Origin: a virus | Length of the DNA stretch: 48,954 bases | Direction: 5' to 3' (one strand) | Virus record (IMG/VR): IMGVR_UViG_3300022539_000516 | In this document: piece by piece, positions 1 to 48,954 of the stretch | Position numbering within the stretch: position 1 is the stretch's first letter | How the letters are laid out: every line of letters starts with the position of its first letter | The notes under the pieces: generated by a model | What the model was told of the DNA's origin: nothing | The model's input: only the letters and a program-made list of their open reading frames with translations | Databases searched by the model: none | Program-made: the position numbers and the translations under genes

Positions 1-115
1 AAAAGAGAAAGACTACGAAGAAAAAGACACCGACTAGAAAAAAGAGAAAGACTACGAAGAAAAAGACACCGACTAGAAAAAAGAGAAAGACTACTAAAAA
101 GAGAAAGACTACGAG
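1..115 (+). repeat. 39-bp tandem repeat encoding KKRKTTKKKTPTR
   Basis: aaaagagaaagactacgaagaaaaagacaccgactagaa occurs twice exactly, followed by degenerate copies; a similar unit recurs near 215-290. Confidence 0.9.
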
Positions 116-860
116 GAAGAAGGGCATGACTGTTTCGGTTTCTACTAAGAAGATAATAGCTGAACTGAAAAAGTCTGGAGTTCTCAAGCCTGCGTTTTCT
201 ACTCCTAGAAAGAAAAAGAGAAAGTCTACTACTAAGAAGAGAAAGACTACGAAGAAAAAGACGACTAAGAAGAGAAAGAAGTCTAGAGCGAAAAAGAATC
301 CAGTCGTGGAAATTCTTGAAGGACTCGGAGCAGTTAATCCAAAGGCAAGAAGGAAGACTCGCAAGAAATACAGAAGGAAAGCTTATCGCAACCCAGCTGA
401 AGGACCATTTACGGTTTTGTGGACTGCACTTGGCGTTAGCATTGGTTGGGCTATAGGAAGACTTATTACCATGGGAATTAGTAGGGTTAAGTTCTTCCAG
501 ACGGCCGAGCTAACTCCGAACTATTTTGCTTATGCTGCACCACTCGCCCTTCCTATAATTCCTCCGATAAAGGATGCACTAGAAGGATTTACGAAGAATT
601 TGAATCTTCCATTTACTTGGGACTCTGTTTTTGCAGGCATTGGTGTAAGCGCAATATTCGGAATAGCTAAACCGTTTGTAGCCAATATGGCAGAAACCAG
701 CAGGATAAAGGGTTTCTTGCAAACAATGCTCGGACAGGACGACAGTTCTCCAATCATTATAATACCTTCTGGTCAGTTAACCGGTATGGAAGGTGCTGGC
801 ATAGAAGGTCCTGGTATAGGAGATTGGGGACCGGAACCAGAAGCTGGATGGGGCGATTAA
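1..860 (+). CDS. Lys/Arg/Thr-rich (histone H1-like) protein with C-terminal hydrophobic segments; putative virion core/membrane protein, 5'-truncated
   Basis: The frame of ORF 126..860 is open back to the window start (KRKTTKKKTPTRKKRKTT...). It has basic low-complexity repeats, three NP motifs (KKNP, VNP, YRNP), then hydrophobic helices and an acidic GxG-rich tail. It lies directly upstream of the putative capsid gene. Confidence 0.6.
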   Translation, partial: KRKTTKKKTPTRKKRKTTKKKTPTRKKRKTTKKRKTTRKKGMTVSVSTKKIIAELKKSGVLKPAFSTPRKKKRKSTTKKRKTTKKKTTKKRKKSRAKKNPVVEILEGLGAVNPKARRKTRKKYRRKAYRNPAEGPFTVLWTALGVSIGWAIGRLITMGISRVKFFQTAELTPNYFAYAAPLALPIIPPIKDALEGFTKNLNLPFTWDSVFAGIGVSAIFGIAKPFVANMAETSRIKGFLQTMLGQDDSSPIIIIPSGQLTGMEGAGIEGPGIGDWGPEPEAGWGD

Positions 861-902
861 TTTAAGAAATAATATTATCTAGAAAAAAAGGGGGTGAAAA
901 CA

Positions 903-2089
903 ATGAATGGAATAGGCGACGTTTATGATACCGATGAGTTGGGTGTTTATGATGCAGCTATGGAAGACATGGGCGAAGGCCCGGTAGTAGTCTTTCCGGA
1001 ATCAGACCTTATGGGAATGGGACAAACTGGAGCCGATTTTATACGTAGGCTTCCCAGGGTCAGAAAGCTTCCCCACAAGAAGTATCTGTATCCAAAGTTT
1101 AAGCATCCAGGTAGAGTCAGAGCCGCTGCACTGAGGGAACAAATTACTGACTATTTATACGACACAATTCGCCAAGGAGATTTTGGTACTGGTACATCGT
1201 TCAAAGTGTTCACCAATGTCGGTGGTAAGACTCTGGAGTTTACGAACCTGGAGACTAATGGACAGCTTCCGTGGCAAGAAGCCTTTAAGGTTCTTGGTAT
1301 AGTTGCAGTTCCGACTCCTCCGCAGATAGACAGTATCGCTGAGAAGGCTCAGGTCGAATTAATGACAATGGGTTCTTGGGAATTGTTCATTGGAACGAAC
1401 AAACGTGTCAAAATCGGCACCTTTCAGAAGAAATTCTGGAATGCAAATCCTTCAAAGTCGGGGAAACCCCTGCGAAAATGCGAGGCAATCCCGAGCCAAG
1501 CTCCTTATGGAGAAGGTGTAGAGGCTCGACGGAGGATACCCTTCAATATGGGTAATGAGAGAGTCCAGACCGCAAACATTCTTAATTGAATGGCAGTGAA
1601 AACTGTAGTGGTAAAGCGCAAGAGGCCCAATCGACATGATTTTCAACTTTGAAGTGACTACTGCTATTTACGGACTCGATACAGTGGATGTCTTTTTCTC
1701 ATGGGTAAGGACGCCGTTCATAAGAGATAAGGGATACTATGCATTGTCTGAATACGATGATATTATAATTCCGCCTGGACAGACTTTCTATGTAGACCTT
1801 ACCTTTAGGACCGCTCCTAATCCGACCACGCACGGGTCAGCAAACGGGCCCCTTTCAGAAGAAATTCTGGAATGTAAATCCTTCAAATTCGGGGAAACCC
1901 CTGTAGAAATACGAGGCAATCCCGAGCCAAGTTCATCTAGTAGAAAAGGTGTAGAGACTCGACGGAGGATACCCTTTAGCATGGGTAGTGAGAGAGTCCA
2001 GACCGCAAACATTCTTAATTGAATGGCAGTGAAAACTGTAGTGGTATGTCAAATTCTTCCTGCTTGGTAAGAGAGATAGACCTGCGTAG
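903..2089 (+). CDS. Putative major capsid protein (single jelly-roll-like), split by two group I introns; exons 903-1408, 1617-1837, 2049-2089 (255 aa from ATG 903, 258 aa from GTG 894)
   Basis: Splicing gives ...WELFIGTNKRV|ARGPIDMIFNF...IIIPPGQTFYVDLTFRTAPNPTTHG|FKFFLLGKRDRPA*. The spliced ORF is continuous and beta-rich, with TNLETNGQLP, IPPGQxFxV and a terminal hydrophobic-G-x-x-x-R-P pattern. The capsid call is inferred from pattern and context. Confidence 0.6.
1409..1616 (+). ncRNA. Group I self-splicing intron (IC3-like, ORF-less, 208 nt), copy 1
   Basis: P1 is exon GUGU|C paired with GGCAC, with U1408.G1417 wobble. Core elements are AAGTCGGGGAAACC, GGCAATCCCGAGCCAAG, AAGGTGTAGAGGCTCGACGG and GAGAGAGTCCA; P9 is GCAGTGAAAACTGT. 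The intron ends in G1616 and removal restores the frame. Confidence 0.9.
1838..2048 (+). ncRNA. Group I self-splicing intron (IC3-like, ORF-less, 211 nt), copy 2
   Basis: P1 is exon GGGU|C paired with GGCCC, with U1837.G1848 wobble. The core is near-identical to copy 1 (AAATTCGGGGAAACC, GGCAATCCCGAGCCAAG, GTAGAGACTCGACGG, GAGAGAGTCCA). The intron ends in G2048 and removal gives the C-terminus FKFFLLGKRDRPA*. Confidence 0.9.
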
Positions 2090-2101
2090 TAGAAAGTAAA
2101 T

Positions 2102-2148
2102 ATAGAGAATGCGTAATGTTGACGCAGACCTCTTGCGCATTCTCTATC
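2102..2148 (+). terminator. Stem-loop after the capsid gene (possible terminator or processing hairpin)
   Basis: atagagaatgcgtaa ... ttgcgcattctctat inverted repeat; no clear U-tract on the + strand. Confidence 0.45.
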
Positions 2149-2174
2149 AAAAATTAAAATTTTGCGGGGGATTT

Positions 2175-3065
2175 ATGGAAGCATTAGTTGTAAATAAAGA
2201 GTTTATGGACTCGATGGAAAAATTGCATATAAAGGGTTATAATACTAAAGAAATTAGCAAGGAATTAAATGTTAGTCGCTCAACCTGTTATAAATATCTG
2301 AATATTATGGGTCATAAATTTTATACTACTAATCCTAAAAAATATGATAGATTTAATGTACCATTAACTAAAGATGAATCATGGGTTTTAGGAGTTTTAA
2401 CTTCTGACGGAAGTATTACAAGAAATCCTAATGGAGGAAATGGTTTTGTTAGATTGCATGTCAAAGATAAAGAATTAATTGATAAAGTTAGAGATATAGT
2501 TTCAATATTTAATGAACATGAACTAAATGACGGTTTTTTTCAAATTGCATCATATAATAGTGAGTTTATTGAAAAACTTTATAAACTAGGATTACATGAA
2601 AATAAAGTTACAACAGTTTCTCCACCAAACATAGAAAATATAGAATTGAATCATTACATTCGAGGATTATTTGATGGTGATGGACATATAGGACTAACAG
2701 AAACGAAAAAAACTGACCATATAGGTTCTATCAGAACTACATATATAACATCCTCTCGTAACATGATTGAATTTATAAAAAATCAAGCAAATAATTTAGT
2801 TGGATTAAGTCCAAGCATTTTAACGAAATATTCTGAATGGAGTACGAATCCATGTTATACTTTTGCACTATCTGGTAAAAAAGCATTTCTTTGGCTTTCT
2901 TGGCTTTACAAAGATTCCGAAGATAAAAACAGATTATCAAGGAAGTATAATATTTTTAAACCGTTCAAACAATATTTTAAAATAAATGAAGATAATGAAG
3001 TAGTTCGCAGAGTTATACAAAACCCCAACACATCATCGCAGATGTATTGTTGGGTAAACCCCTAA
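2175..3065 (+). CDS. Free-standing double-motif LAGLIDADG homing endonuclease with N-terminal HTH
   Basis: Motifs SWVLGVLTSDGSI and HYIRGLFDGDGHI; HTH-like TKEISKELNVSRSTCYKYL; C-terminal RLSRKY. GGGGGA precedes ATG 2175 (ORF track start is 2109). More AT-rich than the capsid gene. Confidence 0.88.
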   Translation: MEALVVNKEFMDSMEKLHIKGYNTKEISKELNVSRSTCYKYLNIMGHKFYTTNPKKYDRFNVPLTKDESWVLGVLTSDGSITRNPNGGNGFVRLHVKDKELIDKVRDIVSIFNEHELNDGFFQIASYNSEFIEKLYKLGLHENKVTTVSPPNIENIELNHYIRGLFDGDGHIGLTETKKTDHIGSIRTTYITSSRNMIEFIKNQANNLVGLSPSILTKYSEWSTNPCYTFALSGKKAFLWLSWLYKDSEDKNRLSRKYNIFKPFKQYFKINEDNEVVRRVIQNPNTSSQMYCWVNP

Positions 3066-3082
3066 GCACAAAGGAGGACATA

Positions 3083-4153
3083 ATGTCTTGGGGAAATGAT
3101 GAAGAAGAGCAAGAGACTCCAGAGATAGGAGAAGTTTCTGTCAGAAGGTATGACAGAGCACCGTATGTAAGAAAACCACCTACTGAGTTACACATAAGGC
3201 CAACAGTTGCAATAGGTACGAGAAAAGCTTCTGTTGAAGACATAGTTAAAGAAGAACCTTCTCGTAAAGAACCCCCGCATAAAGAACCCCTGACTGGAAA
3301 AAGAGAATCAGAAGCCAAGGTGGAAGCCAAGACTGTTATGCCATGGCAACGCTGGCGACAATCTTCCCCGTATGTATTCAAATTCGACAATAGTAGTCGC
3401 AATAATGAAATAGGAAATAATTTTCTCTGGACGAAACTTTATAAGAACGCTTATATAAACGAGAGTGGAGATTTCGGAAGTGTTGCAGCTTTACAAAATA
3501 GCCAATTTAACATGAGAGTAGGAAATGAAGACCTTTTTAGCGATTATGTAGACCTTGATGCCGCATTCAATGCAATATACCCCTTAATTCTTCCTATGGG
3601 ATGGTTTATCCCGGCAGGCCAGAGAATGTTATTGTTATTTAGAAACTCATTGGATTCTGATATAGCAAATACTTTCGAATTTTATGCGCACGGATATTTT
3701 CGTCCCGATTGGAAAGAACCAAAATTTCAGCCTCACATATATGTAGTAGGAAAAAATATCCAGTCAGACGGTAATGAGTTTAAGGTAACGATTTCAAAAG
3801 ACCGGCATTTTGTCTTAGAGAAGATTGGAATAATAATCAGGGATTCTAATTTTCAGCATTGTGAAGAATATATAGATGACGGAGTTACAAGTAGTGGTAG
3901 AGGAATTTTAGACCAAGCAGAAGCTAACTTCGGTGCCGCAGACGAATATACTATCTCTCTTAATGTGTATACGCATAACTTGCATAGTCCAAACCAGCTT
4001 ATTAATTCAATAATTGGCCCGATGAGATGGCCGTTCAAAACGAGAGTATTTATACCAAGAGGAACTTACATCACTGGCCAGTTGAATTTTCCTTCAGGAA
4101 CAACGGATATATGGCTTGACCTTTATTTTATCGGATACTTTATCTTTGACTAG
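3083..4153 (+). CDS. Putative virion structural protein with two tandem beta-sandwich (jelly-roll-like) repeats
   Basis: GGAGG RBS before ATG 3083. Two internal repeats, WFIPAGQRMLL..FEFYAHGYF and VFIPRGTYITG..LDLYFIGYF, echo the capsid C-terminal pattern. Confidence 0.45.
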   Translation: MSWGNDEEEQETPEIGEVSVRRYDRAPYVRKPPTELHIRPTVAIGTRKASVEDIVKEEPSRKEPPHKEPLTGKRESEAKVEAKTVMPWQRWRQSSPYVFKFDNSSRNNEIGNNFLWTKLYKNAYINESGDFGSVAALQNSQFNMRVGNEDLFSDYVDLDAAFNAIYPLILPMGWFIPAGQRMLLLFRNSLDSDIANTFEFYAHGYFRPDWKEPKFQPHIYVVGKNIQSDGNEFKVTISKDRHFVLEKIGIIIRDSNFQHCEEYIDDGVTSSGRGILDQAEANFGAADEYTISLNVYTHNLHSPNQLINSIIGPMRWPFKTRVFIPRGTYITGQLNFPSGTTDIWLDLYFIGYFIFD

Positions 4154-4162
4154 GAGAATTTA

Positions 4163-4717
4163 ATGGAACGAAGATTAATAGACAGAGATAAACCGTGGGA
4201 GCCTGAACAGAATCGTGGATTGGGGGGAGCAGATGATGTAAGTGGCCCGTATCCCCAGATTCTCATCAGCCCGATTGATAAGCACCTAAGACTTAATTGT
4301 AATTTTAGTCCGGCTGGTGGACCGCAGAATCAAACCAGAGTGCTTATGCGTGGAACACCGGGAAAATTAATATATATCCCGAGAATTTGTGTCATCTGCA
4401 TTCCTCTGGACCAAGCCGACTTTTATGATATACAGAGACGAATAACAATATCCCTTCTTTTGAATACGAACACGATTTCCGATGTTGAATTTCTTCTGTC
4501 AACTCCATTCCAGGAGAATTGGATAACTGAATTGTTGCAATTACCTTTGCAGGCATCAGATGTATTGTCGGTGAATGTAGTATGGGACGAAACGCAGATG
4601 GTACAGCATCGTTACCTCTATTTTAGGTATAAGGGGCTTCGAATACCCGAAGATATATTCCAAACTTTAACACCGATTGAGAGGATAGAGATATGCCGAA
4701 CATATTTAAGAATTTAG
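4163..4717 (+). CDS. Putative structural beta-rich protein (minor capsid-like)
   Basis: Good RBS; GLGG motif near the N-terminus; LPLQASDVLSVNV..LYFRYKGLRIP resembles the pattern in neighbouring genes. Confidence 0.4.
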   Translation: MERRLIDRDKPWEPEQNRGLGGADDVSGPYPQILISPIDKHLRLNCNFSPAGGPQNQTRVLMRGTPGKLIYIPRICVICIPLDQADFYDIQRRITISLLLNTNTISDVEFLLSTPFQENWITELLQLPLQASDVLSVNVVWDETQMVQHRYLYFRYKGLRIPEDIFQTLTPIERIEICRTYLRI

Positions 4718-5181
4718 GAAAAACAAAGTTTTTCGTTGCGACATTAGTTATTGCGTCAGTAATTGGAATGTTTGTTCTATCTAATTTGCCTCAAGGTATA
4801 GATGAAGCACGTTCGCAAACATCGACTTATTCATGGATAGATGTATGGAATTTATGGACAAACATTACTATTGATAGCCTTGCGGCAGATACCAGTTTTG
4901 AAGTAGAAATAAGGAGATATGGATACTTCGGTATACAATATATGACAGAATCTACTTTAGGGACTCCCAAAATTGATATAGTATATCAGTTATCTATGAC
5001 AACTGATTATTGGAGTACGGCAGCAGATTCTTTAATAGAGGATGATTTAACGACAGAGAATACTTGGTATATAAAATCGTTTAATCCTCCTCCTGCAAGG
5101 TATCTCAGGATAATAGTTAGAGGGCAAGTGGGTAATCGTTCTGATTCAACAATATGGATGTGGTTAGCCACAGGAAGTTAA
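4693..5181 (+). CDS. Membrane-anchored beta-sandwich protein (putative virion protein)
   Basis: N-terminal TM helix (FFVATLVIASVIGMFVL); PARYLRIIVRG strand. Confidence 0.45.
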   Translation: MPNIFKNLGKTKFFVATLVIASVIGMFVLSNLPQGIDEARSQTSTYSWIDVWNLWTNITIDSLAADTSFEVEIRRYGYFGIQYMTESTLGTPKIDIVYQLSMTTDYWSTAADSLIEDDLTTENTWYIKSFNPPPARYLRIIVRGQVGNRSDSTIWMWLATGS

Positions 5182-5200
5182 ACTATGCAGTCAGGAATAT

Positions 5201-5902
5201 ATGAGGAAAATGATAGCATTTCTTTCCATACTGGCATTATCTGGTATAGGGTTTGCTATTTATGGTTATACTAGAAAATTGCAAGCACCAGCTCCGATTG
5301 CAACACCAATAGATTTTTATAAAGTAACACCGCAAATTCCTGCCAATTTAGAAAATCTTGTTTCTAAAATAAAATCCAGTTACGGAAAGATAATAAAAAA
5401 GAAATCTTTAGAATTTAATGTACCAGAAGAATATATTTACTATGTCATAATAAGAGAATCAAGGGGGAATCCAAAAGCAAGTAGATATTATAGCCATCTA
5501 AAAACTTATTCGATAGGATTAATGCAAATACTTCCAAAGACTGCTAAAAATTTGGGTTATAAAGAGGGAATTGGGAATAAGAAAAAGTTAACTGGATTAT
5601 TTAATCCAGAAATAAATATTCATTATGGGACAAAGTTATTGGCCGATGAATATAAATATTTCAAAGATTTTGCTCCTGTTGTGGCCGCATATAGTATAGG
5701 TAGGGATAGAGCTAAAATACTATGGGAAAAATCGGGACATAATTTGAGCAAGTTTATAATTGAGTTAAGAAAAAGAGATAGATATATAACTACTTTAATG
5801 AGAAAAAAGGGATACAAGGATTTTATAGCTGTTAGTGGAAATTATGTAGAAGAGGCGTTTGTAAATCCAAATAAGATTGAACAAATAAGCTATTTAGTAT
5901 AG
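5201..5902 (+). CDS. Lytic transglycosylase (SLT domain) with N-terminal membrane anchor
   Basis: IIRESRGNPKA (catalytic Glu), GLMQI, NIHYGTKLL and AAYS motifs; hydrophobic N-terminus. Confidence 0.88.
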   Translation: MRKMIAFLSILALSGIGFAIYGYTRKLQAPAPIATPIDFYKVTPQIPANLENLVSKIKSSYGKIIKKKSLEFNVPEEYIYYVIIRESRGNPKASRYYSHLKTYSIGLMQILPKTAKNLGYKEGIGNKKKLTGLFNPEINIHYGTKLLADEYKYFKDFAPVVAAYSIGRDRAKILWEKSGHNLSKFIIELRKRDRYITTLMRKKGYKDFIAVSGNYVEEAFVNPNKIEQISYLV

Positions 5903-5911
5903 GAGGAGAAA

Positions 5912-7258
5912 ATGAATAGAACAAAACATAAGCGTCCTAGGTCAATTTTTATCAATTGGAAAGATGAAATAGAGGATAAGGATTTTGTTCCTGGTTCAAA
6001 AGAAACAGAAGAATTTGTTCGTAAATTGTGGAGAGACGAAGCTTTATCTATGGAAGAAAAAAATATATTAATGGAATTGATTCAAGACAAGATAGAAGAG
6101 GCTGGTGGGTATAGAGAATCCGAAGAAAATCCTTTGGTTGACAGAGAATTTCTTGAAGAGTATAGAGAGGGATTGGCGAGGAGACCGCTTTCTACAATTC
6201 ATCCTTATCCACAGGAATTATTGGATGAAGAAGGTGAACCTATGAGTGAAGAAGATAAATTGAGAAGAATTAAAAGGAGAAAATACAAAGAAAACACAAT
6301 TTACATAGGTTATCCCAAGCGACGCAGGAAAAAGAAGAAGATAAGAAAAACTAGAACCACAAGACCTGCAAGAAAACCTATTCCAAAAAGAACAATTTCA
6401 AGAGAAGGGATGGTATCAGGGAAAAGGGGTAGACGTCCCTGGTGGTATTTAAAACCTCCTGTTTATGTAACGACCAAAAGAGATGAAAAGGTATGGGAGA
6501 AAGCATGTCGTAGAGCATCACAGGGTGGTAAAGAACCTTCTTATGGCGGTGTTACTCAAATATATAAGACATATTTAGCAAGAGCTGGAAGACCATATGT
6601 GAGTAAGTCAGTAGCAAACATAGAGGGGGAGGAAATGATTTTTGGATGTTTAAATTGTGAACATACCTTTAAACATAGCGCTGGTAGGGATGTTAAGTGT
6701 CCTGAATGTGGAAGTTATGAAACTAATGCGTGGAAGGAAGCAAGTGAGAACATAGAGGGGACAGAAATGGACGACTTTTTAGATATAGCAGACTATATGG
6801 TGCATGAATGTTCTATTGAACCAGATAATGTGAGCGATGAAGAAATAAAAGATGCTTTGAGCACTTTCGGTTTAGCTGAGTCGAAAGAGAATATAGTAAA
6901 GGTTCGAGAAATACTCTTGAACGTTTTATCCGAAGAAGATTCTATAGATAGAGAACGCAAAAGTTTAACTAAAGAAGAGTTTGAGGAAATGCAGGAACAC
7001 CCCCAAGCTGAAGAAAATCGTCTTATTGCAGTGCCTGCCGGGTTGATGTTTCAGAAAGCATACGGGTGGACAAAAACAAAGGTGAAATCGTGGCTTAAAG
7101 GAGAAGGATTGAGAGTTCCAAAGAATACTGAAATACAGAGCATAAAGATTAACAACAGATTGTTTTTTAAAGTAAAATTAAAGGAAGTCTCGAAAGATGT
7201 TTCTTATGCCCAGAAACATTTAGGCGAAGGAGTGTGGGCATTTTATGCGAAGACGTAG
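5912..7258 (+). CDS. Modular hypothetical protein (Asn-motif-delimited polyprotein-like; includes a zinc ribbon)
   Basis: EENP, KENT, ANIEGEEM, ENIEGTEM and EENR junctions; CxxC..CPECGS ribbon; the last module resembles the C-terminal module of 18229..20151. Confidence 0.6.
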   Translation: MNRTKHKRPRSIFINWKDEIEDKDFVPGSKETEEFVRKLWRDEALSMEEKNILMELIQDKIEEAGGYRESEENPLVDREFLEEYREGLARRPLSTIHPYPQELLDEEGEPMSEEDKLRRIKRRKYKENTIYIGYPKRRRKKKKIRKTRTTRPARKPIPKRTISREGMVSGKRGRRPWWYLKPPVYVTTKRDEKVWEKACRRASQGGKEPSYGGVTQIYKTYLARAGRPYVSKSVANIEGEEMIFGCLNCEHTFKHSAGRDVKCPECGSYETNAWKEASENIEGTEMDDFLDIADYMVHECSIEPDNVSDEEIKDALSTFGLAESKENIVKVREILLNVLSEEDSIDRERKSLTKEEFEEMQEHPQAEENRLIAVPAGLMFQKAYGWTKTKVKSWLKGEGLRVPKNTEIQSIKINNRLFFKVKLKEVSKDVSYAQKHLGEGVWAFYAKT

Positions 7259-7703
7259 GTATTTGCGCAATCAGGATGATTTAGAAGAAGAAGAAAAATC
7301 TATTCCAGAAGAAGACCTGGAAAAAGAGTTAACAGATGAAGAACAAGAAGATTTAAGAGTAATTATTGAAGCTGCTAAAAAATATCCTGACGTAGATGAA
7401 CCATCGAAAAAAGAGCTTGAAGTAATATCAACAGCATTAGAAAGAGAGTCGGTTCATGTTCCTGGAATTTTAGAGCCATTTGATTATGGAGAATTTGATG
7501 TAACATACGAAAGTATTCCATGGGATGAAGTAATGGTATTTGATGAAGAATTTCCAAGAATAACACTTAACCAACTAAGAAAAGAATTTAAAGATTACTC
7601 ACCTGGATGGTATTTGGTATCTGAGACAGAAAAGGCATATGGTTCTTTTGAAAATTTTGATGATGCAGTAAATTTTGCAAAAACTATTATAGCTGACCTA
7701 TGA
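7245..7703 (+). CDS. Acidic hypothetical protein with basic N-terminal leader MRRRRYLRN
   Basis: ORF track; the leader ends in Asn like the junction motif. Confidence 0.6.
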   Translation: MRRRRYLRNQDDLEEEEKSIPEEDLEKELTDEEQEDLRVIIEAAKKYPDVDEPSKKELEVISTALERESVHVPGILEPFDYGEFDVTYESIPWDEVMVFDEEFPRITLNQLRKEFKDYSPGWYLVSETEKAYGSFENFDDAVNFAKTIIADL

Positions 7704-8407
7704 TACCACATAAAGTTTTAGGTGTAGAATATGACGCTTCTCCAGAAGAAATTAAGAAAGCATATTATAAATTAGCACATAAATATCATCCAGACCATGC
7801 TCCTAAGAATAAGCAAGAAGAATATAAAGATAAATTTATAGAAGTTAAAAATGCATATGATTTAATCAAAGATAAGAAATATGAGCATTCAATTATTGAT
7901 TTAATAGAAAGAACAAGAGATAGATATGATTTTGAAAGATATGAATATACAGACATTGAGTATAGCGAAAATGATGTAATTTACAGAATGATTTTATCAA
8001 AAGATGAGTGGATTAATGGAACATCACGAATCATAGAATACAAAAGATATGCTAAATGTCGTGTGTGCAAAGGAAAAGCTACAAAAGATAATATTTGGGA
8101 AGCATGCCCTGTTTGTCGAGGATTTGGTGCACTGAGGATAAATTTCGGATTTTTCTCATTTATTGCAGGTGAATATGTAATAAGGTGTAAGACTTGTGAT
8201 GGAAGAGGAAGAAAGCCGTTACATAAATGTCTTGATTGTTTTGGGTCTGGAAGGGCAATAGAAACAGCTAGAATAAAAGTTGATGTACCTTCAGAATGGA
8301 ATTTTGAAGATTTAATAATAATTGATAAGTGTGGTCATTATGATATTAAAAGAGAAAGAAGGAAACATACAACTGGGGATTTAATAATAGAAGTGTATAG
8401 AGAATAA
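7700..8407 (+). CDS. DnaJ-like co-chaperone (J domain plus CxxCxGxG zinc finger)
   Basis: VLGV..ASPEEIKKAYYKLAHKYHPD; four CxxCxGxG-type repeats; lacks a G/F linker and is shorter than bacterial DnaJ. Confidence 0.88.
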   Translation: MIPHKVLGVEYDASPEEIKKAYYKLAHKYHPDHAPKNKQEEYKDKFIEVKNAYDLIKDKKYEHSIIDLIERTRDRYDFERYEYTDIEYSENDVIYRMILSKDEWINGTSRIIEYKRYAKCRVCKGKATKDNIWEACPVCRGFGALRINFGFFSFIAGEYVIRCKTCDGRGRKPLHKCLDCFGSGRAIETARIKVDVPSEWNFEDLIIIDKCGHYDIKRERRKHTTGDLIIEVYRE

Positions 8408-8424
8408 ATGAGGAGAAAAATGAT

Positions 8425-11400
8425 ATGAAAAAGAAAACTTCCATTATATTTGCAGTTTTTATAGTTATCAGCATGTTGGGTGTATTAATCTGGAAACAAA
8501 ACGAAAGTTATGTCTATGCTGGTTCCGATGGAGCATGGGATGCGTCGATAAAGGCAGCAAATAAAGCGGACAGTTTATTAAATAAAGGTTCTTATATAGA
8601 TGGAAATGATTTTTTAAGAGATAATGTGCAGGATACTTTTTATAATTTAGTCGGAGAAACTCTCTGGGTTGTTCATCAAGGTAGTAGAAGCAAGTTAACC
8701 ATTTGTTCAGACGGAGATAGTATAGAGATTAGAGGAAGGGTAAGTATAGATACTATAATTTCATCTATTTTAAAAATGGGAACAGCTTATGAGTTTCCTA
8801 CGGTAGATGGAGATGATGGTCAAGTTATAAAAACTGACGGTAGCGGTAGTTTATCGTGGGAAAGTGATAATGTAGGCGAAGTAGGTGGAGGGACAACCGC
8901 AGGTGAGGTCAGTGATTCTTGTGACAATGTAAGAAGTGAGATACCCGATTCTATTGATGCTATTAGGAGTTGGACGGCAATAATTGGAACTATTGATGTT
9001 TACGATGATGACACCCAACCACGGTTATGGAGTGATATTGGAGATACTTGTGATGCTCATATAAGTCTGGATTCAATTTATTTTCTGTACAGTACAGATT
9101 GGACATCAGAAGGCTGGTTATTAAATACTGACACTATTAAGGTAGATACATCTTCAGCCGGTGGAGTAATGTCTGGAGAAGTTGGTGATTCCTGTAATGT
9201 TGTTAGAAGTGAGATACCCGATTCTATTGATGCTATTAGGAGTTGGACGGCAATAATTGGAACTATTGATGTTTACGATGATGACACCCAACCACGGTTA
9301 TGGAGTGATATTGGAGATACTTGTGATGCTCATATAAGTCTGGATTCAATTTATTTTCTGTACAGTACAGATTGGACATCAGAAGGCTGGTTATTAGATA
9401 CTGACACTATTAAAGTAGATACTTCTTCGGTCGGTGGAGTAACATCTGGAGAAGTAAGTGACTCCTGTGATGTGGTTAGGGGAGGAATACCGGATAGCAT
9501 TAACTCCATTAGAAGCTGGCCCGCTATAGGTGATACCTGTGATGCTCACGATACTAATACTCAGCTAAGCTGGTCAGATGTAGGAGATACTACAGAAGCA
9601 CATATTAGTCTGGATTCACTTTATTTCCTGTACAGTACAGATTGGACATCAGAAGGCTGGTTATTAGATACTGACACTATTAAAGTAGATACTTCTTCGG
9701 TCGGTGGAGTAACATCTGGAGAACTGGATGATTCTTGTAATGTTGTTAGAAGTGAGATACCTGATTCTGTCGATGTTATTAGAGGCTGGACAGCAATAAT
9801 TGATACTTCAAAGGTTTATTGCGTTGATGAAGGACAGGTAGAATCTATTACTGAACTTATGCTTAATTCTGAGAATGCTCCTACTGATGAATGGATTCTC
9901 TCCTATGAACTAACTGGTTCAAAGCATCTTCAGTGGAAAGAGATGGTAGGTGGTGGTGATGCAAACAAATCAGATATTGGTGAATCTTGCAATGTTGTAA
10001 GAGGAGAGATACCCGATTCTATCGATGCTATTAGGAGTTGGACGGCAATAATTGGAACTATTGATGTTTACGATGATGACACCCAACCACGGTTATGGAG
10101 TGATATTGGAGATACTTGTGATGCTCATATAAGTCTGGATTCAATTTATTTTCTGCATAGCGCAGACTGGACTGTTGAGGGATGGTTATTAGATACTGAT
10201 ACTATTAAGGTAGATACTTCTTCAGCTGGAGAGATAGGTGATTCCTGTAATGTGGTCAGGGGGGAAATACCTGATAGTGCATCAAGCATTGCAGGTGATA
10301 CTGCCAATGTCTTGCGGACTGAAATGATTGACTCAGCTAATGTAGTAGTTGCTGACACAGCAGACCAGTTAAGGAGCGAAATAGGTGATAGTGCAAAAGC
10401 GAACTGCTTTGATGCTGCTGATATAGAGATGGTCAAAGTATCGCATATGTTTACTAACGAGATAGGACCAACTGACGAATGGATTCTGTCATACGAACAA
10501 ACTGGCGACAAGTTCGAATGGGTTGAAATGGCAGGCGGAGTAACATCTGGAGAAGTAGGCGACTCCTGCGATGTTGTCAGGGGAGAGATGCCGGATAGTG
10601 CGAAAGGTGTTGCAGGTGATAGCGCAAGGAGTGCTGCAGGCGATACTGCTAACATGCTACGTGCAGAGATGCCTGATAGTGCAAAGGCTAATTGTTTTGA
10701 TGATGCTGATGTAGAAATGATTTACGAATCGCATTTATTCACTGATGATATAGCTCCGACTGACGAATGGGTTCTATCATACGAAGCAACAGGCCCGAAA
10801 TTTGAATGGGTTGAAATGACTGGAGGTTCTCCTCCCGATTCATCATGGAAGCAGATAGAGGTTCAAAAGATTCTCCCGTTCATAGATGATACTATTCAAG
10901 TTGGGGTTGACGGTAATGATACAGTGAAGATGAGGGCAAGACTGGAAATTCACGGAGATGTGGATTTTTCTATGAGTCAAGCTAACATATACATTAGAGA
11001 CAATCAAGCGACTTCGATTCAGTTTCTTGAAGATGTAAACCCATATCTAACTTTTATTACATCGGACGGCAGTGAAAAGATTCAGACAAATAAGCCTCTA
11101 AATATAAGTGGTTCATATACACTACCGACAAGTGATGGTTCAGTAGGGCAGAATTTAATAACAGATGGTAGTGGTAGTGTATCCTGGGATTCTGATACAC
11201 TTCAGAGTATATTTACTATACCTAATGATGGAGATTGGGATAATGAAACATATCCTATATGGATAGCACCATTATGTGATGTTACTATAGTGCAGGTAAA
11301 TGCCGCTGTAATGGGTTCAGCCACACCTATTTTAACATATAACATAGAAGAAAGAGCTTGGGGAGCACTTGCGAGTGCTGGAACAGATATATATGCCAGT

Positions 11401-11559
11401 GACCAGACGGCAGATACAGATGGAGAGAAGGAAACATCTTTTTCAAATGCTGGAATCTCGGCAGAGGCTCATCTTGTACTTACTACTGGAACAGGTGCTG
11501 AAAGTGGTACAGTGGATTTGATAACTGGAACCATCTACTACATAAAACATGGCTATTAA
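8425..11559 (+). CDS. Large acidic repeat protein with N-terminal TM; putative spike or receptor-binding fibre
   Basis: N-terminal TM; 91-aa repeats; two fibre-type motifs (YEFPTVDGDDGQVIKTDGSGSLSW and YTLPTSDGSVGQNLITDGSGSVSW); three PTDEWxLSYE..KxxWxEM repeats. Confidence 0.6.
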   Translation: MKKKTSIIFAVFIVISMLGVLIWKQNESYVYAGSDGAWDASIKAANKADSLLNKGSYIDGNDFLRDNVQDTFYNLVGETLWVVHQGSRSKLTICSDGDSIEIRGRVSIDTIISSILKMGTAYEFPTVDGDDGQVIKTDGSGSLSWESDNVGEVGGGTTAGEVSDSCDNVRSEIPDSIDAIRSWTAIIGTIDVYDDDTQPRLWSDIGDTCDAHISLDSIYFLYSTDWTSEGWLLNTDTIKVDTSSAGGVMSGEVGDSCNVVRSEIPDSIDAIRSWTAIIGTIDVYDDDTQPRLWSDIGDTCDAHISLDSIYFLYSTDWTSEGWLLDTDTIKVDTSSVGGVTSGEVSDSCDVVRGGIPDSINSIRSWPAIGDTCDAHDTNTQLSWSDVGDTTEAHISLDSLYFLYSTDWTSEGWLLDTDTIKVDTSSVGGVTSGELDDSCNVVRSEIPDSVDVIRGWTAIIDTSKVYCVDEGQVESITELMLNSENAPTDEWILSYELTGSKHLQWKEMVGGGDANKSDIGESCNVVRGEIPDSIDAIRSWTAIIGTIDVYDDDTQPRLWSDIGDTCDAHISLDSIYFLHSADWTVEGWLLDTDTIKVDTSSAGEIGDSCNVVRGEIPDSASSIAGDTANVLRTEMIDSANVVVADTADQLRSEIGDSAKANCFDAADIEMVKVSHMFTNEIGPTDEWILSYEQTGDKFEWVEMAGGVTSGEVGDSCDVVRGEMPDSAKGVAGDSARSAAGDTANMLRAEMPDSAKANCFDDADVEMIYESHLFTDDIAPTDEWVLSYEATGPKFEWVEMTGGSPPDSSWKQIEVQKILPFIDDTIQVGVDGNDTVKMRARLEIHGDVDFSMSQANIYIRDNQATSIQFLEDVNPYLTFITSDGSEKIQTNKPLNISGSYTLPTSDGSVGQNLITDGSGSVSWDSDTLQSIFTIPNDGDWDNETYPIWIAPLCDVTIVQVNAAVMGSATPILTYNIEERAWGALASAGTDIYASDQTADTDGEKETSFSNAGISAEAHLVLTTGTGAESGTVDLITGTIYYIKHGY
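8932..10225 (+). repeat. Intragenic direct repeats with a 273-bp (91-codon) unit
   Basis: agaagtgagatacccgattctattgatgctattagg... at 8932 and 9205 (spacing 273), a further copy near 10005-10220 and a partial copy near 9595-9800. Confidence 0.9.
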
Positions 11560-11568
11560 GGAGGGCAC

Positions 11569-12138
11569 TTGTTTAGAATCTTTCTAGCTGTTATATTGGT
11601 GGCCTTTGCCACAAATGTTTTTGCTCTGACTGAACGACAGCCCCCCGATGCAGTTTTATCATCTACCGGCTTAACTGGTGGATTAGCAGATATTGACGAA
11701 GACCCGGATTCACCAGATGGAAATTGGATGGTAGCAACGGGAAACAATGTGAATACCGATGTGCGGACGAGCTTCGCCACACCAACGGGCAATCCAACAG
11801 TAGGTGTTGACCTTCAGGAGTTCAAGGCTTATGTGCGCCAGTATGATGAGAATCAGACTGGAACCCCTGATTGTCGTTTGGAGTTGTGGGAGAACGGAGT
11901 CCTTGTAAGGGCAGGTTCCGATACGCCTGTGCCGGATGGTGGTCTCCTGATTTCGTTTACTTGGAACGCTAATGAACTCGGTACAGCCGATGGTTCACTT
12001 GTTGAGTGCAAGATAGTCGGTACGAAGAGCGGCGGCGCACCCGGTGCCCGCAACACAGTGGATATGGGGGCTGTGGAATGGAATGTCACTTATACTGGAG
12101 GAGTATCTTACAGAAGAAAAGTAGTTGTATCAGGGTAA
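11569..12138 (+). CDS. Signal-peptide-bearing beta-rich protein (spike-associated?)
   Basis: TTG start with GGAGGG RBS; cleavable-looking signal peptide (..NVFA); visibly more GC-rich than the rest of the window. Confidence 0.55.
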   Translation: MFRIFLAVILVAFATNVFALTERQPPDAVLSSTGLTGGLADIDEDPDSPDGNWMVATGNNVNTDVRTSFATPTGNPTVGVDLQEFKAYVRQYDENQTGTPDCRLELWENGVLVRAGSDTPVPDGGLLISFTWNANELGTADGSLVECKIVGTKSGGAPGARNTVDMGAVEWNVTYTGGVSYRRKVVVSG

Positions 12139-12180
12139 GATAGAAATTTTCTATTCTGAAGAAATAGAGAGGAATAATAT

Positions 12181-12672
12181 ATGAAAAAGAAAAATCCTAT
12201 TATATTTGCAGTTTTTATATTGGTTGTAATATTTGCTGTATTAATCTGGAAACAAAATGAAAACTATGTATACGCCGGTTCCGACGGAGCATGGGATTCT
12301 TCGGTAGATTCTTTAGATGTAGCAGGTTGGGGTTATGTAGCAGGAGATTTATTTGATGAACGTGTTGATGATAGATTAGATGTGGTATTAAAAGGAGGTA
12401 TCGGTATAGAGTTAAACTATTTTGATGTTAATGATAGCTTGGTGATTGCTACAGAGATACTTGCGAAGGGTAAAGCAGCATACGCAGTGGGACAATTGGT
12501 GGATACATTAGTTATCCCTGGTGTTACTACATCATCTGTTGTGATTATATGTCCTTGGACAGTATTAGATGGTATGCATGCCGGGGAACCTGGAATAGAT
12601 ACAGTTTGGATAAGACGGACAAATAATATTAGTGGAGTGGAAAGTTATAGTTATGTTGTATGGAAACCATAA
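12181..12672 (+). CDS. Membrane-anchored protein sharing its first ~40 aa with the 8425 spike-like protein
   Basis: MKKK..IIFAVFI....LIWKQNExYVYAGSDGAWDxS is present in both proteins. Confidence 0.7.
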   Translation: MKKKNPIIFAVFILVVIFAVLIWKQNENYVYAGSDGAWDSSVDSLDVAGWGYVAGDLFDERVDDRLDVVLKGGIGIELNYFDVNDSLVIATEILAKGKAAYAVGQLVDTLVIPGVTTSSVVIICPWTVLDGMHAGEPGIDTVWIRRTNNISGVESYSYVVWKP

Positions 12673-12699
12673 GTTATCAACAGAGAGGAGGTGAGATAA

Positions 12700-12984
12700 A
12701 TGAATTGGGAATCTATGTGGCCGTGGATATTAGCCCATGTAGCTCTTGTGCCAGTGATTGTTGAAGGAATAAAAAGAACAATAAAGCAGTATACTGGAAA
12801 AGATTTTCACGGAATTCCTGCTTTAGTTCTTACGATATTAGTTGGTGCTGGATTTGGAGTTTGGTACGGAGTTACAGTTTCCAATATATGGGGCGGAATT
12901 TTGTGCGCGATTGTAATGAATGGCGTAGTAATATTTGGGTACAAAACGGTTGCGAATATCGTGGAAAGACACAATCACGGTTAG
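12700..12984 (+). CDS. Small multi-TM protein, holin-like
   Basis: 94 aa, three hydrophobic segments, VIVEGIKR motif, GGAGGTGA RBS. Confidence 0.55.
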   Translation: MNWESMWPWILAHVALVPVIVEGIKRTIKQYTGKDFHGIPALVLTILVGAGFGVWYGVTVSNIWGGILCAIVMNGVVIFGYKTVANIVERHNHG

Positions 12985-12990
12985 CAACGA

Positions 12991-13025
12991 AAGGTAGTGG
13001 CGTAGGCCATCTGCGCCACTACCTT
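12991..13025 (+). terminator. GC-rich hairpin after the holin-like gene
   Basis: aaggtagtggcgtag-gccat-ctgcgccactacctt. Confidence 0.55.
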
Positions 13026-13045
13026 AGATTAGCTTTTGGAGTAAA

Positions 13046-13867
13046 ATGTCAAAATTAAGAGTTGTGTATAAAGGAGTAACTGGTCAACTTGATTCTGATT
13101 TAGAAGAAATAGTAGGCGAAGAATATAATTATGGTTATACTAATGTAGTAATTGGTCAGAGAGAATTAGAATGGCATTATATTAGTTCTAATATAGCAAA
13201 AGAAGCAAAGAAAGAAATTAAGAGTAGATTTCCTTATATTATAGTTAAAATACTACCTGATGTTAAAAACAATCCTAAAAGATGTGAAGGATTAATAGAT
13301 AAAATGTTTAGAACAGTACAGATGAAAGGATATATATCTGATGCATTATCTGTTGCTGAAGAATTAAAAACTCCAGTTAGAGATAAATGTGATAATTGTG
13401 ATAAGCTAATAATGAGATATACACCAAGACCTATTTTTGGATTGTTTTGCAGTGAAAAATGTTCTCAAGAAAAAAGATTAGAAGATTCAATGGAATTAAA
13501 AGAAACAAGGGAAGCAATTAAAAGAGCAAAAGGAAAAGAAAACCCAAGCCCAAGGAGGTTTGAAATGTATAGAGAGCGTCCGGGATATTATAGAAGAAGT
13601 AGATTTAATCCTGCTCCAAAGAAGCTGACAAATGCTGAAATAGTAAAAAGATGGAAGATGTTTGTTTTAGATATGATAGCATGGTATGAAGACATAGGTA
13701 CAGTTGAGATTATAGATAAAGATAGATTTGAGAAATCTCTTCTTAGATTTATATTGGGGCCAGAAGGAGTACAGGAACTTGGTACAGATTGGTTAAGAGG
13801 GAGTAGACAAATAGAAGACCATCCCAGAAAATGGGGAGCAAGGTTTAAAGAAGGTTATGGAGGATGA
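13046..13867 (+). CDS. Modular hypothetical protein (NP-delimited)
   Basis: KNNP, KENP and RFNP junctions; CxxC..FCSEKC zinc motif; modules shared with 18229 and 29482. Confidence 0.65.
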   Translation: MSKLRVVYKGVTGQLDSDLEEIVGEEYNYGYTNVVIGQRELEWHYISSNIAKEAKKEIKSRFPYIIVKILPDVKNNPKRCEGLIDKMFRTVQMKGYISDALSVAEELKTPVRDKCDNCDKLIMRYTPRPIFGLFCSEKCSQEKRLEDSMELKETREAIKRAKGKENPSPRRFEMYRERPGYYRRSRFNPAPKKLTNAEIVKRWKMFVLDMIAWYEDIGTVEIIDKDRFEKSLLRFILGPEGVQELGTDWLRGSRQIEDHPRKWGARFKEGYGG

Positions 13868-13932
13868 TAAGGGCGAAGTTAGAAAAGAGACGAAGACAGA
13901 TAAGACGGAAGCATTAAGGAGAACATAAAACT

Positions 13933-14244
13933 ATGAAAAATCCACGCAGAGGTAGCAAAAAGCCTTTTTCTGACCGGCCGCATTATATAAAGGAAGAAAT
14001 TGAGAAGGCTATCAAAGAAGTTTCGTCTTTTGACGAACTCACTGACGAATATGCTGAGTTTGATACACAGATTAGAATAATGGGAGATTTAACAACTTCA
14101 TTCAGTATAGCAAAGTCAATAGTAGCTTCATTTAAAAAGTTGGGGGTGAAGTATAGAATAGGAGCGATGAAATTAGAGAGAGATAAGAAGAATAGAATTG
14201 GAGATTGGTTGTTGGATAAAGTAAGAATTTATATACATTTTTAA
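13933..14244 (+). CDS. Hypothetical protein starting MKNP
   Basis: ORF with AAGGAG RBS. Confidence 0.6.
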   Translation: MKNPRRGSKKPFSDRPHYIKEEIEKAIKEVSSFDELTDEYAEFDTQIRIMGDLTTSFSIAKSIVASFKKLGVKYRIGAMKLERDKKNRIGDWLLDKVRIYIHF

Positions 14245-14526
14245 ATGGAGGAAGAAATGGAAAACATATTTGAGTTATTTACAGAAGACGATGAAGGCGA
14301 CGAAAGCGCATGGTTTAGTGTGACTCAAAATATAATAAAGACTCTAGAGAAACCAATCAAAAAACTCCATGAACTTGTTGATAAATTAGAGGATAAATAT
14401 GAAGGTTTAGGTTTAGCCGATACTGCTTCAAGAGAAGCACTTTTTGGATATATTCAATCTAGGATTTTAAACGAAGTAACAGATAAAGATGTAGATGCGA
14501 TGTTAGAAGAGGAGGAAGAAGATTAG
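14245..14526 (+). CDS. Acidic hypothetical protein
   Basis: ORF track; the true start is probably the second ATG (14257) after GGAGG. Confidence 0.55.
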   Translation: MEEEMENIFELFTEDDEGDESAWFSVTQNIIKTLEKPIKKLHELVDKLEDKYEGLGLADTASREALFGYIQSRILNEVTDKDVDAMLEEEEED

Positions 14527-14541
14527 TTAAACCTAATTTAG

Positions 14542-14766
14542 ATGGAGGAAGAAATGACCATAATTGAAGCGTTGGCTCAATTACATGATATTAGAATATC
14601 AATGGCTGTGCTTGTCGACGACCCAGGCAGCTATGAAGAAAAAGATTGGGAAGCTGATGTTGCTGGTTGGTTTAAAGGAATAGAAGAAGCACTCGATTCA
14701 ATTATAGAAAGTATAGGTACAGATACAGATGAATTGCAGGAAATTATAGAAGAAGGTTTGGAGTAA
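14542..14766 (+). CDS. Acidic hypothetical protein
   Basis: Same atggaggaagaaatg start word as 14245; the true start is probably 14554. Confidence 0.55.
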   Translation: MEEEMTIIEALAQLHDIRISMAVLVDDPGSYEEKDWEADVAGWFKGIEEALDSIIESIGTDTDELQEIIEEGLE

Positions 14767-14789
14767 TAAAAAATAAGGAGAAATATTAA

Positions 14790-15188
14790 TTGAAACTCAA
14801 AAAAGGTTCATCAGTTTGTTCCTTAGATGCAATATTCAACTACAAGCCTTTGTTGGAGAGAGCAACGGAGGAAGAATTATATAGAATACTGGCCTGTCTT
14901 GCTTTAATGAAAAAAAATGCAGAGTTAAAAAACTTTGTAGAGTTTGATGTTATAATACAAAAGGTAGAGAAAAAAGGGTGGAACAAAATAGTATTAGATA
15001 GAACTGTTGAGTACTGGAAGAAAAAAGGAAGAAAAGAAATTATAGCTTTTCTTGATTATATGAGCAGAGGTTGTTGCAACGCCGGTGTAGATAATTTTAT
15101 AAGTCATTTTTGTAAACATTATGAACAGGAAATTAAAAAGACTCAGAAAAAGAAGGGGAAAAAGAAAGGAGAGTATGAGCTATTATGA
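14790..15188 (+). CDS. Hypothetical protein
   Basis: TTG start with AAGGAG RBS. Confidence 0.5.
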   Translation: MKLKKGSSVCSLDAIFNYKPLLERATEEELYRILACLALMKKNAELKNFVEFDVIIQKVEKKGWNKIVLDRTVEYWKKKGRKEIIAFLDYMSRGCCNAGVDNFISHFCKHYEQEIKKTQKKKGKKKGEYELL

Positions 15189-16636
15189 AAGAGTATAATA
15201 TTGGTGATATAGTTAAATTAAAAGTAGATTTAGATAGAAGAGTTTATGAAGCAAAAAAAGATTCCAAAGGAATACATAGAGGTTCTAAAAAAATACAAAT
15301 TCCTAAAGGAACAATAGGAATTATCTACAAAAAATATAGAATTAGAGCAAGAAATGGAACAGCGTACAGATTAAAAGATTCAAATGACGTAGGTATGGGA
15401 ACTATAATAACTGACTATGAATTAGAATCTGTGGTTGACGAAGGTGTAATTTATTGGTGGAAAAAAGGTGTTTATGGACAAAACCCCGACTTCCACAAAT
15501 TTATTTCAAGAGTACCTCATCATCTTGAACGAGCAGAGAGAGGATTAAGAACAGCTCAGAAAAGATTGCCTGAGTATCAAAAGAGAGCGGAAAGAATAGC
15601 TAAATATGGTAGGGGTATATTAAAAGAAGTCAAAGGGGTTGTTCCAAAAAAATATATAAAGAATCCTGGCAGTATATCTGAAGTCTTGCAGACTCTTAGA
15701 AAAGAAGTTGTAGAGAAAGGGCGAAAGACAAACGATGAGAGAAAAATAGGAGAAATTTTAGATATGGATATTCTGCATAATTTTTCTCCTGTACTTTTTG
15801 CACAAGCTTGGAAAGATAAAAAATGTCAGTACAGATATTATGTTGCTCTTGGAATGTGGTTAAATCAAGCAATAAATGGGATATTTGACGATGACATTGA
15901 TATGCTTATTGAGATGGCAAAAAATTATCTGGCAGAAATAGCAGAAATATTACCATTAAGAGAAAAAGTTAGTCAGGATATTCTGGAAAAAGAATTTGGA
16001 GTAGAAAATCCTAGAGAGGTAATTAACTATGCTAGATTCAAAAGATGGATAATGAATAAAAGTGTATGGGAAAGAAATATTGTTGATAATCCATATCTAA
16101 ATAGAATTTATAATATAATGTTGCAGTCAACCGGATTTGGTGTTCTTAGAAGAAGAATTACCAGAAGATTTACAGATTCTCAAAGATATATTGAAGAACT
16201 TGAAAATTTAAAATCTCAATTTAAGAGGTATAAGGGGAATCCAGTAAAATCAAAAGCAGTCATAGAATGGAAAAAGAAAAAATCTAAGTTCGGTAAAATT
16301 ACAGAAGAAATGAGAGAACATTATCGCCATCAAGGATTTGATATAGACTCTGATTATAGGGAAGAAGTATATAGAGAAGACCATACCATATATTTTAAAT
16401 TATGGGATACAATCATTATTACAGCAACTCCAGAGGTTATAACAATAAATACTCATGGATATAGAAGTAAAACTACAAAACAGAGAATTAATAAATACCT
16501 GAGAGAACTTGATACCAAATGGCAGATTTCGCAGATGAGAGACCAATGGTATTTATGGGATACGATAGAAAATTATAAGGAAAAATTTCTTGATGGTATC
16601 GGAATTGACAGAGAAACCGACGAAATTATTTACTAA
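15185..16636 (+). CDS. Modular hypothetical protein (NP-delimited; N-terminal KOW/SH3-like module)
   Basis: GQNP, IKNP, VENP and KGNP junctions; YNIGDIVKL..IPKGTIGII; last module has INTHGYRSKTTKQRIN. Confidence 0.65.
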   Translation: MKEYNIGDIVKLKVDLDRRVYEAKKDSKGIHRGSKKIQIPKGTIGIIYKKYRIRARNGTAYRLKDSNDVGMGTIITDYELESVVDEGVIYWWKKGVYGQNPDFHKFISRVPHHLERAERGLRTAQKRLPEYQKRAERIAKYGRGILKEVKGVVPKKYIKNPGSISEVLQTLRKEVVEKGRKTNDERKIGEILDMDILHNFSPVLFAQAWKDKKCQYRYYVALGMWLNQAINGIFDDDIDMLIEMAKNYLAEIAEILPLREKVSQDILEKEFGVENPREVINYARFKRWIMNKSVWERNIVDNPYLNRIYNIMLQSTGFGVLRRRITRRFTDSQRYIEELENLKSQFKRYKGNPVKSKAVIEWKKKKSKFGKITEEMREHYRHQGFDIDSDYREEVYREDHTIYFKLWDTIIITATPEVITINTHGYRSKTTKQRINKYLRELDTKWQISQMRDQWYLWDTIENYKEKFLDGIGIDRETDEIIY

Positions 16637-17049
16637 TGAAAGAAATAAACCGATTAGTAGAAAAAATTGCAAGACATATATTCAGAAAATATCATAGGGA
16701 ACTTATACCAATAAGAGTGAAAGAGAGTTACTGGCGTTCACATTATAATAAGGAAGAAATACAGTATGGAGAACAGGCTATATATTATCATTTGTATTTT
16801 GTCCCGAATCCAGAAGAAGAACCTAGAACTTTGCAGGATAGGACAGAAAAAGCACTTTTAAAATTAGGTTACAAAGAGGAGTATTATGATGGGTGTTGTA
16901 GGTTAGGAGCATTGATTTTGCATGAGATAGCTCATTCTTTGCAAGTATGGAATGAACCAGACCACGGAAAAATGTTTATGGAAATATTTGGTAAGTTATT
17001 AGAGGAACATTTAGTAGAAGTTTCTAAAACAATTTCACAAAACATGTAG
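16636..17049 (+). CDS. SprT-like HExxH zinc metallopeptidase
   Basis: LILHEIAH..DHGKMF. Confidence 0.7.
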   Translation: MKEINRLVEKIARHIFRKYHRELIPIRVKESYWRSHYNKEEIQYGEQAIYYHLYFVPNPEEEPRTLQDRTEKALLKLGYKEEYYDGCCRLGALILHEIAHSLQVWNEPDHGKMFMEIFGKLLEEHLVEVSKTISQNM

Positions 17050-17058
17050 GAGGAAAAA

Positions 17059-17235
17059 ATGCCTAATTTTATCGTAAATTGGCAGATTAGTGGCAAGATA
17101 AGAATTGAGTCCGAGTCTGTAGAAATTGCCATACAAAAAGTTGTTGACGACTATTCACCCGATGATTTATTGTCCAAGTCGGATGAAGAGAGTCTTGTAA
17201 TATCATCTGATTATGGAGAAGAAATAGAAGATTAG
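17059..17235 (+). CDS. Small acidic protein (58 aa; not in the ORF track)
   Basis: GGAGG RBS followed by MPNFIVNWQISGKIRIESES...EEIED*. Confidence 0.55.
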   Translation: MPNFIVNWQISGKIRIESESVEIAIQKVVDDYSPDDLLSKSDEESLVISSDYGEEIED

Positions 17236-17269
17236 TAAAAAATAAAAGTATTTAATTAAGGAGGAAGTA

Positions 17270-17644
17270 ATGAATGTAAATAAAATACTTTTGGCGTTAG
17301 GTATAGCTGGGACAGCAGTATTTGGTATTATGTTTATGAGAAAAAGAGCGCAGGCTAAAGAATCACAAAAAGCCTTGCCTCCAGGATTTTCTCCTATGAC
17401 TCTTTTACCTCCGAGTAAATCTGTCGCAGAAATAAAAGCTAAAGGAATATCATCAGTGACAGAATTTATGATGTCTCCAACTGTTTCTAATGAAGTAAAA
17501 GAAGCTGTTAGAACCGGAAAATTGAAGCGTTCTACACTTATTAAAAACTTTGCGAGCAAAAAAATAGTTGGTGCAGAATTAAGAGGGGGGAAAATTATTT
17601 TGAAGTCACATCCGGGTCTTCCACCAAAAGTAATGTTTACATAA
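17270..17644 (+). CDS. Membrane-anchored paralog family member
   Basis: N-terminal TM + RKRA; ISSVTEFMMSPTVSNEVKEA domain. Confidence 0.6.
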   Translation: MNVNKILLALGIAGTAVFGIMFMRKRAQAKESQKALPPGFSPMTLLPPSKSVAEIKAKGISSVTEFMMSPTVSNEVKEAVRTGKLKRSTLIKNFASKKIVGAELRGGKIILKSHPGLPPKVMFT

Positions 17645-17652
17645 GGAGGTTT

Positions 17653-18216
17653 ATGATGAAAAGACTATTGATTCCGTTAATGGTTGCAGCGGTTGGAGCA
17701 ATAGGTATTATATTGTTTATGCGAAAAAGAGCAGAAGCAACTCAGGCATTGCCAAGTTATGCACCACCAAGTTTTGTACCACCGAAAGAACCGATTTTGC
17801 CGGGTGAACCTACTCAATATGCACCACCGAGGAAACCTATACCCCCGAAACGTATGCCACCGAAGGTAAAACCAAAACCTGCAATAAAACCTACGGTTGC
17901 TGGAATAGCTCTTTTTGAAAAGATGTTTGGCAGAAAATTTTATGGCGGAGCACAGGATTTATTTCTTTTGAAAAATTTAAATGTAAGACCATTAGCAATT
18001 CCTGCTTTCAGGATTGAAACAATGGCAGATTTTGTGTCTTCCGTGTATGTACATGGGGCTGCAAAGAAGGCTCTTAGACTAGGAAAAATAACAGCTAACT
18101 ATATACTTCCAATTTTAAAGAGCAAAAAAGTATATAGTATAAAAAGCGACCCTCTTGGGAGTAAAATAATTGTAAGCGAAAAACTTCCTCCAAGAGAAAT
18201 AAAATTAACAAAATAA
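17653..18216 (+). CDS. Membrane-anchored paralog family member with Pro-rich linker
   Basis: TM + RKRA; IETMADFVSSVYVHGAAKKAL domain. Confidence 0.6.
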   Translation: MMKRLLIPLMVAAVGAIGIILFMRKRAEATQALPSYAPPSFVPPKEPILPGEPTQYAPPRKPIPPKRMPPKVKPKPAIKPTVAGIALFEKMFGRKFYGGAQDLFLLKNLNVRPLAIPAFRIETMADFVSSVYVHGAAKKALRLGKITANYILPILKSKKVYSIKSDPLGSKIIVSEKLPPREIKLTK

Positions 18217-18228
18217 AGAGGCAATAGG

Positions 18229-20151
18229 ATGAAAGAGAAAATCTTATCTCAAGATGTAGATATGATATTGTTTCATATAAAGTCTGCTAAAGATTTTCTG
18301 AAGCTTCCACACAAAACCGGGCCTACATTAAGACAAATATGGAAAAAGTATAGTAAAGCGTATAATTTGTATGTTAAAAGTCTTCCTGAAATAGATTCTC
18401 ATCCAAGACATGAAACGATAGTTAAGGAAATAAATAGTTTAATGGATGAGGTTAAAAAACTTGGTATGTTCAGAGAAAATCCATCGCATAAAATACAAAA
18501 TGTACCCGATTCACTATGTAATAAATGTCATCAAAATTGGGATGATGAATGTAGAGCTTTTCAATTACCCCGTTCAAAAGCAGAAAGAGAATTTAAATTA
18601 GAAGGAGAACCTCTATGTTTAAAAAGTTACGAAAGTAAGGTTTTAAAAAAAAGACTTAAAACAAGGGGGAATAAAATGATTGGTAGATACGAGAGGTTAG
18701 GAAAGTATGGTAGAAGGAGAAATCCAATAGACTATTCTGGAGCTTGGGATGCTATGGTTGACCAGAGACCTCAAGTATTACGGAAAATATTTCGTGAAGA
18801 ATATAGAATGAGAAGTTCAGATATAACAGAAATATTTAGATACTATTATAGAGATTTAGATTCGGATACAAAAAGAACTGCCAGAAGAATAATTGATGAT
18901 GTTCGTGGAGGAAGGAGAGAAAATCCTTCTTACAAGATATGGATGGAATTATCTTATACGCAAAAAGCAGAGATAATTAGACAAGCATTGGATAATTTAA
19001 GGGTTTCATTGCTAATGTATAGAAAAATTGAAGACTTAGCATTTACAGATTGGGAAAGTTTACCAAACGATATTAAATCCGAAGTATCAAAAATTATATT
19101 ACAGAAGATAAAGAAAAATCCTTGCTATGAATCAAGACGTAATGAAGATATGTTGCAGTTAGCAAACAAAGCGTTGGAGTCCTGTAAGTTTCGTGGTCAT
19201 AGAATGGGTAATTTCCATAAGACTGGGGAACACACGGCGTATGCGAAATGTGAGAGATGCGGAATGGAAGTTGATATAAATACCAAACCTTTACCTAATG
19301 AAATAGATATTAGCGGTGAAGCAGTGGCACTTAGTTGTAGAAGGAAGGTGTCAAGACGTAATCCAGAGAGTATAGTATTAGAAGTTTCTTATGACCCTAA
19401 ACTATTTGTGGCTGCTCCGTTGGCATTAGATAAAAAACTAGAAAAGATTGTTGGAAAACATAGTTCTGGTGGTGGCATGGGATTTGGAGGAAGAGATATA
19501 AATTGGTATGATTTAGATTTAAAAGAAGCTATAGATTTAAAACAGAAAATTGAGAAATCATTTCCAAAATTTATAGAAACAGGACAGATGAAAGTCAGGA
19601 TAGATAGGGATGTAGAAAACCCTAATTATCCATCAAGACATAATTCAAAGAGATGTGAAAATGCTTCAACAACGGGTAGTAATATAGGAATTCCTCAATG
19701 TTTTAATAATATAGCAAAATTTAAAGTAGTTGTTAAATATGATGGAGAAGAAGATACTCTCTATTTGTGCCAAGATTGTATGGAGACTTTAAGAAAAGAT
19801 GCAAGAAAACATGGATATTCAGTTAGTAAAAATAAATTATCAGAAACTAACCCCGGCCCCCGTGGTGGAGTAACAGAAGTCCAATCATTTTTATTTGACA
19901 GAGATTTATTTACGGTCAAAAAGGCAAAGAAGTGGCTCAAAGACCATGGACATAAATATGGAACGATGACAAAAAGTGGAGAAAGAGCGAATTATTACCA
20001 ATTTCCTCAATTCAGTTCCGAAGAAAAATGGATAAGGGGATTCAGAGTTGTTGATAAGTTTAAAAAAGGCAGGACTTATATACATTTTCCAGAAGGTATT
20101 AAAGTAAGAGTAGCAATAGAAAAAGGTGCACCAAGGTTAAAAAGGAGGTAA
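18229..20151 (+). CDS. Large modular polyprotein-like protein (about 8 NP/RN-delimited modules)
   Basis: RENP, RRNP, RENP, KKNPCYESRRN, RRNP, VENPNYPSRHN and ETNP junctions; several Cys/His zinc-binding-like modules; terminal VQSFLFDRDLFTVKKAKKWLKDHG module. Confidence 0.7.
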   Translation: MKEKILSQDVDMILFHIKSAKDFLKLPHKTGPTLRQIWKKYSKAYNLYVKSLPEIDSHPRHETIVKEINSLMDEVKKLGMFRENPSHKIQNVPDSLCNKCHQNWDDECRAFQLPRSKAEREFKLEGEPLCLKSYESKVLKKRLKTRGNKMIGRYERLGKYGRRRNPIDYSGAWDAMVDQRPQVLRKIFREEYRMRSSDITEIFRYYYRDLDSDTKRTARRIIDDVRGGRRENPSYKIWMELSYTQKAEIIRQALDNLRVSLLMYRKIEDLAFTDWESLPNDIKSEVSKIILQKIKKNPCYESRRNEDMLQLANKALESCKFRGHRMGNFHKTGEHTAYAKCERCGMEVDINTKPLPNEIDISGEAVALSCRRKVSRRNPESIVLEVSYDPKLFVAAPLALDKKLEKIVGKHSSGGGMGFGGRDINWYDLDLKEAIDLKQKIEKSFPKFIETGQMKVRIDRDVENPNYPSRHNSKRCENASTTGSNIGIPQCFNNIAKFKVVVKYDGEEDTLYLCQDCMETLRKDARKHGYSVSKNKLSETNPGPRGGVTEVQSFLFDRDLFTVKKAKKWLKDHGHKYGTMTKSGERANYYQFPQFSSEEKWIRGFRVVDKFKKGRTYIHFPEGIKVRVAIEKGAPRLKRR

Positions 20152-20153
20152 AA

Positions 20154-20462
20154 ATGAGAAGGCCAAAATATAGTATGTATAATCCTGATAAACACAAACC
20201 AAAAGTTTTAAGAAAAATAAAGGCTAAGGTAGGTTTGATTGTTGAAGTAAGTATTAGCACTAAACAGGCAGAAAGTCTTAGTCCTGACGAAGTAGAAGAG
20301 ATTTTTATAGATAAAGCAGGTAATGAAATAGCAGAAATACTAGAAAATGCAACTGGTTGGGATATATATGGAAGTGATTTAGTAAATGAAGGTCTTGTAG
20401 AAGTAATAGAAACTAATGTAGGAGTAAGAAAGAAAAAGATTAAAGAATCCTCATTGGCTTGA
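20154..20462 (+). CDS. Hypothetical protein with leader MRRPKYSMYNP
   Basis: AGGAGG RBS; ORF track. Confidence 0.6.
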   Translation: MRRPKYSMYNPDKHKPKVLRKIKAKVGLIVEVSISTKQAESLSPDEVEEIFIDKAGNEIAEILENATGWDIYGSDLVNEGLVEVIETNVGVRKKKIKESSLA

Positions 20463-20478
20463 AAAATAGGAGGTAGAA

Positions 20479-20673
20479 ATGATTTACAGAATGTCTTTAG
20501 ATGATTTCTATGTTATGTTGGAGAAAAATATAGAAAAATTGTGTGGCAAGAAAGAAGCAAAGCGTTTCACTGCAATGTTTGATGATGCTGTATATGAATT
20601 TTTAAAAGAAAAGAAAGACTATCAGGGTTCATATGAATTGAAAGGTAATATTACAATAAATAGTGAATGGTAA
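20479..20673 (+). CDS. Hypothetical protein
   Basis: AGGAGG RBS. Confidence 0.55.
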   Translation: MIYRMSLDDFYVMLEKNIEKLCGKKEAKRFTAMFDDAVYEFLKEKKDYQGSYELKGNITINSEW

Positions 20674-20696
20674 AATAAATATACTAGGAGGTAAAA

Positions 20697-20840
20697 ATGC
20701 TAGGATATATTTTAGGAATTATCGGAGGAGTTATGATAGTTAGGAATAAAGGCAATACAATGCCGGGTTGGATTTTGGGAACTATCGGTACGGTTATGGT
20801 AGTTAAAAGCATAACTAAAACAAGGAAGGCGTTAACATGA
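20697..20840 (+). CDS. Small membrane protein (47 aa; not in the ORF track)
   Basis: AGGAGG RBS; MLGYILGIIGGVMIV..GWILGTIGTVMVV, internally duplicated hydrophobic segments. Confidence 0.6.
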   Translation: MLGYILGIIGGVMIVRNKGNTMPGWILGTIGTVMVVKSITKTRKALT

Positions 20841-21166
20841 TTTTATTTATGATTGGTATAGCTTTGGGATGGTGGTTTAAAAATGGTATTAAGATAAAAG
20901 GTACAGAAAAGTCTGTTGTATCTACAAAACCTGCTAAAATTAAGACTATCCAAGAATTTATGAATTCTCCTCTTGTCGATCCTAAAATTAAAGAGTTGTT
21001 TAACAAAGGTATATACAAGGAAAAAATACTTGAAAGAATTTTAAAGACAAGTAGTATTAAAAGTGCTAGTCTTAAAAAGATGTGTTCCGAGAAAAATCCT
21101 AACATATGTTGGGAAGTGGTGGAGTTTGGTATAATACACAAAGAATCAAAACAAAAGGAGGTGTAA
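20837..21166 (+). CDS. Membrane-anchored paralog family member
   Basis: TM; IKTIQEFMNSPLVDPKIKEL domain. Confidence 0.6.
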   Translation: MILFMIGIALGWWFKNGIKIKGTEKSVVSTKPAKIKTIQEFMNSPLVDPKIKELFNKGIYKEKILERILKTSSIKSASLKKMCSEKNPNICWEVVEFGIIHKESKQKEV

Positions 21167-21167
21167 T

Positions 21168-21524
21168 ATGTTATTGCGAATGGTTTTGTTGATTGGTGGT
21201 GTAATTTTGGCATTTAATTTTGTGAAAAAGAAGATGGAAAAGGAACAAACTCAACTACCTAAATTTTCTAGAATTACTTCAGTTGAGCAGGCATTGAAAT
21301 CAAAATGGGTAACAAAAGAAGCAAAAGCTTTAATAAGGTTATATAAAAGATTTCCAGAAAAAATGGGTAGTGGACTTTCTGTGCATGGTAAATTGTTGAA
21401 AACATTAAAAACTAAAGATGTGAGAGCAATCAAAACACAGATGCTTGATATAGGGACTAGAAGTGAAAGAAAAATTCTTGTATTTGAAAAAGAGCCATCA
21501 TTCAAAACGTATGTAAAAATATAG
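21168..21524 (+). CDS. Membrane-anchored paralog family member
   Basis: TM + KKK; RITSVEQALKSKWVTKEAKALI. Confidence 0.65.
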   Translation: MLLRMVLLIGGVILAFNFVKKKMEKEQTQLPKFSRITSVEQALKSKWVTKEAKALIRLYKRFPEKMGSGLSVHGKLLKTLKTKDVRAIKTQMLDIGTRSERKILVFEKEPSFKTYVKI

Positions 21525-21572
21525 TAATAAATGCTTATCCATTTAATTTGTCATAAATAAAGGAGGTATAGT

Positions 21573-22172
21573 ATGTTTATTGCTTTAGCATTAATAGCAG
21601 GTGGTATAGCAACAGTGGCTTTTGTTGCAAAGAAAAGAAGAGAAGCCGTTTTTGAAGAACCAGTAGTTACACAGGAGCCTATATTAACTGAAAAACCATC
21701 GGTTTTTATACCTGAAGAACCTGAACAAAAAATAACAAAACCACCAACAAAAAAGCCACCAATAAAAGCATCAGAAATAAAACCACCAACAAAAAAGCCA
21801 CCAATAAAAGCATCAGAAATAAAACCACGAATACCTAGAATTACATCTTTGAATCAAGCATTAGTTTCAAAATGGGTCACACCAGAAGCAAAAGTATTGA
21901 TTAATAGAACTGTAGGAAGAATGATTGTCGGTCCTAAATTTATTCAGCTTAAAACCTATTCGGCTAAAGAACTTGAATCTATACTGACGAATAAATATGT
22001 AATGGCAATTAGAACTCAAGATATAAAAACTCCGTTAAGTAAAACTATAAGAGCCGTGAGAATTGATTTTTTACGCATTCTTATCTTTGAATCATTACCG
22101 CATACATGGTCGAGTATACCTTATTCAGCGATGATAAATATTAAAAAAAGATTATCCAGTACGTTCACCTAG
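21573..22172 (+). CDS. Membrane-anchored paralog family member
   Basis: TM + KKRR; KPPTKKPPIKASEI twice (42-bp tandem repeat); RITSLNQALVSKWVTPEAKVLI. Confidence 0.65.
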   Translation: MFIALALIAGGIATVAFVAKKRREAVFEEPVVTQEPILTEKPSVFIPEEPEQKITKPPTKKPPIKASEIKPPTKKPPIKASEIKPRIPRITSLNQALVSKWVTPEAKVLINRTVGRMIVGPKFIQLKTYSAKELESILTNKYVMAIRTQDIKTPLSKTIRAVRIDFLRILIFESLPHTWSSIPYSAMINIKKRLSSTFT

Positions 22173-22189
22173 AAACAAGGAGGTAGAAA

Positions 22190-22957
22190 ATGATAGTCCC
22201 GTTGTTGATAGTTGGCGGAATAGTAACAGCAGTTTTTCTTGCAAAGAAGAAGCAAGAGCAAGCTGTTGCAGAAAAACCAGTTGTGACGGAAAAACCTTCA
22301 CAAACGACTTTGATGCCACCAGAAGCTCCTAGAATTACTTCAATAGAACAGGCATTAAAGTCACCAAATGTTACACCGGAAGCAAAAGAAATGCTTAAGG
22401 CTAGGACTAAGGGTAAGAAGTCAAAAGAATATTATCAAAAACGATTAGACGAAGAATATATAACAACAATAAAGACTGATATGATGGGAGGTAAGGGAAA
22501 ACCATTTAGATTTCTTGTTTTCGGATCAAAACCTACGGAAAAAGCTGCTTTTCTTGTTCCTCGAATTACTTCAATAGAACAGGCATTAAAGTCAAAGTGG
22601 GTAACACCCCAAGCAAAAATGCTGATTAATTATTCATTGGGGAAACTCTTTCCTAAAATGAAAGCGGGGCATACTTGGACTAAAATGCCAAAAACACAGA
22701 TGGAGTCTATATTGAAAAGTAAAAATATAAAGGCAATTAGAACTCAGATGATGTGCACTAGAAGTATTCCAAGTAAATGTATAACTAATCTTATTCTCGA
22801 ATCAAAACCTCATCAATGGAAGAAGATGAGTTCTGTTAAGAAAGCTTCGACAATGGAAAAAGTAAAGATGATTATGGGTGGACCTGGAGTAATGTCGAAA
22901 CCGTTTAGTTGGAGCAAGTTTATACCACCGGCTATGAGGGGTATGGTTAAACGATGA
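22190..22957 (+). CDS. Membrane-anchored paralog family member with two domain copies
   Basis: TM + KKK; PRITSIEQALKS twice. Confidence 0.65.
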   Translation: MIVPLLIVGGIVTAVFLAKKKQEQAVAEKPVVTEKPSQTTLMPPEAPRITSIEQALKSPNVTPEAKEMLKARTKGKKSKEYYQKRLDEEYITTIKTDMMGGKGKPFRFLVFGSKPTEKAAFLVPRITSIEQALKSKWVTPQAKMLINYSLGKLFPKMKAGHTWTKMPKTQMESILKSKNIKAIRTQMMCTRSIPSKCITNLILESKPHQWKKMSSVKKASTMEKVKMIMGGPGVMSKPFSWSKFIPPAMRGMVKR

Positions 22958-23097
22958 TAACTAAACCGTCTTGAGCCTTCCTTGCGCTCACTACGCTCAA
23001 GATATAGCCTGAGAGGTCTTATGATAAGCCATGTTCAAAAAAGTCGTCTGCAATGTGTTGCAAAGGGGTTGTATTAAAATGTTGAGGGAGGATAAAA

Positions 23098-23379
23098 ATG
23101 CGTTGTCCACATTGTAAGCGTGATATAGAACTTTTACAAGGAACAGTTACTGGAGTTATATTGATTAATACATTTCCGCATATTAAAAAACTAAATTGGG
23201 ATTCTATTGCTCTTCAAAATTATGAATTGGAAAGTTTATCTTGTCCGTATTGTGGATATGAATTAGATTTTGAGAAAGATTTGGAATTGAGTAAAGAAGA
23301 TTTAGGGACTAAAGCAACAAAATGCTATCAAATTAAACCCACGTTTTTGCATGCTATGAGAATGTCAGAATTACGCTAG
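23098..23379 (+). CDS. Zinc-ribbon protein
   Basis: CPHC ... CPYC; GGGAGG RBS. Confidence 0.6.
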   Translation: MRCPHCKRDIELLQGTVTGVILINTFPHIKKLNWDSIALQNYELESLSCPYCGYELDFEKDLELSKEDLGTKATKCYQIKPTFLHAMRMSELR

Positions 23380-23389
23380 GATTTATTAA

Positions 23390-24325
23390 ATGCTAAATAG
23401 ATACACAAGAGACAAACTAGAACGAATCAAGGCTTATCTTGAAGAAGCTAAAATAGACCCTGAATTTTTTACAAAATATGCCAGGAAAGAGATAAGAAGA
23501 ATACTTGATATTTCCATGGAAAACTTGAAACTTGGTCATAATGATGCTAAAATAGTTATCCGGGCAGCGAATAAAGCACTCAGGGAGTTAAGCAGACATA
23601 GAGCTAATGTTTTAGAAACTTTAGACGAAAGCCAATTTAAACGGAGACGGATAAGAGAAAAACCGTCAAAAAAGAGGCGTAAAGGATTAGAGGTATTTAC
23701 TGAAGAAGAATTATTTAGAAAGAAAGTTGAACCGGTTAAAAGGAAGAGAATTCCAGTATCTGAAGAAGAATATGATGAGGAACAAGAAAAATTATTTGAG
23801 GAAGTTTTTGGCGAATATATGGAAGAGGAAGAAGTAGTAGAAGAAGAAACAACTCCTCTATGGTTGTCAAGAATATATGAAAGACAAATTAAGGGAAATG
23901 TACCATTCTGGAAAGGAGATATTGTACTTGATACAAGATTTAATAAAAGAGGGACAGTTATGTGGAGTATGCCTGACGGAGAAACGTCAGTCATGTTTTT
24001 AGAAAAAGGACATCGTCAGCCAGTTTTTGGATATTATTATGAAGATGAATTTAAATATTTAAAACATATACGACCAATTATATCTTTTGTTTATAAAGGC
24101 AAAAAAATCAAGAGACCTGGAATAGAAAATCCTTTAAGGGGATACCAGATTTTAGAAAAAGCTGAAAGGATAGCAAAATTTGATGAAGAGGTAAAGATGG
24201 CATTAAGAGAATATAAAAGAAGTTCTGGAGTAAAAGACTTATTAATAAAAGAAATTTTTATGTTATTGAGAAAACACGGTTATATAGATAAAACAGAAAC
24301 AATGCTTGAAAGGAAATATCGATGA
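23390..24325 (+). CDS. Modular hypothetical protein
   Basis: RANV, KGNV and IENP junction-like motifs; SH3-like FWKGDIVLD..RGTVM module. Confidence 0.6.
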   Translation: MLNRYTRDKLERIKAYLEEAKIDPEFFTKYARKEIRRILDISMENLKLGHNDAKIVIRAANKALRELSRHRANVLETLDESQFKRRRIREKPSKKRRKGLEVFTEEELFRKKVEPVKRKRIPVSEEEYDEEQEKLFEEVFGEYMEEEEVVEEETTPLWLSRIYERQIKGNVPFWKGDIVLDTRFNKRGTVMWSMPDGETSVMFLEKGHRQPVFGYYYEDEFKYLKHIRPIISFVYKGKKIKRPGIENPLRGYQILEKAERIAKFDEEVKMALREYKRSSGVKDLLIKEIFMLLRKHGYIDKTETMLERKYR

Positions 24326-24516
24326 AAAATATCCCCATGTTAAATAGAAAGTTTGTAGTTACTTTCAGAGATTTTATTTATTCTATGAATTTAGATATAG
24401 ATAATATTGGAGAAAAAGAAATAGAAATATTTATTTATTCAAAAACCATTGAATTGTCAAAATGGTTAAGAAGTTCTTTATCTGTATATAAAGAGCAAAT
24501 ACACAAGGAGGAATAA
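24322..24516 (+). CDS. Hypothetical protein
   Basis: ATGA overlap with the upstream gene. Confidence 0.45.
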   Translation: MKNIPMLNRKFVVTFRDFIYSMNLDIDNIGEKEIEIFIYSKTIELSKWLRSSLSVYKEQIHKEE

Positions 24517-24638
24517 TGGATGATAGACTAAAAAGAGCATTACAGATAGCGGCAGGTGTAGCAGTATCTAATTTTATAGCATGGTATTTTATCATCCTGC
24601 CATTGTTTGATAGGGACAAGAAACAAATAGAGGAGTAG
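24516..24638 (+). CDS. Small single-TM protein (40 aa; not in the ORF track)
   Basis: AAGGAGG RBS; MDDRLKRALQIAAGVAVSNFIAWYFIILPLF. Confidence 0.55.
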   Translation: MDDRLKRALQIAAGVAVSNFIAWYFIILPLFDRDKKQIEE

Positions 24639-24651
24639 AAAGGAGCTTAAC

Positions 24652-24969
24652 ATGGCTAAAGTTATAGAAATTGCCAAAGCAGAGAAGTTGTGTGGAATTT
24701 CTATGAATATTCATTTGAAAAATCAGAAAGATGTAGAGAACATAATACGACGGGCAACTGGTACTATAGTAGAACGATATTCGCTTGGTAATAAAATGAG
24801 TCATTGGTTGGTATTAAATGTAGGAAGAGAATTAATAGGTATATTGAAACAACTTTCATTAAGGGGGTATTGTACTGACCCAAAGATTCTTTTTAAACAT
24901 ATATCAACAAATGGAAGAATTCCACAACAAAGAGTAAAGGAGGTTAAAAGTGAACGAGAAAATAAATAA
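24652..24969 (+). CDS. Hypothetical protein
   Basis: AAGGAG RBS. Confidence 0.55.
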   Translation: MAKVIEIAKAEKLCGISMNIHLKNQKDVENIIRRATGTIVERYSLGNKMSHWLVLNVGRELIGILKQLSLRGYCTDPKILFKHISTNGRIPQQRVKEVKSERENK

Positions 24970-25306
24970 TAAATTTTGGAGAGGTGCGACGTTTAAGATT
25001 TTAATGGCAATACTTGTTTTATTGTTTGGTGCCATGCTTGCTATCCCATCTCGTAATGCTAAACAAATAAATAATATAATAAGTCAAAACAATGATTCTT
25101 GGAGAGAGGTAAAAGAAGAACAGGGAAAAACAATAGAACGGGTAGTTAAATTGGAAGCTGATACCGGACATATTGAAGATAATATAGGAGAAATAAAAGA
25201 TGATATTAGCAAAATAGATGGAAAAGTTGATAACATACAGAAAGATATGGTTACACAGAAAGACTTTGATAATTTGAAGGAATTTATAATCAAAAATAAC
25301 GAATAA
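24950..25306 (+). CDS. TM plus coiled-coil protein (lysis-associated?)
   Basis: N-terminal TM and heptad pattern IEDNIGEIKDDISKIDGKVD; upstream of the M15 peptidase. Confidence 0.55.
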   Translation: MNEKINNKFWRGATFKILMAILVLLFGAMLAIPSRNAKQINNIISQNNDSWREVKEEQGKTIERVVKLEADTGHIEDNIGEIKDDISKIDGKVDNIQKDMVTQKDFDNLKEFIIKNNE

Positions 25307-25385
25307 GTCATTCTCCTCTCGTTTGACATTTTGGGTGGATGGAATTTAAACACAGTTAAGTTTCATCCACCCAGAAGGAGTAAAA

Positions 25386-26186
25386 ATGAAGAAAGCAAAA
25401 GAAAATATTAGTCCCGTAATTCCACTTACGATTGTTGGAGGTATTGCAGCAGTTGGAGGAACAATATTTTGGTTGATGAAGAAAAAGAAAACTGTATCGT
25501 ATACACCAGCGTATACACCTGCGTATACACCACCAGCGTACACAAAGCCAGCACAGCCACCGTTGTATACAGAACCGAAAAAACCAACGTTCGTTCAGAA
25601 AATCAAAAATATATTCAAACCTAAAACAAAAGCATTAACAAATGTATTAATGAAAGGAAAGCAGTATTTACAATATCTTCCGAAACTTTCATCAAAACCT
25701 AGATTTCCAAGAAGTTTAGTAGAATTAAATCTTTGGAATCAGAAGAAACTTCAGGAATTGCAACCGGGTTTTAAATCTAAGATAATGGCATTATTATCCA
25801 GAGCAAAAAGAGAACAGGGAATGGATTTAATTATATTTGAAGCATATAGACCACCGGAAAAACAGGATGTTTTATATCAACAATATTTATTATATAAAAG
25901 AACTAAGGGGAAAAAGGGAAAGAAGGTAACAACAATACCTCCGTTTGTAGGTGGACATAGTTTTGGATTGGCAACAGATACATTTCCTTGGCAAAAAGGA
26001 AATACAAAATTATGGAGTTATCCTAGAGAAACATATAAAAAATATCTGAGGATAGCAGTATCGTTAGGTTTGTACTCGTTAGGTATGGATAGAGGTTGGG
26101 ATTGGGGGCATATTGAAGATAAATCAAGACAACCCTGGATGGCTGTATTAACTAGGATTTCAAAACAAGAATATGGCATAGCATGA
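25386..26186 (+). CDS. Membrane-anchored M15-family (L-Ala-D-Glu type) peptidoglycan peptidase
   Basis: EAYRPPEKQDVLY, GHSFGLATD and WDWGHIE motifs; N-terminal TM and YTPA repeats. Confidence 0.82.
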   Translation: MKKAKENISPVIPLTIVGGIAAVGGTIFWLMKKKKTVSYTPAYTPAYTPPAYTKPAQPPLYTEPKKPTFVQKIKNIFKPKTKALTNVLMKGKQYLQYLPKLSSKPRFPRSLVELNLWNQKKLQELQPGFKSKIMALLSRAKREQGMDLIIFEAYRPPEKQDVLYQQYLLYKRTKGKKGKKVTTIPPFVGGHSFGLATDTFPWQKGNTKLWSYPRETYKKYLRIAVSLGLYSLGMDRGWDWGHIEDKSRQPWMAVLTRISKQEYGIA

Positions 26187-26263
26187 CCTCAATTTGTATA
26201 CGGCCTAACACCTTATCAGATATGTATGTATACATGTATACGTCTGTTTAGTGGAGGTATAAA

Positions 26264-26572
26264 GTGGTGACTCGTAGGAAAAAAACTAAATATGAAAAAG
26301 TTAGAGGAAGAATAACACATAAGTCTAGAGACAAGATAATTAGATTAGAAAGATTGCTCAAGAGAAAAAAGCTTAGTTTGAATGATTTAATACTTTTAAT
26401 TAATACTTTATCTGTAGAGTGTGAAGGATTATCCGAAAGAGCAGAAGCTATACAATATATTCTTGAACGAACTGGAACATTATTTGAAAATATACTAGAA
26501 AGAGCGTTAGAAGAAGGTTCTAAAGTTAAAGAAAATCTTCCATTATATTGTGAGGATGATGAAATAGAATGA
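26264..26572 (+). CDS. Hypothetical protein
   Basis: GGAGG RBS, GTG start. Confidence 0.5.
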   Translation: MVTRRKKTKYEKVRGRITHKSRDKIIRLERLLKRKKLSLNDLILLINTLSVECEGLSERAEAIQYILERTGTLFENILERALEEGSKVKENLPLYCEDDEIE

Positions 26573-27126
26573 ATTTACTTTCAGCAGCATGGTTAGGTTT
26601 TTCAGGATGGAAAATCATACGAACAAATTATGTTCAAGGATTCTGGAATAAACATTTTGAACCATTTTTTAAAGGAAAATATTTTAAGACTATAATAGAT
26701 TTAGGTTGTGGAGAAGGTTCGTATGCTATTCATTTAAAACAATATGCCAGTAGAGTAATAGGAGTAGATGTTGACCCGCTTAGCGTAGTGATATCAAAAG
26801 GTCATTACGATAAGGTGATTGAAGCAAATATATCAAACATTATTTTACCACGGAATTGTGCAGTATTTTGTAATCAGGTAATAGAACATATGACACCAAA
26901 AAACGGTGTACGTTTACTGAAACAGTTAAGGTCTAAAGCAAAGTTTGCTATAATTTGTTGTCCGGTTGACCCTTTTAGAAGACAAGAATGGAGAATATTA
27001 GCTCCTTGGGGAAAACAACATTCACATAAAAGTACGTGGACTCCTTCAGTGTTTAATCATTATGGATTTGATGTAAATATAATAGGACAGTGTATTGTGG
27101 CAGTTTTAGATAAAAAATATTATTAG
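26569..27126 (+). CDS. Class I SAM-dependent methyltransferase
   Basis: IIDLGCGEG, VIGVD and QVIEHM motifs. Confidence 0.85.
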   Translation: MNLLSAAWLGFSGWKIIRTNYVQGFWNKHFEPFFKGKYFKTIIDLGCGEGSYAIHLKQYASRVIGVDVDPLSVVISKGHYDKVIEANISNIILPRNCAVFCNQVIEHMTPKNGVRLLKQLRSKAKFAIICCPVDPFRRQEWRILAPWGKQHSHKSTWTPSVFNHYGFDVNIIGQCIVAVLDKKYY

Positions 27127-27132
27127 GAGGGA

Positions 27133-28212
27133 ATGATGAGAAGATGTAGAGCGAATAGATTTGCAACAACAAAAGATAGACTGTATGAGTGTCAAGAGTG
27201 TGGCAAACAAGAGGTACACAGGACGAATCATACAGGACAGACATATCCTCACTGTGGTTATTGTAATAAAACGACTACATGGGAATATATCAGGGACATC
27301 GATTGGGATAAGGATAAAGGTATTTATTCCCAATTATCGCCGGGGTCTGTTTCAAGGAAAATAAAATTTTACAGGAAGACTAACTCCAGAAGAAATCCTA
27401 CAAGATGGATTACAGATACAACTGGAGAAGTAGTCTGTGCTGTATGTGGAAGACCTAAAAGAGGTAGAACAAAATGCTGTCGAGTTGCGCCTTCCGTGTC
27501 TTTTGAAAGGTTTGTTGAAAGATATTTTCCCGGAGCACAGATGAATGACCCGGAGGATGAAAATTATGTATCAGGAGCAACAGCTAGAGAATTCTATGAA
27601 GATTATAGATTAAGCAATTGTAGAAGTTTATCGGAATATATAAAAGAGACGCAGACTACTCTACCATCGGATATAGATGAAATAGATTCAGATATAGCAG
27701 AAGAAGAGGAAAGAAAAATTAAGAAATTACATAGGAGATTAGAAGGTGAAGGAGTCGAGTTTGTTGAAAGAAATCCAAGATGTAGATACAGAAGAAATGC
27801 AAAAAAAGGAGAAGAACAACGGTTTGCAGAATGGTGGAATAAGGCATCATTCGATGATAGGTTGGATGTTTTTAGAATAGCTTGTCCATCAAAACCGTCG
27901 TCATATGTTGTAGAAGATTGGTCTAATTTGCCTGTATTAATTAGAACTAAATTGATAACGATAAGGATGAGGTCTAAAGAAAATCCTTGTTATTCAAGAA
28001 GAAATATAACAGAAGAAGATATAAGACGACATTGTGGGACAGGTCGTATGAATCCAGAAATGGAGTTTATTCAGGTAGATAAATGGGGTAAGATATTAGC
28101 TGAATATACTTTTGAGCAATTATACGATTATCAAAAAGAAAAATATGCAGATATGGAGATAGATGAAGAAAGAAAATTTACCGGGACAACATTTCTTCAA
28201 AGAGTAAAATAA
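27133..28212 (+). CDS. Modular polyprotein-like protein with zinc-ribbon modules
   Basis: Leader MMRRCRAN; RRNP, ERNPRCRYRRN, KENPCYSRRN and RMNP junctions; CxxC pairs. Confidence 0.7.
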   Translation: MMRRCRANRFATTKDRLYECQECGKQEVHRTNHTGQTYPHCGYCNKTTTWEYIRDIDWDKDKGIYSQLSPGSVSRKIKFYRKTNSRRNPTRWITDTTGEVVCAVCGRPKRGRTKCCRVAPSVSFERFVERYFPGAQMNDPEDENYVSGATAREFYEDYRLSNCRSLSEYIKETQTTLPSDIDEIDSDIAEEEERKIKKLHRRLEGEGVEFVERNPRCRYRRNAKKGEEQRFAEWWNKASFDDRLDVFRIACPSKPSSYVVEDWSNLPVLIRTKLITIRMRSKENPCYSRRNITEEDIRRHCGTGRMNPEMEFIQVDKWGKILAEYTFEQLYDYQKEKYADMEIDEERKFTGTTFLQRVK

Positions 28213-28454
28213 TGAAACCGAGAATACGTTCTCCTTACGAGTCTAGGTATTTAAAGAAAGTATACAGAGAAATTATAGAAGAATTTTATGAATCTGACAT
28301 AATTCCATATAACTGGAGAATAATGAGCGAAATATGTTATAAAATTAAAGAAGATTTTCCTCATGGAAATTTTTATCCAATTAATCTTGAAAGAATTAAA
28401 AGACAATTGGATTCAATAATTCCAACGATAATTTATGAATTGTTGGGTGAGTGA
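28212..28454 (+). CDS. Hypothetical protein
   Basis: Translationally coupled ORF. Confidence 0.5.
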   Translation: MKPRIRSPYESRYLKKVYREIIEEFYESDIIPYNWRIMSEICYKIKEDFPHGNFYPINLERIKRQLDSIIPTIIYELLGE

Positions 28455-29158
28455 TGGTAGATAAAATAAACAACTTTAGAATAGAACTTAGCAATGTTTG
28501 CAATATGTCAAAATATCATCTTAAATGTCCTTTTAATTTAGATGTAGAAAGGGAACACTTGCCAATAAAGTTTGTCGAGAAAGTAATTAAAGAATTAAGC
28601 AACTTAGGCTATAGGAATGAAATAGGTTTTCATACTTTCAATGAACCCTTTCAAGACCCACGGTTATATTATATCTTATCATATACAAGAGAGCTTTTGC
28701 CAGACAATACAATTCTTCTGTGGACAAATGCAATGAATTTAACAAAGACTCTTATTGAGGATTTTAAAGAGTTTGGTAATATAAGGTACATTATTAGTGT
28801 ATATAATCAAAGAATATTTAACAAGATAGGTGATTTTAGGGGTACTGGAGAATCTTTTGAAATCCTTGATTATCGTTCAGAACATAATAATCAGGATGAT
28901 AGATTGCAAATTTATTATATGCCAGAAATTAATTTAAAAAAGAAATGTTTTGCTCCGTATCATCAAGTAATAATTAGTTATCAAGGGGATGTTAGTCTAT
29001 GTTGTTTTGATTGGAATAGAACAATTACATTTGGCAATATAAAAGATAGTGAGCTGGCAGGAATTTTAGTATCAAAAAAGATGATTGATGCTTACAAGAA
29101 TCTCAGTAACGGTGATAGAGTATTTGATGTTTGTAAGAGATGTTGTTGGAGTAGATAA
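28451..29158 (+). CDS. Radical SAM / SPASM(twitch)-like protein with atypical cluster motif
   Basis: IELSNVCNMSKYHLKCP, FNEP, WTNA, CFAPY..GDVSLCCFDW..FGNI..CKRC. Confidence 0.8.
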   Translation: MMVDKINNFRIELSNVCNMSKYHLKCPFNLDVEREHLPIKFVEKVIKELSNLGYRNEIGFHTFNEPFQDPRLYYILSYTRELLPDNTILLWTNAMNLTKTLIEDFKEFGNIRYIISVYNQRIFNKIGDFRGTGESFEILDYRSEHNNQDDRLQIYYMPEINLKKKCFAPYHQVIISYQGDVSLCCFDWNRTITFGNIKDSELAGILVSKKMIDAYKNLSNGDRVFDVCKRCCWSR

Positions 29159-29166
29159 GGAGGCGC

Positions 29167-29319
29167 ATGATGGATTTTGAAGGATTTTTGGATAAATATG
29201 GAACTTGGATTCCTATTACATTAATTGGAATAGTTGTTACAGGGACTATTATTCTAAAGACTCGGCAAAAGAAACAGGAAGAATTGAAACAAATAAAGGA
29301 AGAGTGGGGTTCGCCATAA
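29167..29319 (+). CDS. Small single-TM protein (50 aa; not in the ORF track)
   Basis: AAGGAGG RBS; WIPITLIGIVVTGTIIL followed by basic residues. Confidence 0.6.
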   Translation: MMDFEGFLDKYGTWIPITLIGIVVTGTIILKTRQKKQEELKQIKEEWGSP

Positions 29320-29343
29320 TTTGAAAAACCATAAAGAGATAAT

Positions 29344-29469
29344 ATGAAAGGCTTAATAAAACTTGGAGTAATAGGTTTAGTTGTTTTCCTGGGATTCAAG
29401 TGGTTGAGTGGAAAAGGTTCTGCCTGGGCACAGGGGCAGGTAGAAAAGGTAGAGAAAGGAAAATTTTAA
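29344..29469 (+). CDS. Small single-TM protein (41 aa; not in the ORF track)
   Basis: MKGLIKLGVIGLVVFLGFKWL. Confidence 0.5.
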   Translation: MKGLIKLGVIGLVVFLGFKWLSGKGSAWAQGQVEKVEKGKF

Positions 29470-29481
29470 AAGGAGGAAGAA

Positions 29482-30105
29482 ATGCCGCAGAGAGGGAATT
29501 TACAATTGTTGAAGAAGAAGTGGGACGGGGCTATGAAGGAATTCATCAATGATGTAGAGGGTATGGAATTTGAAGGAGAAGAAGGTGAAAGATGGATTGG
29601 CCTTGTTACAGATAAAAAGAAATTTGAAAAAAAGATTATTAATTTTCTATTTGATAAATGGATGATAGATGAATTATGGGATTTATTTAGAGAAAGAGTT
29701 GATATTCCGAGCAGGTCTTGGGGTATCGAAAAATATGTTACAGTAGAAAAAGGAGAAGAGGTTTCTAAGCCTTATACTGTGAGAAAATTTAGAGCAAGAC
29801 GAAAAAAGGTAAGAGAAAAAGCCGGAGTAAAAAGAAACCTTCCAGAAGATGATGCCGTTGAGTTTACTGTACTTGATTATGATGAAAAATTGGGTAGTAT
29901 TGAGGGTACTTATGAATTTAAGGGGTGTAAAGGAGAATGGCAGGATTACGAAGAACAGGCAATGGATATTGAGCAAGCTTCAGGTCTATCTGACGAAGAT
30001 TTTGAAATAGTCAGCGATATTTTACATCAGGCAAGTCCTATGTTTAATGATGAATTTAGAAAAGCGAGGCGTGGTGTACCGTGGAAGATTTATTTGGAAG
30101 AATAA
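29482..30105 (+). CDS. Two-module hypothetical protein
   Basis: Leader MPQRGN; KRNLP junction; DKKKFEKKIINFL resembles DKDRFEKSLLRFI in 13046. Confidence 0.6.
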   Translation: MPQRGNLQLLKKKWDGAMKEFINDVEGMEFEGEEGERWIGLVTDKKKFEKKIINFLFDKWMIDELWDLFRERVDIPSRSWGIEKYVTVEKGEEVSKPYTVRKFRARRKKVREKAGVKRNLPEDDAVEFTVLDYDEKLGSIEGTYEFKGCKGEWQDYEEQAMDIEQASGLSDEDFEIVSDILHQASPMFNDEFRKARRGVPWKIYLEE

Positions 30106-30142
30106 CTTTTAAATTTCAACCCTTTAACCGTAGGAGGTAAAA

Positions 30143-30850
30143 ATGGGTTGGGGACTCAGAAGAGTAGCAATAGATGAAGTGCTTGCCAACGAAGTAGCGC
30201 AAGCAGACCCACCAACTTTCGCAGACTGGGATTATAACAGAGAGTATGATTTAGGTGCGGAAGAACTTCCGTGGTGGGCAGGATTGGTAGGAATAGGACA
30301 ATGGGGAAGAACACCCAGACGAAGACGTGCTGTGATGCCAGTAGACCCGGAGACTTTTGCGGAGGTTGGACAAGTAGACCCACCAACTTTTGCGGGATTT
30401 AGATTCCCTAAAGTAATACCAAGAATGCCTAGAGGAGTACCAGGCGGAAGATTGCCTGGGGGAATAATAGTAAGACCACCTCGAATGCCAAGGATACCTG
30501 CAAAGATGATATTGAGCACAAGATATTCCATAATCGCTAATGTGCGGGATACTATGATTGATAAATTCGAGAAATATCTTCTAAAGGGTGGCGGAAGGAT
30601 AATGATGTTCAATGATGTCGGAACAGGATATGAAGTCGGCGCATATAATGTTACTCCGGCGATTTTGAATATTTTTAAGAGAGCTGGAATTCCTGTAAAA
30701 ATAGTATTCAAGTATTCAGTTCCTATTAAACCGAAGATGAGAATTGGAGTTCCTAGAAAACCAGTACAAGAAAGAGTTTATGGTGGTTCTAGTTGGCGAG
30801 CACCTGTTGCACGTGTACAAAGAGCATACGCAAGAGCAATCACTAGATAA
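30143..30850 (+). CDS. Putative virion protein with acidic GxG-bearing N-terminus and basic Pro/Arg-rich C-terminus
   Basis: AGGAGG RBS; GIGQWG; duplicated EVxQxDPPTFA. Confidence 0.5.
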   Translation: MGWGLRRVAIDEVLANEVAQADPPTFADWDYNREYDLGAEELPWWAGLVGIGQWGRTPRRRRAVMPVDPETFAEVGQVDPPTFAGFRFPKVIPRMPRGVPGGRLPGGIIVRPPRMPRIPAKMILSTRYSIIANVRDTMIDKFEKYLLKGGGRIMMFNDVGTGYEVGAYNVTPAILNIFKRAGIPVKIVFKYSVPIKPKMRIGVPRKPVQERVYGGSSWRAPVARVQRAYARAITR

Positions 30851-31766
30851 TCTCTTTTATCTTTTTTAGTATGTCTGGCATTCTTGCTTCAGCGTAGACT
30901 TCGGTGGTAGTAACCGATGCATGTCCTAAAAGTTTCTGTATATATTGTATTTGAACGCCTTTAGATACAAGGTCAGTTGCGAAGGTATGCCTTAGTCTAT
31001 GGAGAGTAAAATCAACGCCTGAATCTTCACGCAACTTTTTTGCCAACTTAACAAGCCATGAAATCTTGTTTACTTTAGCTCTGGTGGGGAATACATAGTC
31101 GTTATTGGATAACATGCCAATATATTTTTTCAATTCATTTTGGGCAGATTTGGAAGTGATGAATGTGATTCTTTCTTTGTTACCTTTTCCTTTAACTAAT
31201 AATTGCAAAACATTGTCAACTGTAGTAAAATCTTTTTTCCGAACTTCAAGTACCTCACTTGCTCGGAGACCACCATATAGCATTAAAAGTATAGCTATGC
31301 GGAACTTTGGTTCAACTTCTGTAGCTAAAATTGTAACTACATCTTTTTCTTCTAAGTATCTTGGGTGTCTTTTGGGAACTTTGAAGAAATATTTTCGTTT
31401 TACTTCAAGAAAAGGATTTTCAGCTTCTTTGCGGTTTTCGTAGTAAGAAAGAAATGACCTGACAGCACATATTATTTGGTTTAATGTAGCTGGAGATAAA
31501 TTGTCCTCTCGTTCTTTACGGGTTAGAAAATCTCTGAATTTCCAGATATCTTCAAGTTTTAGTGTTTTCCAGTTGTAATACTTTCCTTCTGGATGGATAT
31601 GTTTGATAAAATAAACAAAATAAGTTCTGAGTCTACTTCTATAGTTTTGTTGTGTATTTAAATTAGGAATATCATTGATGAAGGTATCTACTTTTAGTTC
31701 AAGTTCTGTGGGTTCTTCTTTCTTTTCTTCTGGTGGATTGTCTGAAATCTTTCTAAGTTTAAACAT
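30843..31766 (-). CDS. Tyrosine recombinase/integrase (XerC/D-like)
   Basis: SAM-like N-domain (LSPATLNQIICAVRSF); catalytic set GLRASE, KGKGNKER, HRLRHTFAT, LLGH and TTEVY. Confidence 0.93.
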   Translation of the reverse strand: MFKLRKISDNPPEEKKEEPTELELKVDTFINDIPNLNTQQNYRSRLRTYFVYFIKHIHPEGKYYNWKTLKLEDIWKFRDFLTRKEREDNLSPATLNQIICAVRSFLSYYENRKEAENPFLEVKRKYFFKVPKRHPRYLEEKDVVTILATEVEPKFRIAILLMLYGGLRASEVLEVRKKDFTTVDNVLQLLVKGKGNKERITFITSKSAQNELKKYIGMLSNNDYVFPTRAKVNKISWLVKLAKKLREDSGVDFTLHRLRHTFATDLVSKGVQIQYIQKLLGHASVTTTEVYAEARMPDILKKIKEII

Positions 31767-31779
31767 GGCTTCACTCTCT

Positions 31780-31808
31780 ATAATAAATCATTATAAGCGA
31801 TTTGTCAA
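31780..31808 (-). promoter_or_regulatory. Sigma70-type promoter for the recombinase
   Basis: On the minus strand TTGACA-N17-TATTAT lies just upstream of the ATG. Confidence 0.6.
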
Positions 31809-32251
31809 GGGGTAGGATAAAAATAAAAGGAGGTATAATGGAACTAGAAGAATTGTTTGACAAGTTTGAAGTAAATAGCTCGCAGAAACAAGAAATTTTA
31901 GAAGAAATATCTTTGTTGTCAAAAGATTTCTTAGAGCATTTACATGACGGAGTTGTTGATATTAAATCAAACGAAGCATTTGGAACTGTAGAGTATTCAT
32001 GTATGAGACTTATAAAAAATTGTATAACTGCTTTAATAGATGAAGACAAAGACAAAGATGAAGAACAATATATTGGATTTGTAAATATACTTATTATAGC
32101 TTCTGTGATTATATTTCTTTTACGTCCACCAAACATTATACAAGCAAAGGAAAATGTGGAATATCTAATTAGCAATGATTTAGATAGATTAATTAAAAAG
32201 ATAAATCTAGGTGAAGCACCTTCAATGTTTTATGAAAAAGAAGAAGAATAA
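31802..32251 (+). CDS. Hypothetical helical protein
   Basis: The likely start is ATG 31838 after AGGAGG. Confidence 0.55.
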   Translation: MSRGRIKIKGGIMELEELFDKFEVNSSQKQEILEEISLLSKDFLEHLHDGVVDIKSNEAFGTVEYSCMRLIKNCITALIDEDKDKDEEQYIGFVNILIIASVIIFLLRPPNIIQAKENVEYLISNDLDRLIKKINLGEAPSMFYEKEEE

Positions 32252-33808
32252 ATGAACCTCTACGCCTTTGATTGCGACGGTACTCTTGAACACGGTGGAG
32301 GACCGATAGGATTAAGAACTCTAAAGAGATTAGAGAAACAGGGACATATTGTTGTAATTGTTTCTGACTCTCTGAGCTGTAAGTGTTTGTGGAATACTGT
32401 TTTTCCATATATATCAGGCGCAGAGGAAGGATTAAGTAGAACTAAATCTAGAAAGAGAGCATTATTGAGAACAAAAAAAGAATACGAAGATTGTGATAGG
32501 TATATCTATGTTAGTGATGACCCCGGAGACCATAAGATAGCTGATAAGACAGGGTATGAATATATACATCCGGATGATTTTGCAAGACAGAATCCTAGGA
32601 GAAATATAGAAAAGAAAGAAAAAGAAATAATACAATCATATATAAAAAGATGGACAGAATATATTTCTTATGAAGACGTATTCGAATCATCAACAGAACA
32701 TGGATTTTATGGTTTCATTGATAAATATGGCAAACTATTATGGAGAAAGCGTGAACATGGAGATTTTATACGAGGACTTCTTCGTAAAATTTTAGATAAA
32801 GAACATGTAGATTATGCAGACTTGCCTGAGTTATATGAAGTATTCTTTAGAAAAACTAAACTTATAAGAGCAGATTTTATACCAGGAGAAGAATTTGATA
32901 TATCAATATGGGGCAAAATAAATATAAATCAAATTAAGACTATTGTAAAATTTGCCGATGCATGTAATAAATTCTATTTTGATATATTTTTGCAATCTGA
33001 AAATGTAAGCGTAGGAGGTGAAGGTTTTTATAAGTTTATAGATAAAATGAGAAAATATGATTTGATACCCAGAACATTTGTATTGAGAAATCCTAGGAGA
33101 AATAATAGCAATAAAAGAAAAATCTTAGCTATTGCCAGAAGAGTAAAGACTCTTCTTAGAAAGACTGATAAGTTTGTTGATTGTATAGTAATATCTGAGA
33201 CTCTGACATATTATTTACGAAAGGCTGGTTTTAACGCCAAAACAATAGAAGGTTGTTTTATAACGGATTATTTGCCAATAAAGTATAAAAAAATAGCGCA
33301 AAGTTATAGAAAAAGATTTAAAAGAAAACCATGTTATTTATATAAAAATGACCATTGGTGGGTAGAAGTTGATGGAGATATAATTGATTTAGACGCAAAA
33401 CAATTTGATTTATTAATGAAAGTAAAAGCTAAGAGTATTGAGTATCCAGCTAATCCTGAACATTATGGAACATTGAAGAGATATACTAAACTTGATGGGA
33501 ATTATAATTATGTAATTAAAGAAAACCCAAGGAGGAATAAAATGAGACACAGAAGAAATGTAAAATTTGAGGTTAAACGGGACGAAAAAGGAACATGGGG
33601 AATATGGGACTACGAAATAGATGGTTGGTATACGAATAGAATACCTACCAGAGAACAAGCAGAAATAGAGAAGAAAAAAATTATTGCGGAAACAGTAGTA
33701 TGGGAAGGTGTGCGTGATAGATTTGATGCCTTTACAGAGGAACTCGTTGATGAATTTGGGGTTTCAATGTCAGAGATATTACAAATAATTAAAGAAGTGA
33801 TGCCATAA
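32252..33808 (+). CDS. Four-module polyprotein-like protein: HAD-like hydrolase, repeated GxIxxxG domain, transglutaminase/papain-like Cys-His-Asp module, small module
   Basis: FDCDGTL (HAD motif I); QNPRRN, RNPRRN and ENPRRNKMRHRRN junctions; DCIVISETL..HWWVEVDGDIIDL..QF. Confidence 0.75.
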   Translation: MNLYAFDCDGTLEHGGGPIGLRTLKRLEKQGHIVVIVSDSLSCKCLWNTVFPYISGAEEGLSRTKSRKRALLRTKKEYEDCDRYIYVSDDPGDHKIADKTGYEYIHPDDFARQNPRRNIEKKEKEIIQSYIKRWTEYISYEDVFESSTEHGFYGFIDKYGKLLWRKREHGDFIRGLLRKILDKEHVDYADLPELYEVFFRKTKLIRADFIPGEEFDISIWGKININQIKTIVKFADACNKFYFDIFLQSENVSVGGEGFYKFIDKMRKYDLIPRTFVLRNPRRNNSNKRKILAIARRVKTLLRKTDKFVDCIVISETLTYYLRKAGFNAKTIEGCFITDYLPIKYKKIAQSYRKRFKRKPCYLYKNDHWWVEVDGDIIDLDAKQFDLLMKVKAKSIEYPANPEHYGTLKRYTKLDGNYNYVIKENPRRNKMRHRRNVKFEVKRDEKGTWGIWDYEIDGWYTNRIPTREQAEIEKKKIIAETVVWEGVRDRFDAFTEELVDEFGVSMSEILQIIKEVMP

Positions 33809-33818
33809 AGAATTAAAT

Positions 33819-34754
33819 ATGCAAAATTCAACAATATACAAAACATTCAACTTTGCACTCAATCTTGTTGAGGAACAAGGTTTTCCTATAAGCAACTACT
33901 ATTTACCTGAAAATAAAGTTGGAAAGTTTAGCATTAAACACAGATGGTATAAAAAGGAGGAAATTTTAGATGTTGTTAATATGAAAATGGCTATATTAAC
34001 AGGAGCAAAACCGTCAAAAGTAAAACTTGATAAAGACTGGATGGCACTTAATCTTTTTAAGGATAAACAGGGATTATTGATGTCGACTCACCCTGTTGAG
34101 ACATTTACTCATTTATATCCAATATATGAATCTTGGGGAGATGTTCTTGTTGGAGGATTAGGATTGGGATACATTGTTAATGAGATGGCTAAGAATGGTT
34201 CAGTAGATTCAATAGTAGTTATTGAAAAAGAGAAAGATATTATTAAATTAGTAGAAGATGGATTAATGAATAGTATAGATGATATAAACGATGATATGTT
34301 TAATGATAGAGACGACGAGGTAGAAGTAACTATAATACATGATGATATATTTAATTTTGTCAAAAGAACTAAGATGAAATTCGATTTTATGTACTTTGAT
34401 ATATGGTATGAAACAGAACAAGAGGATTTTTATGATTATGTTCTTCCTTTGAGGATGTTATCAAGAAGATTGTTAACTCATGGAGATAGTATAAATGTAC
34501 GAAAATATAATATTATATGTTGGATGGAAGAAATAATGAGAGGAGTATTATTGATACATACAGTAGCTACAAAAATGATGAACGAATTAAGTAATAAGTA
34601 CAATGCCGTTTTGAAAGCTGGTAGATTTACTAAAAAATATCATAGACTTTTTATTGATTTTGTTGACGAATATGGATTAGAAGAATTAGAAGATATGTCA
34701 GCAGAAGAATATCAAAAATTAGCTAATGAGTTTGTGTTGAATTATAAGGTGTAA
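33819..34754 (+). CDS. SAM-dependent methyltransferase, spermidine-synthase-like fold
   Basis: GDVLVGGLGLGY, VVIEKEKD, IHDDIF and FDFMYFDIW motifs. Confidence 0.75.
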   Translation: MQNSTIYKTFNFALNLVEEQGFPISNYYLPENKVGKFSIKHRWYKKEEILDVVNMKMAILTGAKPSKVKLDKDWMALNLFKDKQGLLMSTHPVETFTHLYPIYESWGDVLVGGLGLGYIVNEMAKNGSVDSIVVIEKEKDIIKLVEDGLMNSIDDINDDMFNDRDDEVEVTIIHDDIFNFVKRTKMKFDFMYFDIWYETEQEDFYDYVLPLRMLSRRLLTHGDSINVRKYNIICWMEEIMRGVLLIHTVATKMMNELSNKYNAVLKAGRFTKKYHRLFIDFVDEYGLEELEDMSAEEYQKLANEFVLNYKV

Positions 34755-34755
34755 A

Positions 34756-36315
34756 ATGGAGCGCAAAAAGAATTTTAAGTATTCACCACGTGAAGTTGAA
34801 AGTGCTTTGTATGGTTGTTGGGACGAAGTATTTACTATATATTCTCCAGAGCCAATAGATATTGCTTTAAAAAGGCATTTGTATTTTTCCGGTTGGATTA
34901 ATTTAGATGGTACATTATTAAGCAGTAAAGGAGAACATTCAGAAGGATTAAAATGTATACTTAGGGAACTTGGAGAAAAAGAGCAAAATGAATTTTATAT
35001 GTATGGTGACAATATAATAGATTTGTTCATGCAAGTGACTGGAATTATTAGAATGAAGTGGGATGAAAAAGATGATGTATCAAGAGTTTTGATGAGCATA
35101 GAAAATAAAATTACAAAAGAACAATGGTATACAATTAGAAGAATATATAAAGATTTTGATGAGTTTAATTATGAAATAAGTTATATCAATAAATCGGGTT
35201 GGGGGAGTAATTTGTGGAAACTAAAAGCATTTTTGGAGAAATATGATATGATAATAGATTCTAGCAAACAAAACCCAAGGAGGAATAAAATGAGACATAG
35301 GATAAATCCGAGAGTAAAGGATAAAATGAGCAAAAAAGAGATAAAGGCATTAAAGGACGTATGGGAGACATTTAGAGATACTGGTGAGAAAATGGCAATA
35401 AGAAATAAAACTGAATATTTGCGAAACTATAAAAGTTTAGAACGGAAGAAACTTGTGACTGTATATCAATGGCAATATACGTGGAGTATTGGATTAACAG
35501 AGAAAGGAAAAGAAATTGGTGATATATTATTTTTGTACTCTAATACGAGTAAAAATCTACAAAACCCAAGGAGGAATAAAATGAGACATAGAAGAACGAT
35601 AGGCAATCCTACCAGGACTGAAAAGTATTATAGTATTATTAGAGAAGAAGGAGAAAGAATGATTATACAACCTCCTCTTCGAGAAGATGGTTTTCATATG
35701 TTAGTTAATGAAAAGTCCAGTATAGCATACTCAACAGGAGACAAACGTGACCTGATTGCTGATATGCAAGACCTTGTTGATAATCGTGGATGGGAATGGG
35801 AAAGTAGAGGTAGAAAGAGGAGAAATGTGCAAAAGGTTTCCATCAAGACTGCCCGGAATGAGTATGAAGAACCTCTTGAGCCGGACGAAGAAGATGTTAT
35901 CATCAGCTATACAGATGAAATATTTAGTGGGTCTGAGTATATAGGTAAAGCTAGTGATTGGGAAATCCAGGTTAAGTTGATTCAGGAGTGGATGAAAGGA
36001 GAAGGTTTTTATCCCAACGTGTGGCAGCTAAGTGACCATGGGAATTATCATCTAATTAGAGACTTTCCGCATCCGGAAAGTAGAGGTGGAAGATATAAGA
36101 GAAATCCTTCCAGAACAACAGAAAAATCTTTGCGTGAGTGGGTTCAACATTTAGCAGACTCAGGTGTAAATATTACAATAGAATGGGCTTATGGACAACC
36201 CAGATGTTATAGTAAAGAAGGTCGTGGGCTGAAAGAATTATCTCCACGACTTCCAACTGGACAGATGGCAATATGGCTTGACGGGTTTACGAAAGGGTTA
36301 AATGTAGCAGAATAA
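34756..36315 (+). CDS. Five-module polyprotein-like protein
   Basis: Leader MERKKN; two NPRRNKMRHR junctions, then KRRN and KRNP; first module is the repeated GWIxxDG domain; second is winged-helix-like. Confidence 0.72.
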   Translation: MERKKNFKYSPREVESALYGCWDEVFTIYSPEPIDIALKRHLYFSGWINLDGTLLSSKGEHSEGLKCILRELGEKEQNEFYMYGDNIIDLFMQVTGIIRMKWDEKDDVSRVLMSIENKITKEQWYTIRRIYKDFDEFNYEISYINKSGWGSNLWKLKAFLEKYDMIIDSSKQNPRRNKMRHRINPRVKDKMSKKEIKALKDVWETFRDTGEKMAIRNKTEYLRNYKSLERKKLVTVYQWQYTWSIGLTEKGKEIGDILFLYSNTSKNLQNPRRNKMRHRRTIGNPTRTEKYYSIIREEGERMIIQPPLREDGFHMLVNEKSSIAYSTGDKRDLIADMQDLVDNRGWEWESRGRKRRNVQKVSIKTARNEYEEPLEPDEEDVIISYTDEIFSGSEYIGKASDWEIQVKLIQEWMKGEGFYPNVWQLSDHGNYHLIRDFPHPESRGGRYKRNPSRTTEKSLREWVQHLADSGVNITIEWAYGQPRCYSKEGRGLKELSPRLPTGQMAIWLDGFTKGLNVAE

Positions 36316-36321
36316 ACAGGT

Positions 36322-37926
36322 ATGAATAGAAAAATTATAGATGCAGAAAAATATATGAAGTCGGAGTTGGGTGAAGCCGATGGAATAGATGGTATGTTTT
36401 TTCTCTCCCCAAGCGGTAAACTTTTTAATGTTGGAGGATTTCATTGGCCTTATGCTAGAGAAATTGTAATATGGCTTGAGAAACAGGGTCATAAATTTAA
36501 AACAGAAAGTAAGGCACTTAAATTAGAGTCAGCTTCTTCGATAGCAAGAAAGGCACATGGCAGAAAAAAAGTTGATAGGGATAGATTAGATATAATTTTT
36601 TCTGAAGAATTAAATATGATAAGGATTTATAGTTCTTCTAGAAGTGAATTTGATATAGAAATAGCTTCAACGATAACTAGAAAACAATTTGATACTATAA
36701 AACGTCTTGTAAATGCTGGTTTTAATAGAACAAATTTGTATTATGATATATATTTAAGAAGAAAATCTACGGACGATTATAGAGACAGAAGTGGAACTGG
36801 GTTTTTAAATTTCGTAAAAGCATGTAATAGTTTAGAATTAGTTGATGGTGGAGTAATGGTAAGAGCAAATCCAAGGAGGTATAAAATGAAACATAGAAGA
36901 GTAATAAATAATCCTGATAAGACTGATAAATATTATAGTATTGTTAGACGTAGAGGAGAAAGAATTATTTTACGTAAGAAAAAACAGTCCATTTATGTAT
37001 TATATAGTGAAGGACATGATAAAAATTTCTGGATGGGGTCTAAAGATACAATGATTGCACGTATGCAAAAATATGTAGATGAATCAAAATGGAGATGGGA
37101 AAATAAAGGTTCATCTTGTTTTGTCAAAGTACAGGATAAAAAAATGGAAAAGTTTAGGGCGCAAGCATGGGTGCATCCTGAATATAGTGATGATTATATG
37201 GTGAACTTTACTATAGAAGCAGAAAATTATGAAGAAGCCGCAATTATAGTGCGAGACTGGTTAAAAGAGCAAAAATCTCAAATGTTAAATGATTTTAGAA
37301 TAGAAAAAGGAACATGGGAAGAAATTGAAGATACTGGAATTGATTATGAACAAAACCCAAGGAGGAATAAAATGAGACAAAAAAGGCATGCAAAATGTAT
37401 AGGTTGTGGAAAACTTGCGGTTATACCGAAAGACAAGACAAAACCTTATGGTTGGATAATAACGCAGGATATGGGTCACGACCCCGACTATCGTTGCGAT
37501 AAATGTAAAAAGAGATGGCAAAAAGGTGAAAGAAAACTATCGAAACAAGAGGTATCTGAATTAAAGTTAATTCAACATAAAATGAGACACAGAAGAAATA
37601 CAGGAGATATAAAAAAATTACTAGATATAGGTATGAATATAATTGATACAATGTTTTCTATTCTTAATAAAACAAGTGAAGAATTGATAAAAGTAGGTAT
37701 TAATCGGGCAGAATTTAGTATTCCATCTTTTGAGGACTTATATGATTCACATTATATACAACCAGAGGATTTGACAGTAGAAGAATGGGATAGAATATCA
37801 GATGAAGAGATAGAGGATGTAGGAAAAAGATTATGCAATTACGCGAAAGAAAAAGCAGAGGAACTACGGTTTACCATAAAGGAAGGTTATTCTTATCCTT
37901 ACATTAATATTTATTATTCAATTTAA
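36322..37926 (+). CDS. Multi-module polyprotein-like protein
   Basis: ANPRRYKMKHRR, QNPRRNKMRQ and KMRHRRN junctions; first module is the repeated domain; one CxxC..CxxC module. Confidence 0.72.
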   Translation: MNRKIIDAEKYMKSELGEADGIDGMFFLSPSGKLFNVGGFHWPYAREIVIWLEKQGHKFKTESKALKLESASSIARKAHGRKKVDRDRLDIIFSEELNMIRIYSSSRSEFDIEIASTITRKQFDTIKRLVNAGFNRTNLYYDIYLRRKSTDDYRDRSGTGFLNFVKACNSLELVDGGVMVRANPRRYKMKHRRVINNPDKTDKYYSIVRRRGERIILRKKKQSIYVLYSEGHDKNFWMGSKDTMIARMQKYVDESKWRWENKGSSCFVKVQDKKMEKFRAQAWVHPEYSDDYMVNFTIEAENYEEAAIIVRDWLKEQKSQMLNDFRIEKGTWEEIEDTGIDYEQNPRRNKMRQKRHAKCIGCGKLAVIPKDKTKPYGWIITQDMGHDPDYRCDKCKKRWQKGERKLSKQEVSELKLIQHKMRHRRNTGDIKKLLDIGMNIIDTMFSILNKTSEELIKVGINRAEFSIPSFEDLYDSHYIQPEDLTVEEWDRISDEEIEDVGKRLCNYAKEKAEELRFTIKEGYSYPYINIYYSI

Positions 37927-37956
37927 TCTCTATAATAACACATTAAAGAGATAGAT

Positions 37957-38364
37957 ATGAAAGAATTTGACAGGAAAAAATTAGTTTATAAGATAACAAA
38001 AACTTTAGAGTTATTTGATAAGTTAGTGAAACGATATAAAATAAAAGAACTCAGAAGAAAAGCAGGATATGAAGTAACTGATGTAGAATTATTTTTTTAT
38101 TCAAATCGAAGATTTTGGGATACAACCACACTAGAAACAGGAGTTATAGAAATAGATAAAAATTTTGTGTATTATAATAAAATGGACGACATAGAACAGG
38201 TAATAAAACATGGACTTGCTCATCTGATAACTCCCGTTGAAAGTCCTGCACATGGAGATGAATTTCGTAAAAGTCTTAGAAAATTAAGGGCATCGCCGCA
38301 CGTTTTTGGTTATGATGGAGAAAGGCATTTTTGGCTTCGTTATGATAAGGATAGAGAAGAATAA
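37957..38364 (+). CDS. SprT-like metallopeptidase paralog with degenerate HGLAH motif
   Basis: VIKHGLAHLITP..HGDEF; the catalytic Glu is replaced by Gly. Confidence 0.7.
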   Translation: MKEFDRKKLVYKITKTLELFDKLVKRYKIKELRRKAGYEVTDVELFFYSNRRFWDTTTLETGVIEIDKNFVYYNKMDDIEQVIKHGLAHLITPVESPAHGDEFRKSLRKLRASPHVFGYDGERHFWLRYDKDREE

Positions 38365-38372
38365 AATTTCCC

Positions 38373-38401
38373 TTGACTGGTAATTGATTAGGTGATATAA
38401 T
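38373..38401 (+). promoter_or_regulatory. Sigma70-type promoter
   Basis: TTGACT-N17-TATAAT. Confidence 0.8.
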
Positions 38402-38467
38402 GGGTTTACAGTTTACAGGTTACTTAATTCAATTTCGTACAAGTCCGCAATTACACACACTTAAAAA

Positions 38468-38565
38468 GGCTTCATATAAAGCTCGTAGGGGCGAGAACGT
38501 GAGTCGGTTAGGGGTTTTATATGACCGGTTTTGAGAAAAGGCCGTGGTGGGGCTTATATGAAGCC
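38468..38565 (+). ncRNA. Candidate structured RNA or leader
   Basis: ggcttcatataa...ttatatgaagcc closing stem with internal hairpins, downstream of a strong promoter. Confidence 0.4.
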
Positions 38566-38630
38566 ATTCCGGCGAGAGGATTTGAGTACTTGTTTTAGAT
38601 ACAGAAACAAACAAAAGGGGGAGATAGATT

Positions 38631-38744
38631 GTGGCGAAAGAAGATAAAGGCAACCTTTTAATCTGGGGTACGATACTAATAGGAGCGTTTGTTATTGCAT
38701 TAATTGTCGGAAATAAACAAGAAGCGGAAGCTGAACAAAAATGA
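38631..38744 (+). CDS. Small single-TM protein (37 aa; not in the ORF track)
   Basis: GGGGAG RBS, GTG start; LLIWGTILIGAFVIALIVG; stop overlaps the next ATG. Confidence 0.55.
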   Translation: MAKEDKGNLLIWGTILIGAFVIALIVGNKQEAEAEQK

Positions 38745-39160
38745 GAACAGAAAAACAAATACAGAAACTTTTTGGAAGATTAGTAAAGTGTTGTAAGATA
38801 GAAGAGATTAGAAGACTTGCAGATTGGGTTAAACCTACAGATGAGATAATCCCCCAATGTTTTATTGTAGAAAAAGATGTGATTAGAGAATTAGTTTTAG
38901 AAAAAGGAGGGATGACTCCTTTATCTCTTTTGATGGAAGATGTTTGGGCAACAGCTGACCATTATGAAGCAATTATTTGTATTGATGAAGAAATTGCTTT
39001 GAATGAGGTACGTGTGAAGAATGAAGGACTTAAATCTATAATTATACACGAACTGGCGCATTTAATAACTCCACCACATTTTGAATCACATGGTAAAGAA
39101 TTCAATAGAAACTTAGATATTTTAAAAAGAATATGTAAAAAAATAAAAATGAGAGGATAA
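38741..39160 (+). CDS. SprT-like HExxH metallopeptidase
   Basis: IIIHELAHLITPPHFESHGKEF. Confidence 0.75.
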   Translation: MRTEKQIQKLFGRLVKCCKIEEIRRLADWVKPTDEIIPQCFIVEKDVIRELVLEKGGMTPLSLLMEDVWATADHYEAIICIDEEIALNEVRVKNEGLKSIIIHELAHLITPPHFESHGKEFNRNLDILKRICKKIKMRG

Positions 39161-39161
39161 T

Positions 39162-39581
39162 ATGCCGGATGCTTTAGAAGAAGCCAAAAGAATTTTGAAT
39201 AAGAATATAGATGAAGTTTTACCTTTAATAGAAAATATTAGAGAGAAAATAGAGGAAATTCTTGAATACATATACGAAAAAATGCCAACAGAAAATCCGG
39301 ACGAACTTATGCATCTTTTGTTGGATGCAAGCATGGATAGTCTTTTTGCGCTAGTGAAAGCATGTGATAAGTTAGAAGAAGATGATACTGTAGATGATGA
39401 CAAGGTAGATTTTATCATGTATTGTATATCAGCATTTGGTACTATAGCTTTTTTGTGTGAAACTTCAGATGTCATAGAGAAATATATGGAATCTATGATA
39501 GAAGTTTTAAAAAGGGTTTGTAAGGATAAAATAAGAGATGTAAAACTTGGCAAAGGAGATAGTGAGATTTATTATAAATAA
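39162..39581 (+). CDS. Hypothetical helical protein
   Basis: GAGG RBS; ORF track. Confidence 0.55.
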   Translation: MPDALEEAKRILNKNIDEVLPLIENIREKIEEILEYIYEKMPTENPDELMHLLLDASMDSLFALVKACDKLEEDDTVDDDKVDFIMYCISAFGTIAFLCETSDVIEKYMESMIEVLKRVCKDKIRDVKLGKGDSEIYYK

Positions 39582-40084
39582 TGCGAACATATAAAGAAGT
39601 AAAATTAGCTACAGAGAAATTTTTTAATAAAGTAGTCAAAAAAGCAAAAATAGTAGAAGAACGTAAAAAATTGGGATTCACCAAAAAGGCTATTCCTAAA
39701 TTAAGATTTACAAGATTGTTAGGAAAGTGGCTTTTTGCGGCAGACTACGATTTAGGTGTATTAATAATAAATCCAGAAGTTCTGAAAGGATTTACAAGAA
39801 CACATATGGGAGGATATGTTGAATTTGCTGAAGTTATATCTCCAGCATTTAAAATAGTAGTTATACATGAGATGGCTCATTTAATTACTCCAAATAAATA
39901 TAAAAGTCATGGTAGAAAGTTTTTACAAAATTTAGCTGAAATTATGGGAAGAATGGAGTATACAGAAATGGCTATCAAAGAATACCTAGGAGAAGAATAT
40001 GAATTGAAGAAAAGATATAAAAAAACAGAAGATATTATGGAGAAAAAAGTGTTTGAAAAATTAAGAAGGCTTGGAAAAGTTTAG
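39581..40084 (+). CDS. SprT-like HExxH metallopeptidase
   Basis: FAADYDLGV; VVIHEMAHLITP..HGRKF. Confidence 0.75.
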   Translation: MRTYKEVKLATEKFFNKVVKKAKIVEERKKLGFTKKAIPKLRFTRLLGKWLFAADYDLGVLIINPEVLKGFTRTHMGGYVEFAEVISPAFKIVVIHEMAHLITPNKYKSHGRKFLQNLAEIMGRMEYTEMAIKEYLGEEYELKKRYKKTEDIMEKKVFEKLRRLGKV

Positions 40085-40103
40085 AGGGGTTTAAGGACAA
40101 ATA

Positions 40104-40580
40104 ATGCAAAGGGGAGAAATATTTAAATTTCCAGAAGAAACAAGGAGTCAAGAAGCCAAACGAATATATGATAGAGTGATACCCTATTTTGACAAAATAG
40201 TTAAAAAAGCAAAAATAGAAGAAGAGCGTAGAAGGCTAGGTCTTACTACAAAAATAAAACCTTCGCTAAGAATTTTTATGTTGAGCAAAAGAATTATATT
40301 TGCAGCAGATTATGATTTAGGAGTAGTTGTTTTAAGCTGGCATATAAAAGATTATGATATAGACCATATAAAATTTATTCTAATACATGAATTAGCTCAC
40401 TTAATAACTCCGAGAGTATATAGATACCACTGGATAGAATTTGAGGATAATATGGTTAAAATTATGAAATTATTAAAATATTCCGAAAAACGCATTGCCA
40501 AATTTTTAAAAAAACAGGATGTTGCTAGAAGTCGTGGTAGAAAATCTAAATATAAAAGAATAAGAAAAGAATGGGAATGA
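40104..40580 (+). CDS. SprT-like HExxH metallopeptidase (close paralog of 39581)
   Basis: FAADYDLGV; ILIHELAHLITP..HWIEF. Confidence 0.75.
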   Translation: MQRGEIFKFPEETRSQEAKRIYDRVIPYFDKIVKKAKIEEERRRLGLTTKIKPSLRIFMLSKRIIFAADYDLGVVVLSWHIKDYDIDHIKFILIHELAHLITPRVYRYHWIEFEDNMVKIMKLLKYSEKRIAKFLKKQDVARSRGRKSKYKRIRKEWE

Positions 40581-40954
40581 AGCTAAAAATAGATAAAAGA
40601 ATAAAGCGACCTCCATTTTGTTTTGACAAAACTAACAAAGTTATATATTCAACGTATGATAAAGAAGATTTTGATAAAGGTTGGAGTTTTTTCTGCTACG
40701 GAAAACTATCGAAACTACATGTATTTAGGGAAAGAAAAGTAGAACATAGAAATGATATGTGTCATTGTTATTATACTCCGCTGAAGGGAATGATTAAATT
40801 TTATATTAATATAGAAGATATATTGGGAGAAACTCAAGCTGGTATTGCTGTAATAAATAGATTGTCAAGACCTCATTGTCCAGAATGTGGAGAGGATATG
40901 TATAAAATAGTGAAATATGAGTGTCCAAGGTGTATATTAAACAAGGAGGGATAA
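40571..40954 (+). CDS. Cys-rich hypothetical protein
   Basis: C-terminal CPECG..CPRC. Confidence 0.55.
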   Translation: MGMKLKIDKRIKRPPFCFDKTNKVIYSTYDKEDFDKGWSFFCYGKLSKLHVFRERKVEHRNDMCHCYYTPLKGMIKFYINIEDILGETQAGIAVINRLSRPHCPECGEDMYKIVKYECPRCILNKEG

Positions 40955-40955
40955 A

Positions 40956-41222
40956 ATGTCTTCTATATACATATGGACTAAAGGTGATAGAAGTGTTGGT
41001 ATACGGCCTGGGAAAGCAAAGCTAGAAACCGACTTTAGAGACTTTGAAGATTTTGACGAAGAAACCCGTGAAGATATTAAAAACAGATTAGGAAAGCTTA
41101 TAGAAGATATGTATGATGATGTAATAGATGTAATATATTTTGACGACGAATGTCCCAACTGTGGAGATAGATTAAACAAAAAAGGAATATGTAGAAAATG
41201 TGAAGCATATACGCATCGATAA
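40956..41222 (+). CDS. Hypothetical protein with C-terminal zinc ribbon
   Basis: GDRSVGI; CPNCG..CRKC; AGGAGG RBS. Confidence 0.6.
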   Translation: MSSIYIWTKGDRSVGIRPGKAKLETDFRDFEDFDEETREDIKNRLGKLIEDMYDDVIDVIYFDDECPNCGDRLNKKGICRKCEAYTHR

Positions 41223-41233
41223 GGTATAAATTA

Positions 41234-42676
41234 ATGATAAAAGGTTTAAGAAAGAATCCCGACAAGACTGTACGTAAATTTATTACTACAATGTATCGGA
41301 TAGGTGAACCAGAGGATTGGAACGAGAAATTCTTTGTAGCGACAGAAGGCAGTATTGACGGGTGGATACGTTACTTGGTTAGTACTGTTGAAAATCAGTG
41401 GGATTTACTTGACGAAAAGGTGTATAAGTTAACAGTTTCAAAGTTCTATTTACCGTTTACTAATATTTCAGTAAAGAGTGTTGGTGAGTTACAAAAAAGA
41501 TATGATAGAGGAGAAATATCTGATGAAGATATTAGAGGAGTATATCCTGAAGAAACTGGACTACAACATCTAGAACAATATGAGGTAATACCAGAAGATA
41601 TAGTTTCTAAACATGAGTTATCTAGAAAAGAAATAGAGAGTTTTGCGGAAGGAAAAAAATCAAGAAAGAATCCTGCAACAAAATCTATTGTCAAACAAGC
41701 CGAAGAACTTCTATATGAAAAATATGGCGGGACAAAATTGAGAGATGTATATAATGCTGCTTGGATAGCTCCTAGCGGTAAATTATTAGGAAATTTAGCA
41801 GACCACTATGATTCTGCTTATGAAGTTTTGAAAGATTTAGGAATATATGCGGATGAGGAAGAGAAAGACCTTTTTAATTTTTTAAGACTGGGTTTTATTC
41901 GTTTTAACCTTACTGGGATTGAATTAGATATAGAAATTAGAAGTAAAATAACACAGAAACAATTCAAAAAAATTGAGGAAATAGTAAGATATGACAAAAT
42001 ATATGGTGAATTTTATTTCGATATTACCATGCCAGAATTAGAGTTATTTATAGATGGTAAAGGATATGAAAATTTTTTGAAGGTAATAGATAAATATAAT
42101 TTGGTAAAAGCTTCAAGAAAGAATCCCATAGTCAAAACATCAATATCCTTTAAAACTTTTCAGAGATTGAATCCTAAAAAAGAATTGATTGAAAGAGCTG
42201 TAGATTATTTTGGTATTACTGAATCTGGTAGAGCAGCAGGATTTATACTGGATGATGGTAGACTGTTAGATTTCAGTGGATACAAACAGGGGTTTGGTGT
42301 TAGAACAAAAAGACATTTTGTCCACGACCGCATTACTATTGTAATGGAAACAAAAGATAAAATGATTAGTAATAACGTAAAGCTTGCGTTTTTTCAATGG
42401 CAGACAGGTGCATTGAGACTACTTTTGGATGTGTATGCATCCGATTTGGCTATATCCATTGAATTTCCACAGGAGATAACAGGTTATCAAATATTAAGAG
42501 TAAGGAATTTAGTTAGAGCATATGGAATAAATTTAGTGTTAGATGTATTTTCTAGAGATTTACAGCCTGGAGAACAGATGTTACTTTATAAAATATTGGA
42601 AGACCCTACGGATAAAGAGATTAATGAACTGTTTCAAAAATATTTTGAGTACAAAAAAGATATAATGGGAGATTAA
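41234..42676 (+). CDS. Three-module polyprotein-like protein (three RKNP junctions)
   Basis: aagaaagaatcc precedes each module; modules 2 and 3 carry AAWIAPSGKLL and AGFILDDGRLLDFSG. Confidence 0.72.
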   Translation: MIKGLRKNPDKTVRKFITTMYRIGEPEDWNEKFFVATEGSIDGWIRYLVSTVENQWDLLDEKVYKLTVSKFYLPFTNISVKSVGELQKRYDRGEISDEDIRGVYPEETGLQHLEQYEVIPEDIVSKHELSRKEIESFAEGKKSRKNPATKSIVKQAEELLYEKYGGTKLRDVYNAAWIAPSGKLLGNLADHYDSAYEVLKDLGIYADEEEKDLFNFLRLGFIRFNLTGIELDIEIRSKITQKQFKKIEEIVRYDKIYGEFYFDITMPELELFIDGKGYENFLKVIDKYNLVKASRKNPIVKTSISFKTFQRLNPKKELIERAVDYFGITESGRAAGFILDDGRLLDFSGYKQGFGVRTKRHFVHDRITIVMETKDKMISNNVKLAFFQWQTGALRLLLDVYASDLAISIEFPQEITGYQILRVRNLVRAYGINLVLDVFSRDLQPGEQMLLYKILEDPTDKEINELFQKYFEYKKDIMGD

Positions 42677-42677
42677 A

Positions 42678-43169
42678 ATGGAGATAAAGAAAGTAAGATA
42701 CTTATTCTGGAAATTTATTTTTAAAGCAGAAATAGTAGAACAAAGAATAAAGCTAAGAAAATATCTTTTACTGCCAAGAGTTAAATTGGAAATAAGTAAA
42801 AAAATGTTATCCTTTTGGGGGGATGTAAACTTCAATAAAGGTCTTGTTAGATTGAGTTATTATTTTTTAATTGATAACAAGCAACCAGTAATAGAAAAAT
42901 TGATAACGCATGAATTAGCTCATTTAGTAACTATTAAAACTGGACACCACTCCGGTTTCTATGAAAATCTTAGGAAAATTAGAAAAAAAATAGGTCTTTC
43001 TTCTCTTGACGTAATATTTGGAGATGTTATCGTAAGGACTTATGTCTACGAATATATATGCACAAAATGTAAGAAACAAAGAGATTATTCGTTTATATGT
43101 TGTGGTCGTAGAGCAAAAAGAATAAAAGTTGGAGACATAAAATCAAAATTTACAAGTGTAGGAAAGTAA
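42678..43169 (+). CDS. SprT-like metallopeptidase with C-terminal Cys cluster
   Basis: LITHELAH..HHSGF; YEYICTKC..CCG. Confidence 0.78.
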   Translation: MEIKKVRYLFWKFIFKAEIVEQRIKLRKYLLLPRVKLEISKKMLSFWGDVNFNKGLVRLSYYFLIDNKQPVIEKLITHELAHLVTIKTGHHSGFYENLRKIRKKIGLSSLDVIFGDVIVRTYVYEYICTKCKKQRDYSFICCGRRAKRIKVGDIKSKFTSVGK

Positions 43170-43170
43170 A

Positions 43171-43422
43171 ATGAATAATCATCATGTAACAAATATTATA
43201 AAGTTAACCGAAGAAATAAACTCGATAGTAAATGGTTCTCCACCACCGTTCGGAAAATCTGTCCGGTTAAACTACACAAAAGAGGAAGTGCAAGCAATAG
43301 TAAAAAAATTGAGACAGGCTCAAAGTGAATTGTTAGCAATTTATAGTATAAAACCAAGTCTTCACTCTACTCTGAAACATTTTTTAAATTGCAATAACGC
43401 CTTTTTAGACACTCTAGCATAA
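43171..43422 (+). CDS. Hypothetical protein
   Basis: ORF track. Confidence 0.45.
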   Translation: MNNHHVTNIIKLTEEINSIVNGSPPPFGKSVRLNYTKEEVQAIVKKLRQAQSELLAIYSIKPSLHSTLKHFLNCNNAFLDTLA

Positions 43423-43440
43423 AAAAGAATAAAAAAACCC

Positions 43441-43469
43441 TTGACTGGCAATGGCTTGTGTGATATAAT
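43441..43469 (+). promoter_or_regulatory. Sigma70-type promoter
   Basis: TTGACT-N17-TATAAT; shares cccttgactgg.aat...tgatataatg with the 38373 promoter. Confidence 0.8.
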
Positions 43470-43727
43470 GTTGATACTCAGTTATACCCTATAGCACAGT
43501 TATGTCAAAAAATCAAACAATACAGAAGATAATAATACTATATTACACAGGCGTAGAACGGCGTTCTATGCTCTGTAATAAGTATAAGATGTAAAAAGGT
43601 ATTCCAGGCAGGATGAAAGGAACACCACCATTGTAAGGAGAAGATGTAAATAGACGTTTTTGGCTACTAGCGTGGTCTGGGATGGGATGTCATATTTGCA
43701 TCTTCTCCATCTCCCCCGAGGATTTAT

Positions 43728-43994
43728 ATGCCTGTAAAAATAAATATAAAAACTCTTGAGAGAGAAGCACAAGAATTGATAAAAGTATGTTTGTCTGAAG
43801 GAATTGACTCCAATCTTGAAAAGATAGATGAGTTTTTAGAACTCTGTAAAAGTTCAATACGTAGTGCTAGAAGGAGAAAAGATTATGACCTTTTTAATGT
43901 AGCAAGAAAACTTTTATATAGTTGGTCTGTAAAAAAATCGTATGTAACAGGAAAATTAGAGTATAAATTACCAAAGGATATTAAAGCGGAGTGA
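43728..43994 (+). CDS. Hypothetical protein
   Basis: GAGGA RBS; ORF track. Confidence 0.5.
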   Translation: MPVKINIKTLEREAQELIKVCLSEGIDSNLEKIDEFLELCKSSIRSARRRKDYDLFNVARKLLYSWSVKKSYVTGKLEYKLPKDIKAE

Positions 43995-44199
43995 CTTCCT
44001 ACCTGTACTGGTTCTTTGCCAAACTGTGTTATAGTACAGCCAAAGCTAGAGTTACTCCGCTTTTTCTTAGAATAAAAAACCGGACGGATTGTTCTTTGAT
44101 AAGGTGATACTTGGAGGTGGTCTCCTTTTTGTATCTCCTTAGAATTGTCTTGAATATAAATGTTTATTCCGTCCGGTTAAAAGTAAAAGGAGGCGTAAA

Positions 44200-45159
44200 A
44201 TGGGTTTAGTAAAAGATACATTGATTTCCATTCGTAATGAAGCGGATGGATTCTCTTTTGGAGAACCTTGGAGATTTAATGAGAAATCTCTGAGTGTTGT
44301 TGTCCCGATTGTGAGAAAAGTCGGAGAAGATGTTAGAAGAGGATATATTACTCTGGCCGAAAGTGAAATGGTTGCCTTGAAAGATACTGGGCAAATTGAT
44401 AAGATTGTAGTAGAAAACAAAGAAGAAAAACCTGTGTATATTGGAGCAGGTGAAATTATGGCAGGAGATACTCAGGCAAGAGCAGTTGTTCGTGGTTATG
44501 TATTAATGCCAAAACAAACAGAAGATATTAAAGTAATGTGTATTCATAGTTCAAGAGGAATTAGTAGTAGTGCCAGCATGGCAACAAAAGGATATGTTCC
44601 ACGTTCTGTAAGAACAAATCTTAGAAGGGGTCAAGGAGAAGTGTGGAATTCTATAAGAGATTCTGGAAATATATACAATATGTCAACATTAAACTATATG
44701 GCATTAGGTGATGTTGATGTACCAAATGCAGAAGAAATTGCAGAATCTTTTAAAGAAAGTGATGATTTGTTTGAAACTAGAGATAAATACAATGAAATTG
44801 TAGAAGATGTTATCAAGAAAATTCCTTTGATTGGTAATCAGGTAGGTATTGTAATTATTGATGCAAAAGGTTTTGTGAGTATGGATGCTTTTGATTTAAA
44901 AGACTCATGGACAGCCATCAGAACTGCAATTACGAAAGGAGCAAGCATAGATATAGCACAGTTCGAAGAGGAGCATGTTTTTGAATACAAACCAGAGATA
45001 GCTGTTCAGAAAATAATGCAAACATTGAGCAAGGATTATTCGGAGAAGATTCTTCACGAAAATGGTTATGAAGTAATAGAATTGACATCCGACGGATTTT
45101 TCGGAGAAGCAGTTGTATTAGATGCAGAAGTCATTCATCTGAGGATAGCAAGGATATAG
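44200..45159 (+). CDS. ARPP-1/DUF6569-like protein
   Basis: IVVENKEEKPVYIGAGEIMAGDTQAR..IKVMCIH..QGEVWNSI matches the family pattern as I recall it. Confidence 0.65.
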   Translation: MGLVKDTLISIRNEADGFSFGEPWRFNEKSLSVVVPIVRKVGEDVRRGYITLAESEMVALKDTGQIDKIVVENKEEKPVYIGAGEIMAGDTQARAVVRGYVLMPKQTEDIKVMCIHSSRGISSSASMATKGYVPRSVRTNLRRGQGEVWNSIRDSGNIYNMSTLNYMALGDVDVPNAEEIAESFKESDDLFETRDKYNEIVEDVIKKIPLIGNQVGIVIIDAKGFVSMDAFDLKDSWTAIRTAITKGASIDIAQFEEEHVFEYKPEIAVQKIMQTLSKDYSEKILHENGYEVIELTSDGFFGEAVVLDAEVIHLRIARI

Positions 45160-45181
45160 AATTATAGATGAGGTTCAACCG

Positions 45182-45358
45182 ATGGGTAGATGTCCTGTAT
45201 GCAATAAACAAATGGATTTGCTTATGACATCTTTTGATAAAACGGTATTAGATATGCATTTAATATGTACAGAATGTAAACATACATGGGAACTTAACAA
45301 ACTAGAAAAAAGATTTATTGAATCAGCTATAAAAATGGAACGAACCAAATGGGAATAA
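45182..45358 (+). CDS. Small zinc-ribbon protein (58 aa; not in the ORF track)
   Basis: MGRCPVCNKQM...ICTECKHTW. Confidence 0.55.
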   Translation: MGRCPVCNKQMDLLMTSFDKTVLDMHLICTECKHTWELNKLEKRFIESAIKMERTKWE

Positions 45359-45370
45359 TCGAGAGTATAG

Positions 45371-45550
45371 ATGAGTAGACCTCTAAGATTCTATATCAGT
45401 CTTTTGATATTTGAAGTGAGTTTATTAATGGCAATGTTTAATGGTATTTTCCCACGTATAACAATAATTGCTGTTAATGACGGGTGGACTGGATTGTGGA
45501 GTTTCATTACGATTGTGTCTGGAATGATATTCTTTAAGATAGAAAATTGA
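45371..45550 (+). CDS. Small two-TM protein (59 aa; not in the ORF track)
   Basis: MSRPLRFYISLLIFEVSLLMAMF...LWSFITIVSGMIFF. Confidence 0.45.
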   Translation: MSRPLRFYISLLIFEVSLLMAMFNGIFPRITIIAVNDGWTGLWSFITIVSGMIFFKIEN

Positions 45551-45933
45551 AGGGTTTTGTCAAAGGAGGAATGATGAATCTTAAAGACAAGAAGGCATGG
45601 GATAGTTGGGTTAAGAATAACACTGACCCGTATGGTGGAGCTTGTGTGACCTATGCGGAGCAATGGGCAGACCTTATGGAGAAGAAAATGGCCGAGGGGC
45701 AGAAGCTCGAAGATATAGCTGATGCAACCTCGCATGAAGCTGACACTGACGGCATTACTGGCTTTATGTACGGTTGTGCCGTTAATATATTAGCAAGTTG
45801 TTGGGAATATGGAGAACAATTACGAAGATGGCATAATCTTGATACGCAGATTGGAGATGAAGGCGAAAAAGCAAACGAGAGTGGCGGAGTGTTAAATCCT
45901 GCATTGCTTAATATAAAAACATGTGAAAAATAA
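45547..45933 (+). CDS. Phage-type hypothetical protein
   Basis: The likely start is ATG 45571 or 45574 after GGAGG; GITGFMYGCAV..WEYGEQLRRWHN. Confidence 0.6.
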   Translation: MKGFVKGGMMNLKDKKAWDSWVKNNTDPYGGACVTYAEQWADLMEKKMAEGQKLEDIADATSHEADTDGITGFMYGCAVNILASCWEYGEQLRRWHNLDTQIGDEGEKANESGGVLNPALLNIKTCEK

Positions 45934-45945
45934 AAGGTCTATTGA

Positions 45946-46521
45946 ATGAACTTTGGAAAAGATATAGTAAACATAGATTTGGAATGCACTGGAAGTGAAA
46001 AGGAATATTATTCCATTTGCGAAATAGGTGCAGTATTAGTTGATAAGAGAACTATGGGAATCAAATCAGAATTTTCATCGCTTGTTAGACCATATAAAGA
46101 ACGTTTTGACCCGCAAGCAATGGAGGTTCATGGTATTCCTAAAGACGAACTTTACAAAAAAGGCGTACCAAACTTAACTGAAGTTCTTGATTTATTTCAA
46201 CTATGGATTTTAAAAGAAGCAGATGTAGTAAGTGAAAGAAAAATATGTTTAGCTGCATGGGGAGCATATTTTGATATTCCATATCTCATTGAAGCTTATC
46301 GTTTTTTACATAGACTCTGGCCTTTTGATAGAAAATATATTTGTGTTAAAGCAATTACAAGATGGGAACTTGCTAGAGTAGATAGACCTTTTACAAAAGG
46401 TGGATTAACTAAATGTAGTGTATTATTGAGTATTCCTCCAATAAAGGATGCTCATAGAGCATTGGATGATGCAAGGCAGGGTGCATTGATTTTGGAAGCT
46501 TTAAGTAAAGGAATAAAATAA
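45946..46521 (+). CDS. DEDDh 3'-5' exonuclease (DnaQ-like)
   Basis: ExoI IDLECTG..EIGAV; ExoII AWGAYFD; ExoIII HRALDDA. Confidence 0.9.
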   Translation: MNFGKDIVNIDLECTGSEKEYYSICEIGAVLVDKRTMGIKSEFSSLVRPYKERFDPQAMEVHGIPKDELYKKGVPNLTEVLDLFQLWILKEADVVSERKICLAAWGAYFDIPYLIEAYRFLHRLWPFDRKYICVKAITRWELARVDRPFTKGGLTKCSVLLSIPPIKDAHRALDDARQGALILEALSKGIK

Positions 46522-46525
46522 GGGG

Positions 46526-46933
46526 GTGAAACAGATGAAAAGGCTAATAATAGAAAGTTTGGCAATAACAGGTTGTATACTTTTACTTTGTGTTTTAATA
46601 GTTTCATTAGTATCTCCTGTTTCAACTACTGAGAAGTCAATACCTTATCTATTTGTATCAGCTTCGGATAGAATGCAAGAACGATACTCAGCAGAAGAAG
46701 CAAAAATGCAGATTTGTACCTTTGAAAGAATAACAGGGCTTATTGCAGAACGGACTCCGATAGTTTGTGTGTATGTAAAAAAAGAAGGAGATAATTGGAC
46801 TTACTTCATATCTGAAATTATAGTTCCCGGAGAAAAAGACGACAGGCCGTTTCTTGAGTTGCACAAAAGAGTTGTAAGTGTTAGTAAAGCCAAGCTACAA
46901 GAGATTATGAAAGAATGCGAAGGGGGTGAATAA
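46526..46933 (+). CDS. Membrane-anchored hypothetical protein
   Basis: N-terminal TM. Confidence 0.55.
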   Translation: MKQMKRLIIESLAITGCILLLCVLIVSLVSPVSTTEKSIPYLFVSASDRMQERYSAEEAKMQICTFERITGLIAERTPIVCVYVKKEGDNWTYFISEIIVPGEKDDRPFLELHKRVVSVSKAKLQEIMKECEGGE

Positions 46934-47457
46934 TGAAAAAGCATTTTACCCTTTATTTTATTCTTGCTCTGATTTTGCTGATTTCTTCTTGTGAAATCAT
47001 AGAGTATCAAGCAACAGAACCAGAAAATCTACTTCTTGGTGGAGGCGTTGAGGAACTTTCGGTTTATGACCACTATATGAAAAAGATAGATACAGAAAAG
47101 ACCTGTCTTGGTAAAAACGATATTATATGGTGGGACAAAAAACTAAAACAAGACCTTGGGATAAATCTTAAAGAAGTAAAGGCTTCTGAACTCCAACTTC
47201 TTGATGGGCCTGGATTCGCATTTGTTGTCAAAGGTGATACAATAGATTATATGATGTTTGATGATGCAGAACCTCCTCCAGAAGAAGAAGAGTCTTTCGA
47301 AGATTGTGTAGCAAATTGCATAAGGGATTGTATGGAAGGTATTGACCCAAACGACCCAAATTATGGTATTATATGGAAACTATGTAACCGTGAATGTCGT
47401 ATAGCATGTGCTCATAGACATCCTAAAGGTAGATTTTACAAAAGACCTTCTTGGTAA
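46933..47457 (+). CDS. Putative lipoprotein with Cys-rich C-terminus
   Basis: Signal peptide ending LISSC; CxxxCxxxC..CxxxCxxxC. Confidence 0.6.
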   Translation: MKKHFTLYFILALILLISSCEIIEYQATEPENLLLGGGVEELSVYDHYMKKIDTEKTCLGKNDIIWWDKKLKQDLGINLKEVKASELQLLDGPGFAFVVKGDTIDYMMFDDAEPPPEEEESFEDCVANCIRDCMEGIDPNDPNYGIIWKLCNRECRIACAHRHPKGRFYKRPSW

Positions 47458-47631
47458 TAATGAACGGGTAAAAATAAATTTAACTGGAGTTGTTTTCGTT
47501 ATTTGGATGCAGAGTAGTTAAGGTTGTATTTTTCGATTGGAATCTGTATCCTGTTCTGTGAAACATGTTTTGGAAAACGGCCACAGCGCATTGCCAGTTA
47601 TGCGCTGTACCCGTTCATAGGATGAAATTGA

Positions 47632-47817
47632 ATGAGTATAAAGAGAGACATTTGGGAAGTACTAAAAGAAGAAATTATTTGTCCAAAGAATAAGTGGAAT
47701 AGATTGGCTCGTACTATAGCTATATTAGGATGGACTTATTTGATACTTAATATAGTAATTTCAAAACTTCCTGAAATAATAAAATTTAATAGCCATCTGG
47801 CAATTGAAATGTTTTAG
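47632..47817 (+). CDS. Small hypothetical membrane protein
   Basis: ORF track; one hydrophobic segment. Confidence 0.4.
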   Translation: MSIKRDIWEVLKEEIICPKNKWNRLARTIAILGWTYLILNIVISKLPEIIKFNSHLAIEMF

Positions 47818-47837
47818 GTATTAAAGGACAAACGAAA

Positions 47838-48419
47838 ATGAATAAAACTTTAAATGAATTAAATCTATGGGACTACTTCCACGATAAAGATACCGGGCAT
47901 GGTAGTATAAAAGCTCATCTTTTAATACTCTATTCGATAGTTATTGGATATAAACCCGGTGTGATAGTAGAAATAGGCATGAAGCATGGAGATTCTACAA
48001 AAGCATTATTATTAGCTGCAAAAGAAGTATCTGCGCCAGTACATTCTATTGATTGTGGAGTATATTCTATTGATTGTATAGATTATCCTGGTACAATAAA
48101 AGAAATAGAATCTCTGGGTCTTTCAAAATGGCATTTCTTTATCAAAGGTTACTCAGAAATTGTAGGTAGAAAATGGGAACATCCTATTGATATACTTCTA
48201 ATAGATGCAGGACACCACTATGAAGAACATAAACTAGGTTTCGATGTGTGGTATCCAAAGGTAAAGAGTGGAGGAATTATTTTGATACATGATATTGATA
48301 GCGACAAACCTCATCTTCGGATTGAAGGGCACAAACATTTTACCAGAGAAATTCTTCCTGAATATGAATCATGCAGATTGATGTTTGGTGGTGGACTTGG
48401 TATTATAAGAAAGAAATAA
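47838..48419 (+). CDS. Class I SAM-dependent methyltransferase
   Basis: IVEIGMKHGDST, IDILLIDAGH.YE and KSGGIILIHD motifs. Confidence 0.85.
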   Translation: MNKTLNELNLWDYFHDKDTGHGSIKAHLLILYSIVIGYKPGVIVEIGMKHGDSTKALLLAAKEVSAPVHSIDCGVYSIDCIDYPGTIKEIESLGLSKWHFFIKGYSEIVGRKWEHPIDILLIDAGHHYEEHKLGFDVWYPKVKSGGIILIHDIDSDKPHLRIEGHKHFTREILPEYESCRLMFGGGLGIIRKK

Positions 48420-48431
48420 GAGGTAGAAACA

Positions 48432-48752
48432 ATGAAAGTCGAAAGTTTAGAGTTTGTGTTATCTGGATTGAACTTGAGAGCTTGGAAAAAAATGGCAAGA
48501 CTTTTTCCTCCAGATTTAGTAATGTGTTTTGATTGCAAAATAGAAACCCTATCAGACTCAAAAGGATATTTAGTTCGTGTATTTGCTGAGAATTGGCTGA
48601 GCAAACCAGGAGAAATTCATATAAGAATTGAGTCTCCAGATATACATGATGGAGTAACTATAGAAGAATATACAAAACCACTATATGATATAATACCACG
48701 GGAACTAAAAAGAATGGGAGAAGTGTTAAAGGGTAGGCGGAAAGGAGCTTGA
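48432..48752 (+). CDS. Hypothetical protein
   Basis: GAGG RBS; ORF track. Confidence 0.5.
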   Translation: MKVESLEFVLSGLNLRAWKKMARLFPPDLVMCFDCKIETLSDSKGYLVRVFAENWLSKPGEIHIRIESPDIHDGVTIEEYTKPLYDIIPRELKRMGEVLKGRRKGA

Positions 48753-48753
48753 C

Positions 48754-48954
48754 ATGCAGAGAGAAAATTTTGACTTTGTTGGGAGAGTTGTTGTTGGAGT
48801 TATAATGTTGTTAGTATTTGCTCTTATGATAATCTGTTATCATTCGGGACAAAGGAATGGTTTTGAGAGAGGATACTCGAAGTGCGAAGTTACCTGGCGC
48901 AGGATTGCGGATGAGGAGTTTACTGCAGCATTCAATTCTGGTATGAAGTTAGTA
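48754..48954 (+). CDS. Membrane protein, 3'-truncated
   Basis: AAGGAG RBS; MQRENFDFVGRVVVGVIMLLVFALMII...GFERGY. Confidence 0.5.
   Translation, partial: MQRENFDFVGRVVVGVIMLLVFALMIICYHSGQRNGFERGYSKCEVTWRRIADEEFTAAFNSGMKLV

Follow-up and report, generated by a model that had tools for sequence, protein, structure and literature searches.

Group I introns of phages usually belong to subgroup IA2 (PMC11878797), and they are known from structural genes, including the capsid genes of Tuc2009 and mycobacteriophage LittleE and a tail gene of BAKA (PMC3706429). The capsid genes of crAss-like phages of the Zeta group are split by up to four introns (PMC7886860), and the tail tube gene orf142 of Twort contains several near-identical ORF-less introns within a single gene (PMC10136302, PMC11878797). 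The type member of subgroup IC3 is the intron of tRNA-Leu(UAA) (PMC2238919; bioRxiv 10.1101/2020.01.27.920355). According to a textbook proposal, group I introns transpose to ectopic sites by reverse splicing; the support for this is circumstantial and comes mostly from eukaryotic rDNA (PMC3984707), where related introns at different sites are taken as evidence of this kind (PMC1299323, PMC3984707). This long-proposed route still awaits a direct demonstration in nature (PMC3984707).

The window considered here is a stretch of viral DNA of 48,954 nucleotides, which forms part of a contig of ~134 kb from a marine-sediment metagenome. Positions 903-2089 of the window very probably constitute one gene with three exons that is interrupted by two sister ORF-less group I ribozymes of the IC3 family, here called introns A and B (Table 1). 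The gene resembles Twort orf142 in the small size, near-identity and lack of ORFs of its introns, each of which has its own P1, and in its likely nature as a virion structural gene. The Twort introns are of subgroup IA2 with a 23-nt exon between them, whereas those of the window are IC3-like, are separated by 221 nt and have a third site, C, in a related phage (contig L001). Splicing and exon skipping have been shown for Twort (PMC10136302), whereas the window introns are known here from sequence alone. With Tuc2009, LittleE and the crAss-like phages the locus shares the interruption of what are highly expressed late structural genes and the splitting of the gene by annotation, and LittleE and BAKA offer a parallel in that related introns lie in different genes of related phages. 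Many introns of Tuc2009, LittleE, BAKA and the crAss-like phages carry endonuclease ORFs and are of another subgroup or of a subgroup that is not stated; unlike the Tuc2009, LittleE and crAss-like hosts, the host protein of the window is not an identified major capsid protein.

Table 1. Features of the intron-bearing gene and its surroundings, in window positions (a vertical bar marks the cut)
Feature	Position	Strand	Details
Exon 1	903..1408	+	ATG at 903 behind Shine-Dalgarno-like GGGGGTGA
Empty site C	1373..1374	+	AUGGGU|UC; insert-free in the window, occupied in L001
Intron A	1409..1616	+	208 nt; group I, IC3-like, ORF-less; guide sequence GGCAC at 1416-1420; terminal G1616
P1 of intron A	1405-1409 with 1416-1420		GUGU|C with GGCAC; U1408.G1417
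P7 of intron A	1521-1526 with 1562-1566
Exon 2	1617..1837	+	221 nt; aligns with intron-less homolog P0004
Intron B	1838..2048	+	211 nt; group I, IC3-like; guide sequence GGCCC at 1847-1851; terminal G2048
P1 of intron B	1834-1838 with 1847-1851		GGGU|C with GGCCC; U1837.G1848
Exon 3	2049..2089	+	13 codons and TAG stop at 2087-2089
Splice sites	1408|1409, 1616|1617, 1837|1838, 2048|2049
Conserved stem-loop	2105..2144	+	shortly after the stop codon; same inverted repeat in L001
LAGLIDADG homing-endonuclease gene	2175..3065	+	free-standing; N-terminal helix-turn-helix; within intergenic spacer

The two near-identical elements of 208 and 211 nt that the initial annotation had proposed are both present where it placed them, and both are matched by the Rfam group I model RF00028 (Intron_gpI). 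Intron A is matched at 1399-1587 with 54.1 bits (E 4.4e-11) and intron B at 1828-2020 with 67.5 bits (E 4.3e-15), and both exceed the gathering score of 50. No Rfam family besides RF00028 at the two introns scores above threshold in the 48,954 bases; sub-threshold matches to mir-205 (4111-4184) and ceN30 are taken as chance. Aligned end to end, the copies share 89% identity (188/212); the differences are concentrated in L5, P6a and L8, and an invariant 3' block occupies approximately positions 1567-1613 of A and 2000-2045 of B. An independent assembly of the same sample (Logan contigs, run X1) contains a distinct sequence for each copy and is interrupted only within this identical block, where the depth is ~2x. 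An origin of the twin copies as an assembly artefact is ruled out by the separate contigs and the approximately doubled depth, and the duplication is therefore real. Neither intron contains an endonuclease ORF, for which 208 and 211 nt leave no room; the one reading frame to enter them is the read-through of the upstream exon.

Exon 1 ends with GU at codon phase 2, U1408 being the 5' splice-site U, and removal of both introns yields a frame of 255 codons for 255 amino acids with the junction residues NKRV|ARGP and THG|FKFFLLGKRDRPA, the latter followed by the stop. Gene callers instead divide the host gene into products of 228 and 128 aa, as the initial annotation had anticipated. The proposed joints are matched to the nucleotide by the gene of L001, which has no insert at sites A and B: its sequence aacaaacgagta gcaagaggcccg encodes an uninterrupted NKRVARGP, and cacgcatggatttaaattcttcctgcttggtaagagggataggccagcgtag encodes THGFKFFLLGKRDRPA and then the stop. 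This relative encodes P0002, the sole close homolog of the exon 1 translation (77-79% identity), which is found on L001-L003, three independently assembled contigs. A remote intron-less homolog, P0004, aligns from residue 77 across both joints to a C-terminal RP motif (pairwise E 4e-12 with the spliced protein), and its C-terminal motif G.R.RP resembles exon 3. The read-through tails translated from the introns, which would have homologs if the gene were read without splicing, have none.

Codon differences between the window and L001 point in the same direction. They number 41 synonymous and 9 non-synonymous in the conserved part of exon 1, 26 and 3 in the 74 codons of exon 2, and 4 and 0 in exon 3, over orthologous exons with an identity of 84% overall and 62% at third codon positions. 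Since the differences are mostly silent, the three exons are translated as one frame in both phages, and the spliced frame is, judging by these counts, under purifying selection. Among the sequencing runs listed as containing 1200-2200, none is of RNA, and across the three DNA runs examined, no spliced or intron-less form of the window locus was found.

The anatomy of both introns is that of an intact group I ribozyme. The P1 pairings described in the initial annotation, the U.G wobble at the splice site and the terminal G are all present in A and B (Table 1); each P1 has five pairs, one of which covaries between the copies. RNAalifold applied to the three copies yields P1 with the U.G at the cut, P2, P4, P5, P6a, P7, P8 and two P9 hairpins, and 8 pairs have compensating changes. 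In a hand-drawn P1-P9 structure that includes the P3/P7 pseudoknot, with pairs counted on 10 family members, 90.2% of the cells are paired, compared with 33-42% in controls that shift the 3' partners by 1-3 columns, and 31 of the 62 pairs are altered on both sides, four such pairs belonging to P3. The P7 and P9 stems are 100% paired in these members, L2 and L9b are GAAA loops, and in P7 a bulged A precedes a G-C pair, the usual guanosine site. The architecture is compact, with a single P2 hairpin, no P2.1, no P5abc and a short P6 and P8, which are taken here to be the defining features of IC3. Weighing against the proposed splicing, P10 comprises only 1-2 bp, and no tRNA-like exon pairing that would hold the exons together is seen.

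A, B and C are inserted in phases 2, 1 and 0, and in each of them the frame of the upstream exon continues for 60-65 codons across the core and ends at the same UGA in L9a. Ribosomes could therefore disturb folding; many phage introns have an early stop that is thought to exclude ribosomes (PMC3984707). Two near-identical ribozymes in one transcript may also allow exon skipping, as in Twort orf142, and the product that joins 1408 to 2049 would be out of frame, reading VQILPAW and then a stop.

The assignment to IC3, which the initial annotation had drawn from core words, was examined with a covariance model (R1) built solely from introns A, B and C and run on loci fetched by a core word pattern; the group I model of Rfam is a single general one. 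R1 scores 94-113 bits on the tRNA-Leu(UAA) introns of phage contigs and 84-89 bits, at full length, on those of cyanobacteria (Microcoleus, Microcystaceae, Leptolyngbyaceae and Cyanobacterium sp.). The assignment is therefore supported by a test as well as by words, and by sequence the three introns belong to the tRNA-Leu/IC3 type. Introns A and B share with the cyanobacterial tRNA-Leu intron the ribozyme family, a length of ~200-250 nt, the lack of an ORF, long core words, GNRA loops on P2 and P9 and the absence of a P5abc extension. They differ from it in their host, a protein-coding phage mRNA in place of a tRNA anticodon loop, in having no anticodon-stem pairing, in a P1 that uses coding sequence and in occupying several sites per gene.

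R1 matched 80 of the 80 IMG/VR loci listed for the core word pattern. Contexts were placed using ARAGORN (introns allowed) and a tblastn probe for 68 R1 matches on 69 loci, with redundant loci left out. At least 52 matches lie in tRNA genes, including at least 29 called tRNA-Leu(UAA) and split at the classical anticodon position; at least 15 lie in HK97-type major capsid genes (12 of Pfam PF19821 and 3 of PF21703), and 1 among the loci listed is unplaced. The nearest relatives by R1 score among these loci are capsid-gene introns of other uncultured phages, at 113-133 bits, and two introns in one capsid gene also occur on L073, L066 and L046. The HK97-type capsid introns (L073, L066, L055, L024, L078, L046 and others) resemble those of the window in being ORF-less, ~215 nt long and sometimes two to a gene. 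Unlike the window introns, they reside in hosts of PF19821 or PF21703 at an insertion site that is conserved across contigs, and where two of them occur in one gene, the tree does not place them as nearest neighbors. IC3-like introns are frequent in the phage capsid genes of IMG/VR. The present case is less exceptional than supposed in the initial annotation, which named DNA-metabolism genes as the best-known hosts of phage group I introns, given the published structural-gene and multi-intron cases and the common occurrence of IC3-like introns in these capsid genes. No published description of introns of the IC3 type in protein-coding genes of phages was found.

The protein encoded by the spliced gene is likely to have a virion structural role. 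It has no Pfam or PHROG match, and its family is a small and unnamed viral one, consisting of the window protein, P0002 and P0004-P0008. An exhaustive HMMER search with the host protein returned the L001 homolog, P0004 and P0003 only, the last of which is a spurious match to a repeat protein of SpaA_4 prealbumin-like repeats, and a profile search for the family added no new members. An AlphaFold model of P0004 (residues 120-317) is a beta-sandwich of moderate confidence (pLDDT 62) that has no Foldseek match in the PDB at E <= 0.001. The best neighbors of this model include single-jelly-roll capsid proteins, namely those of SPV1 (Z 8.6) and of HCIV-1, P23-77 and FLiP (Z 6-7), as well as phage tail-fibre and cement proteins, and the scores fall within the background range of the tool. 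Matches in BFVD, VIA and Atlas are generic beta-sandwiches or unnamed viral clusters, the neighbors in the ESM Atlas being unnamed viral clusters. A neighboring protein of 356 aa that was folded to look for a capsid module gave no usable fold (pLDDT 35). The gene order, with a basic membrane-type protein, the host gene, further beta-rich proteins and then an SLT transglycosylase downstream, fits a virion module. The other large ORFs of the window have almost no family matches, and no terminase, portal or HK97-type capsid protein was found among them. The label of putative capsid gene given earlier is accordingly too specific, with no Pfam or PHROG hit and a homolog model of moderate confidence scoring within background; a capsid is only one possible identity for the protein.

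The sites occupied by the intron lineage can be compared between the window and L001, whose intron C (RF00028, 51.3 bits) is inserted after ATGACAATGGGT, 35 nt upstream of site A; a copy above the gathering score is present in each of L001, L002 and L003. The comparison of alleles holds in reverse at the junctions of site C, where the window allele is uninterrupted. Sites A, B and C span 464 nt of a single gene, and each is seen both filled and empty between the two phages. No further copy of the lineage was found in 58 kb of the window's genome beyond those already known, and searches for exact words in IMG/VR and in the metagenome contigs of JGI found the same lineage nowhere else, the three loci from the JGI scan being unrelated or merely weak group I matches.

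A maximum-likelihood tree was built on the intron core, with the guide sequence and exon flanks removed. It joins A and B as sisters with a support of 0.97 and A, B and C with a support of 0.996, and leaves their deeper placement unresolved; it covers the three copies of the lineage, and the direction and order of moves in it are unrooted. Identity is 77% both between A and C and between B and C. The sister relation of A and B could reflect gene conversion and not recent duplication. The initial proposal that one intron spread to a second site is in agreement with this relation, and must be widened to a third site that lies in a relative and is served by the guide sequence of B.

Guide sequences and exons agree at every site. 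Intron A has the guide GGCAC, and B and C both have GGCCC; the matching exon ends are GUGU| for site A and GGGU| for the other two sites, so that guide nucleotide A1419 of A or C1850 of B covaries with exon position -3 (U1406 or G1835), giving U-A in A and G-C in B and C. Site C of the window, although empty, matches the guide sequence of intron B exactly. The three sites are alike in little beyond A[C/U]G[G/U]GU|, with |UC following at B and C. The claim of a re-targeted guide thus stands insofar as each guide pairs with its own exon, and is reduced in that the change amounts to one nucleotide. Filled and empty alleles also differ silently at paired positions, with CGT GT|C in place of CGA GTA at site A and CAC GGG T|TC in place of CAT GGA TTT at site B; these changes are statistically uncompelling because third-position divergence is 38%.

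Excision would follow the standard two-step group I pathway, as suggested by family membership and the intact anatomy. By the chemistry of the family, each intron would adopt the P1-P9 fold, P3/P7 pseudoknot included, within the pre-mRNA, and its guide sequence would pair with the last four exon nucleotides, with a U.G where the cut is made. Attack on the 5' splice site would come from an external guanosine bound in P7, and the freed exon would then attack just after the terminal G. The mRNA that results from both excisions would encode a beta-rich protein of 255 aa, probably a virion protein. The multiplication of the copies may be explained by an excised intron re-inserting nearby in the transcript from which it came or in a sister transcript. 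The target would be picked by a P1 pairing of 4-5 bp with A[C/U]G[G/U]GU|, entered by reverse splicing and then copied back to DNA. Sites B and C would be served by the shared guide GGCCC, and site A would require one guide change, from C to A. The likeness of A and B may be maintained by gene conversion, and the neighboring LAGLIDADG gene may promote the spread of the allele with introns among co-infecting phages. Transposition with P1 pairing is favored because the copies form one clade, occupy three sites within 464 nt that are alike in P1 pairing alone, and have a shared guide or one that differs by one base. Because the route has never been shown directly (PMC3984707), an origin by reverse splicing is given roughly even chances. 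GGGU occurs five times in the spliced mRNA, so pairing alone is insufficient to explain the choice of site. The fuller proposition, that the intron hopped within its own transcript by reverse splicing and that IC3 introns have colonized the virion genes of many uncultured phages as a reservoir undescribed in a phage-intron literature that centers on IA2 introns of DNA-metabolism genes, is put forward tentatively, as somewhat less likely to be true than false.

The LAGLIDADG gene, which begins 86 nt after the stop codon of the host gene and 127 nt after intron B, suggests a different agent of movement. Its product matches Pfam PF14528 (1.5e-10), PF02796 and the endonuclease family PHROG 4645 (3.7e-24), and the introns may have been moved or maintained at the DNA level by this LAGLIDADG endonuclease, through collaborative homing or the repair of off-target cuts, and not by RNA-guided reverse splicing. 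Intron-less alleles would be cut near site B, repair would copy the introns together with the endonuclease gene, and the introns would protect their own genome. Homing in which a free-standing endonuclease collaborates with an ORF-less intron has been described (PMC3984707). Also in favor are the closeness of the gene to intron B, its foreign composition (G+C 0.29) and its occurrence in the genome that has two introns but not in L001. This is nevertheless thought unlikely, since homing accounts for spread to the same site and not to three different ones, the sites share just the few P1-pairing nucleotides and no longer recognition sequence of the size a protein would use, and L001 has an intron with no endonuclease gene. 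The endonuclease route and the reverse-splicing route are not mutually exclusive. The gene was also considered as part of an extended intron B and rejected as such, as the gene of L001, which lacks it, ends at the same stop codon.

Donors for independent arrivals do exist, since phage contigs and bacterial genomes contain IC3-like introns in abundance, and a further variant of the lineage is present in a second sample of the same study. A separate acquisition of A, B and C from an outside stock of related phage or bacterial introns is still improbable in view of the well-supported clade of the three and the sister pair within it, the confinement of the sites to 464 nt of one gene and the lack of another lineage copy in the exact-word scans of IMG/VR and the JGI metagenomes. 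It is also conceivable that the inserts are decayed, inactive introns and that the locus is a pseudogene or encodes the truncated products of the gene callers, as splicing is deduced here and the read-through frames are open into the introns. That reading is very hard to credit: all core helices are paired with compensating changes among A, B and C, exons 2 and 3 are strongly purified in the spliced frame only, and the read-through tails have no homolog where P0004 aligns across the joints.

The element is not a new kind of intron, and its special value lies in the three-site polymorphism with matched guide sequences. As with rDNA introns, close relatives occupy different sites of one gene and the sites match the guide sequence; the rDNA introns reside in eukaryotic rRNA, whereas those described here reside in the mRNA of a bacterial virus and have both empty and filled alleles for every site. 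If the favored reading is true, the locus is a rare natural record of a group I intron moving between sites that are chosen by a few base pairs. It also offers a compact test system, with a ribozyme of ~210 nt, three natural targets on one short mRNA, empty alleles and a one-base difference between guides, so that reverse splicing and site preference are directly measurable in vitro. In addition, gene callers make two false products here, and do likewise with the capsid genes of many IMG/VR contigs that contain IC3-like introns; the structural genes of uncultured phages are therefore probably under-annotated. Finally, the inverted repeat that the window shares with L001 downstream of the host gene (Table 1) is possibly a terminator or processing site.

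The alleles at the insertion sites of the two near-identical group I introns (A and B) can be compared directly with L001, a related phage contig in which both sites are empty. Synonymous differences between the empty and the filled alleles fall on the exact nucleotides that are paired in P1, the helix of 5' exon end and guide sequence, and in P10. The guide sequence of intron B is also a perfect match to the window's empty copy (1370-1375) of site C, the third site, which is occupied in L001. The same sediment study includes another sample with an additional variant of the lineage: a 186-nt contig from run X3, placed at window 1912-1965, is closer in likeness to the L001 copy than to A or B. 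Read in the frame of the upstream exon, all three intron copies (A, B and that of L001) stay open for 60-65 codons across the core of the ribozyme, and one and the same UGA, located in loop L9a, closes the frame in each despite differing insertion phases (2, 1 and 0).

Paired introns also occur in other phages, in capsid genes. In three IMG/VR phage contigs, one HK97-type major capsid gene, assigned to Pfam PF19821 or PF21703, is interrupted twice by group I introns that are IC3-like and lack an ORF, and at least nine additional IMG/VR contigs have one intron in the PF19821 gene at the conserved site AAC.CGGU|. According to a 2014 review, the phage introns known by then were all in protein genes. 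On IMG/VR phage contigs, IC3 introns interrupt tRNA genes, mainly tRNA-Leu(UAA), at the classical anticodon position (the five loci tabulated and about 45 others), and these genes frequently lie within tRNA gene arrays.

Coordinates of intron-associated features and neighbouring elements
Feature	Location	Details
Frame run into intron A	window 1407-1589
Frame run into intron B	window 1837-2022
Frame run into L001 intron	L001 3219-3419
First site	window 1404-1409; L001 3474-3482	empty CGA GTA (L001), filled CGT GTC (window)
Second site	window 1831-1839; L001 3687-3698	empty CAT GGA TTT (L001), filled CAC GGG TTC (window)
Capsid-gene intron pair	L073 164-375 and 800-1022
Capsid-gene intron pair	L066 1511-1726 and 2161-2375
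Capsid-gene intron pair	L046 425-633 and 1432-1641
Intron-split tRNA	L083 2150-2365
Intron-split tRNA	L059 9575-9794
Intron-split tRNA	L010 4959-5188
Intron-split tRNA	L013 6608-6838
Intron-split tRNA	L042 1334-1547
Inverted repeat, 40 nt	window 2105-2144	immediately 3' of host-gene stop codon; conserved in L001
LAGLIDADG endonuclease gene	window 2175-3065	free-standing; N-terminal helix-turn-helix; low G+C (0.29)

Very few ORFs of the window (1-48954) and of a second contig (L004 1-9098) have Pfam or PHROG matches, and none of those tested there matched terminase, portal or HK97-type capsid. Present are an SLT transglycosylase, DnaJ, amidase_3, a transglutaminase-like protein and sugar-modifying enzymes. 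The gene at window 1-860 contains tandem DNA repeats (1-125) and is 88% identical to its L001 counterpart. Its product, for which no family match was found, is very basic, with hydrophobic segments after its KRKTTKKK-type repeats. Downstream of the intron-bearing gene, the inverted repeat could act as a hairpin for termination or processing. The endonuclease gene is an insertion into the spacer that follows; in the contig comparison, L001 has a spacer of about 70 nt at the same place, without this gene.

Follow-up and report, generated by a model that had tools for sequence, protein, structure and literature searches.

Modular genes and their seams

The window, the whole 48,954-nucleotide (49-kb) stretch of DNA covered by this reading, comes from an uncultured marine-sediment phage; Shine-Dalgarno-led gene starts and domains directed at peptidoglycan (SLT, VanY-like) indicate that its host is a bacterium. 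About nine of its multi-part proteins are made of swappable modules linked via a short basic peptide that ends in Asn-Pro (NP) or Arg-Arg-Asn (RRN), and we use "seam" for the position of this peptide. The proteins are 270–640 aa long, are basic (pI about 9–9.6) and have three to eight modules each, mostly unrelated to one another.

The four-module ORF at 32252–33808 (+ strand, as are all modular ORFs described here) encodes a HAD-like module, module A, a transglutaminase-like Cys-His-Asp module (33098–33523, + strand) and a C-terminal module, with seam Asn codons at 32591, 33089 and 33524; this bears out the layout given in a preliminary description of this DNA, where a HAD-like domain, a second domain and a Cys-His-Asp domain are each followed by a seam. 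The ORF at 34756–36315 has five modules, A, B, C, D and E, and seams at 35272, 35563, 35824 (of the RRN type) and 36103, and the ORF at 36322–37926 has seams at 36868, 37354 and 37597, the last being a leader word without a Shine-Dalgarno sequence. Three modules, two of them copies of module A, make up the ORF at 41234–42676 (seams 41255, 41669 and 42122), and eight make up the one at 18229–20151 (seams 18478, 18721, 18922, 19117, 19360, 19618 and 19849, with an RRN at 19141). The ORF at 15185–16636 has conserved seams at 15482, 15662, 16007 and 16238 and a non-conserved NP at 16088, the ORF at 13046–13867 has seams at 13271, 13541 and 13607, and the ORF at 27133–28212 has seams at 27394, 27772, 27982 and 28051; recognisable conservation of the last ORF in a sister contig is confined to 31 residues around 27982–28051. 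Finally, the ORF at 3–860 encodes a very basic repeat protein with a hydrophobic C-terminal part, and three NPs (297, 336 and 390) lie between these two parts. Two other genes are relevant below: a small stand-alone gene (13933–14244, + strand) that starts M-K-N-P, a leader kept in the sister contig, and an Xer-like tyrosine recombinase gene on the minus strand (30843–31766), which is divergent from, and lies just upstream of, the 32252–37926 array.

The seam motif

In composition-preserving shuffles within each of the 63 + strand ORFs, NP is expected 22.3 times (shuffle maximum 41) and is observed 62 times. The excess is greater for the longer forms, [RK]xNP (26 observed, 3.3 expected), [RK][RKE]NP (15 versus 0.9) and RRN (15 versus 2.4), for which shuffled counts never came near those observed, and in the same shuffles RRD, RRE and RRS are rarer than expected. 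The broader form in which the preliminary description wrote the motif, [RKE][RKE]N, exceeds expectation only slightly (42 versus 33.3), so that the claim stands for the narrower forms only. Similarly, of the twelve motif-bearing genes listed there, the nine at 3–860, 13046, 15185, 18229, 27133, 32252, 34756, 36322 and 41234 concentrate the motif, and ORFs 5912 (one NP), 23390 (one NP) and 29482 (no NP) show no enrichment, which makes the list overstated. No [RK]xNP or RRN site occurs in the methyltransferases, exonuclease or SPASM enzyme, in agreement with the statement that enzyme genes do not appear to be punctuated in this way. The motif was also said to lead stand-alone genes, and here the claim went too far: only 4 of 62 window ORFs have NP within their first 20 residues, no excess over the overall NP rate, and among these four one is a membrane-anchor start and the sister contig lacks the NP of another, ORF 20154.

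The seam signal belongs to the protein level, since AATCC is in the N-P frame in 50 of 59 occurrences, is not over-represented as a DNA word, and the codons used for seam N and P are genome-like. Aligned seams give the logo [RK]-[S/Y/V/G]-[RK]-[RKEQ]-N-P, in which positions -2 and -4 are basic and -3 is non-basic, a specificity beyond NP alone, and S-R-[RK]-N-P recurs across non-homologous proteins with differing codons.

Junction cassettes with in-frame start signals

Six seams have the in-frame reading NP-RR-x-K-M, for which the DNA supplies AAGGAGG, a 6-nt spacer and ATG. The first copy of this junction cassette, Q/E-N-P-R-R-N-K-M-R-H-R-R-N, is at 33519–33566, and further copies with the in-frame Shine-Dalgarno sequence and ATG are at 35267–35314, 35558–35605, 36863–36910 (a variant) and 37349–37396, all on the + strand; ORF 13046 has an in-frame Shine-Dalgarno sequence and ATG at 13565. 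A 28-nt core is identical across four copies, and the Shine-Dalgarno sequence, spacing and ATG are those of the normal gene starts of this phage. The Arg codons of the tail are AGG in ten of ten cases, versus 17% genome-wide. Deep in-frame sites with a strong Shine-Dalgarno sequence and ATG number seven in the modular ORFs and zero in 10,289 residues of other ORFs. The cassettes are unstructured, folding (as single-stranded DNA) no better than shuffles do (z +0.7 to +1.1), so each of the six seams has what a nested gene should have, a canonical Shine-Dalgarno sequence at proper spacing and an in-frame ATG in unstructured sequence. The text of the preliminary description does not mention these cassettes.

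These six seams are gene boundaries that are read through in frame: the Arg codons of a C-terminal tail Q-N-P-R-R-N-K double as the Shine-Dalgarno sequence of the next module, and the ATG opens a short basic leader (M-R-H-R-R-N, or M-Y-R...N-P). Ribosomes may start at the internal cassette ATGs, giving modules both fused and free, and the identical 28-nt core may serve as a patch for homologous shuffling. Most seams, about 25 of 40, lack an ATG, and we limit the gene-boundary origin to the cassette seams. At these simple seams the peptide alone is conserved and the codons vary, which suggests that the peptide itself is functional. That it is recognised by a trans-acting factor, through processing or docking, is a serious possibility, if one that falls short of an even chance, and it may, less probably, be a passive hinge.

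Comparison with a sister phage

The comparison set is three sister contigs (about 24 kb) from one other sample, taken as one sister phage. The 82 internal HSP endpoints, which are non-independent and come from this one small sister sample, lie a median of 5 residues from a seam Asn, with 66% within 10 residues, where random positions give 20% (maximum 37%). Differences at seams involve entire modules, through insertion, deletion or a change of order: ORF 18229 and P0002 differ by module indels at seams, ORF 15185 and P0106 by an extra block of roughly 70 residues between two NPs, and the modules of ORF 34756 stand in altered order in L007. The NP is kept at 25 of 27 aligned sites (23 by script and 2 re-scored by hand as gap artefacts), whereas the fraction kept is 0.67 among other N residues and 0.80 among other P residues, and where Pro is lost the Asn is retained, in R-R-N or R-H-N forms.

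On the sister contigs the cassette DNA word is found at genuine boundaries, where one gene stops and another starts. L007 has a gene that ends just past N-P-R-R and overlaps, through ATGA, the next gene, which starts M-R-H; a further L007 gene, with the start M-R-H-R-R-N, follows a stop and this Shine-Dalgarno word. L008 has stand-alone genes with M-Y-R-R-H...N-P leaders that match the internal Met of the ORF 13046 seam. Together with the in-frame start cassettes, these boundaries mean that the modular "polyproteins" are in part chains of fused genes, with internal starts that are probable. L7_3 keeps R-R-N with AGA AGA codons, so that the constraint on the protein persists where the Shine-Dalgarno sequence does not. 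We note that coverage of the sister contigs is 3x, and assembly errors could therefore account for single-base frame differences at cassettes, as also for an apparent frameshift at 2789–2883 of L007.

Module A

The one confident structure model is that of module A. The AF2 model of this module with both its seams has a pLDDT of 89, with core residues 11–150 above 90; the seams, at residues 7–8 and 158–159, are in coil, and the 10-residue blocks there average 54 and 76. Both seams are thus modelled outside the folded core. The first helix begins five residues past the NP, which is therefore not its cap. Stand-alone homologues were found for modules A, D and E. In module A homologues outside this lineage the seam motif was not found, so it is unnecessary for the module A fold. 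Homology breakpoints, sister indels, stand-alone homologues and this model all agree with the preliminary claim that the motif bounds autonomous modules.

Relation to known systems

Polyvalent proteins of phages and conjugative elements (Iyer, Burroughs, Anand, de Souza and Aravind 2017; PMC5512222) likewise string together, within a mobile element, effector-type domains that are unrelated and shuffled, and this analogy, already drawn in the preliminary description, fits in that the module A profile matches giant proteins of up to 5108 aa that also contain ART-PolyVal (PF18760), ParB_N and GNAT domains. The phage proteins differ in being shorter, in that neither a zincin-like MPTase nor another hub peptidase was found in them, and in having a constant seam peptide and start cassettes in frame, neither of which PMC5512222 describes ("linker" occurs there 0 times). 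Among the asparagine peptide lyases (MEROPS N6 and N7), FlhB/YscU (N6) self-cleaves between the N and P of NPTH and reovirus mu1 (N7) cuts itself at Asn-42 (PMC3207474); the Asn-Pro bond of N6 and the invariant Asn are shared with the seams, but those sites lie in the folded catalytic context of one conserved domain, whereas the seams are in flexible, low-confidence coil between unrelated modules. Unlike integron cassettes, the phage array is without an attC hairpin and without an IntI-type integrase.

Head maturation proteases cut at short motifs, L/I-x-E for T4 gp21 and S/A/G-x-E for phiKZ gp175, and the adenovirus protease also acts on a shared motif. As in those systems, many unrelated proteins, a basic core-like one among them, share one short motif at N-terminal leaders and at positions within the chain; the phage differs in that its motif is Asn-Pro, no protease was found and few stand-alone genes carry the motif. 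In-frame nested genes with internal starts are known in lambda (C/Nu3), T7 (gene 4A/4B) and phiX174 (A/A*), and there, as here, a strong in-frame Shine-Dalgarno sequence and ATG lie inside a longer ORF and a shorter product with the same C-terminus is expected, but the phage site is a repeated cassette, present at several seams per ORF and interchangeable with stop/start boundaries in the sister phage. In the modular evolution of lambdoid phages, mosaic joints fall at conserved boundary sequences, which are short words between units; the seams are also short conserved words at unit boundaries, but these are internal to ORFs and translated, with conservation at peptide level too.

What the seams may do

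We think it probable that the basic-x-Asn-Pro/Arg-Arg-Asn signal is a portable module seam in lineage-specific, polyvalent-type, mix-and-match phage proteins. That the motif reflects chance or the composition of basic, Asn-rich proteins might be thought from their high pI and the slight excess of the motif as first written, but this reading, refuted by the within-ORF shuffles and contradicted also by frame specificity, conservation and the coincidence of breakpoints, can practically be dismissed. Integron- or shufflon-like sites used by the adjacent tyrosine recombinase are scarcely more credible: the gene is suitably placed, beside an array with direct repeats, but it is generic Xer-like (78.9 bits versus an integron-integrase cut-off of 265), the cassette DNA has no hairpin and folds worse than its shuffles, and most seams have only 5–6 nt in common. 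Self-cleavage at Asn-Pro via asparagine cyclisation would use the invariant seam residue and a chemistry established in FlhB/YscU; we hold it to be very improbable, since the known cases need a folded catalytic environment and the seams, in flexible coil flanked by unrelated modules, have no shared catalytic setting, and R-R-N seams without Pro also occur. Ribosome skipping of the 2A type (D-[VI]-E-x-N-P-G-P, on eukaryotic ribosomes) was considered and rejected, since only seam 19849 reads E-x-N-P-G-P, its sister copies read E-N-P-G-P and S-N-P-G-P, and the host indicated is bacterial.

Two further readings bear on the peptide. In one the seam is a passive hinge or cap that nothing recognises, in which Asn-Pro interrupts whatever secondary structure precedes it, the basic residues make for a soluble spacer, and the seam travels with its module because only seam-to-seam pieces survive shuffling. 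The position of seams in coil outside the core, their tolerance of insertions and the absence of the motif from outside homologues of module A are in its favour, but it leaves unexplained the basic/non-basic pattern at -4 to -1, the keeping of Asn over Pro and the persistence of the peptide at the termini of separate genes, and in module A the NP is too far from the first helix to cap it; we consider it possible, at well below even chances. In the other, proposed in the preliminary description, the seam is recognised and cut by an Asn-directed maturation protease and/or serves as a tag for virion loading, freeing many small effector modules as T4 gp21, phiKZ gp175 and the adenovirus protease do with head or core proteins. 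Consistent with this, the specificity beyond NP recurs across proteins without homology and in differing codons, sites that lose Pro still have Asn, the autonomous modules of many candidate substrates have the short motif in common at exposed coil, the tail and leader peptides are still present where sister genes are separate, at termini for which a hinge is useless, and the three NPs of the core-like ORF 3–860 separate its basic repeats from its hydrophobic part; moreover, the transglutaminase-like Cys-His-Asp module sits between seams, and processing of polyvalent proteins has been predicted (PMC5512222). Against it, no dedicated maturation protease of matching specificity was found within the 49-kb window, and zincin-like MPTase, assemblin-like and LonC peptidases have no Pfam match in any modular ORF. 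The sole protease-like fold seen, the transglutaminase-like module, is a weak assignment (Pfam E 0.16; TM 0.58–0.65 versus an Atlas model that is itself of low confidence), and L007 lacks it at the orthologous position. Stand-alone genes do not generally carry the motif, and Pro would follow the scissile bond, a position disfavoured by most endopeptidases. In addition, six seams carry their own start signal, which with the true gene boundaries in the sister phage would make free modules possible without any protease. Seams as cut sites or packaging tags, and the modular proteins as putative virion cargo, are thus possible but unsupported, protease or tag being in our estimate rather unlikely, and no result here supports a tailless virion.

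The portable-seam reading leaves room for a larger one, which we regard as doubtful: that the seams are sites of an Asn-directed processing or loading system that releases or packages small effector modules by the dozen in one group of prokaryotic viruses, which may be tailless and membrane-containing, with the start cassettes as a second, translational route to free modules. If true, this system would match those of T4 gp21 and the adenovirus protease as their counterpart, but its specificity would be new.

A basic Asn-Pro peptide in the modular ORFs

With each of the 63 + strand ORFs shuffled internally as the null, the dipeptide Asn-Pro (NP) is found 62 times where 22.3 occurrences are expected (shuffle maximum 41). 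The excess is also present when residues ahead of the Asn are specified: [RKEQ]NP occurs 33 times against 5.7 expected, [RK][RKE]NP 15 times against 0.9, and [RK]xNP 26 times in the window (3.3 expected) and 18 times on the sister contigs (2.1 expected). RRN is found 15 times (2.4 expected) and RRD, RRE and RRS are depleted, which points to a specific preference for Asn following Arg-Arg. As a logo, the site reads [RK]-[S/Y/V/G]-[RK]-[RKEQ]-N-P, and basic residues are under-represented at -3. We refer to this short basic peptide, ending in Asn-Pro ([RK]-x-N-P) or R-R-N, as a seam. Of 59 AATCC occurrences, 50 are in the N-P frame; AATCC is not over-represented as a DNA word, and the codons chosen for Asn and Pro in the motif resemble those of the genome as a whole. 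The frame bias indicates that the signal is read as protein, and a DNA-level motif is ruled out by it.

The basic-Asn-Pro or RRN signal of the preliminary description is thus present, but [RKE][RKE]N as written there occurs 42 times against 33.3 expected, and the motif is redefined here. Of its about twelve motif genes, nine hold up: enrichment is confined to the ORF at 3-860 and those starting at 13046, 15185, 18229, 27133, 32252, 34756, 36322 and 41234, and by shuffle counts there is none in ORFs 5912, 23390 and 29482. Its proposal that stand-alone genes begin with the motif as a leader is overstated, such leaders being rare: among 62 window ORFs, 4 have NP within the first 20 residues, which does not exceed what the overall frequency of NP would give. 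The enzyme genes are free of [RK]xNP and RRN sites, in line with the preliminary description; in the homing endonuclease plain NP occurs five times, in no case with basic context.

Genome context and relatives

The window appears to be the first part of a 134.5-kb contig from a marine-sediment metagenome; it is 33% GC, and all of the ORFs analysed as genes are on the + strand except the integrase. Strong AAGGAGG-type ribosome sites precede the ordinary gene starts. Recognisable genes encode an SLT transglycosylase, DnaJ, a VanY-like peptidase, methyltransferases, a SPASM enzyme, an ARPP-1 protein, an RNase T-like exonuclease, a LAGLIDADG-type endonuclease and a Xer-like tyrosine recombinase; the ORFs named by the preliminary description contain no significant Pfam family. 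The ARPP-1 domain protein (44200-45159, Pfam E 1e-28) belongs to a family linked with NAD/ADP-ribose conflict systems; the phage DnaJ (7700-8407) has a zinc-finger domain. GATC is strongly avoided across the window (1-48954; 2 occurrences against ~120 expected from trinucleotides), which points to evasion of a GATC-directed host restriction system. CGCG is also avoided (2 against 17 over 1-48954), and the remaining 4-nt palindromes are near expectation.

Scans of IMG/VR with o34756, o23390 (ORFs are named by their start positions) and the cassette word, the Shine-Dalgarno (SD) plus ATG sequence coded within some seams, gave no relatives; the four IMG/VR matches to the cassette word are ordinary ribosome sites ahead of an unrelated small gene. 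A scan of JGI metagenomes with the o23390 alignment likewise gave none. Among sequencing runs the window DNA is found in its probable source sample only, and no RNA run containing it is listed. Relatives were found in one other sample only, on contigs L001, L007 and L008, which we have taken to represent one sister phage.

Seams mark module boundaries

Repeats, alignment breakpoints, sister-contig module changes and stand-alone homologues agree that the seams mark module boundaries, as had been claimed from the first reading of the sequence. Module A, a unit of ~160 residues, is present in o32252 (32597-33088), o34756 (34774-35271), o36322 (36322-36867) and twice in o41234 (41675-42121 and 42128-42673), and the motif bounds every copy. 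The internal ends of local alignments among the window modular proteins and their relatives (n = 82, not mutually independent) lie a median of 5 residues from a seam Asn, and 66% of them are ≤10 residues from one, compared to 20% for random positions (maximum 37% in 2000 trials). Other genomes encode free-standing homologues of module A and of modules D and E of o34756, with ends that coincide with the seams.

An AF2 model of module A with both of its seams, built from a 60-sequence alignment (pLDDT 89, pTM 0.83), places the core at residues 11-150 and leaves the seams (residues 7-8 and 158-159) as coil outside it, where 10-residue blocks average pLDDT 54 and 76. A model of the whole of o32252 made without an alignment is unusable (pLDDT 45). 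Across alignments of orthologues, which are 71% identical overall, 25 of 27 NP sites are conserved (a script counted 23, and inspection showed two of its four "losses" to be gap artefacts), and conservation is 0.67 for other Asn and 0.80 for other Pro. One of the true losses retains the Asn (R-R-N-P to R-H-N-E).

The sister contigs differ from the window by whole modules inserted, deleted or moved, at seams. The o18229 orthologue has some modules that o18229 does not and lacks others, every breakpoint being an NP, and that of o15185 has an additional ~70-residue block flanked by two NP. Modules B, C and D of o34756 are spread over two genes in the sister phage, and the o13046 orthologue lacks module 1 and starts five residues ahead of the first seam. 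These comparisons show that modules are exchanged at seams, and overall the seams delimit modules, are conserved and specific to this lineage and, in the module modelled with confidence, are exposed.

We note that the orthologues o27133 and L1_9050 (L001 9050-10084) have in common only a 31-residue stretch (27982-28074 in the window), 74% identical and situated between two seams, that contains two Cys and one His; the modules flanking it have diverged past recognition or been replaced. At L007 2789-2883 an apparent frameshift, which may be an assembly error (coverage is 3.3x), divides a copy of module A between two called genes.

Identity of the modules

Module A belongs to a widespread ~140-residue domain family with 96 representatives at E ≤ 0.001, for which there is no Pfam model and no solved relative (the best Foldseek PDB match has E 0.05 and the best VIA-wide match Z 4.4); its fold matches in BFVD are uncharacterised phage proteins only. 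It occurs alone (~140 aa) and in giant proteins of up to 5108 aa together with ART-PolyVal, ParB_N and GNAT domains, which places these proteins within the polyvalent-protein theme (PMC5512222), an analogy already drawn in the preliminary description. The seam does not belong to module A itself, since 90+ homologues from other lineages lack it; in the giant homologues plain NP is raised ~2x, with inconsistent basic context.

The N-terminus of o32252 is weakly HAD-like, and its residues 283-424 have a weak likeness to transglutaminase-like or lasso-B-type folds (Pfam E 0.16; TM 0.58-0.65 against the Atlas's own low-confidence model). Pfam searches with single inter-seam segments gave sub-threshold hints only (Zn ribbon, ArdA, DdrB and YunG/Transglut_core). 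The structures nearest to the conserved C-terminal module of o18229 (19855-20148) are Preplasmiviricota-labelled clusters and a Mu I-like protein cluster (TM ~0.6), a comparison with a low-confidence Atlas model that offers only a possible lead to virus type or to a scaffold/protease link.

Some seams encode probable translation starts

Five copies of a cassette with an identical 28-nt core lie between 32252 and 37926, each coding AAGGAGG, six bases and ATG in frame, and a sixth SD + ATG seam is at 13541-13565. The signal is the same as that at the phage's ordinary gene starts, and the Arg codons of the tail are AGG in 10 of 10 cases, compared to 17% of Arg codons genome-wide. There are seven strong SD + ATG sequences deep within the modular ORFs and in frame, six of them at seams, and none in the remaining ORFs (10,289 residues); each of the two other frames of the modular ORFs has one. 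The seventh is off-seam, at 35659 within module C of o34756.

On L007, one gene ends just past N-P-R-R, and its stop overlaps the ATG of a gene beginning M-R-H; a second gene, beginning M-R-H-R-R-N, is preceded by a stop codon and the same SD word; and a third ORF ends eleven codons past the seam, where the window runs on into the transglutaminase-like module. L008 has small stand-alone genes with M-Y-R-R-H...N-P leaders, whose start corresponds to the internal Met of the o13046 seam. The SD + ATG word is thus a true stop/start boundary in these contigs as assembled (3x coverage), indicating that the window seams with this word are gene boundaries fused in frame. Judged by their sequence, six seams are in-frame gene boundaries, composed of tail, SD, ATG and leader, with intact start signals. 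Initiation at the internal ATGs would give free modules besides the fused chains, and the shared 28-nt core could allow homologous shuffling of modules.

The simple seams (about 25) have no ATG and varied codons, and one sister-contig copy of the cassette keeps R-R-N by AGA AGA codons, which form no SD. By these codon patterns, the seam peptide is also constrained independently of the SD.

Possible roles of the seam peptide

The peptide at simple seams may be recognised by a common factor; its sequence context is more specific than NP alone, the Asn is conserved in preference to the Pro, and the peptide is still present where genes are separate, at their ends, and also occurs in the basic core-like ORF 3-860, all of which favour such a factor. 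Cleavage at the seam and tagging by it, both proposed in the preliminary description, are possibilities only. Against cleavage, no protease was found in the 49-kb window, Pro would follow the presumed scissile bond, free modules could be reached by a protease-independent route, and a virion location of the proteins is conjectural. Self-cleavage at the Asn, of the FlhB or mu1 type (PMC3207474), is improbable, given that the seams are flexible and have unrelated modules on either side. An integron-like or attC reading was rejected, as the cassette DNA is unstructured and the recombinase is Xer-like.

The seam at 19849-19866 reads E-x-N-P-G-P, which is the core of eukaryotic 2A skipping peptides; in a bacterial virus this likeness is probably a coincidence. 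N-P-G-P-R-G-G stands at the start of a conserved module, at one place in the window and at two in a sister protein (L001 587-2956, residues 512 and 693).

Implications

Polyvalent or cargo proteins of phages and plasmids are thought to deliver many counter-defence activities at once. The modular proteins described here are of polyvalent type and have in addition a fixed seam peptide and dual-coded start cassettes; linkers are not mentioned in the polyvalent-protein paper (PMC5512222), and a literature search found no paper describing such a seam. This phage has a fixed, conserved seam peptide at every exchangeable unit, and its dual-coded seams would serve as both linker and translation start, with the same modules fused or in separate genes among close relatives. 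The locus thus keeps a natural record of genes fusing and splitting at a single defined word, and the seam provides a simple sequence rule by which viral proteins of unknown function may be divided into functional units. Should the seam prove to be a processing signal, its maturation specificity would be a new one.

Follow-up and report, generated by a model that had tools for sequence, protein, structure and literature searches.

The window, i.e. the whole stretch of 48,954 nucleotides analysed here, belongs to an uncultured 134-kb phage in which long genes are assembled from small accessory-gene modules linked by a word of 26–36 nt. Three such genes, ORFs A, C and D, are listed in Table 1, and none of them gave a Pfam, PHROG or NCBIfam match above threshold. 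ORF A comprises a module with a HAD-like DxDGT motif (A1, recognised by eye only), a module of the G-family (A2), and modules A3 and A4. In ORF D, a G-family module (D1) is followed by D2, which partly resembles C3, by a zinc ribbon (D3) and by D4. Within ORF C, both C4 and C5 belong to widespread families; C4 is found in many architectures, and homologues of C5 are mostly stand-alone proteins of 66–100 aa, aligned from their residue 2. Some modules of the type seen in ORFs A, C and D are stand-alone genes in other genomes. An AF2 model of ORF C places junction J1 (residues 172–189) in a low-confidence coil between helical modules, and junction J2 (270–280) at the beginning of a long region of low confidence (264–399) that directly follows a helix (249–263), with C5 predicted at a pLDDT above 94.

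Besides the three small SprT-like paralogues directly 3′ of ORF D, a fourth one is found at 42678–43169, following the G-family ORF 41234. These four are candidate processing peptidases. The tyrosine recombinase that lies divergent from the module array scores below every curated family cut-off, including that of its best model, which is XerA-like.

Table 1. Position of genes, junctions and gene boundaries in the window.
Feature	Position	Strand	Remarks
Degenerate in-frame copy of the word	13538..13567	+	ENPSPRRFEM; CCAAGGAGG-N6-ATG; in ORF 13046-13867; ATG 13565
Degenerate in-frame copy of the word	18658..18678	+	AAAACAAGGGGGAATAAAATG; RGNKM; in ORF 18229-20151
Canonical gene boundary	20142..20156	+	AGG AGG TAA AA ATG AGA
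Canonical gene boundary	24505..24518	+	AAG GAG GAA TA-ATG; upstream gene ends HKEE-stop
Xer-like tyrosine recombinase	30843..31766	-	divergent from module array
ORF A	32252..33808	+	518 aa; modules A1-A4; own start without SD
NPRRN-only junction	32591..32606	+	AAT CCT AGG AGA AAT; border of HAD-like module A1 and A2; no ATG
Second NPRRN-only junction	33089..33104	+	identical 16-nt word; between A2 and A3; no ATG
Word copy 1	33524..33549	+	ENPRRNKMRH; between A3 and A4; ATG 33542
ORF C	34756..36315	+	519 aa; five modules C1-C5
Word copy 2	35272..35297	+	QNPRRNKMRH; between C1 and C2; ATG 35290
Word copy 3	35563..35588	+	QNPRRNKMRH; between C2 and C3, left border of C3; ATG 35581
ORF D	36322..37926	+	534 aa; four or five modules
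Variant copy	36868..36893	+	3 mismatches; ANPRRYKMKH; between D1 and D2; ATG 36886
Word copy 4	37354..37379	+	QNPRRNKMRQ; between D2 and zinc-ribbon module D3; ATG 37372
Half copy	37579..37599	+	KMRHRRN leader without NPRRN; no SD; between D3 and D4; ATG 37582
Three small SprT-like (HExxH) paralogues	37957-38364, 38741-39160, 39581-40084	+	directly 3′ of ORF D
Canonical gene boundary	40943..40958	+	AAC AAG GAG GGA TAA A ATG; upstream gene ends NKEG-stop

A scan of the window finds the 26-nt form of the word, AACCCAAGGAGGAATAAAATGAGACA, in four exact copies and one variant, whereas 100 dinucleotide-preserving shuffles of the sequence contained no match to it. Each copy is read in frame within ORF A, C or D. 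The copies encode NPRRNKMRH (NPRRYKMKH in the variant), and each holds AAGGAGG 6 nt 5′ of an in-frame ATG. Identity among the copies is limited to about 28–33 nt, with flanks that are unrelated in DNA and protein. The five full copies, as well as partial and degenerate ones, sit at the borders of variable modules; the words mark module borders. A sequence-only reading of this DNA had reported these copies, including the partial one, together with their dual coding and their unrelated flanks, all of which are borne out.

Other recurring words named in that reading are present as well. AATCCTAGGAGAAATA (32591 and 33089) encodes NPRRN in other codons, AAGAAAGAATCC (41248, 41662 and 42115) encodes RKNP, AAAATCCTTG (19115 and 27980) is part of KNPCYESRRN and ENPCYSRRN, and the site near 18665, GGGGGAATAAAATG, is a one-base variant of the word that lies in frame (RGNKM). 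Two degenerate in-frame copies are thus present besides those in ORFs A, C and D, one in ORF 13046 and one, the site near 18665, in ORF 18229. On the other hand, the supposed similar internal starts at 6617 and 6749 have just 12 nt in common, are followed by unrelated sequences, and are not counted as the same phenomenon. Broader basic-Asn-Pro motifs elsewhere in the window lack an SD.

Real starts in the window follow the pattern AAGGAGG(T)-N5-6-ATG, and the word matches the canonical coupled gene boundary of this phage, in which the SD lies within the end of the upstream gene and an A-rich spacer leads to the ATG. Three such boundaries (ATG at 40956, 24516 and 20154) hardly differ from the word, except that their stop is in frame. 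The first differs from it by 1 mismatch over 16 nt; at the third, the upstream ORF 18229 ends in KRR-stop and the next gene starts with MRR. The HKEE-stop ending at the second parallels the K-E-E-stop found in one frame of the word. Two frames of the word contain a stop: the +2 frame reads P-K-E-E-stop(TAA)-A-ATG, and the +1 frame ends in G-G-I-K-stop, its TGA overlapping the ATG. Frame 0 reads N-P-R-R-N-K-M-R-H and stays open into the following module. The word is the ordinary coupled gene boundary of the phage, read in the single frame that avoids its stop. The idea that it is an invention of ORFs A, C and D alone was rejected because of this match.

Comparison with relatives was performed at the protein level (P0152, P0003, P0001 and P0155, all from the only related lineage known). 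Modules in common are 66–80% identical and have different neighbours, and all homology breaks of ORFs A and C against these only close relatives fall on the NP/RRN junction motif. C1 matches P0152 (68% identity) up to QNPRRNK at word copy 2 and diverges beyond, and Met1 of ORF C pairs in the alignment with the junction Met of P0152 (QNPNRNK-M-KHKSN). Similarly, A1 matches P0155 up to NPRRN/NPKKRH (the 32591 junction) and diverges thereafter. In P0003, C2 and C4 are adjacent in the absence of C3, and a different module follows the KRNP of C4 in place of C5; C3 in P0001 is flanked by other modules than in ORF C. The C-termini of P0152 and P0153 read NPRRIK, which corresponds to the word minus one A (AGG ATA AAA TGA, with ATGA overlap), and the N-termini of P0001 and P0003 read MRH. 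Gene boundary and in-frame junction interconvert during evolution.

As judged from these protein alignments, modules have been reassorted between relatives at borders marked by the word. Since shared modules have different neighbours and the breaks fall on NP/RRN junctions, the claim of cassette boundaries and module shuffling is supported at this level: gain, loss and reordering of modules at the repeat are found. That the 28–33 nt of shared DNA serve as the homology used for reassortment has, in our estimate, slightly less than an even chance. Breakpoints in linkers may alternatively reflect the survival of viable chimeras, rather than recombination guided by the word.

Based on this dataset, we hypothesize (probability about 0.6) that the word is a standard translationally coupled boundary whose upstream frame misses the stop and enters the ATG in frame. 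In the standard arrangement, AAGGAGG forms part of the final codons of the gene upstream, followed by an A-rich spacer that normally carries the stop, and by the ATG; here the upstream frame would bypass the stop and continue in frame through the ATG. Because the word is read in frame 0 (NPRRNKMRH) with its stop out of frame, modules of 60–180 aa are strung into ORFs of 520 aa via a basic, probably disordered NPRRNKMRHRRN linker. Accessory regions of phages are thought to evolve by shuffling of small genes, and the joints are rarely visible; the word is an explicit, countable joint between modules. At this joint, gene boundaries become domain linkers and vice versa. It also suggests a simple route by which multi-domain proteins may be built and re-sorted with their parts still separately expressible.

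AGG, which accounts for 17% of Arg codons, encodes the first Arg in 7/7 NPRRN copies, and AGG-AGG encodes both in all five NPRRN copies that are followed by KM (P ~8e-4 per copy for the peptide being written in exactly these codons). Of 35 sites of the form GGAGG-N4-9-ATG, about 26 correspond to gene starts. Six lie deep inside a gene and in frame with it, all of junction type, and just two fall inside a gene in another frame. At the annotated starts of ORFs A, B, C and D, the SD is weak or absent. The predicted unpaired probability (−15 to +5) is 0.67 at the junctions, higher than at real SD starts (0.52) or at 86 further internal ATGs (0.46). Judging from the perfect SD, the 6-nt spacing, the rare AGG-AGG codons and the predicted accessibility of the RNA, internal initiation appears plausible. 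We consider it an even bet that ribosomes also start at the internal SD and ATG, so that downstream parts would exist both as separate products and within the fusion. An internal SD would be masked in part by elongating ribosomes that arrive from the preceding module. Gene calls that begin at internal ATGs (P0002, P0157) were rejected as support for internal starts, since k=31 contig breaks at the repeat account for them. If internal initiation is true, annotation of genes like ORFs A, C and D as single proteins would be incomplete, and the word would be a natural design for modular expression.

A tentative wider reading, which we regard as rather unlikely, takes the word as a selected standard connector. 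Frame 0 would fuse any two modules via the basic NPRRNKMRHRRN linker while retaining a full-strength SD and ATG, and the phage would make combinatorial polyproteins plus each downstream part alone. An indel of 1–2 nt in the A-runs would flip the word to a stop/start boundary and back, and about 30 nt of identity would let accessory modules reassort inside one gene or from gene to gene. A cleavage point might be supplied by the invariant Asn-Pro.

This dipeptide is also the basis of a distinct and, in our view, unlikely explanation, in which the junction is mainly a protein-level signal, the ORFs encode polyprotein precursors cut at or near Asn-Pro, and the SD-like codons are secondary. Cutting might be performed by the neighbouring SprT-like metallopeptidases, by a virion protease, or by Asn-driven self-cleavage at N-P. 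NP is invariant in 15/15 junctions of window and relatives, while RR and M vary (NPNRN, NPKKR, NKKGH). Across the window it is 2.56-fold enriched (60 observed, 23.4 expected), mostly as [RK][RKE]NP at intervals of 65–150 aa in ORFs 126, 13046, 18229, 27133 and 41234, without SD. With NP conserved more strongly than any other part of the junction and enriched in basic contexts that lack an SD, a protein-level role for it is indicated; the SD model has no explanation for either. In addition, the NPRRN-only word departs from the main word at three positions, all of them synonymous. Self-cleavage at N|P is established in YscU/FlhB (NPTH) and reovirus mu1. However, the motif here is NPRRN in predicted coil (AF2 model) and not NPTH in a folded turn of an FlhB-C-type domain, which speaks against the YscU/FlhB type. 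Asn-Pro also occurs commonly as a helix N-cap and in linkers, and we know of no protease with specificity for NPRRN. Processing also fails to account for the 26-nt identity down to the codon, the rare AGG-AGG pair, the exact distance of 6 nt between SD and in-frame ATG, and the match to the canonical boundary. The four SprT-like paralogues directly follow ORF D and ORF 41234, and peptidase domains of this kind are predicted to release polyvalent phage proteins (PMC5512222).

It is very unlikely that the word is a neutral fossil, i.e. that genes were fused by accidental indels of 1–2 nt, with SD, ATG and linker as tolerated leftovers and with identity of the repeats due to recent spread or gene conversion. 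The word is indeed 1–2 nt off canonical boundaries, which shifts the frame, and decayed versions are found (32591 and 33089 without ATG, 37579 without SD, NPNRN and NKKGH in P0152). Yet AAGGAGG is perfect in 5/5 full copies although the true starts of the same ORFs are poor in SD, which is the opposite of decay, and a relative whose shared modules have no more than 66–80% identity still carries in-frame junctions, at positions that are not orthologous. Least credible is an action of the SD-like sequence on elongating ribosomes, either as a pause at the domain border that would aid co-translational folding or as a +1 slip into the overlapping UGA (SD, 3 nt, AAA-A) that would release the upstream module: the junctions do lie between domains (AF2 model of ORF C), and the geometry AGGAGG-AAU-AAA-A-UGA is readable directly and is similar to that of the prfB site (SD, 3 nt, slip codon, UGA), but SD-induced pausing is disputed, and the 0-frame codon after AAA is AUG instead of a slow stop codon.

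Several known systems resemble the word in part. As in integrons (IntI and attC), a tyrosine recombinase gene is divergent from a promoterless cassette array with a recurring junction; the junctions, however, are without attC-like inverted repeats, and the cassettes are fused in frame. An assignment to integrons was rejected on the lack of inverted repeats and on the recombinase, which is not of IntI type (TIGR02249, 78.9 bits against a cut-off of 265 bits). In PeSL (promoter-early/stem-loop) cassettes of T4-type phages (PMC2839356, PMC4122927), variable accessory ORFs are likewise bordered by copies of a short conserved expression signal. Related phages differ by insertions, deletions and replacements that break at the motif (for the word at the protein level, against P0152, P0003, P0001 and P0155), and modules keep their own expression signal after shuffling. 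PeSLs, in contrast, are intergenic transcription signals (promoter and terminator hairpin), whereas the junction word is a translation signal (SD and ATG) inside an ORF that is itself translated into the linker, with no inverted repeat at any copy. Polyvalent proteins (PMC5512222) combine unrelated small domains variably in phage ORFs and are associated with zincin/SprT-type peptidases. Their definition by 2–15 domains in variable architecture (Iyer et al. 2017) agrees with the 4–5 modules per ORF that are reassorted in relatives. In ORFs A, C and D, no hallmark domain (MPTase, ArdC-N, ParB-like, methylase etc.) is recognised above threshold by Pfam, PHROG or NCBIfam models, and the SprT-like peptidases are in separate adjacent genes; a conserved SD-carrying linker is not described for the class (PMC5512222).

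Like the start of a nested gene, the in-frame ATG of the word lies inside a longer ORF and is preceded by a strong, properly spaced SD; AAGGAGG-N6-ATG lies within the 5–9 nt by which such starts are defined. In-frame nested genes made by internal initiation include T7 gene 4A/4B, lambda C/Nu3 and phiX174 A/A*. Further cases have been described genome-wide in E. coli (bioRxiv 10.1101/520783). Such genes can yield the full-length and a shorter C-terminal protein; for the word, the likeness is one of sequence. Known cases are single, gene-specific sites, whereas here one standard word recurs at 5–8 module borders in 3–5 genes, at recombination breakpoints.

Exact copies of the 26-nt junction word AACCCAAGGAGGAATAAAATGAGACA were found at 33524, 35272, 35563 and 37354 by a search of the window, together with a copy carrying three mismatches (peptide NPRRYKMKH) at 36868; 100 dinucleotide-preserving shuffles gave no match. 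Every copy lies in frame within one of three long multi-module reading frames (ORFs A, C and D), where the exact copies encode NPRRNKMRH. Alignment of the copies displays 28-33 identical nucleotides between left and right flanks that are unrelated in both DNA and protein. This confirms the sequence-only reading in its description of a repeat with an SD (AAGGAGG) and an in-frame ATG in three long ORFs. Its assignment of a pair at 6617 and 6749 to the same phenomenon is not accepted, the common stretch being only 12 nt.

Coordinates of the junction-related features and their surroundings in the window
Feature	Position	Strand	Details
ORF A	32252-33808	+	carries in-frame word copies
ORF C	34756-36315	+	carries in-frame word copies
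ORF D	36322-37926	+	carries in-frame word copies
Half copy	37579	+	KMRHRRN, without SD
NPRRN-only junctions	32591, 33089	+	AAT CCT AGG AGA AAT, without ATG
Degenerate in-frame copy	13538-13567	+	ORF 13046; CCAAGGAGG-N6-ATG
Degenerate in-frame copy	18658-18678	+	ORF 18229
Coupled boundary	40943-40958, ATG 40956		AAC AAG GAG GGA TAA A ATG
Coupled boundary	24505-24518, ATG 24516		AAG GAG GAA TA-ATG
Coupled boundary	20142-20156, ATG 20154		AGG AGG TAA AA ATG AGA
Coupled boundary	21155-21170		
G-family modules	32606-33100, 34756-35270, 36322-36866, 41650-42120		
NP-rich ORFs	126-860, 13046-13867, 18229-20151, 27133-28212, 41234-42676		seven occurrences in ORF 18229
Xer-like tyrosine recombinase	30843-31766	-	neighbour of ORFs A, C, D
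ORF B, methyltransferase	33819-34754		neighbour of ORFs A, C, D
Four small SprT-like HExxH paralogues	37957-40084 and 42678-43169		motif HE[LMI]AHLITP; SprT-like/YgjP-like

Real gene starts in the window follow the form AAGGAGG(T)-N5-6-ATG. Many boundaries are coupled: the upstream gene has the SD in its final codons and its stop codon in the SD-ATG spacer, and as a consequence many proteins end in RR, KEV, KEE or KEG. Across 16 nt, the junction word differs from the boundary at 40956 by one base. Read in the +2 frame it gives P-K-E-E-TAA-A-ATG, which is a normal boundary, and in the +1 frame it ends in ..G-G-I-K-TGA, whose TGA overlaps the ATG; frame 0 avoids both stops, and N-P-R-R-N-K-M continues into the next module. 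Hence, the word is the ordinary gene boundary of this phage, read in the sole frame that fuses two genes. A census of GGAGG-N4-9-ATG lists 35 sites, approximately 26 of them gene starts; the six deep internal in-frame sites are all of junction type, and internal out-of-frame sites number only two.

Functionally, the word comes closest to PeSL, a promoter/terminator cassette by which modules are shuffled in T4-type phages (PMC2839356, PMC4122927). The junction falls outside the definition of PeSL, as it forms no hairpin and is not a transcription signal. The word is also similar to in-frame nested genes (10.1101/520783). No use of NPRRN in this sense was found in the papers searched.

Homologues of module C5 of ORF C are mostly proteins of 66-100 aa that align from their residue 2, and module C4 is found in many architectures; the modules are therefore gene-sized units. 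The family of C5 (36109-36315) is widespread and mostly stand-alone, with the conserved pattern WAYG.PR....SPRL..G....WL. In an AF2 model of ORF C (mean pLDDT 55), the first word junction (J1, residues 172-189) is a low-confidence coil separating helical modules, the second (J2, 270-280) opens a long low-confidence stretch (264-399) after a helix at 249-263, and C5 is confidently folded as an alpha-beta-beta-alpha domain. All hits of a fold search with this model had Z below 6; T7 gp1.2, the best neighbour of C5 (Z 5.4), was too weak for use as a structural match. Modules of the G-family are paralogous in ORFs A, C, D and 41234, with two copies in P0152, a protein of a related lineage. They display the pattern ..W-I-x-x-x-G-x-L-L..H.., ..I-T-x-x-Q.. 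and the end KYD/N-L/M-I/V-x-NP, and matched no known family. Sequence searches of Pfam, PHROG, NCBIfam and PDB gave no match for ORFs A, C and D, and a search of the ESM Atlas for module function gave nothing usable.

Given the peptide and the codon usage of the window, the exact codon set of one copy has a probability of about 8e-4. Of the Arg codons, 17% are AGG; this codon is used for the first Arg of NPRRN in seven of seven copies, and for both Arg wherever KM follows (five copies). Codon-exact copies and this bias call for a nucleotide-level constraint, or for spreading of the word as DNA. The peptide is likewise constrained. All three differences between the two NPRRN-only words and the main word are synonymous, and NP is kept at all 15 junctions, those in relatives included. 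Window-wide, the NP dipeptide is enriched 2.56-fold (60 observed, 23.4 expected), elsewhere in mostly basic contexts, chiefly as [RK][RKE]NP at module-sized distances of 65-150 aa, in a few long ORFs and without SD-like codons. NP resembles a phage-wide delimiter of modules at the protein level. A possible role of N-P in protein processing would account best for how invariant and widespread NP is, and has a precedent in polyvalent phage proteins, with which zincin peptidases are associated (PMC5512222).

SD, spacing and context at the junctions are those of real starts, and the annotated starts of ORFs A, B, C and D have a weak SD or none and look translationally coupled. The predicted openness of the region -15..+5 is 0.67 at junctions, 0.52 at real starts and 0.46 at other internal ATGs. 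These features were counted in favour of putative internal initiation. A reading of the word as a neutral fossil is weakened, since SDs are perfect at the junctions and weak at the true starts of these ORFs. Two database proteins begin exactly at internal ATGs (P0002 at 35581, P0157 at 37372). They were rejected as evidence of initiation because repeated 31-mers of the region occur only within the words at 35272, 35563 and 37354, and because a Logan contig of 1,817 nt corresponds to the 1,818 nt between two repeated words. Both starts are thus contig breaks at the repeated word in an assembly with k=31, the value used by Logan.

ORF C, used as query in an exhaustive search without profiles, returned 190 proteins. 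Close relatives of ORF C are P0003, P0004/P0152 and P0001, and ORF A is matched by P0155; for each of P0001, P0003 and P0004 the record names a 6,293-bp ENA contig, possibly one and the same, and for P0152 a Logan contig. Module C1 and P0152 share 68% identity in pairwise alignment as far as QNPRRNK and diverge beyond, and the match between A1 and P0155 stops at NPRRN/NPKKRH, again with divergence beyond. Met1 of ORF C is aligned to the junction Met of P0152 (QNPNRNK-M-KHKSN), so that a real start codon in the window is homologous to a junction ATG in P0152. In P0003, C2 stands directly beside C4 without C3, the break lying between HRR..GNPxRT and KRRN, and beyond the KRNP of C4 there is a different module where ORF C has C5. 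C3 is flanked in P0001 by two other modules, with borders NPRRNKMIHRRN and KHRRN. By these alignments, C1, C2+C4 and C3, which share one ORF in the window, are spread over three different proteins of the relative, the only related lineage known. Comparison of relatives for module gain, loss or reordering, which had been proposed for the words as portable cassette boundaries, therefore displays differing neighbours at junction motifs, at the protein level and in one lineage. P0152 and P0153 end in NPRRIK, and P0001 and P0003 start with MRH; from the peptides we infer that NPRRIK would be the reading of the word once one A is lost (AGG ATA AAA TGA). Neither blastn nor tblastn found a match among GenBank phages. 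Queries of IMG/VR with the exact word, the codon-degenerate NPRRNKMRH pattern and the ORF C and ORF B proteins returned nothing. Metagenome and GTDB contigs searched with the codon-degenerate pattern, and IMG/VR searched with SD+MRHRRN, yielded no more than chance matches (non-coding frames, stop codons, high GC).

The integron-like reading was discarded: no inverted repeats are present at the junctions, and the recombinase scores far under the IntI cut-off. An assembly artefact is rejected as well: the JGI and Logan assemblies give one and the same ORF B protein, the Logan calls for ORFs C and D show no difference across the parts that they cover, and in-frame junctions are kept in a divergent relative.

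The window sits within a 134,537-bp contig, carries almost all of its genes on the + strand and has a GC content of 0.30-0.44 (mostly 0.31-0.37) in 2-kb windows. The SprT-like/YgjP-like paralogues (n=4) follow directly downstream of the multi-module ORFs. ORF 8425-11559 (1044 aa, without Pfam match) contains long exact direct repeats at 8932-9423 and 10024-10125 that are offset by 273 and 270 nt, and a third copy lies about 1.1 kb off. Exact short tandem duplications are present at the window start (1-64, period 39 nt) and at 21737-21798 in ORF 21573-22172 (period 42 nt). Two further genes, one for a protein with an ARPP-1 domain (E 1e-28) and one resembling a LAGLIDADG/HTH homing endonuclease, were also observed (loci 44200-45159 and 2109-3065).
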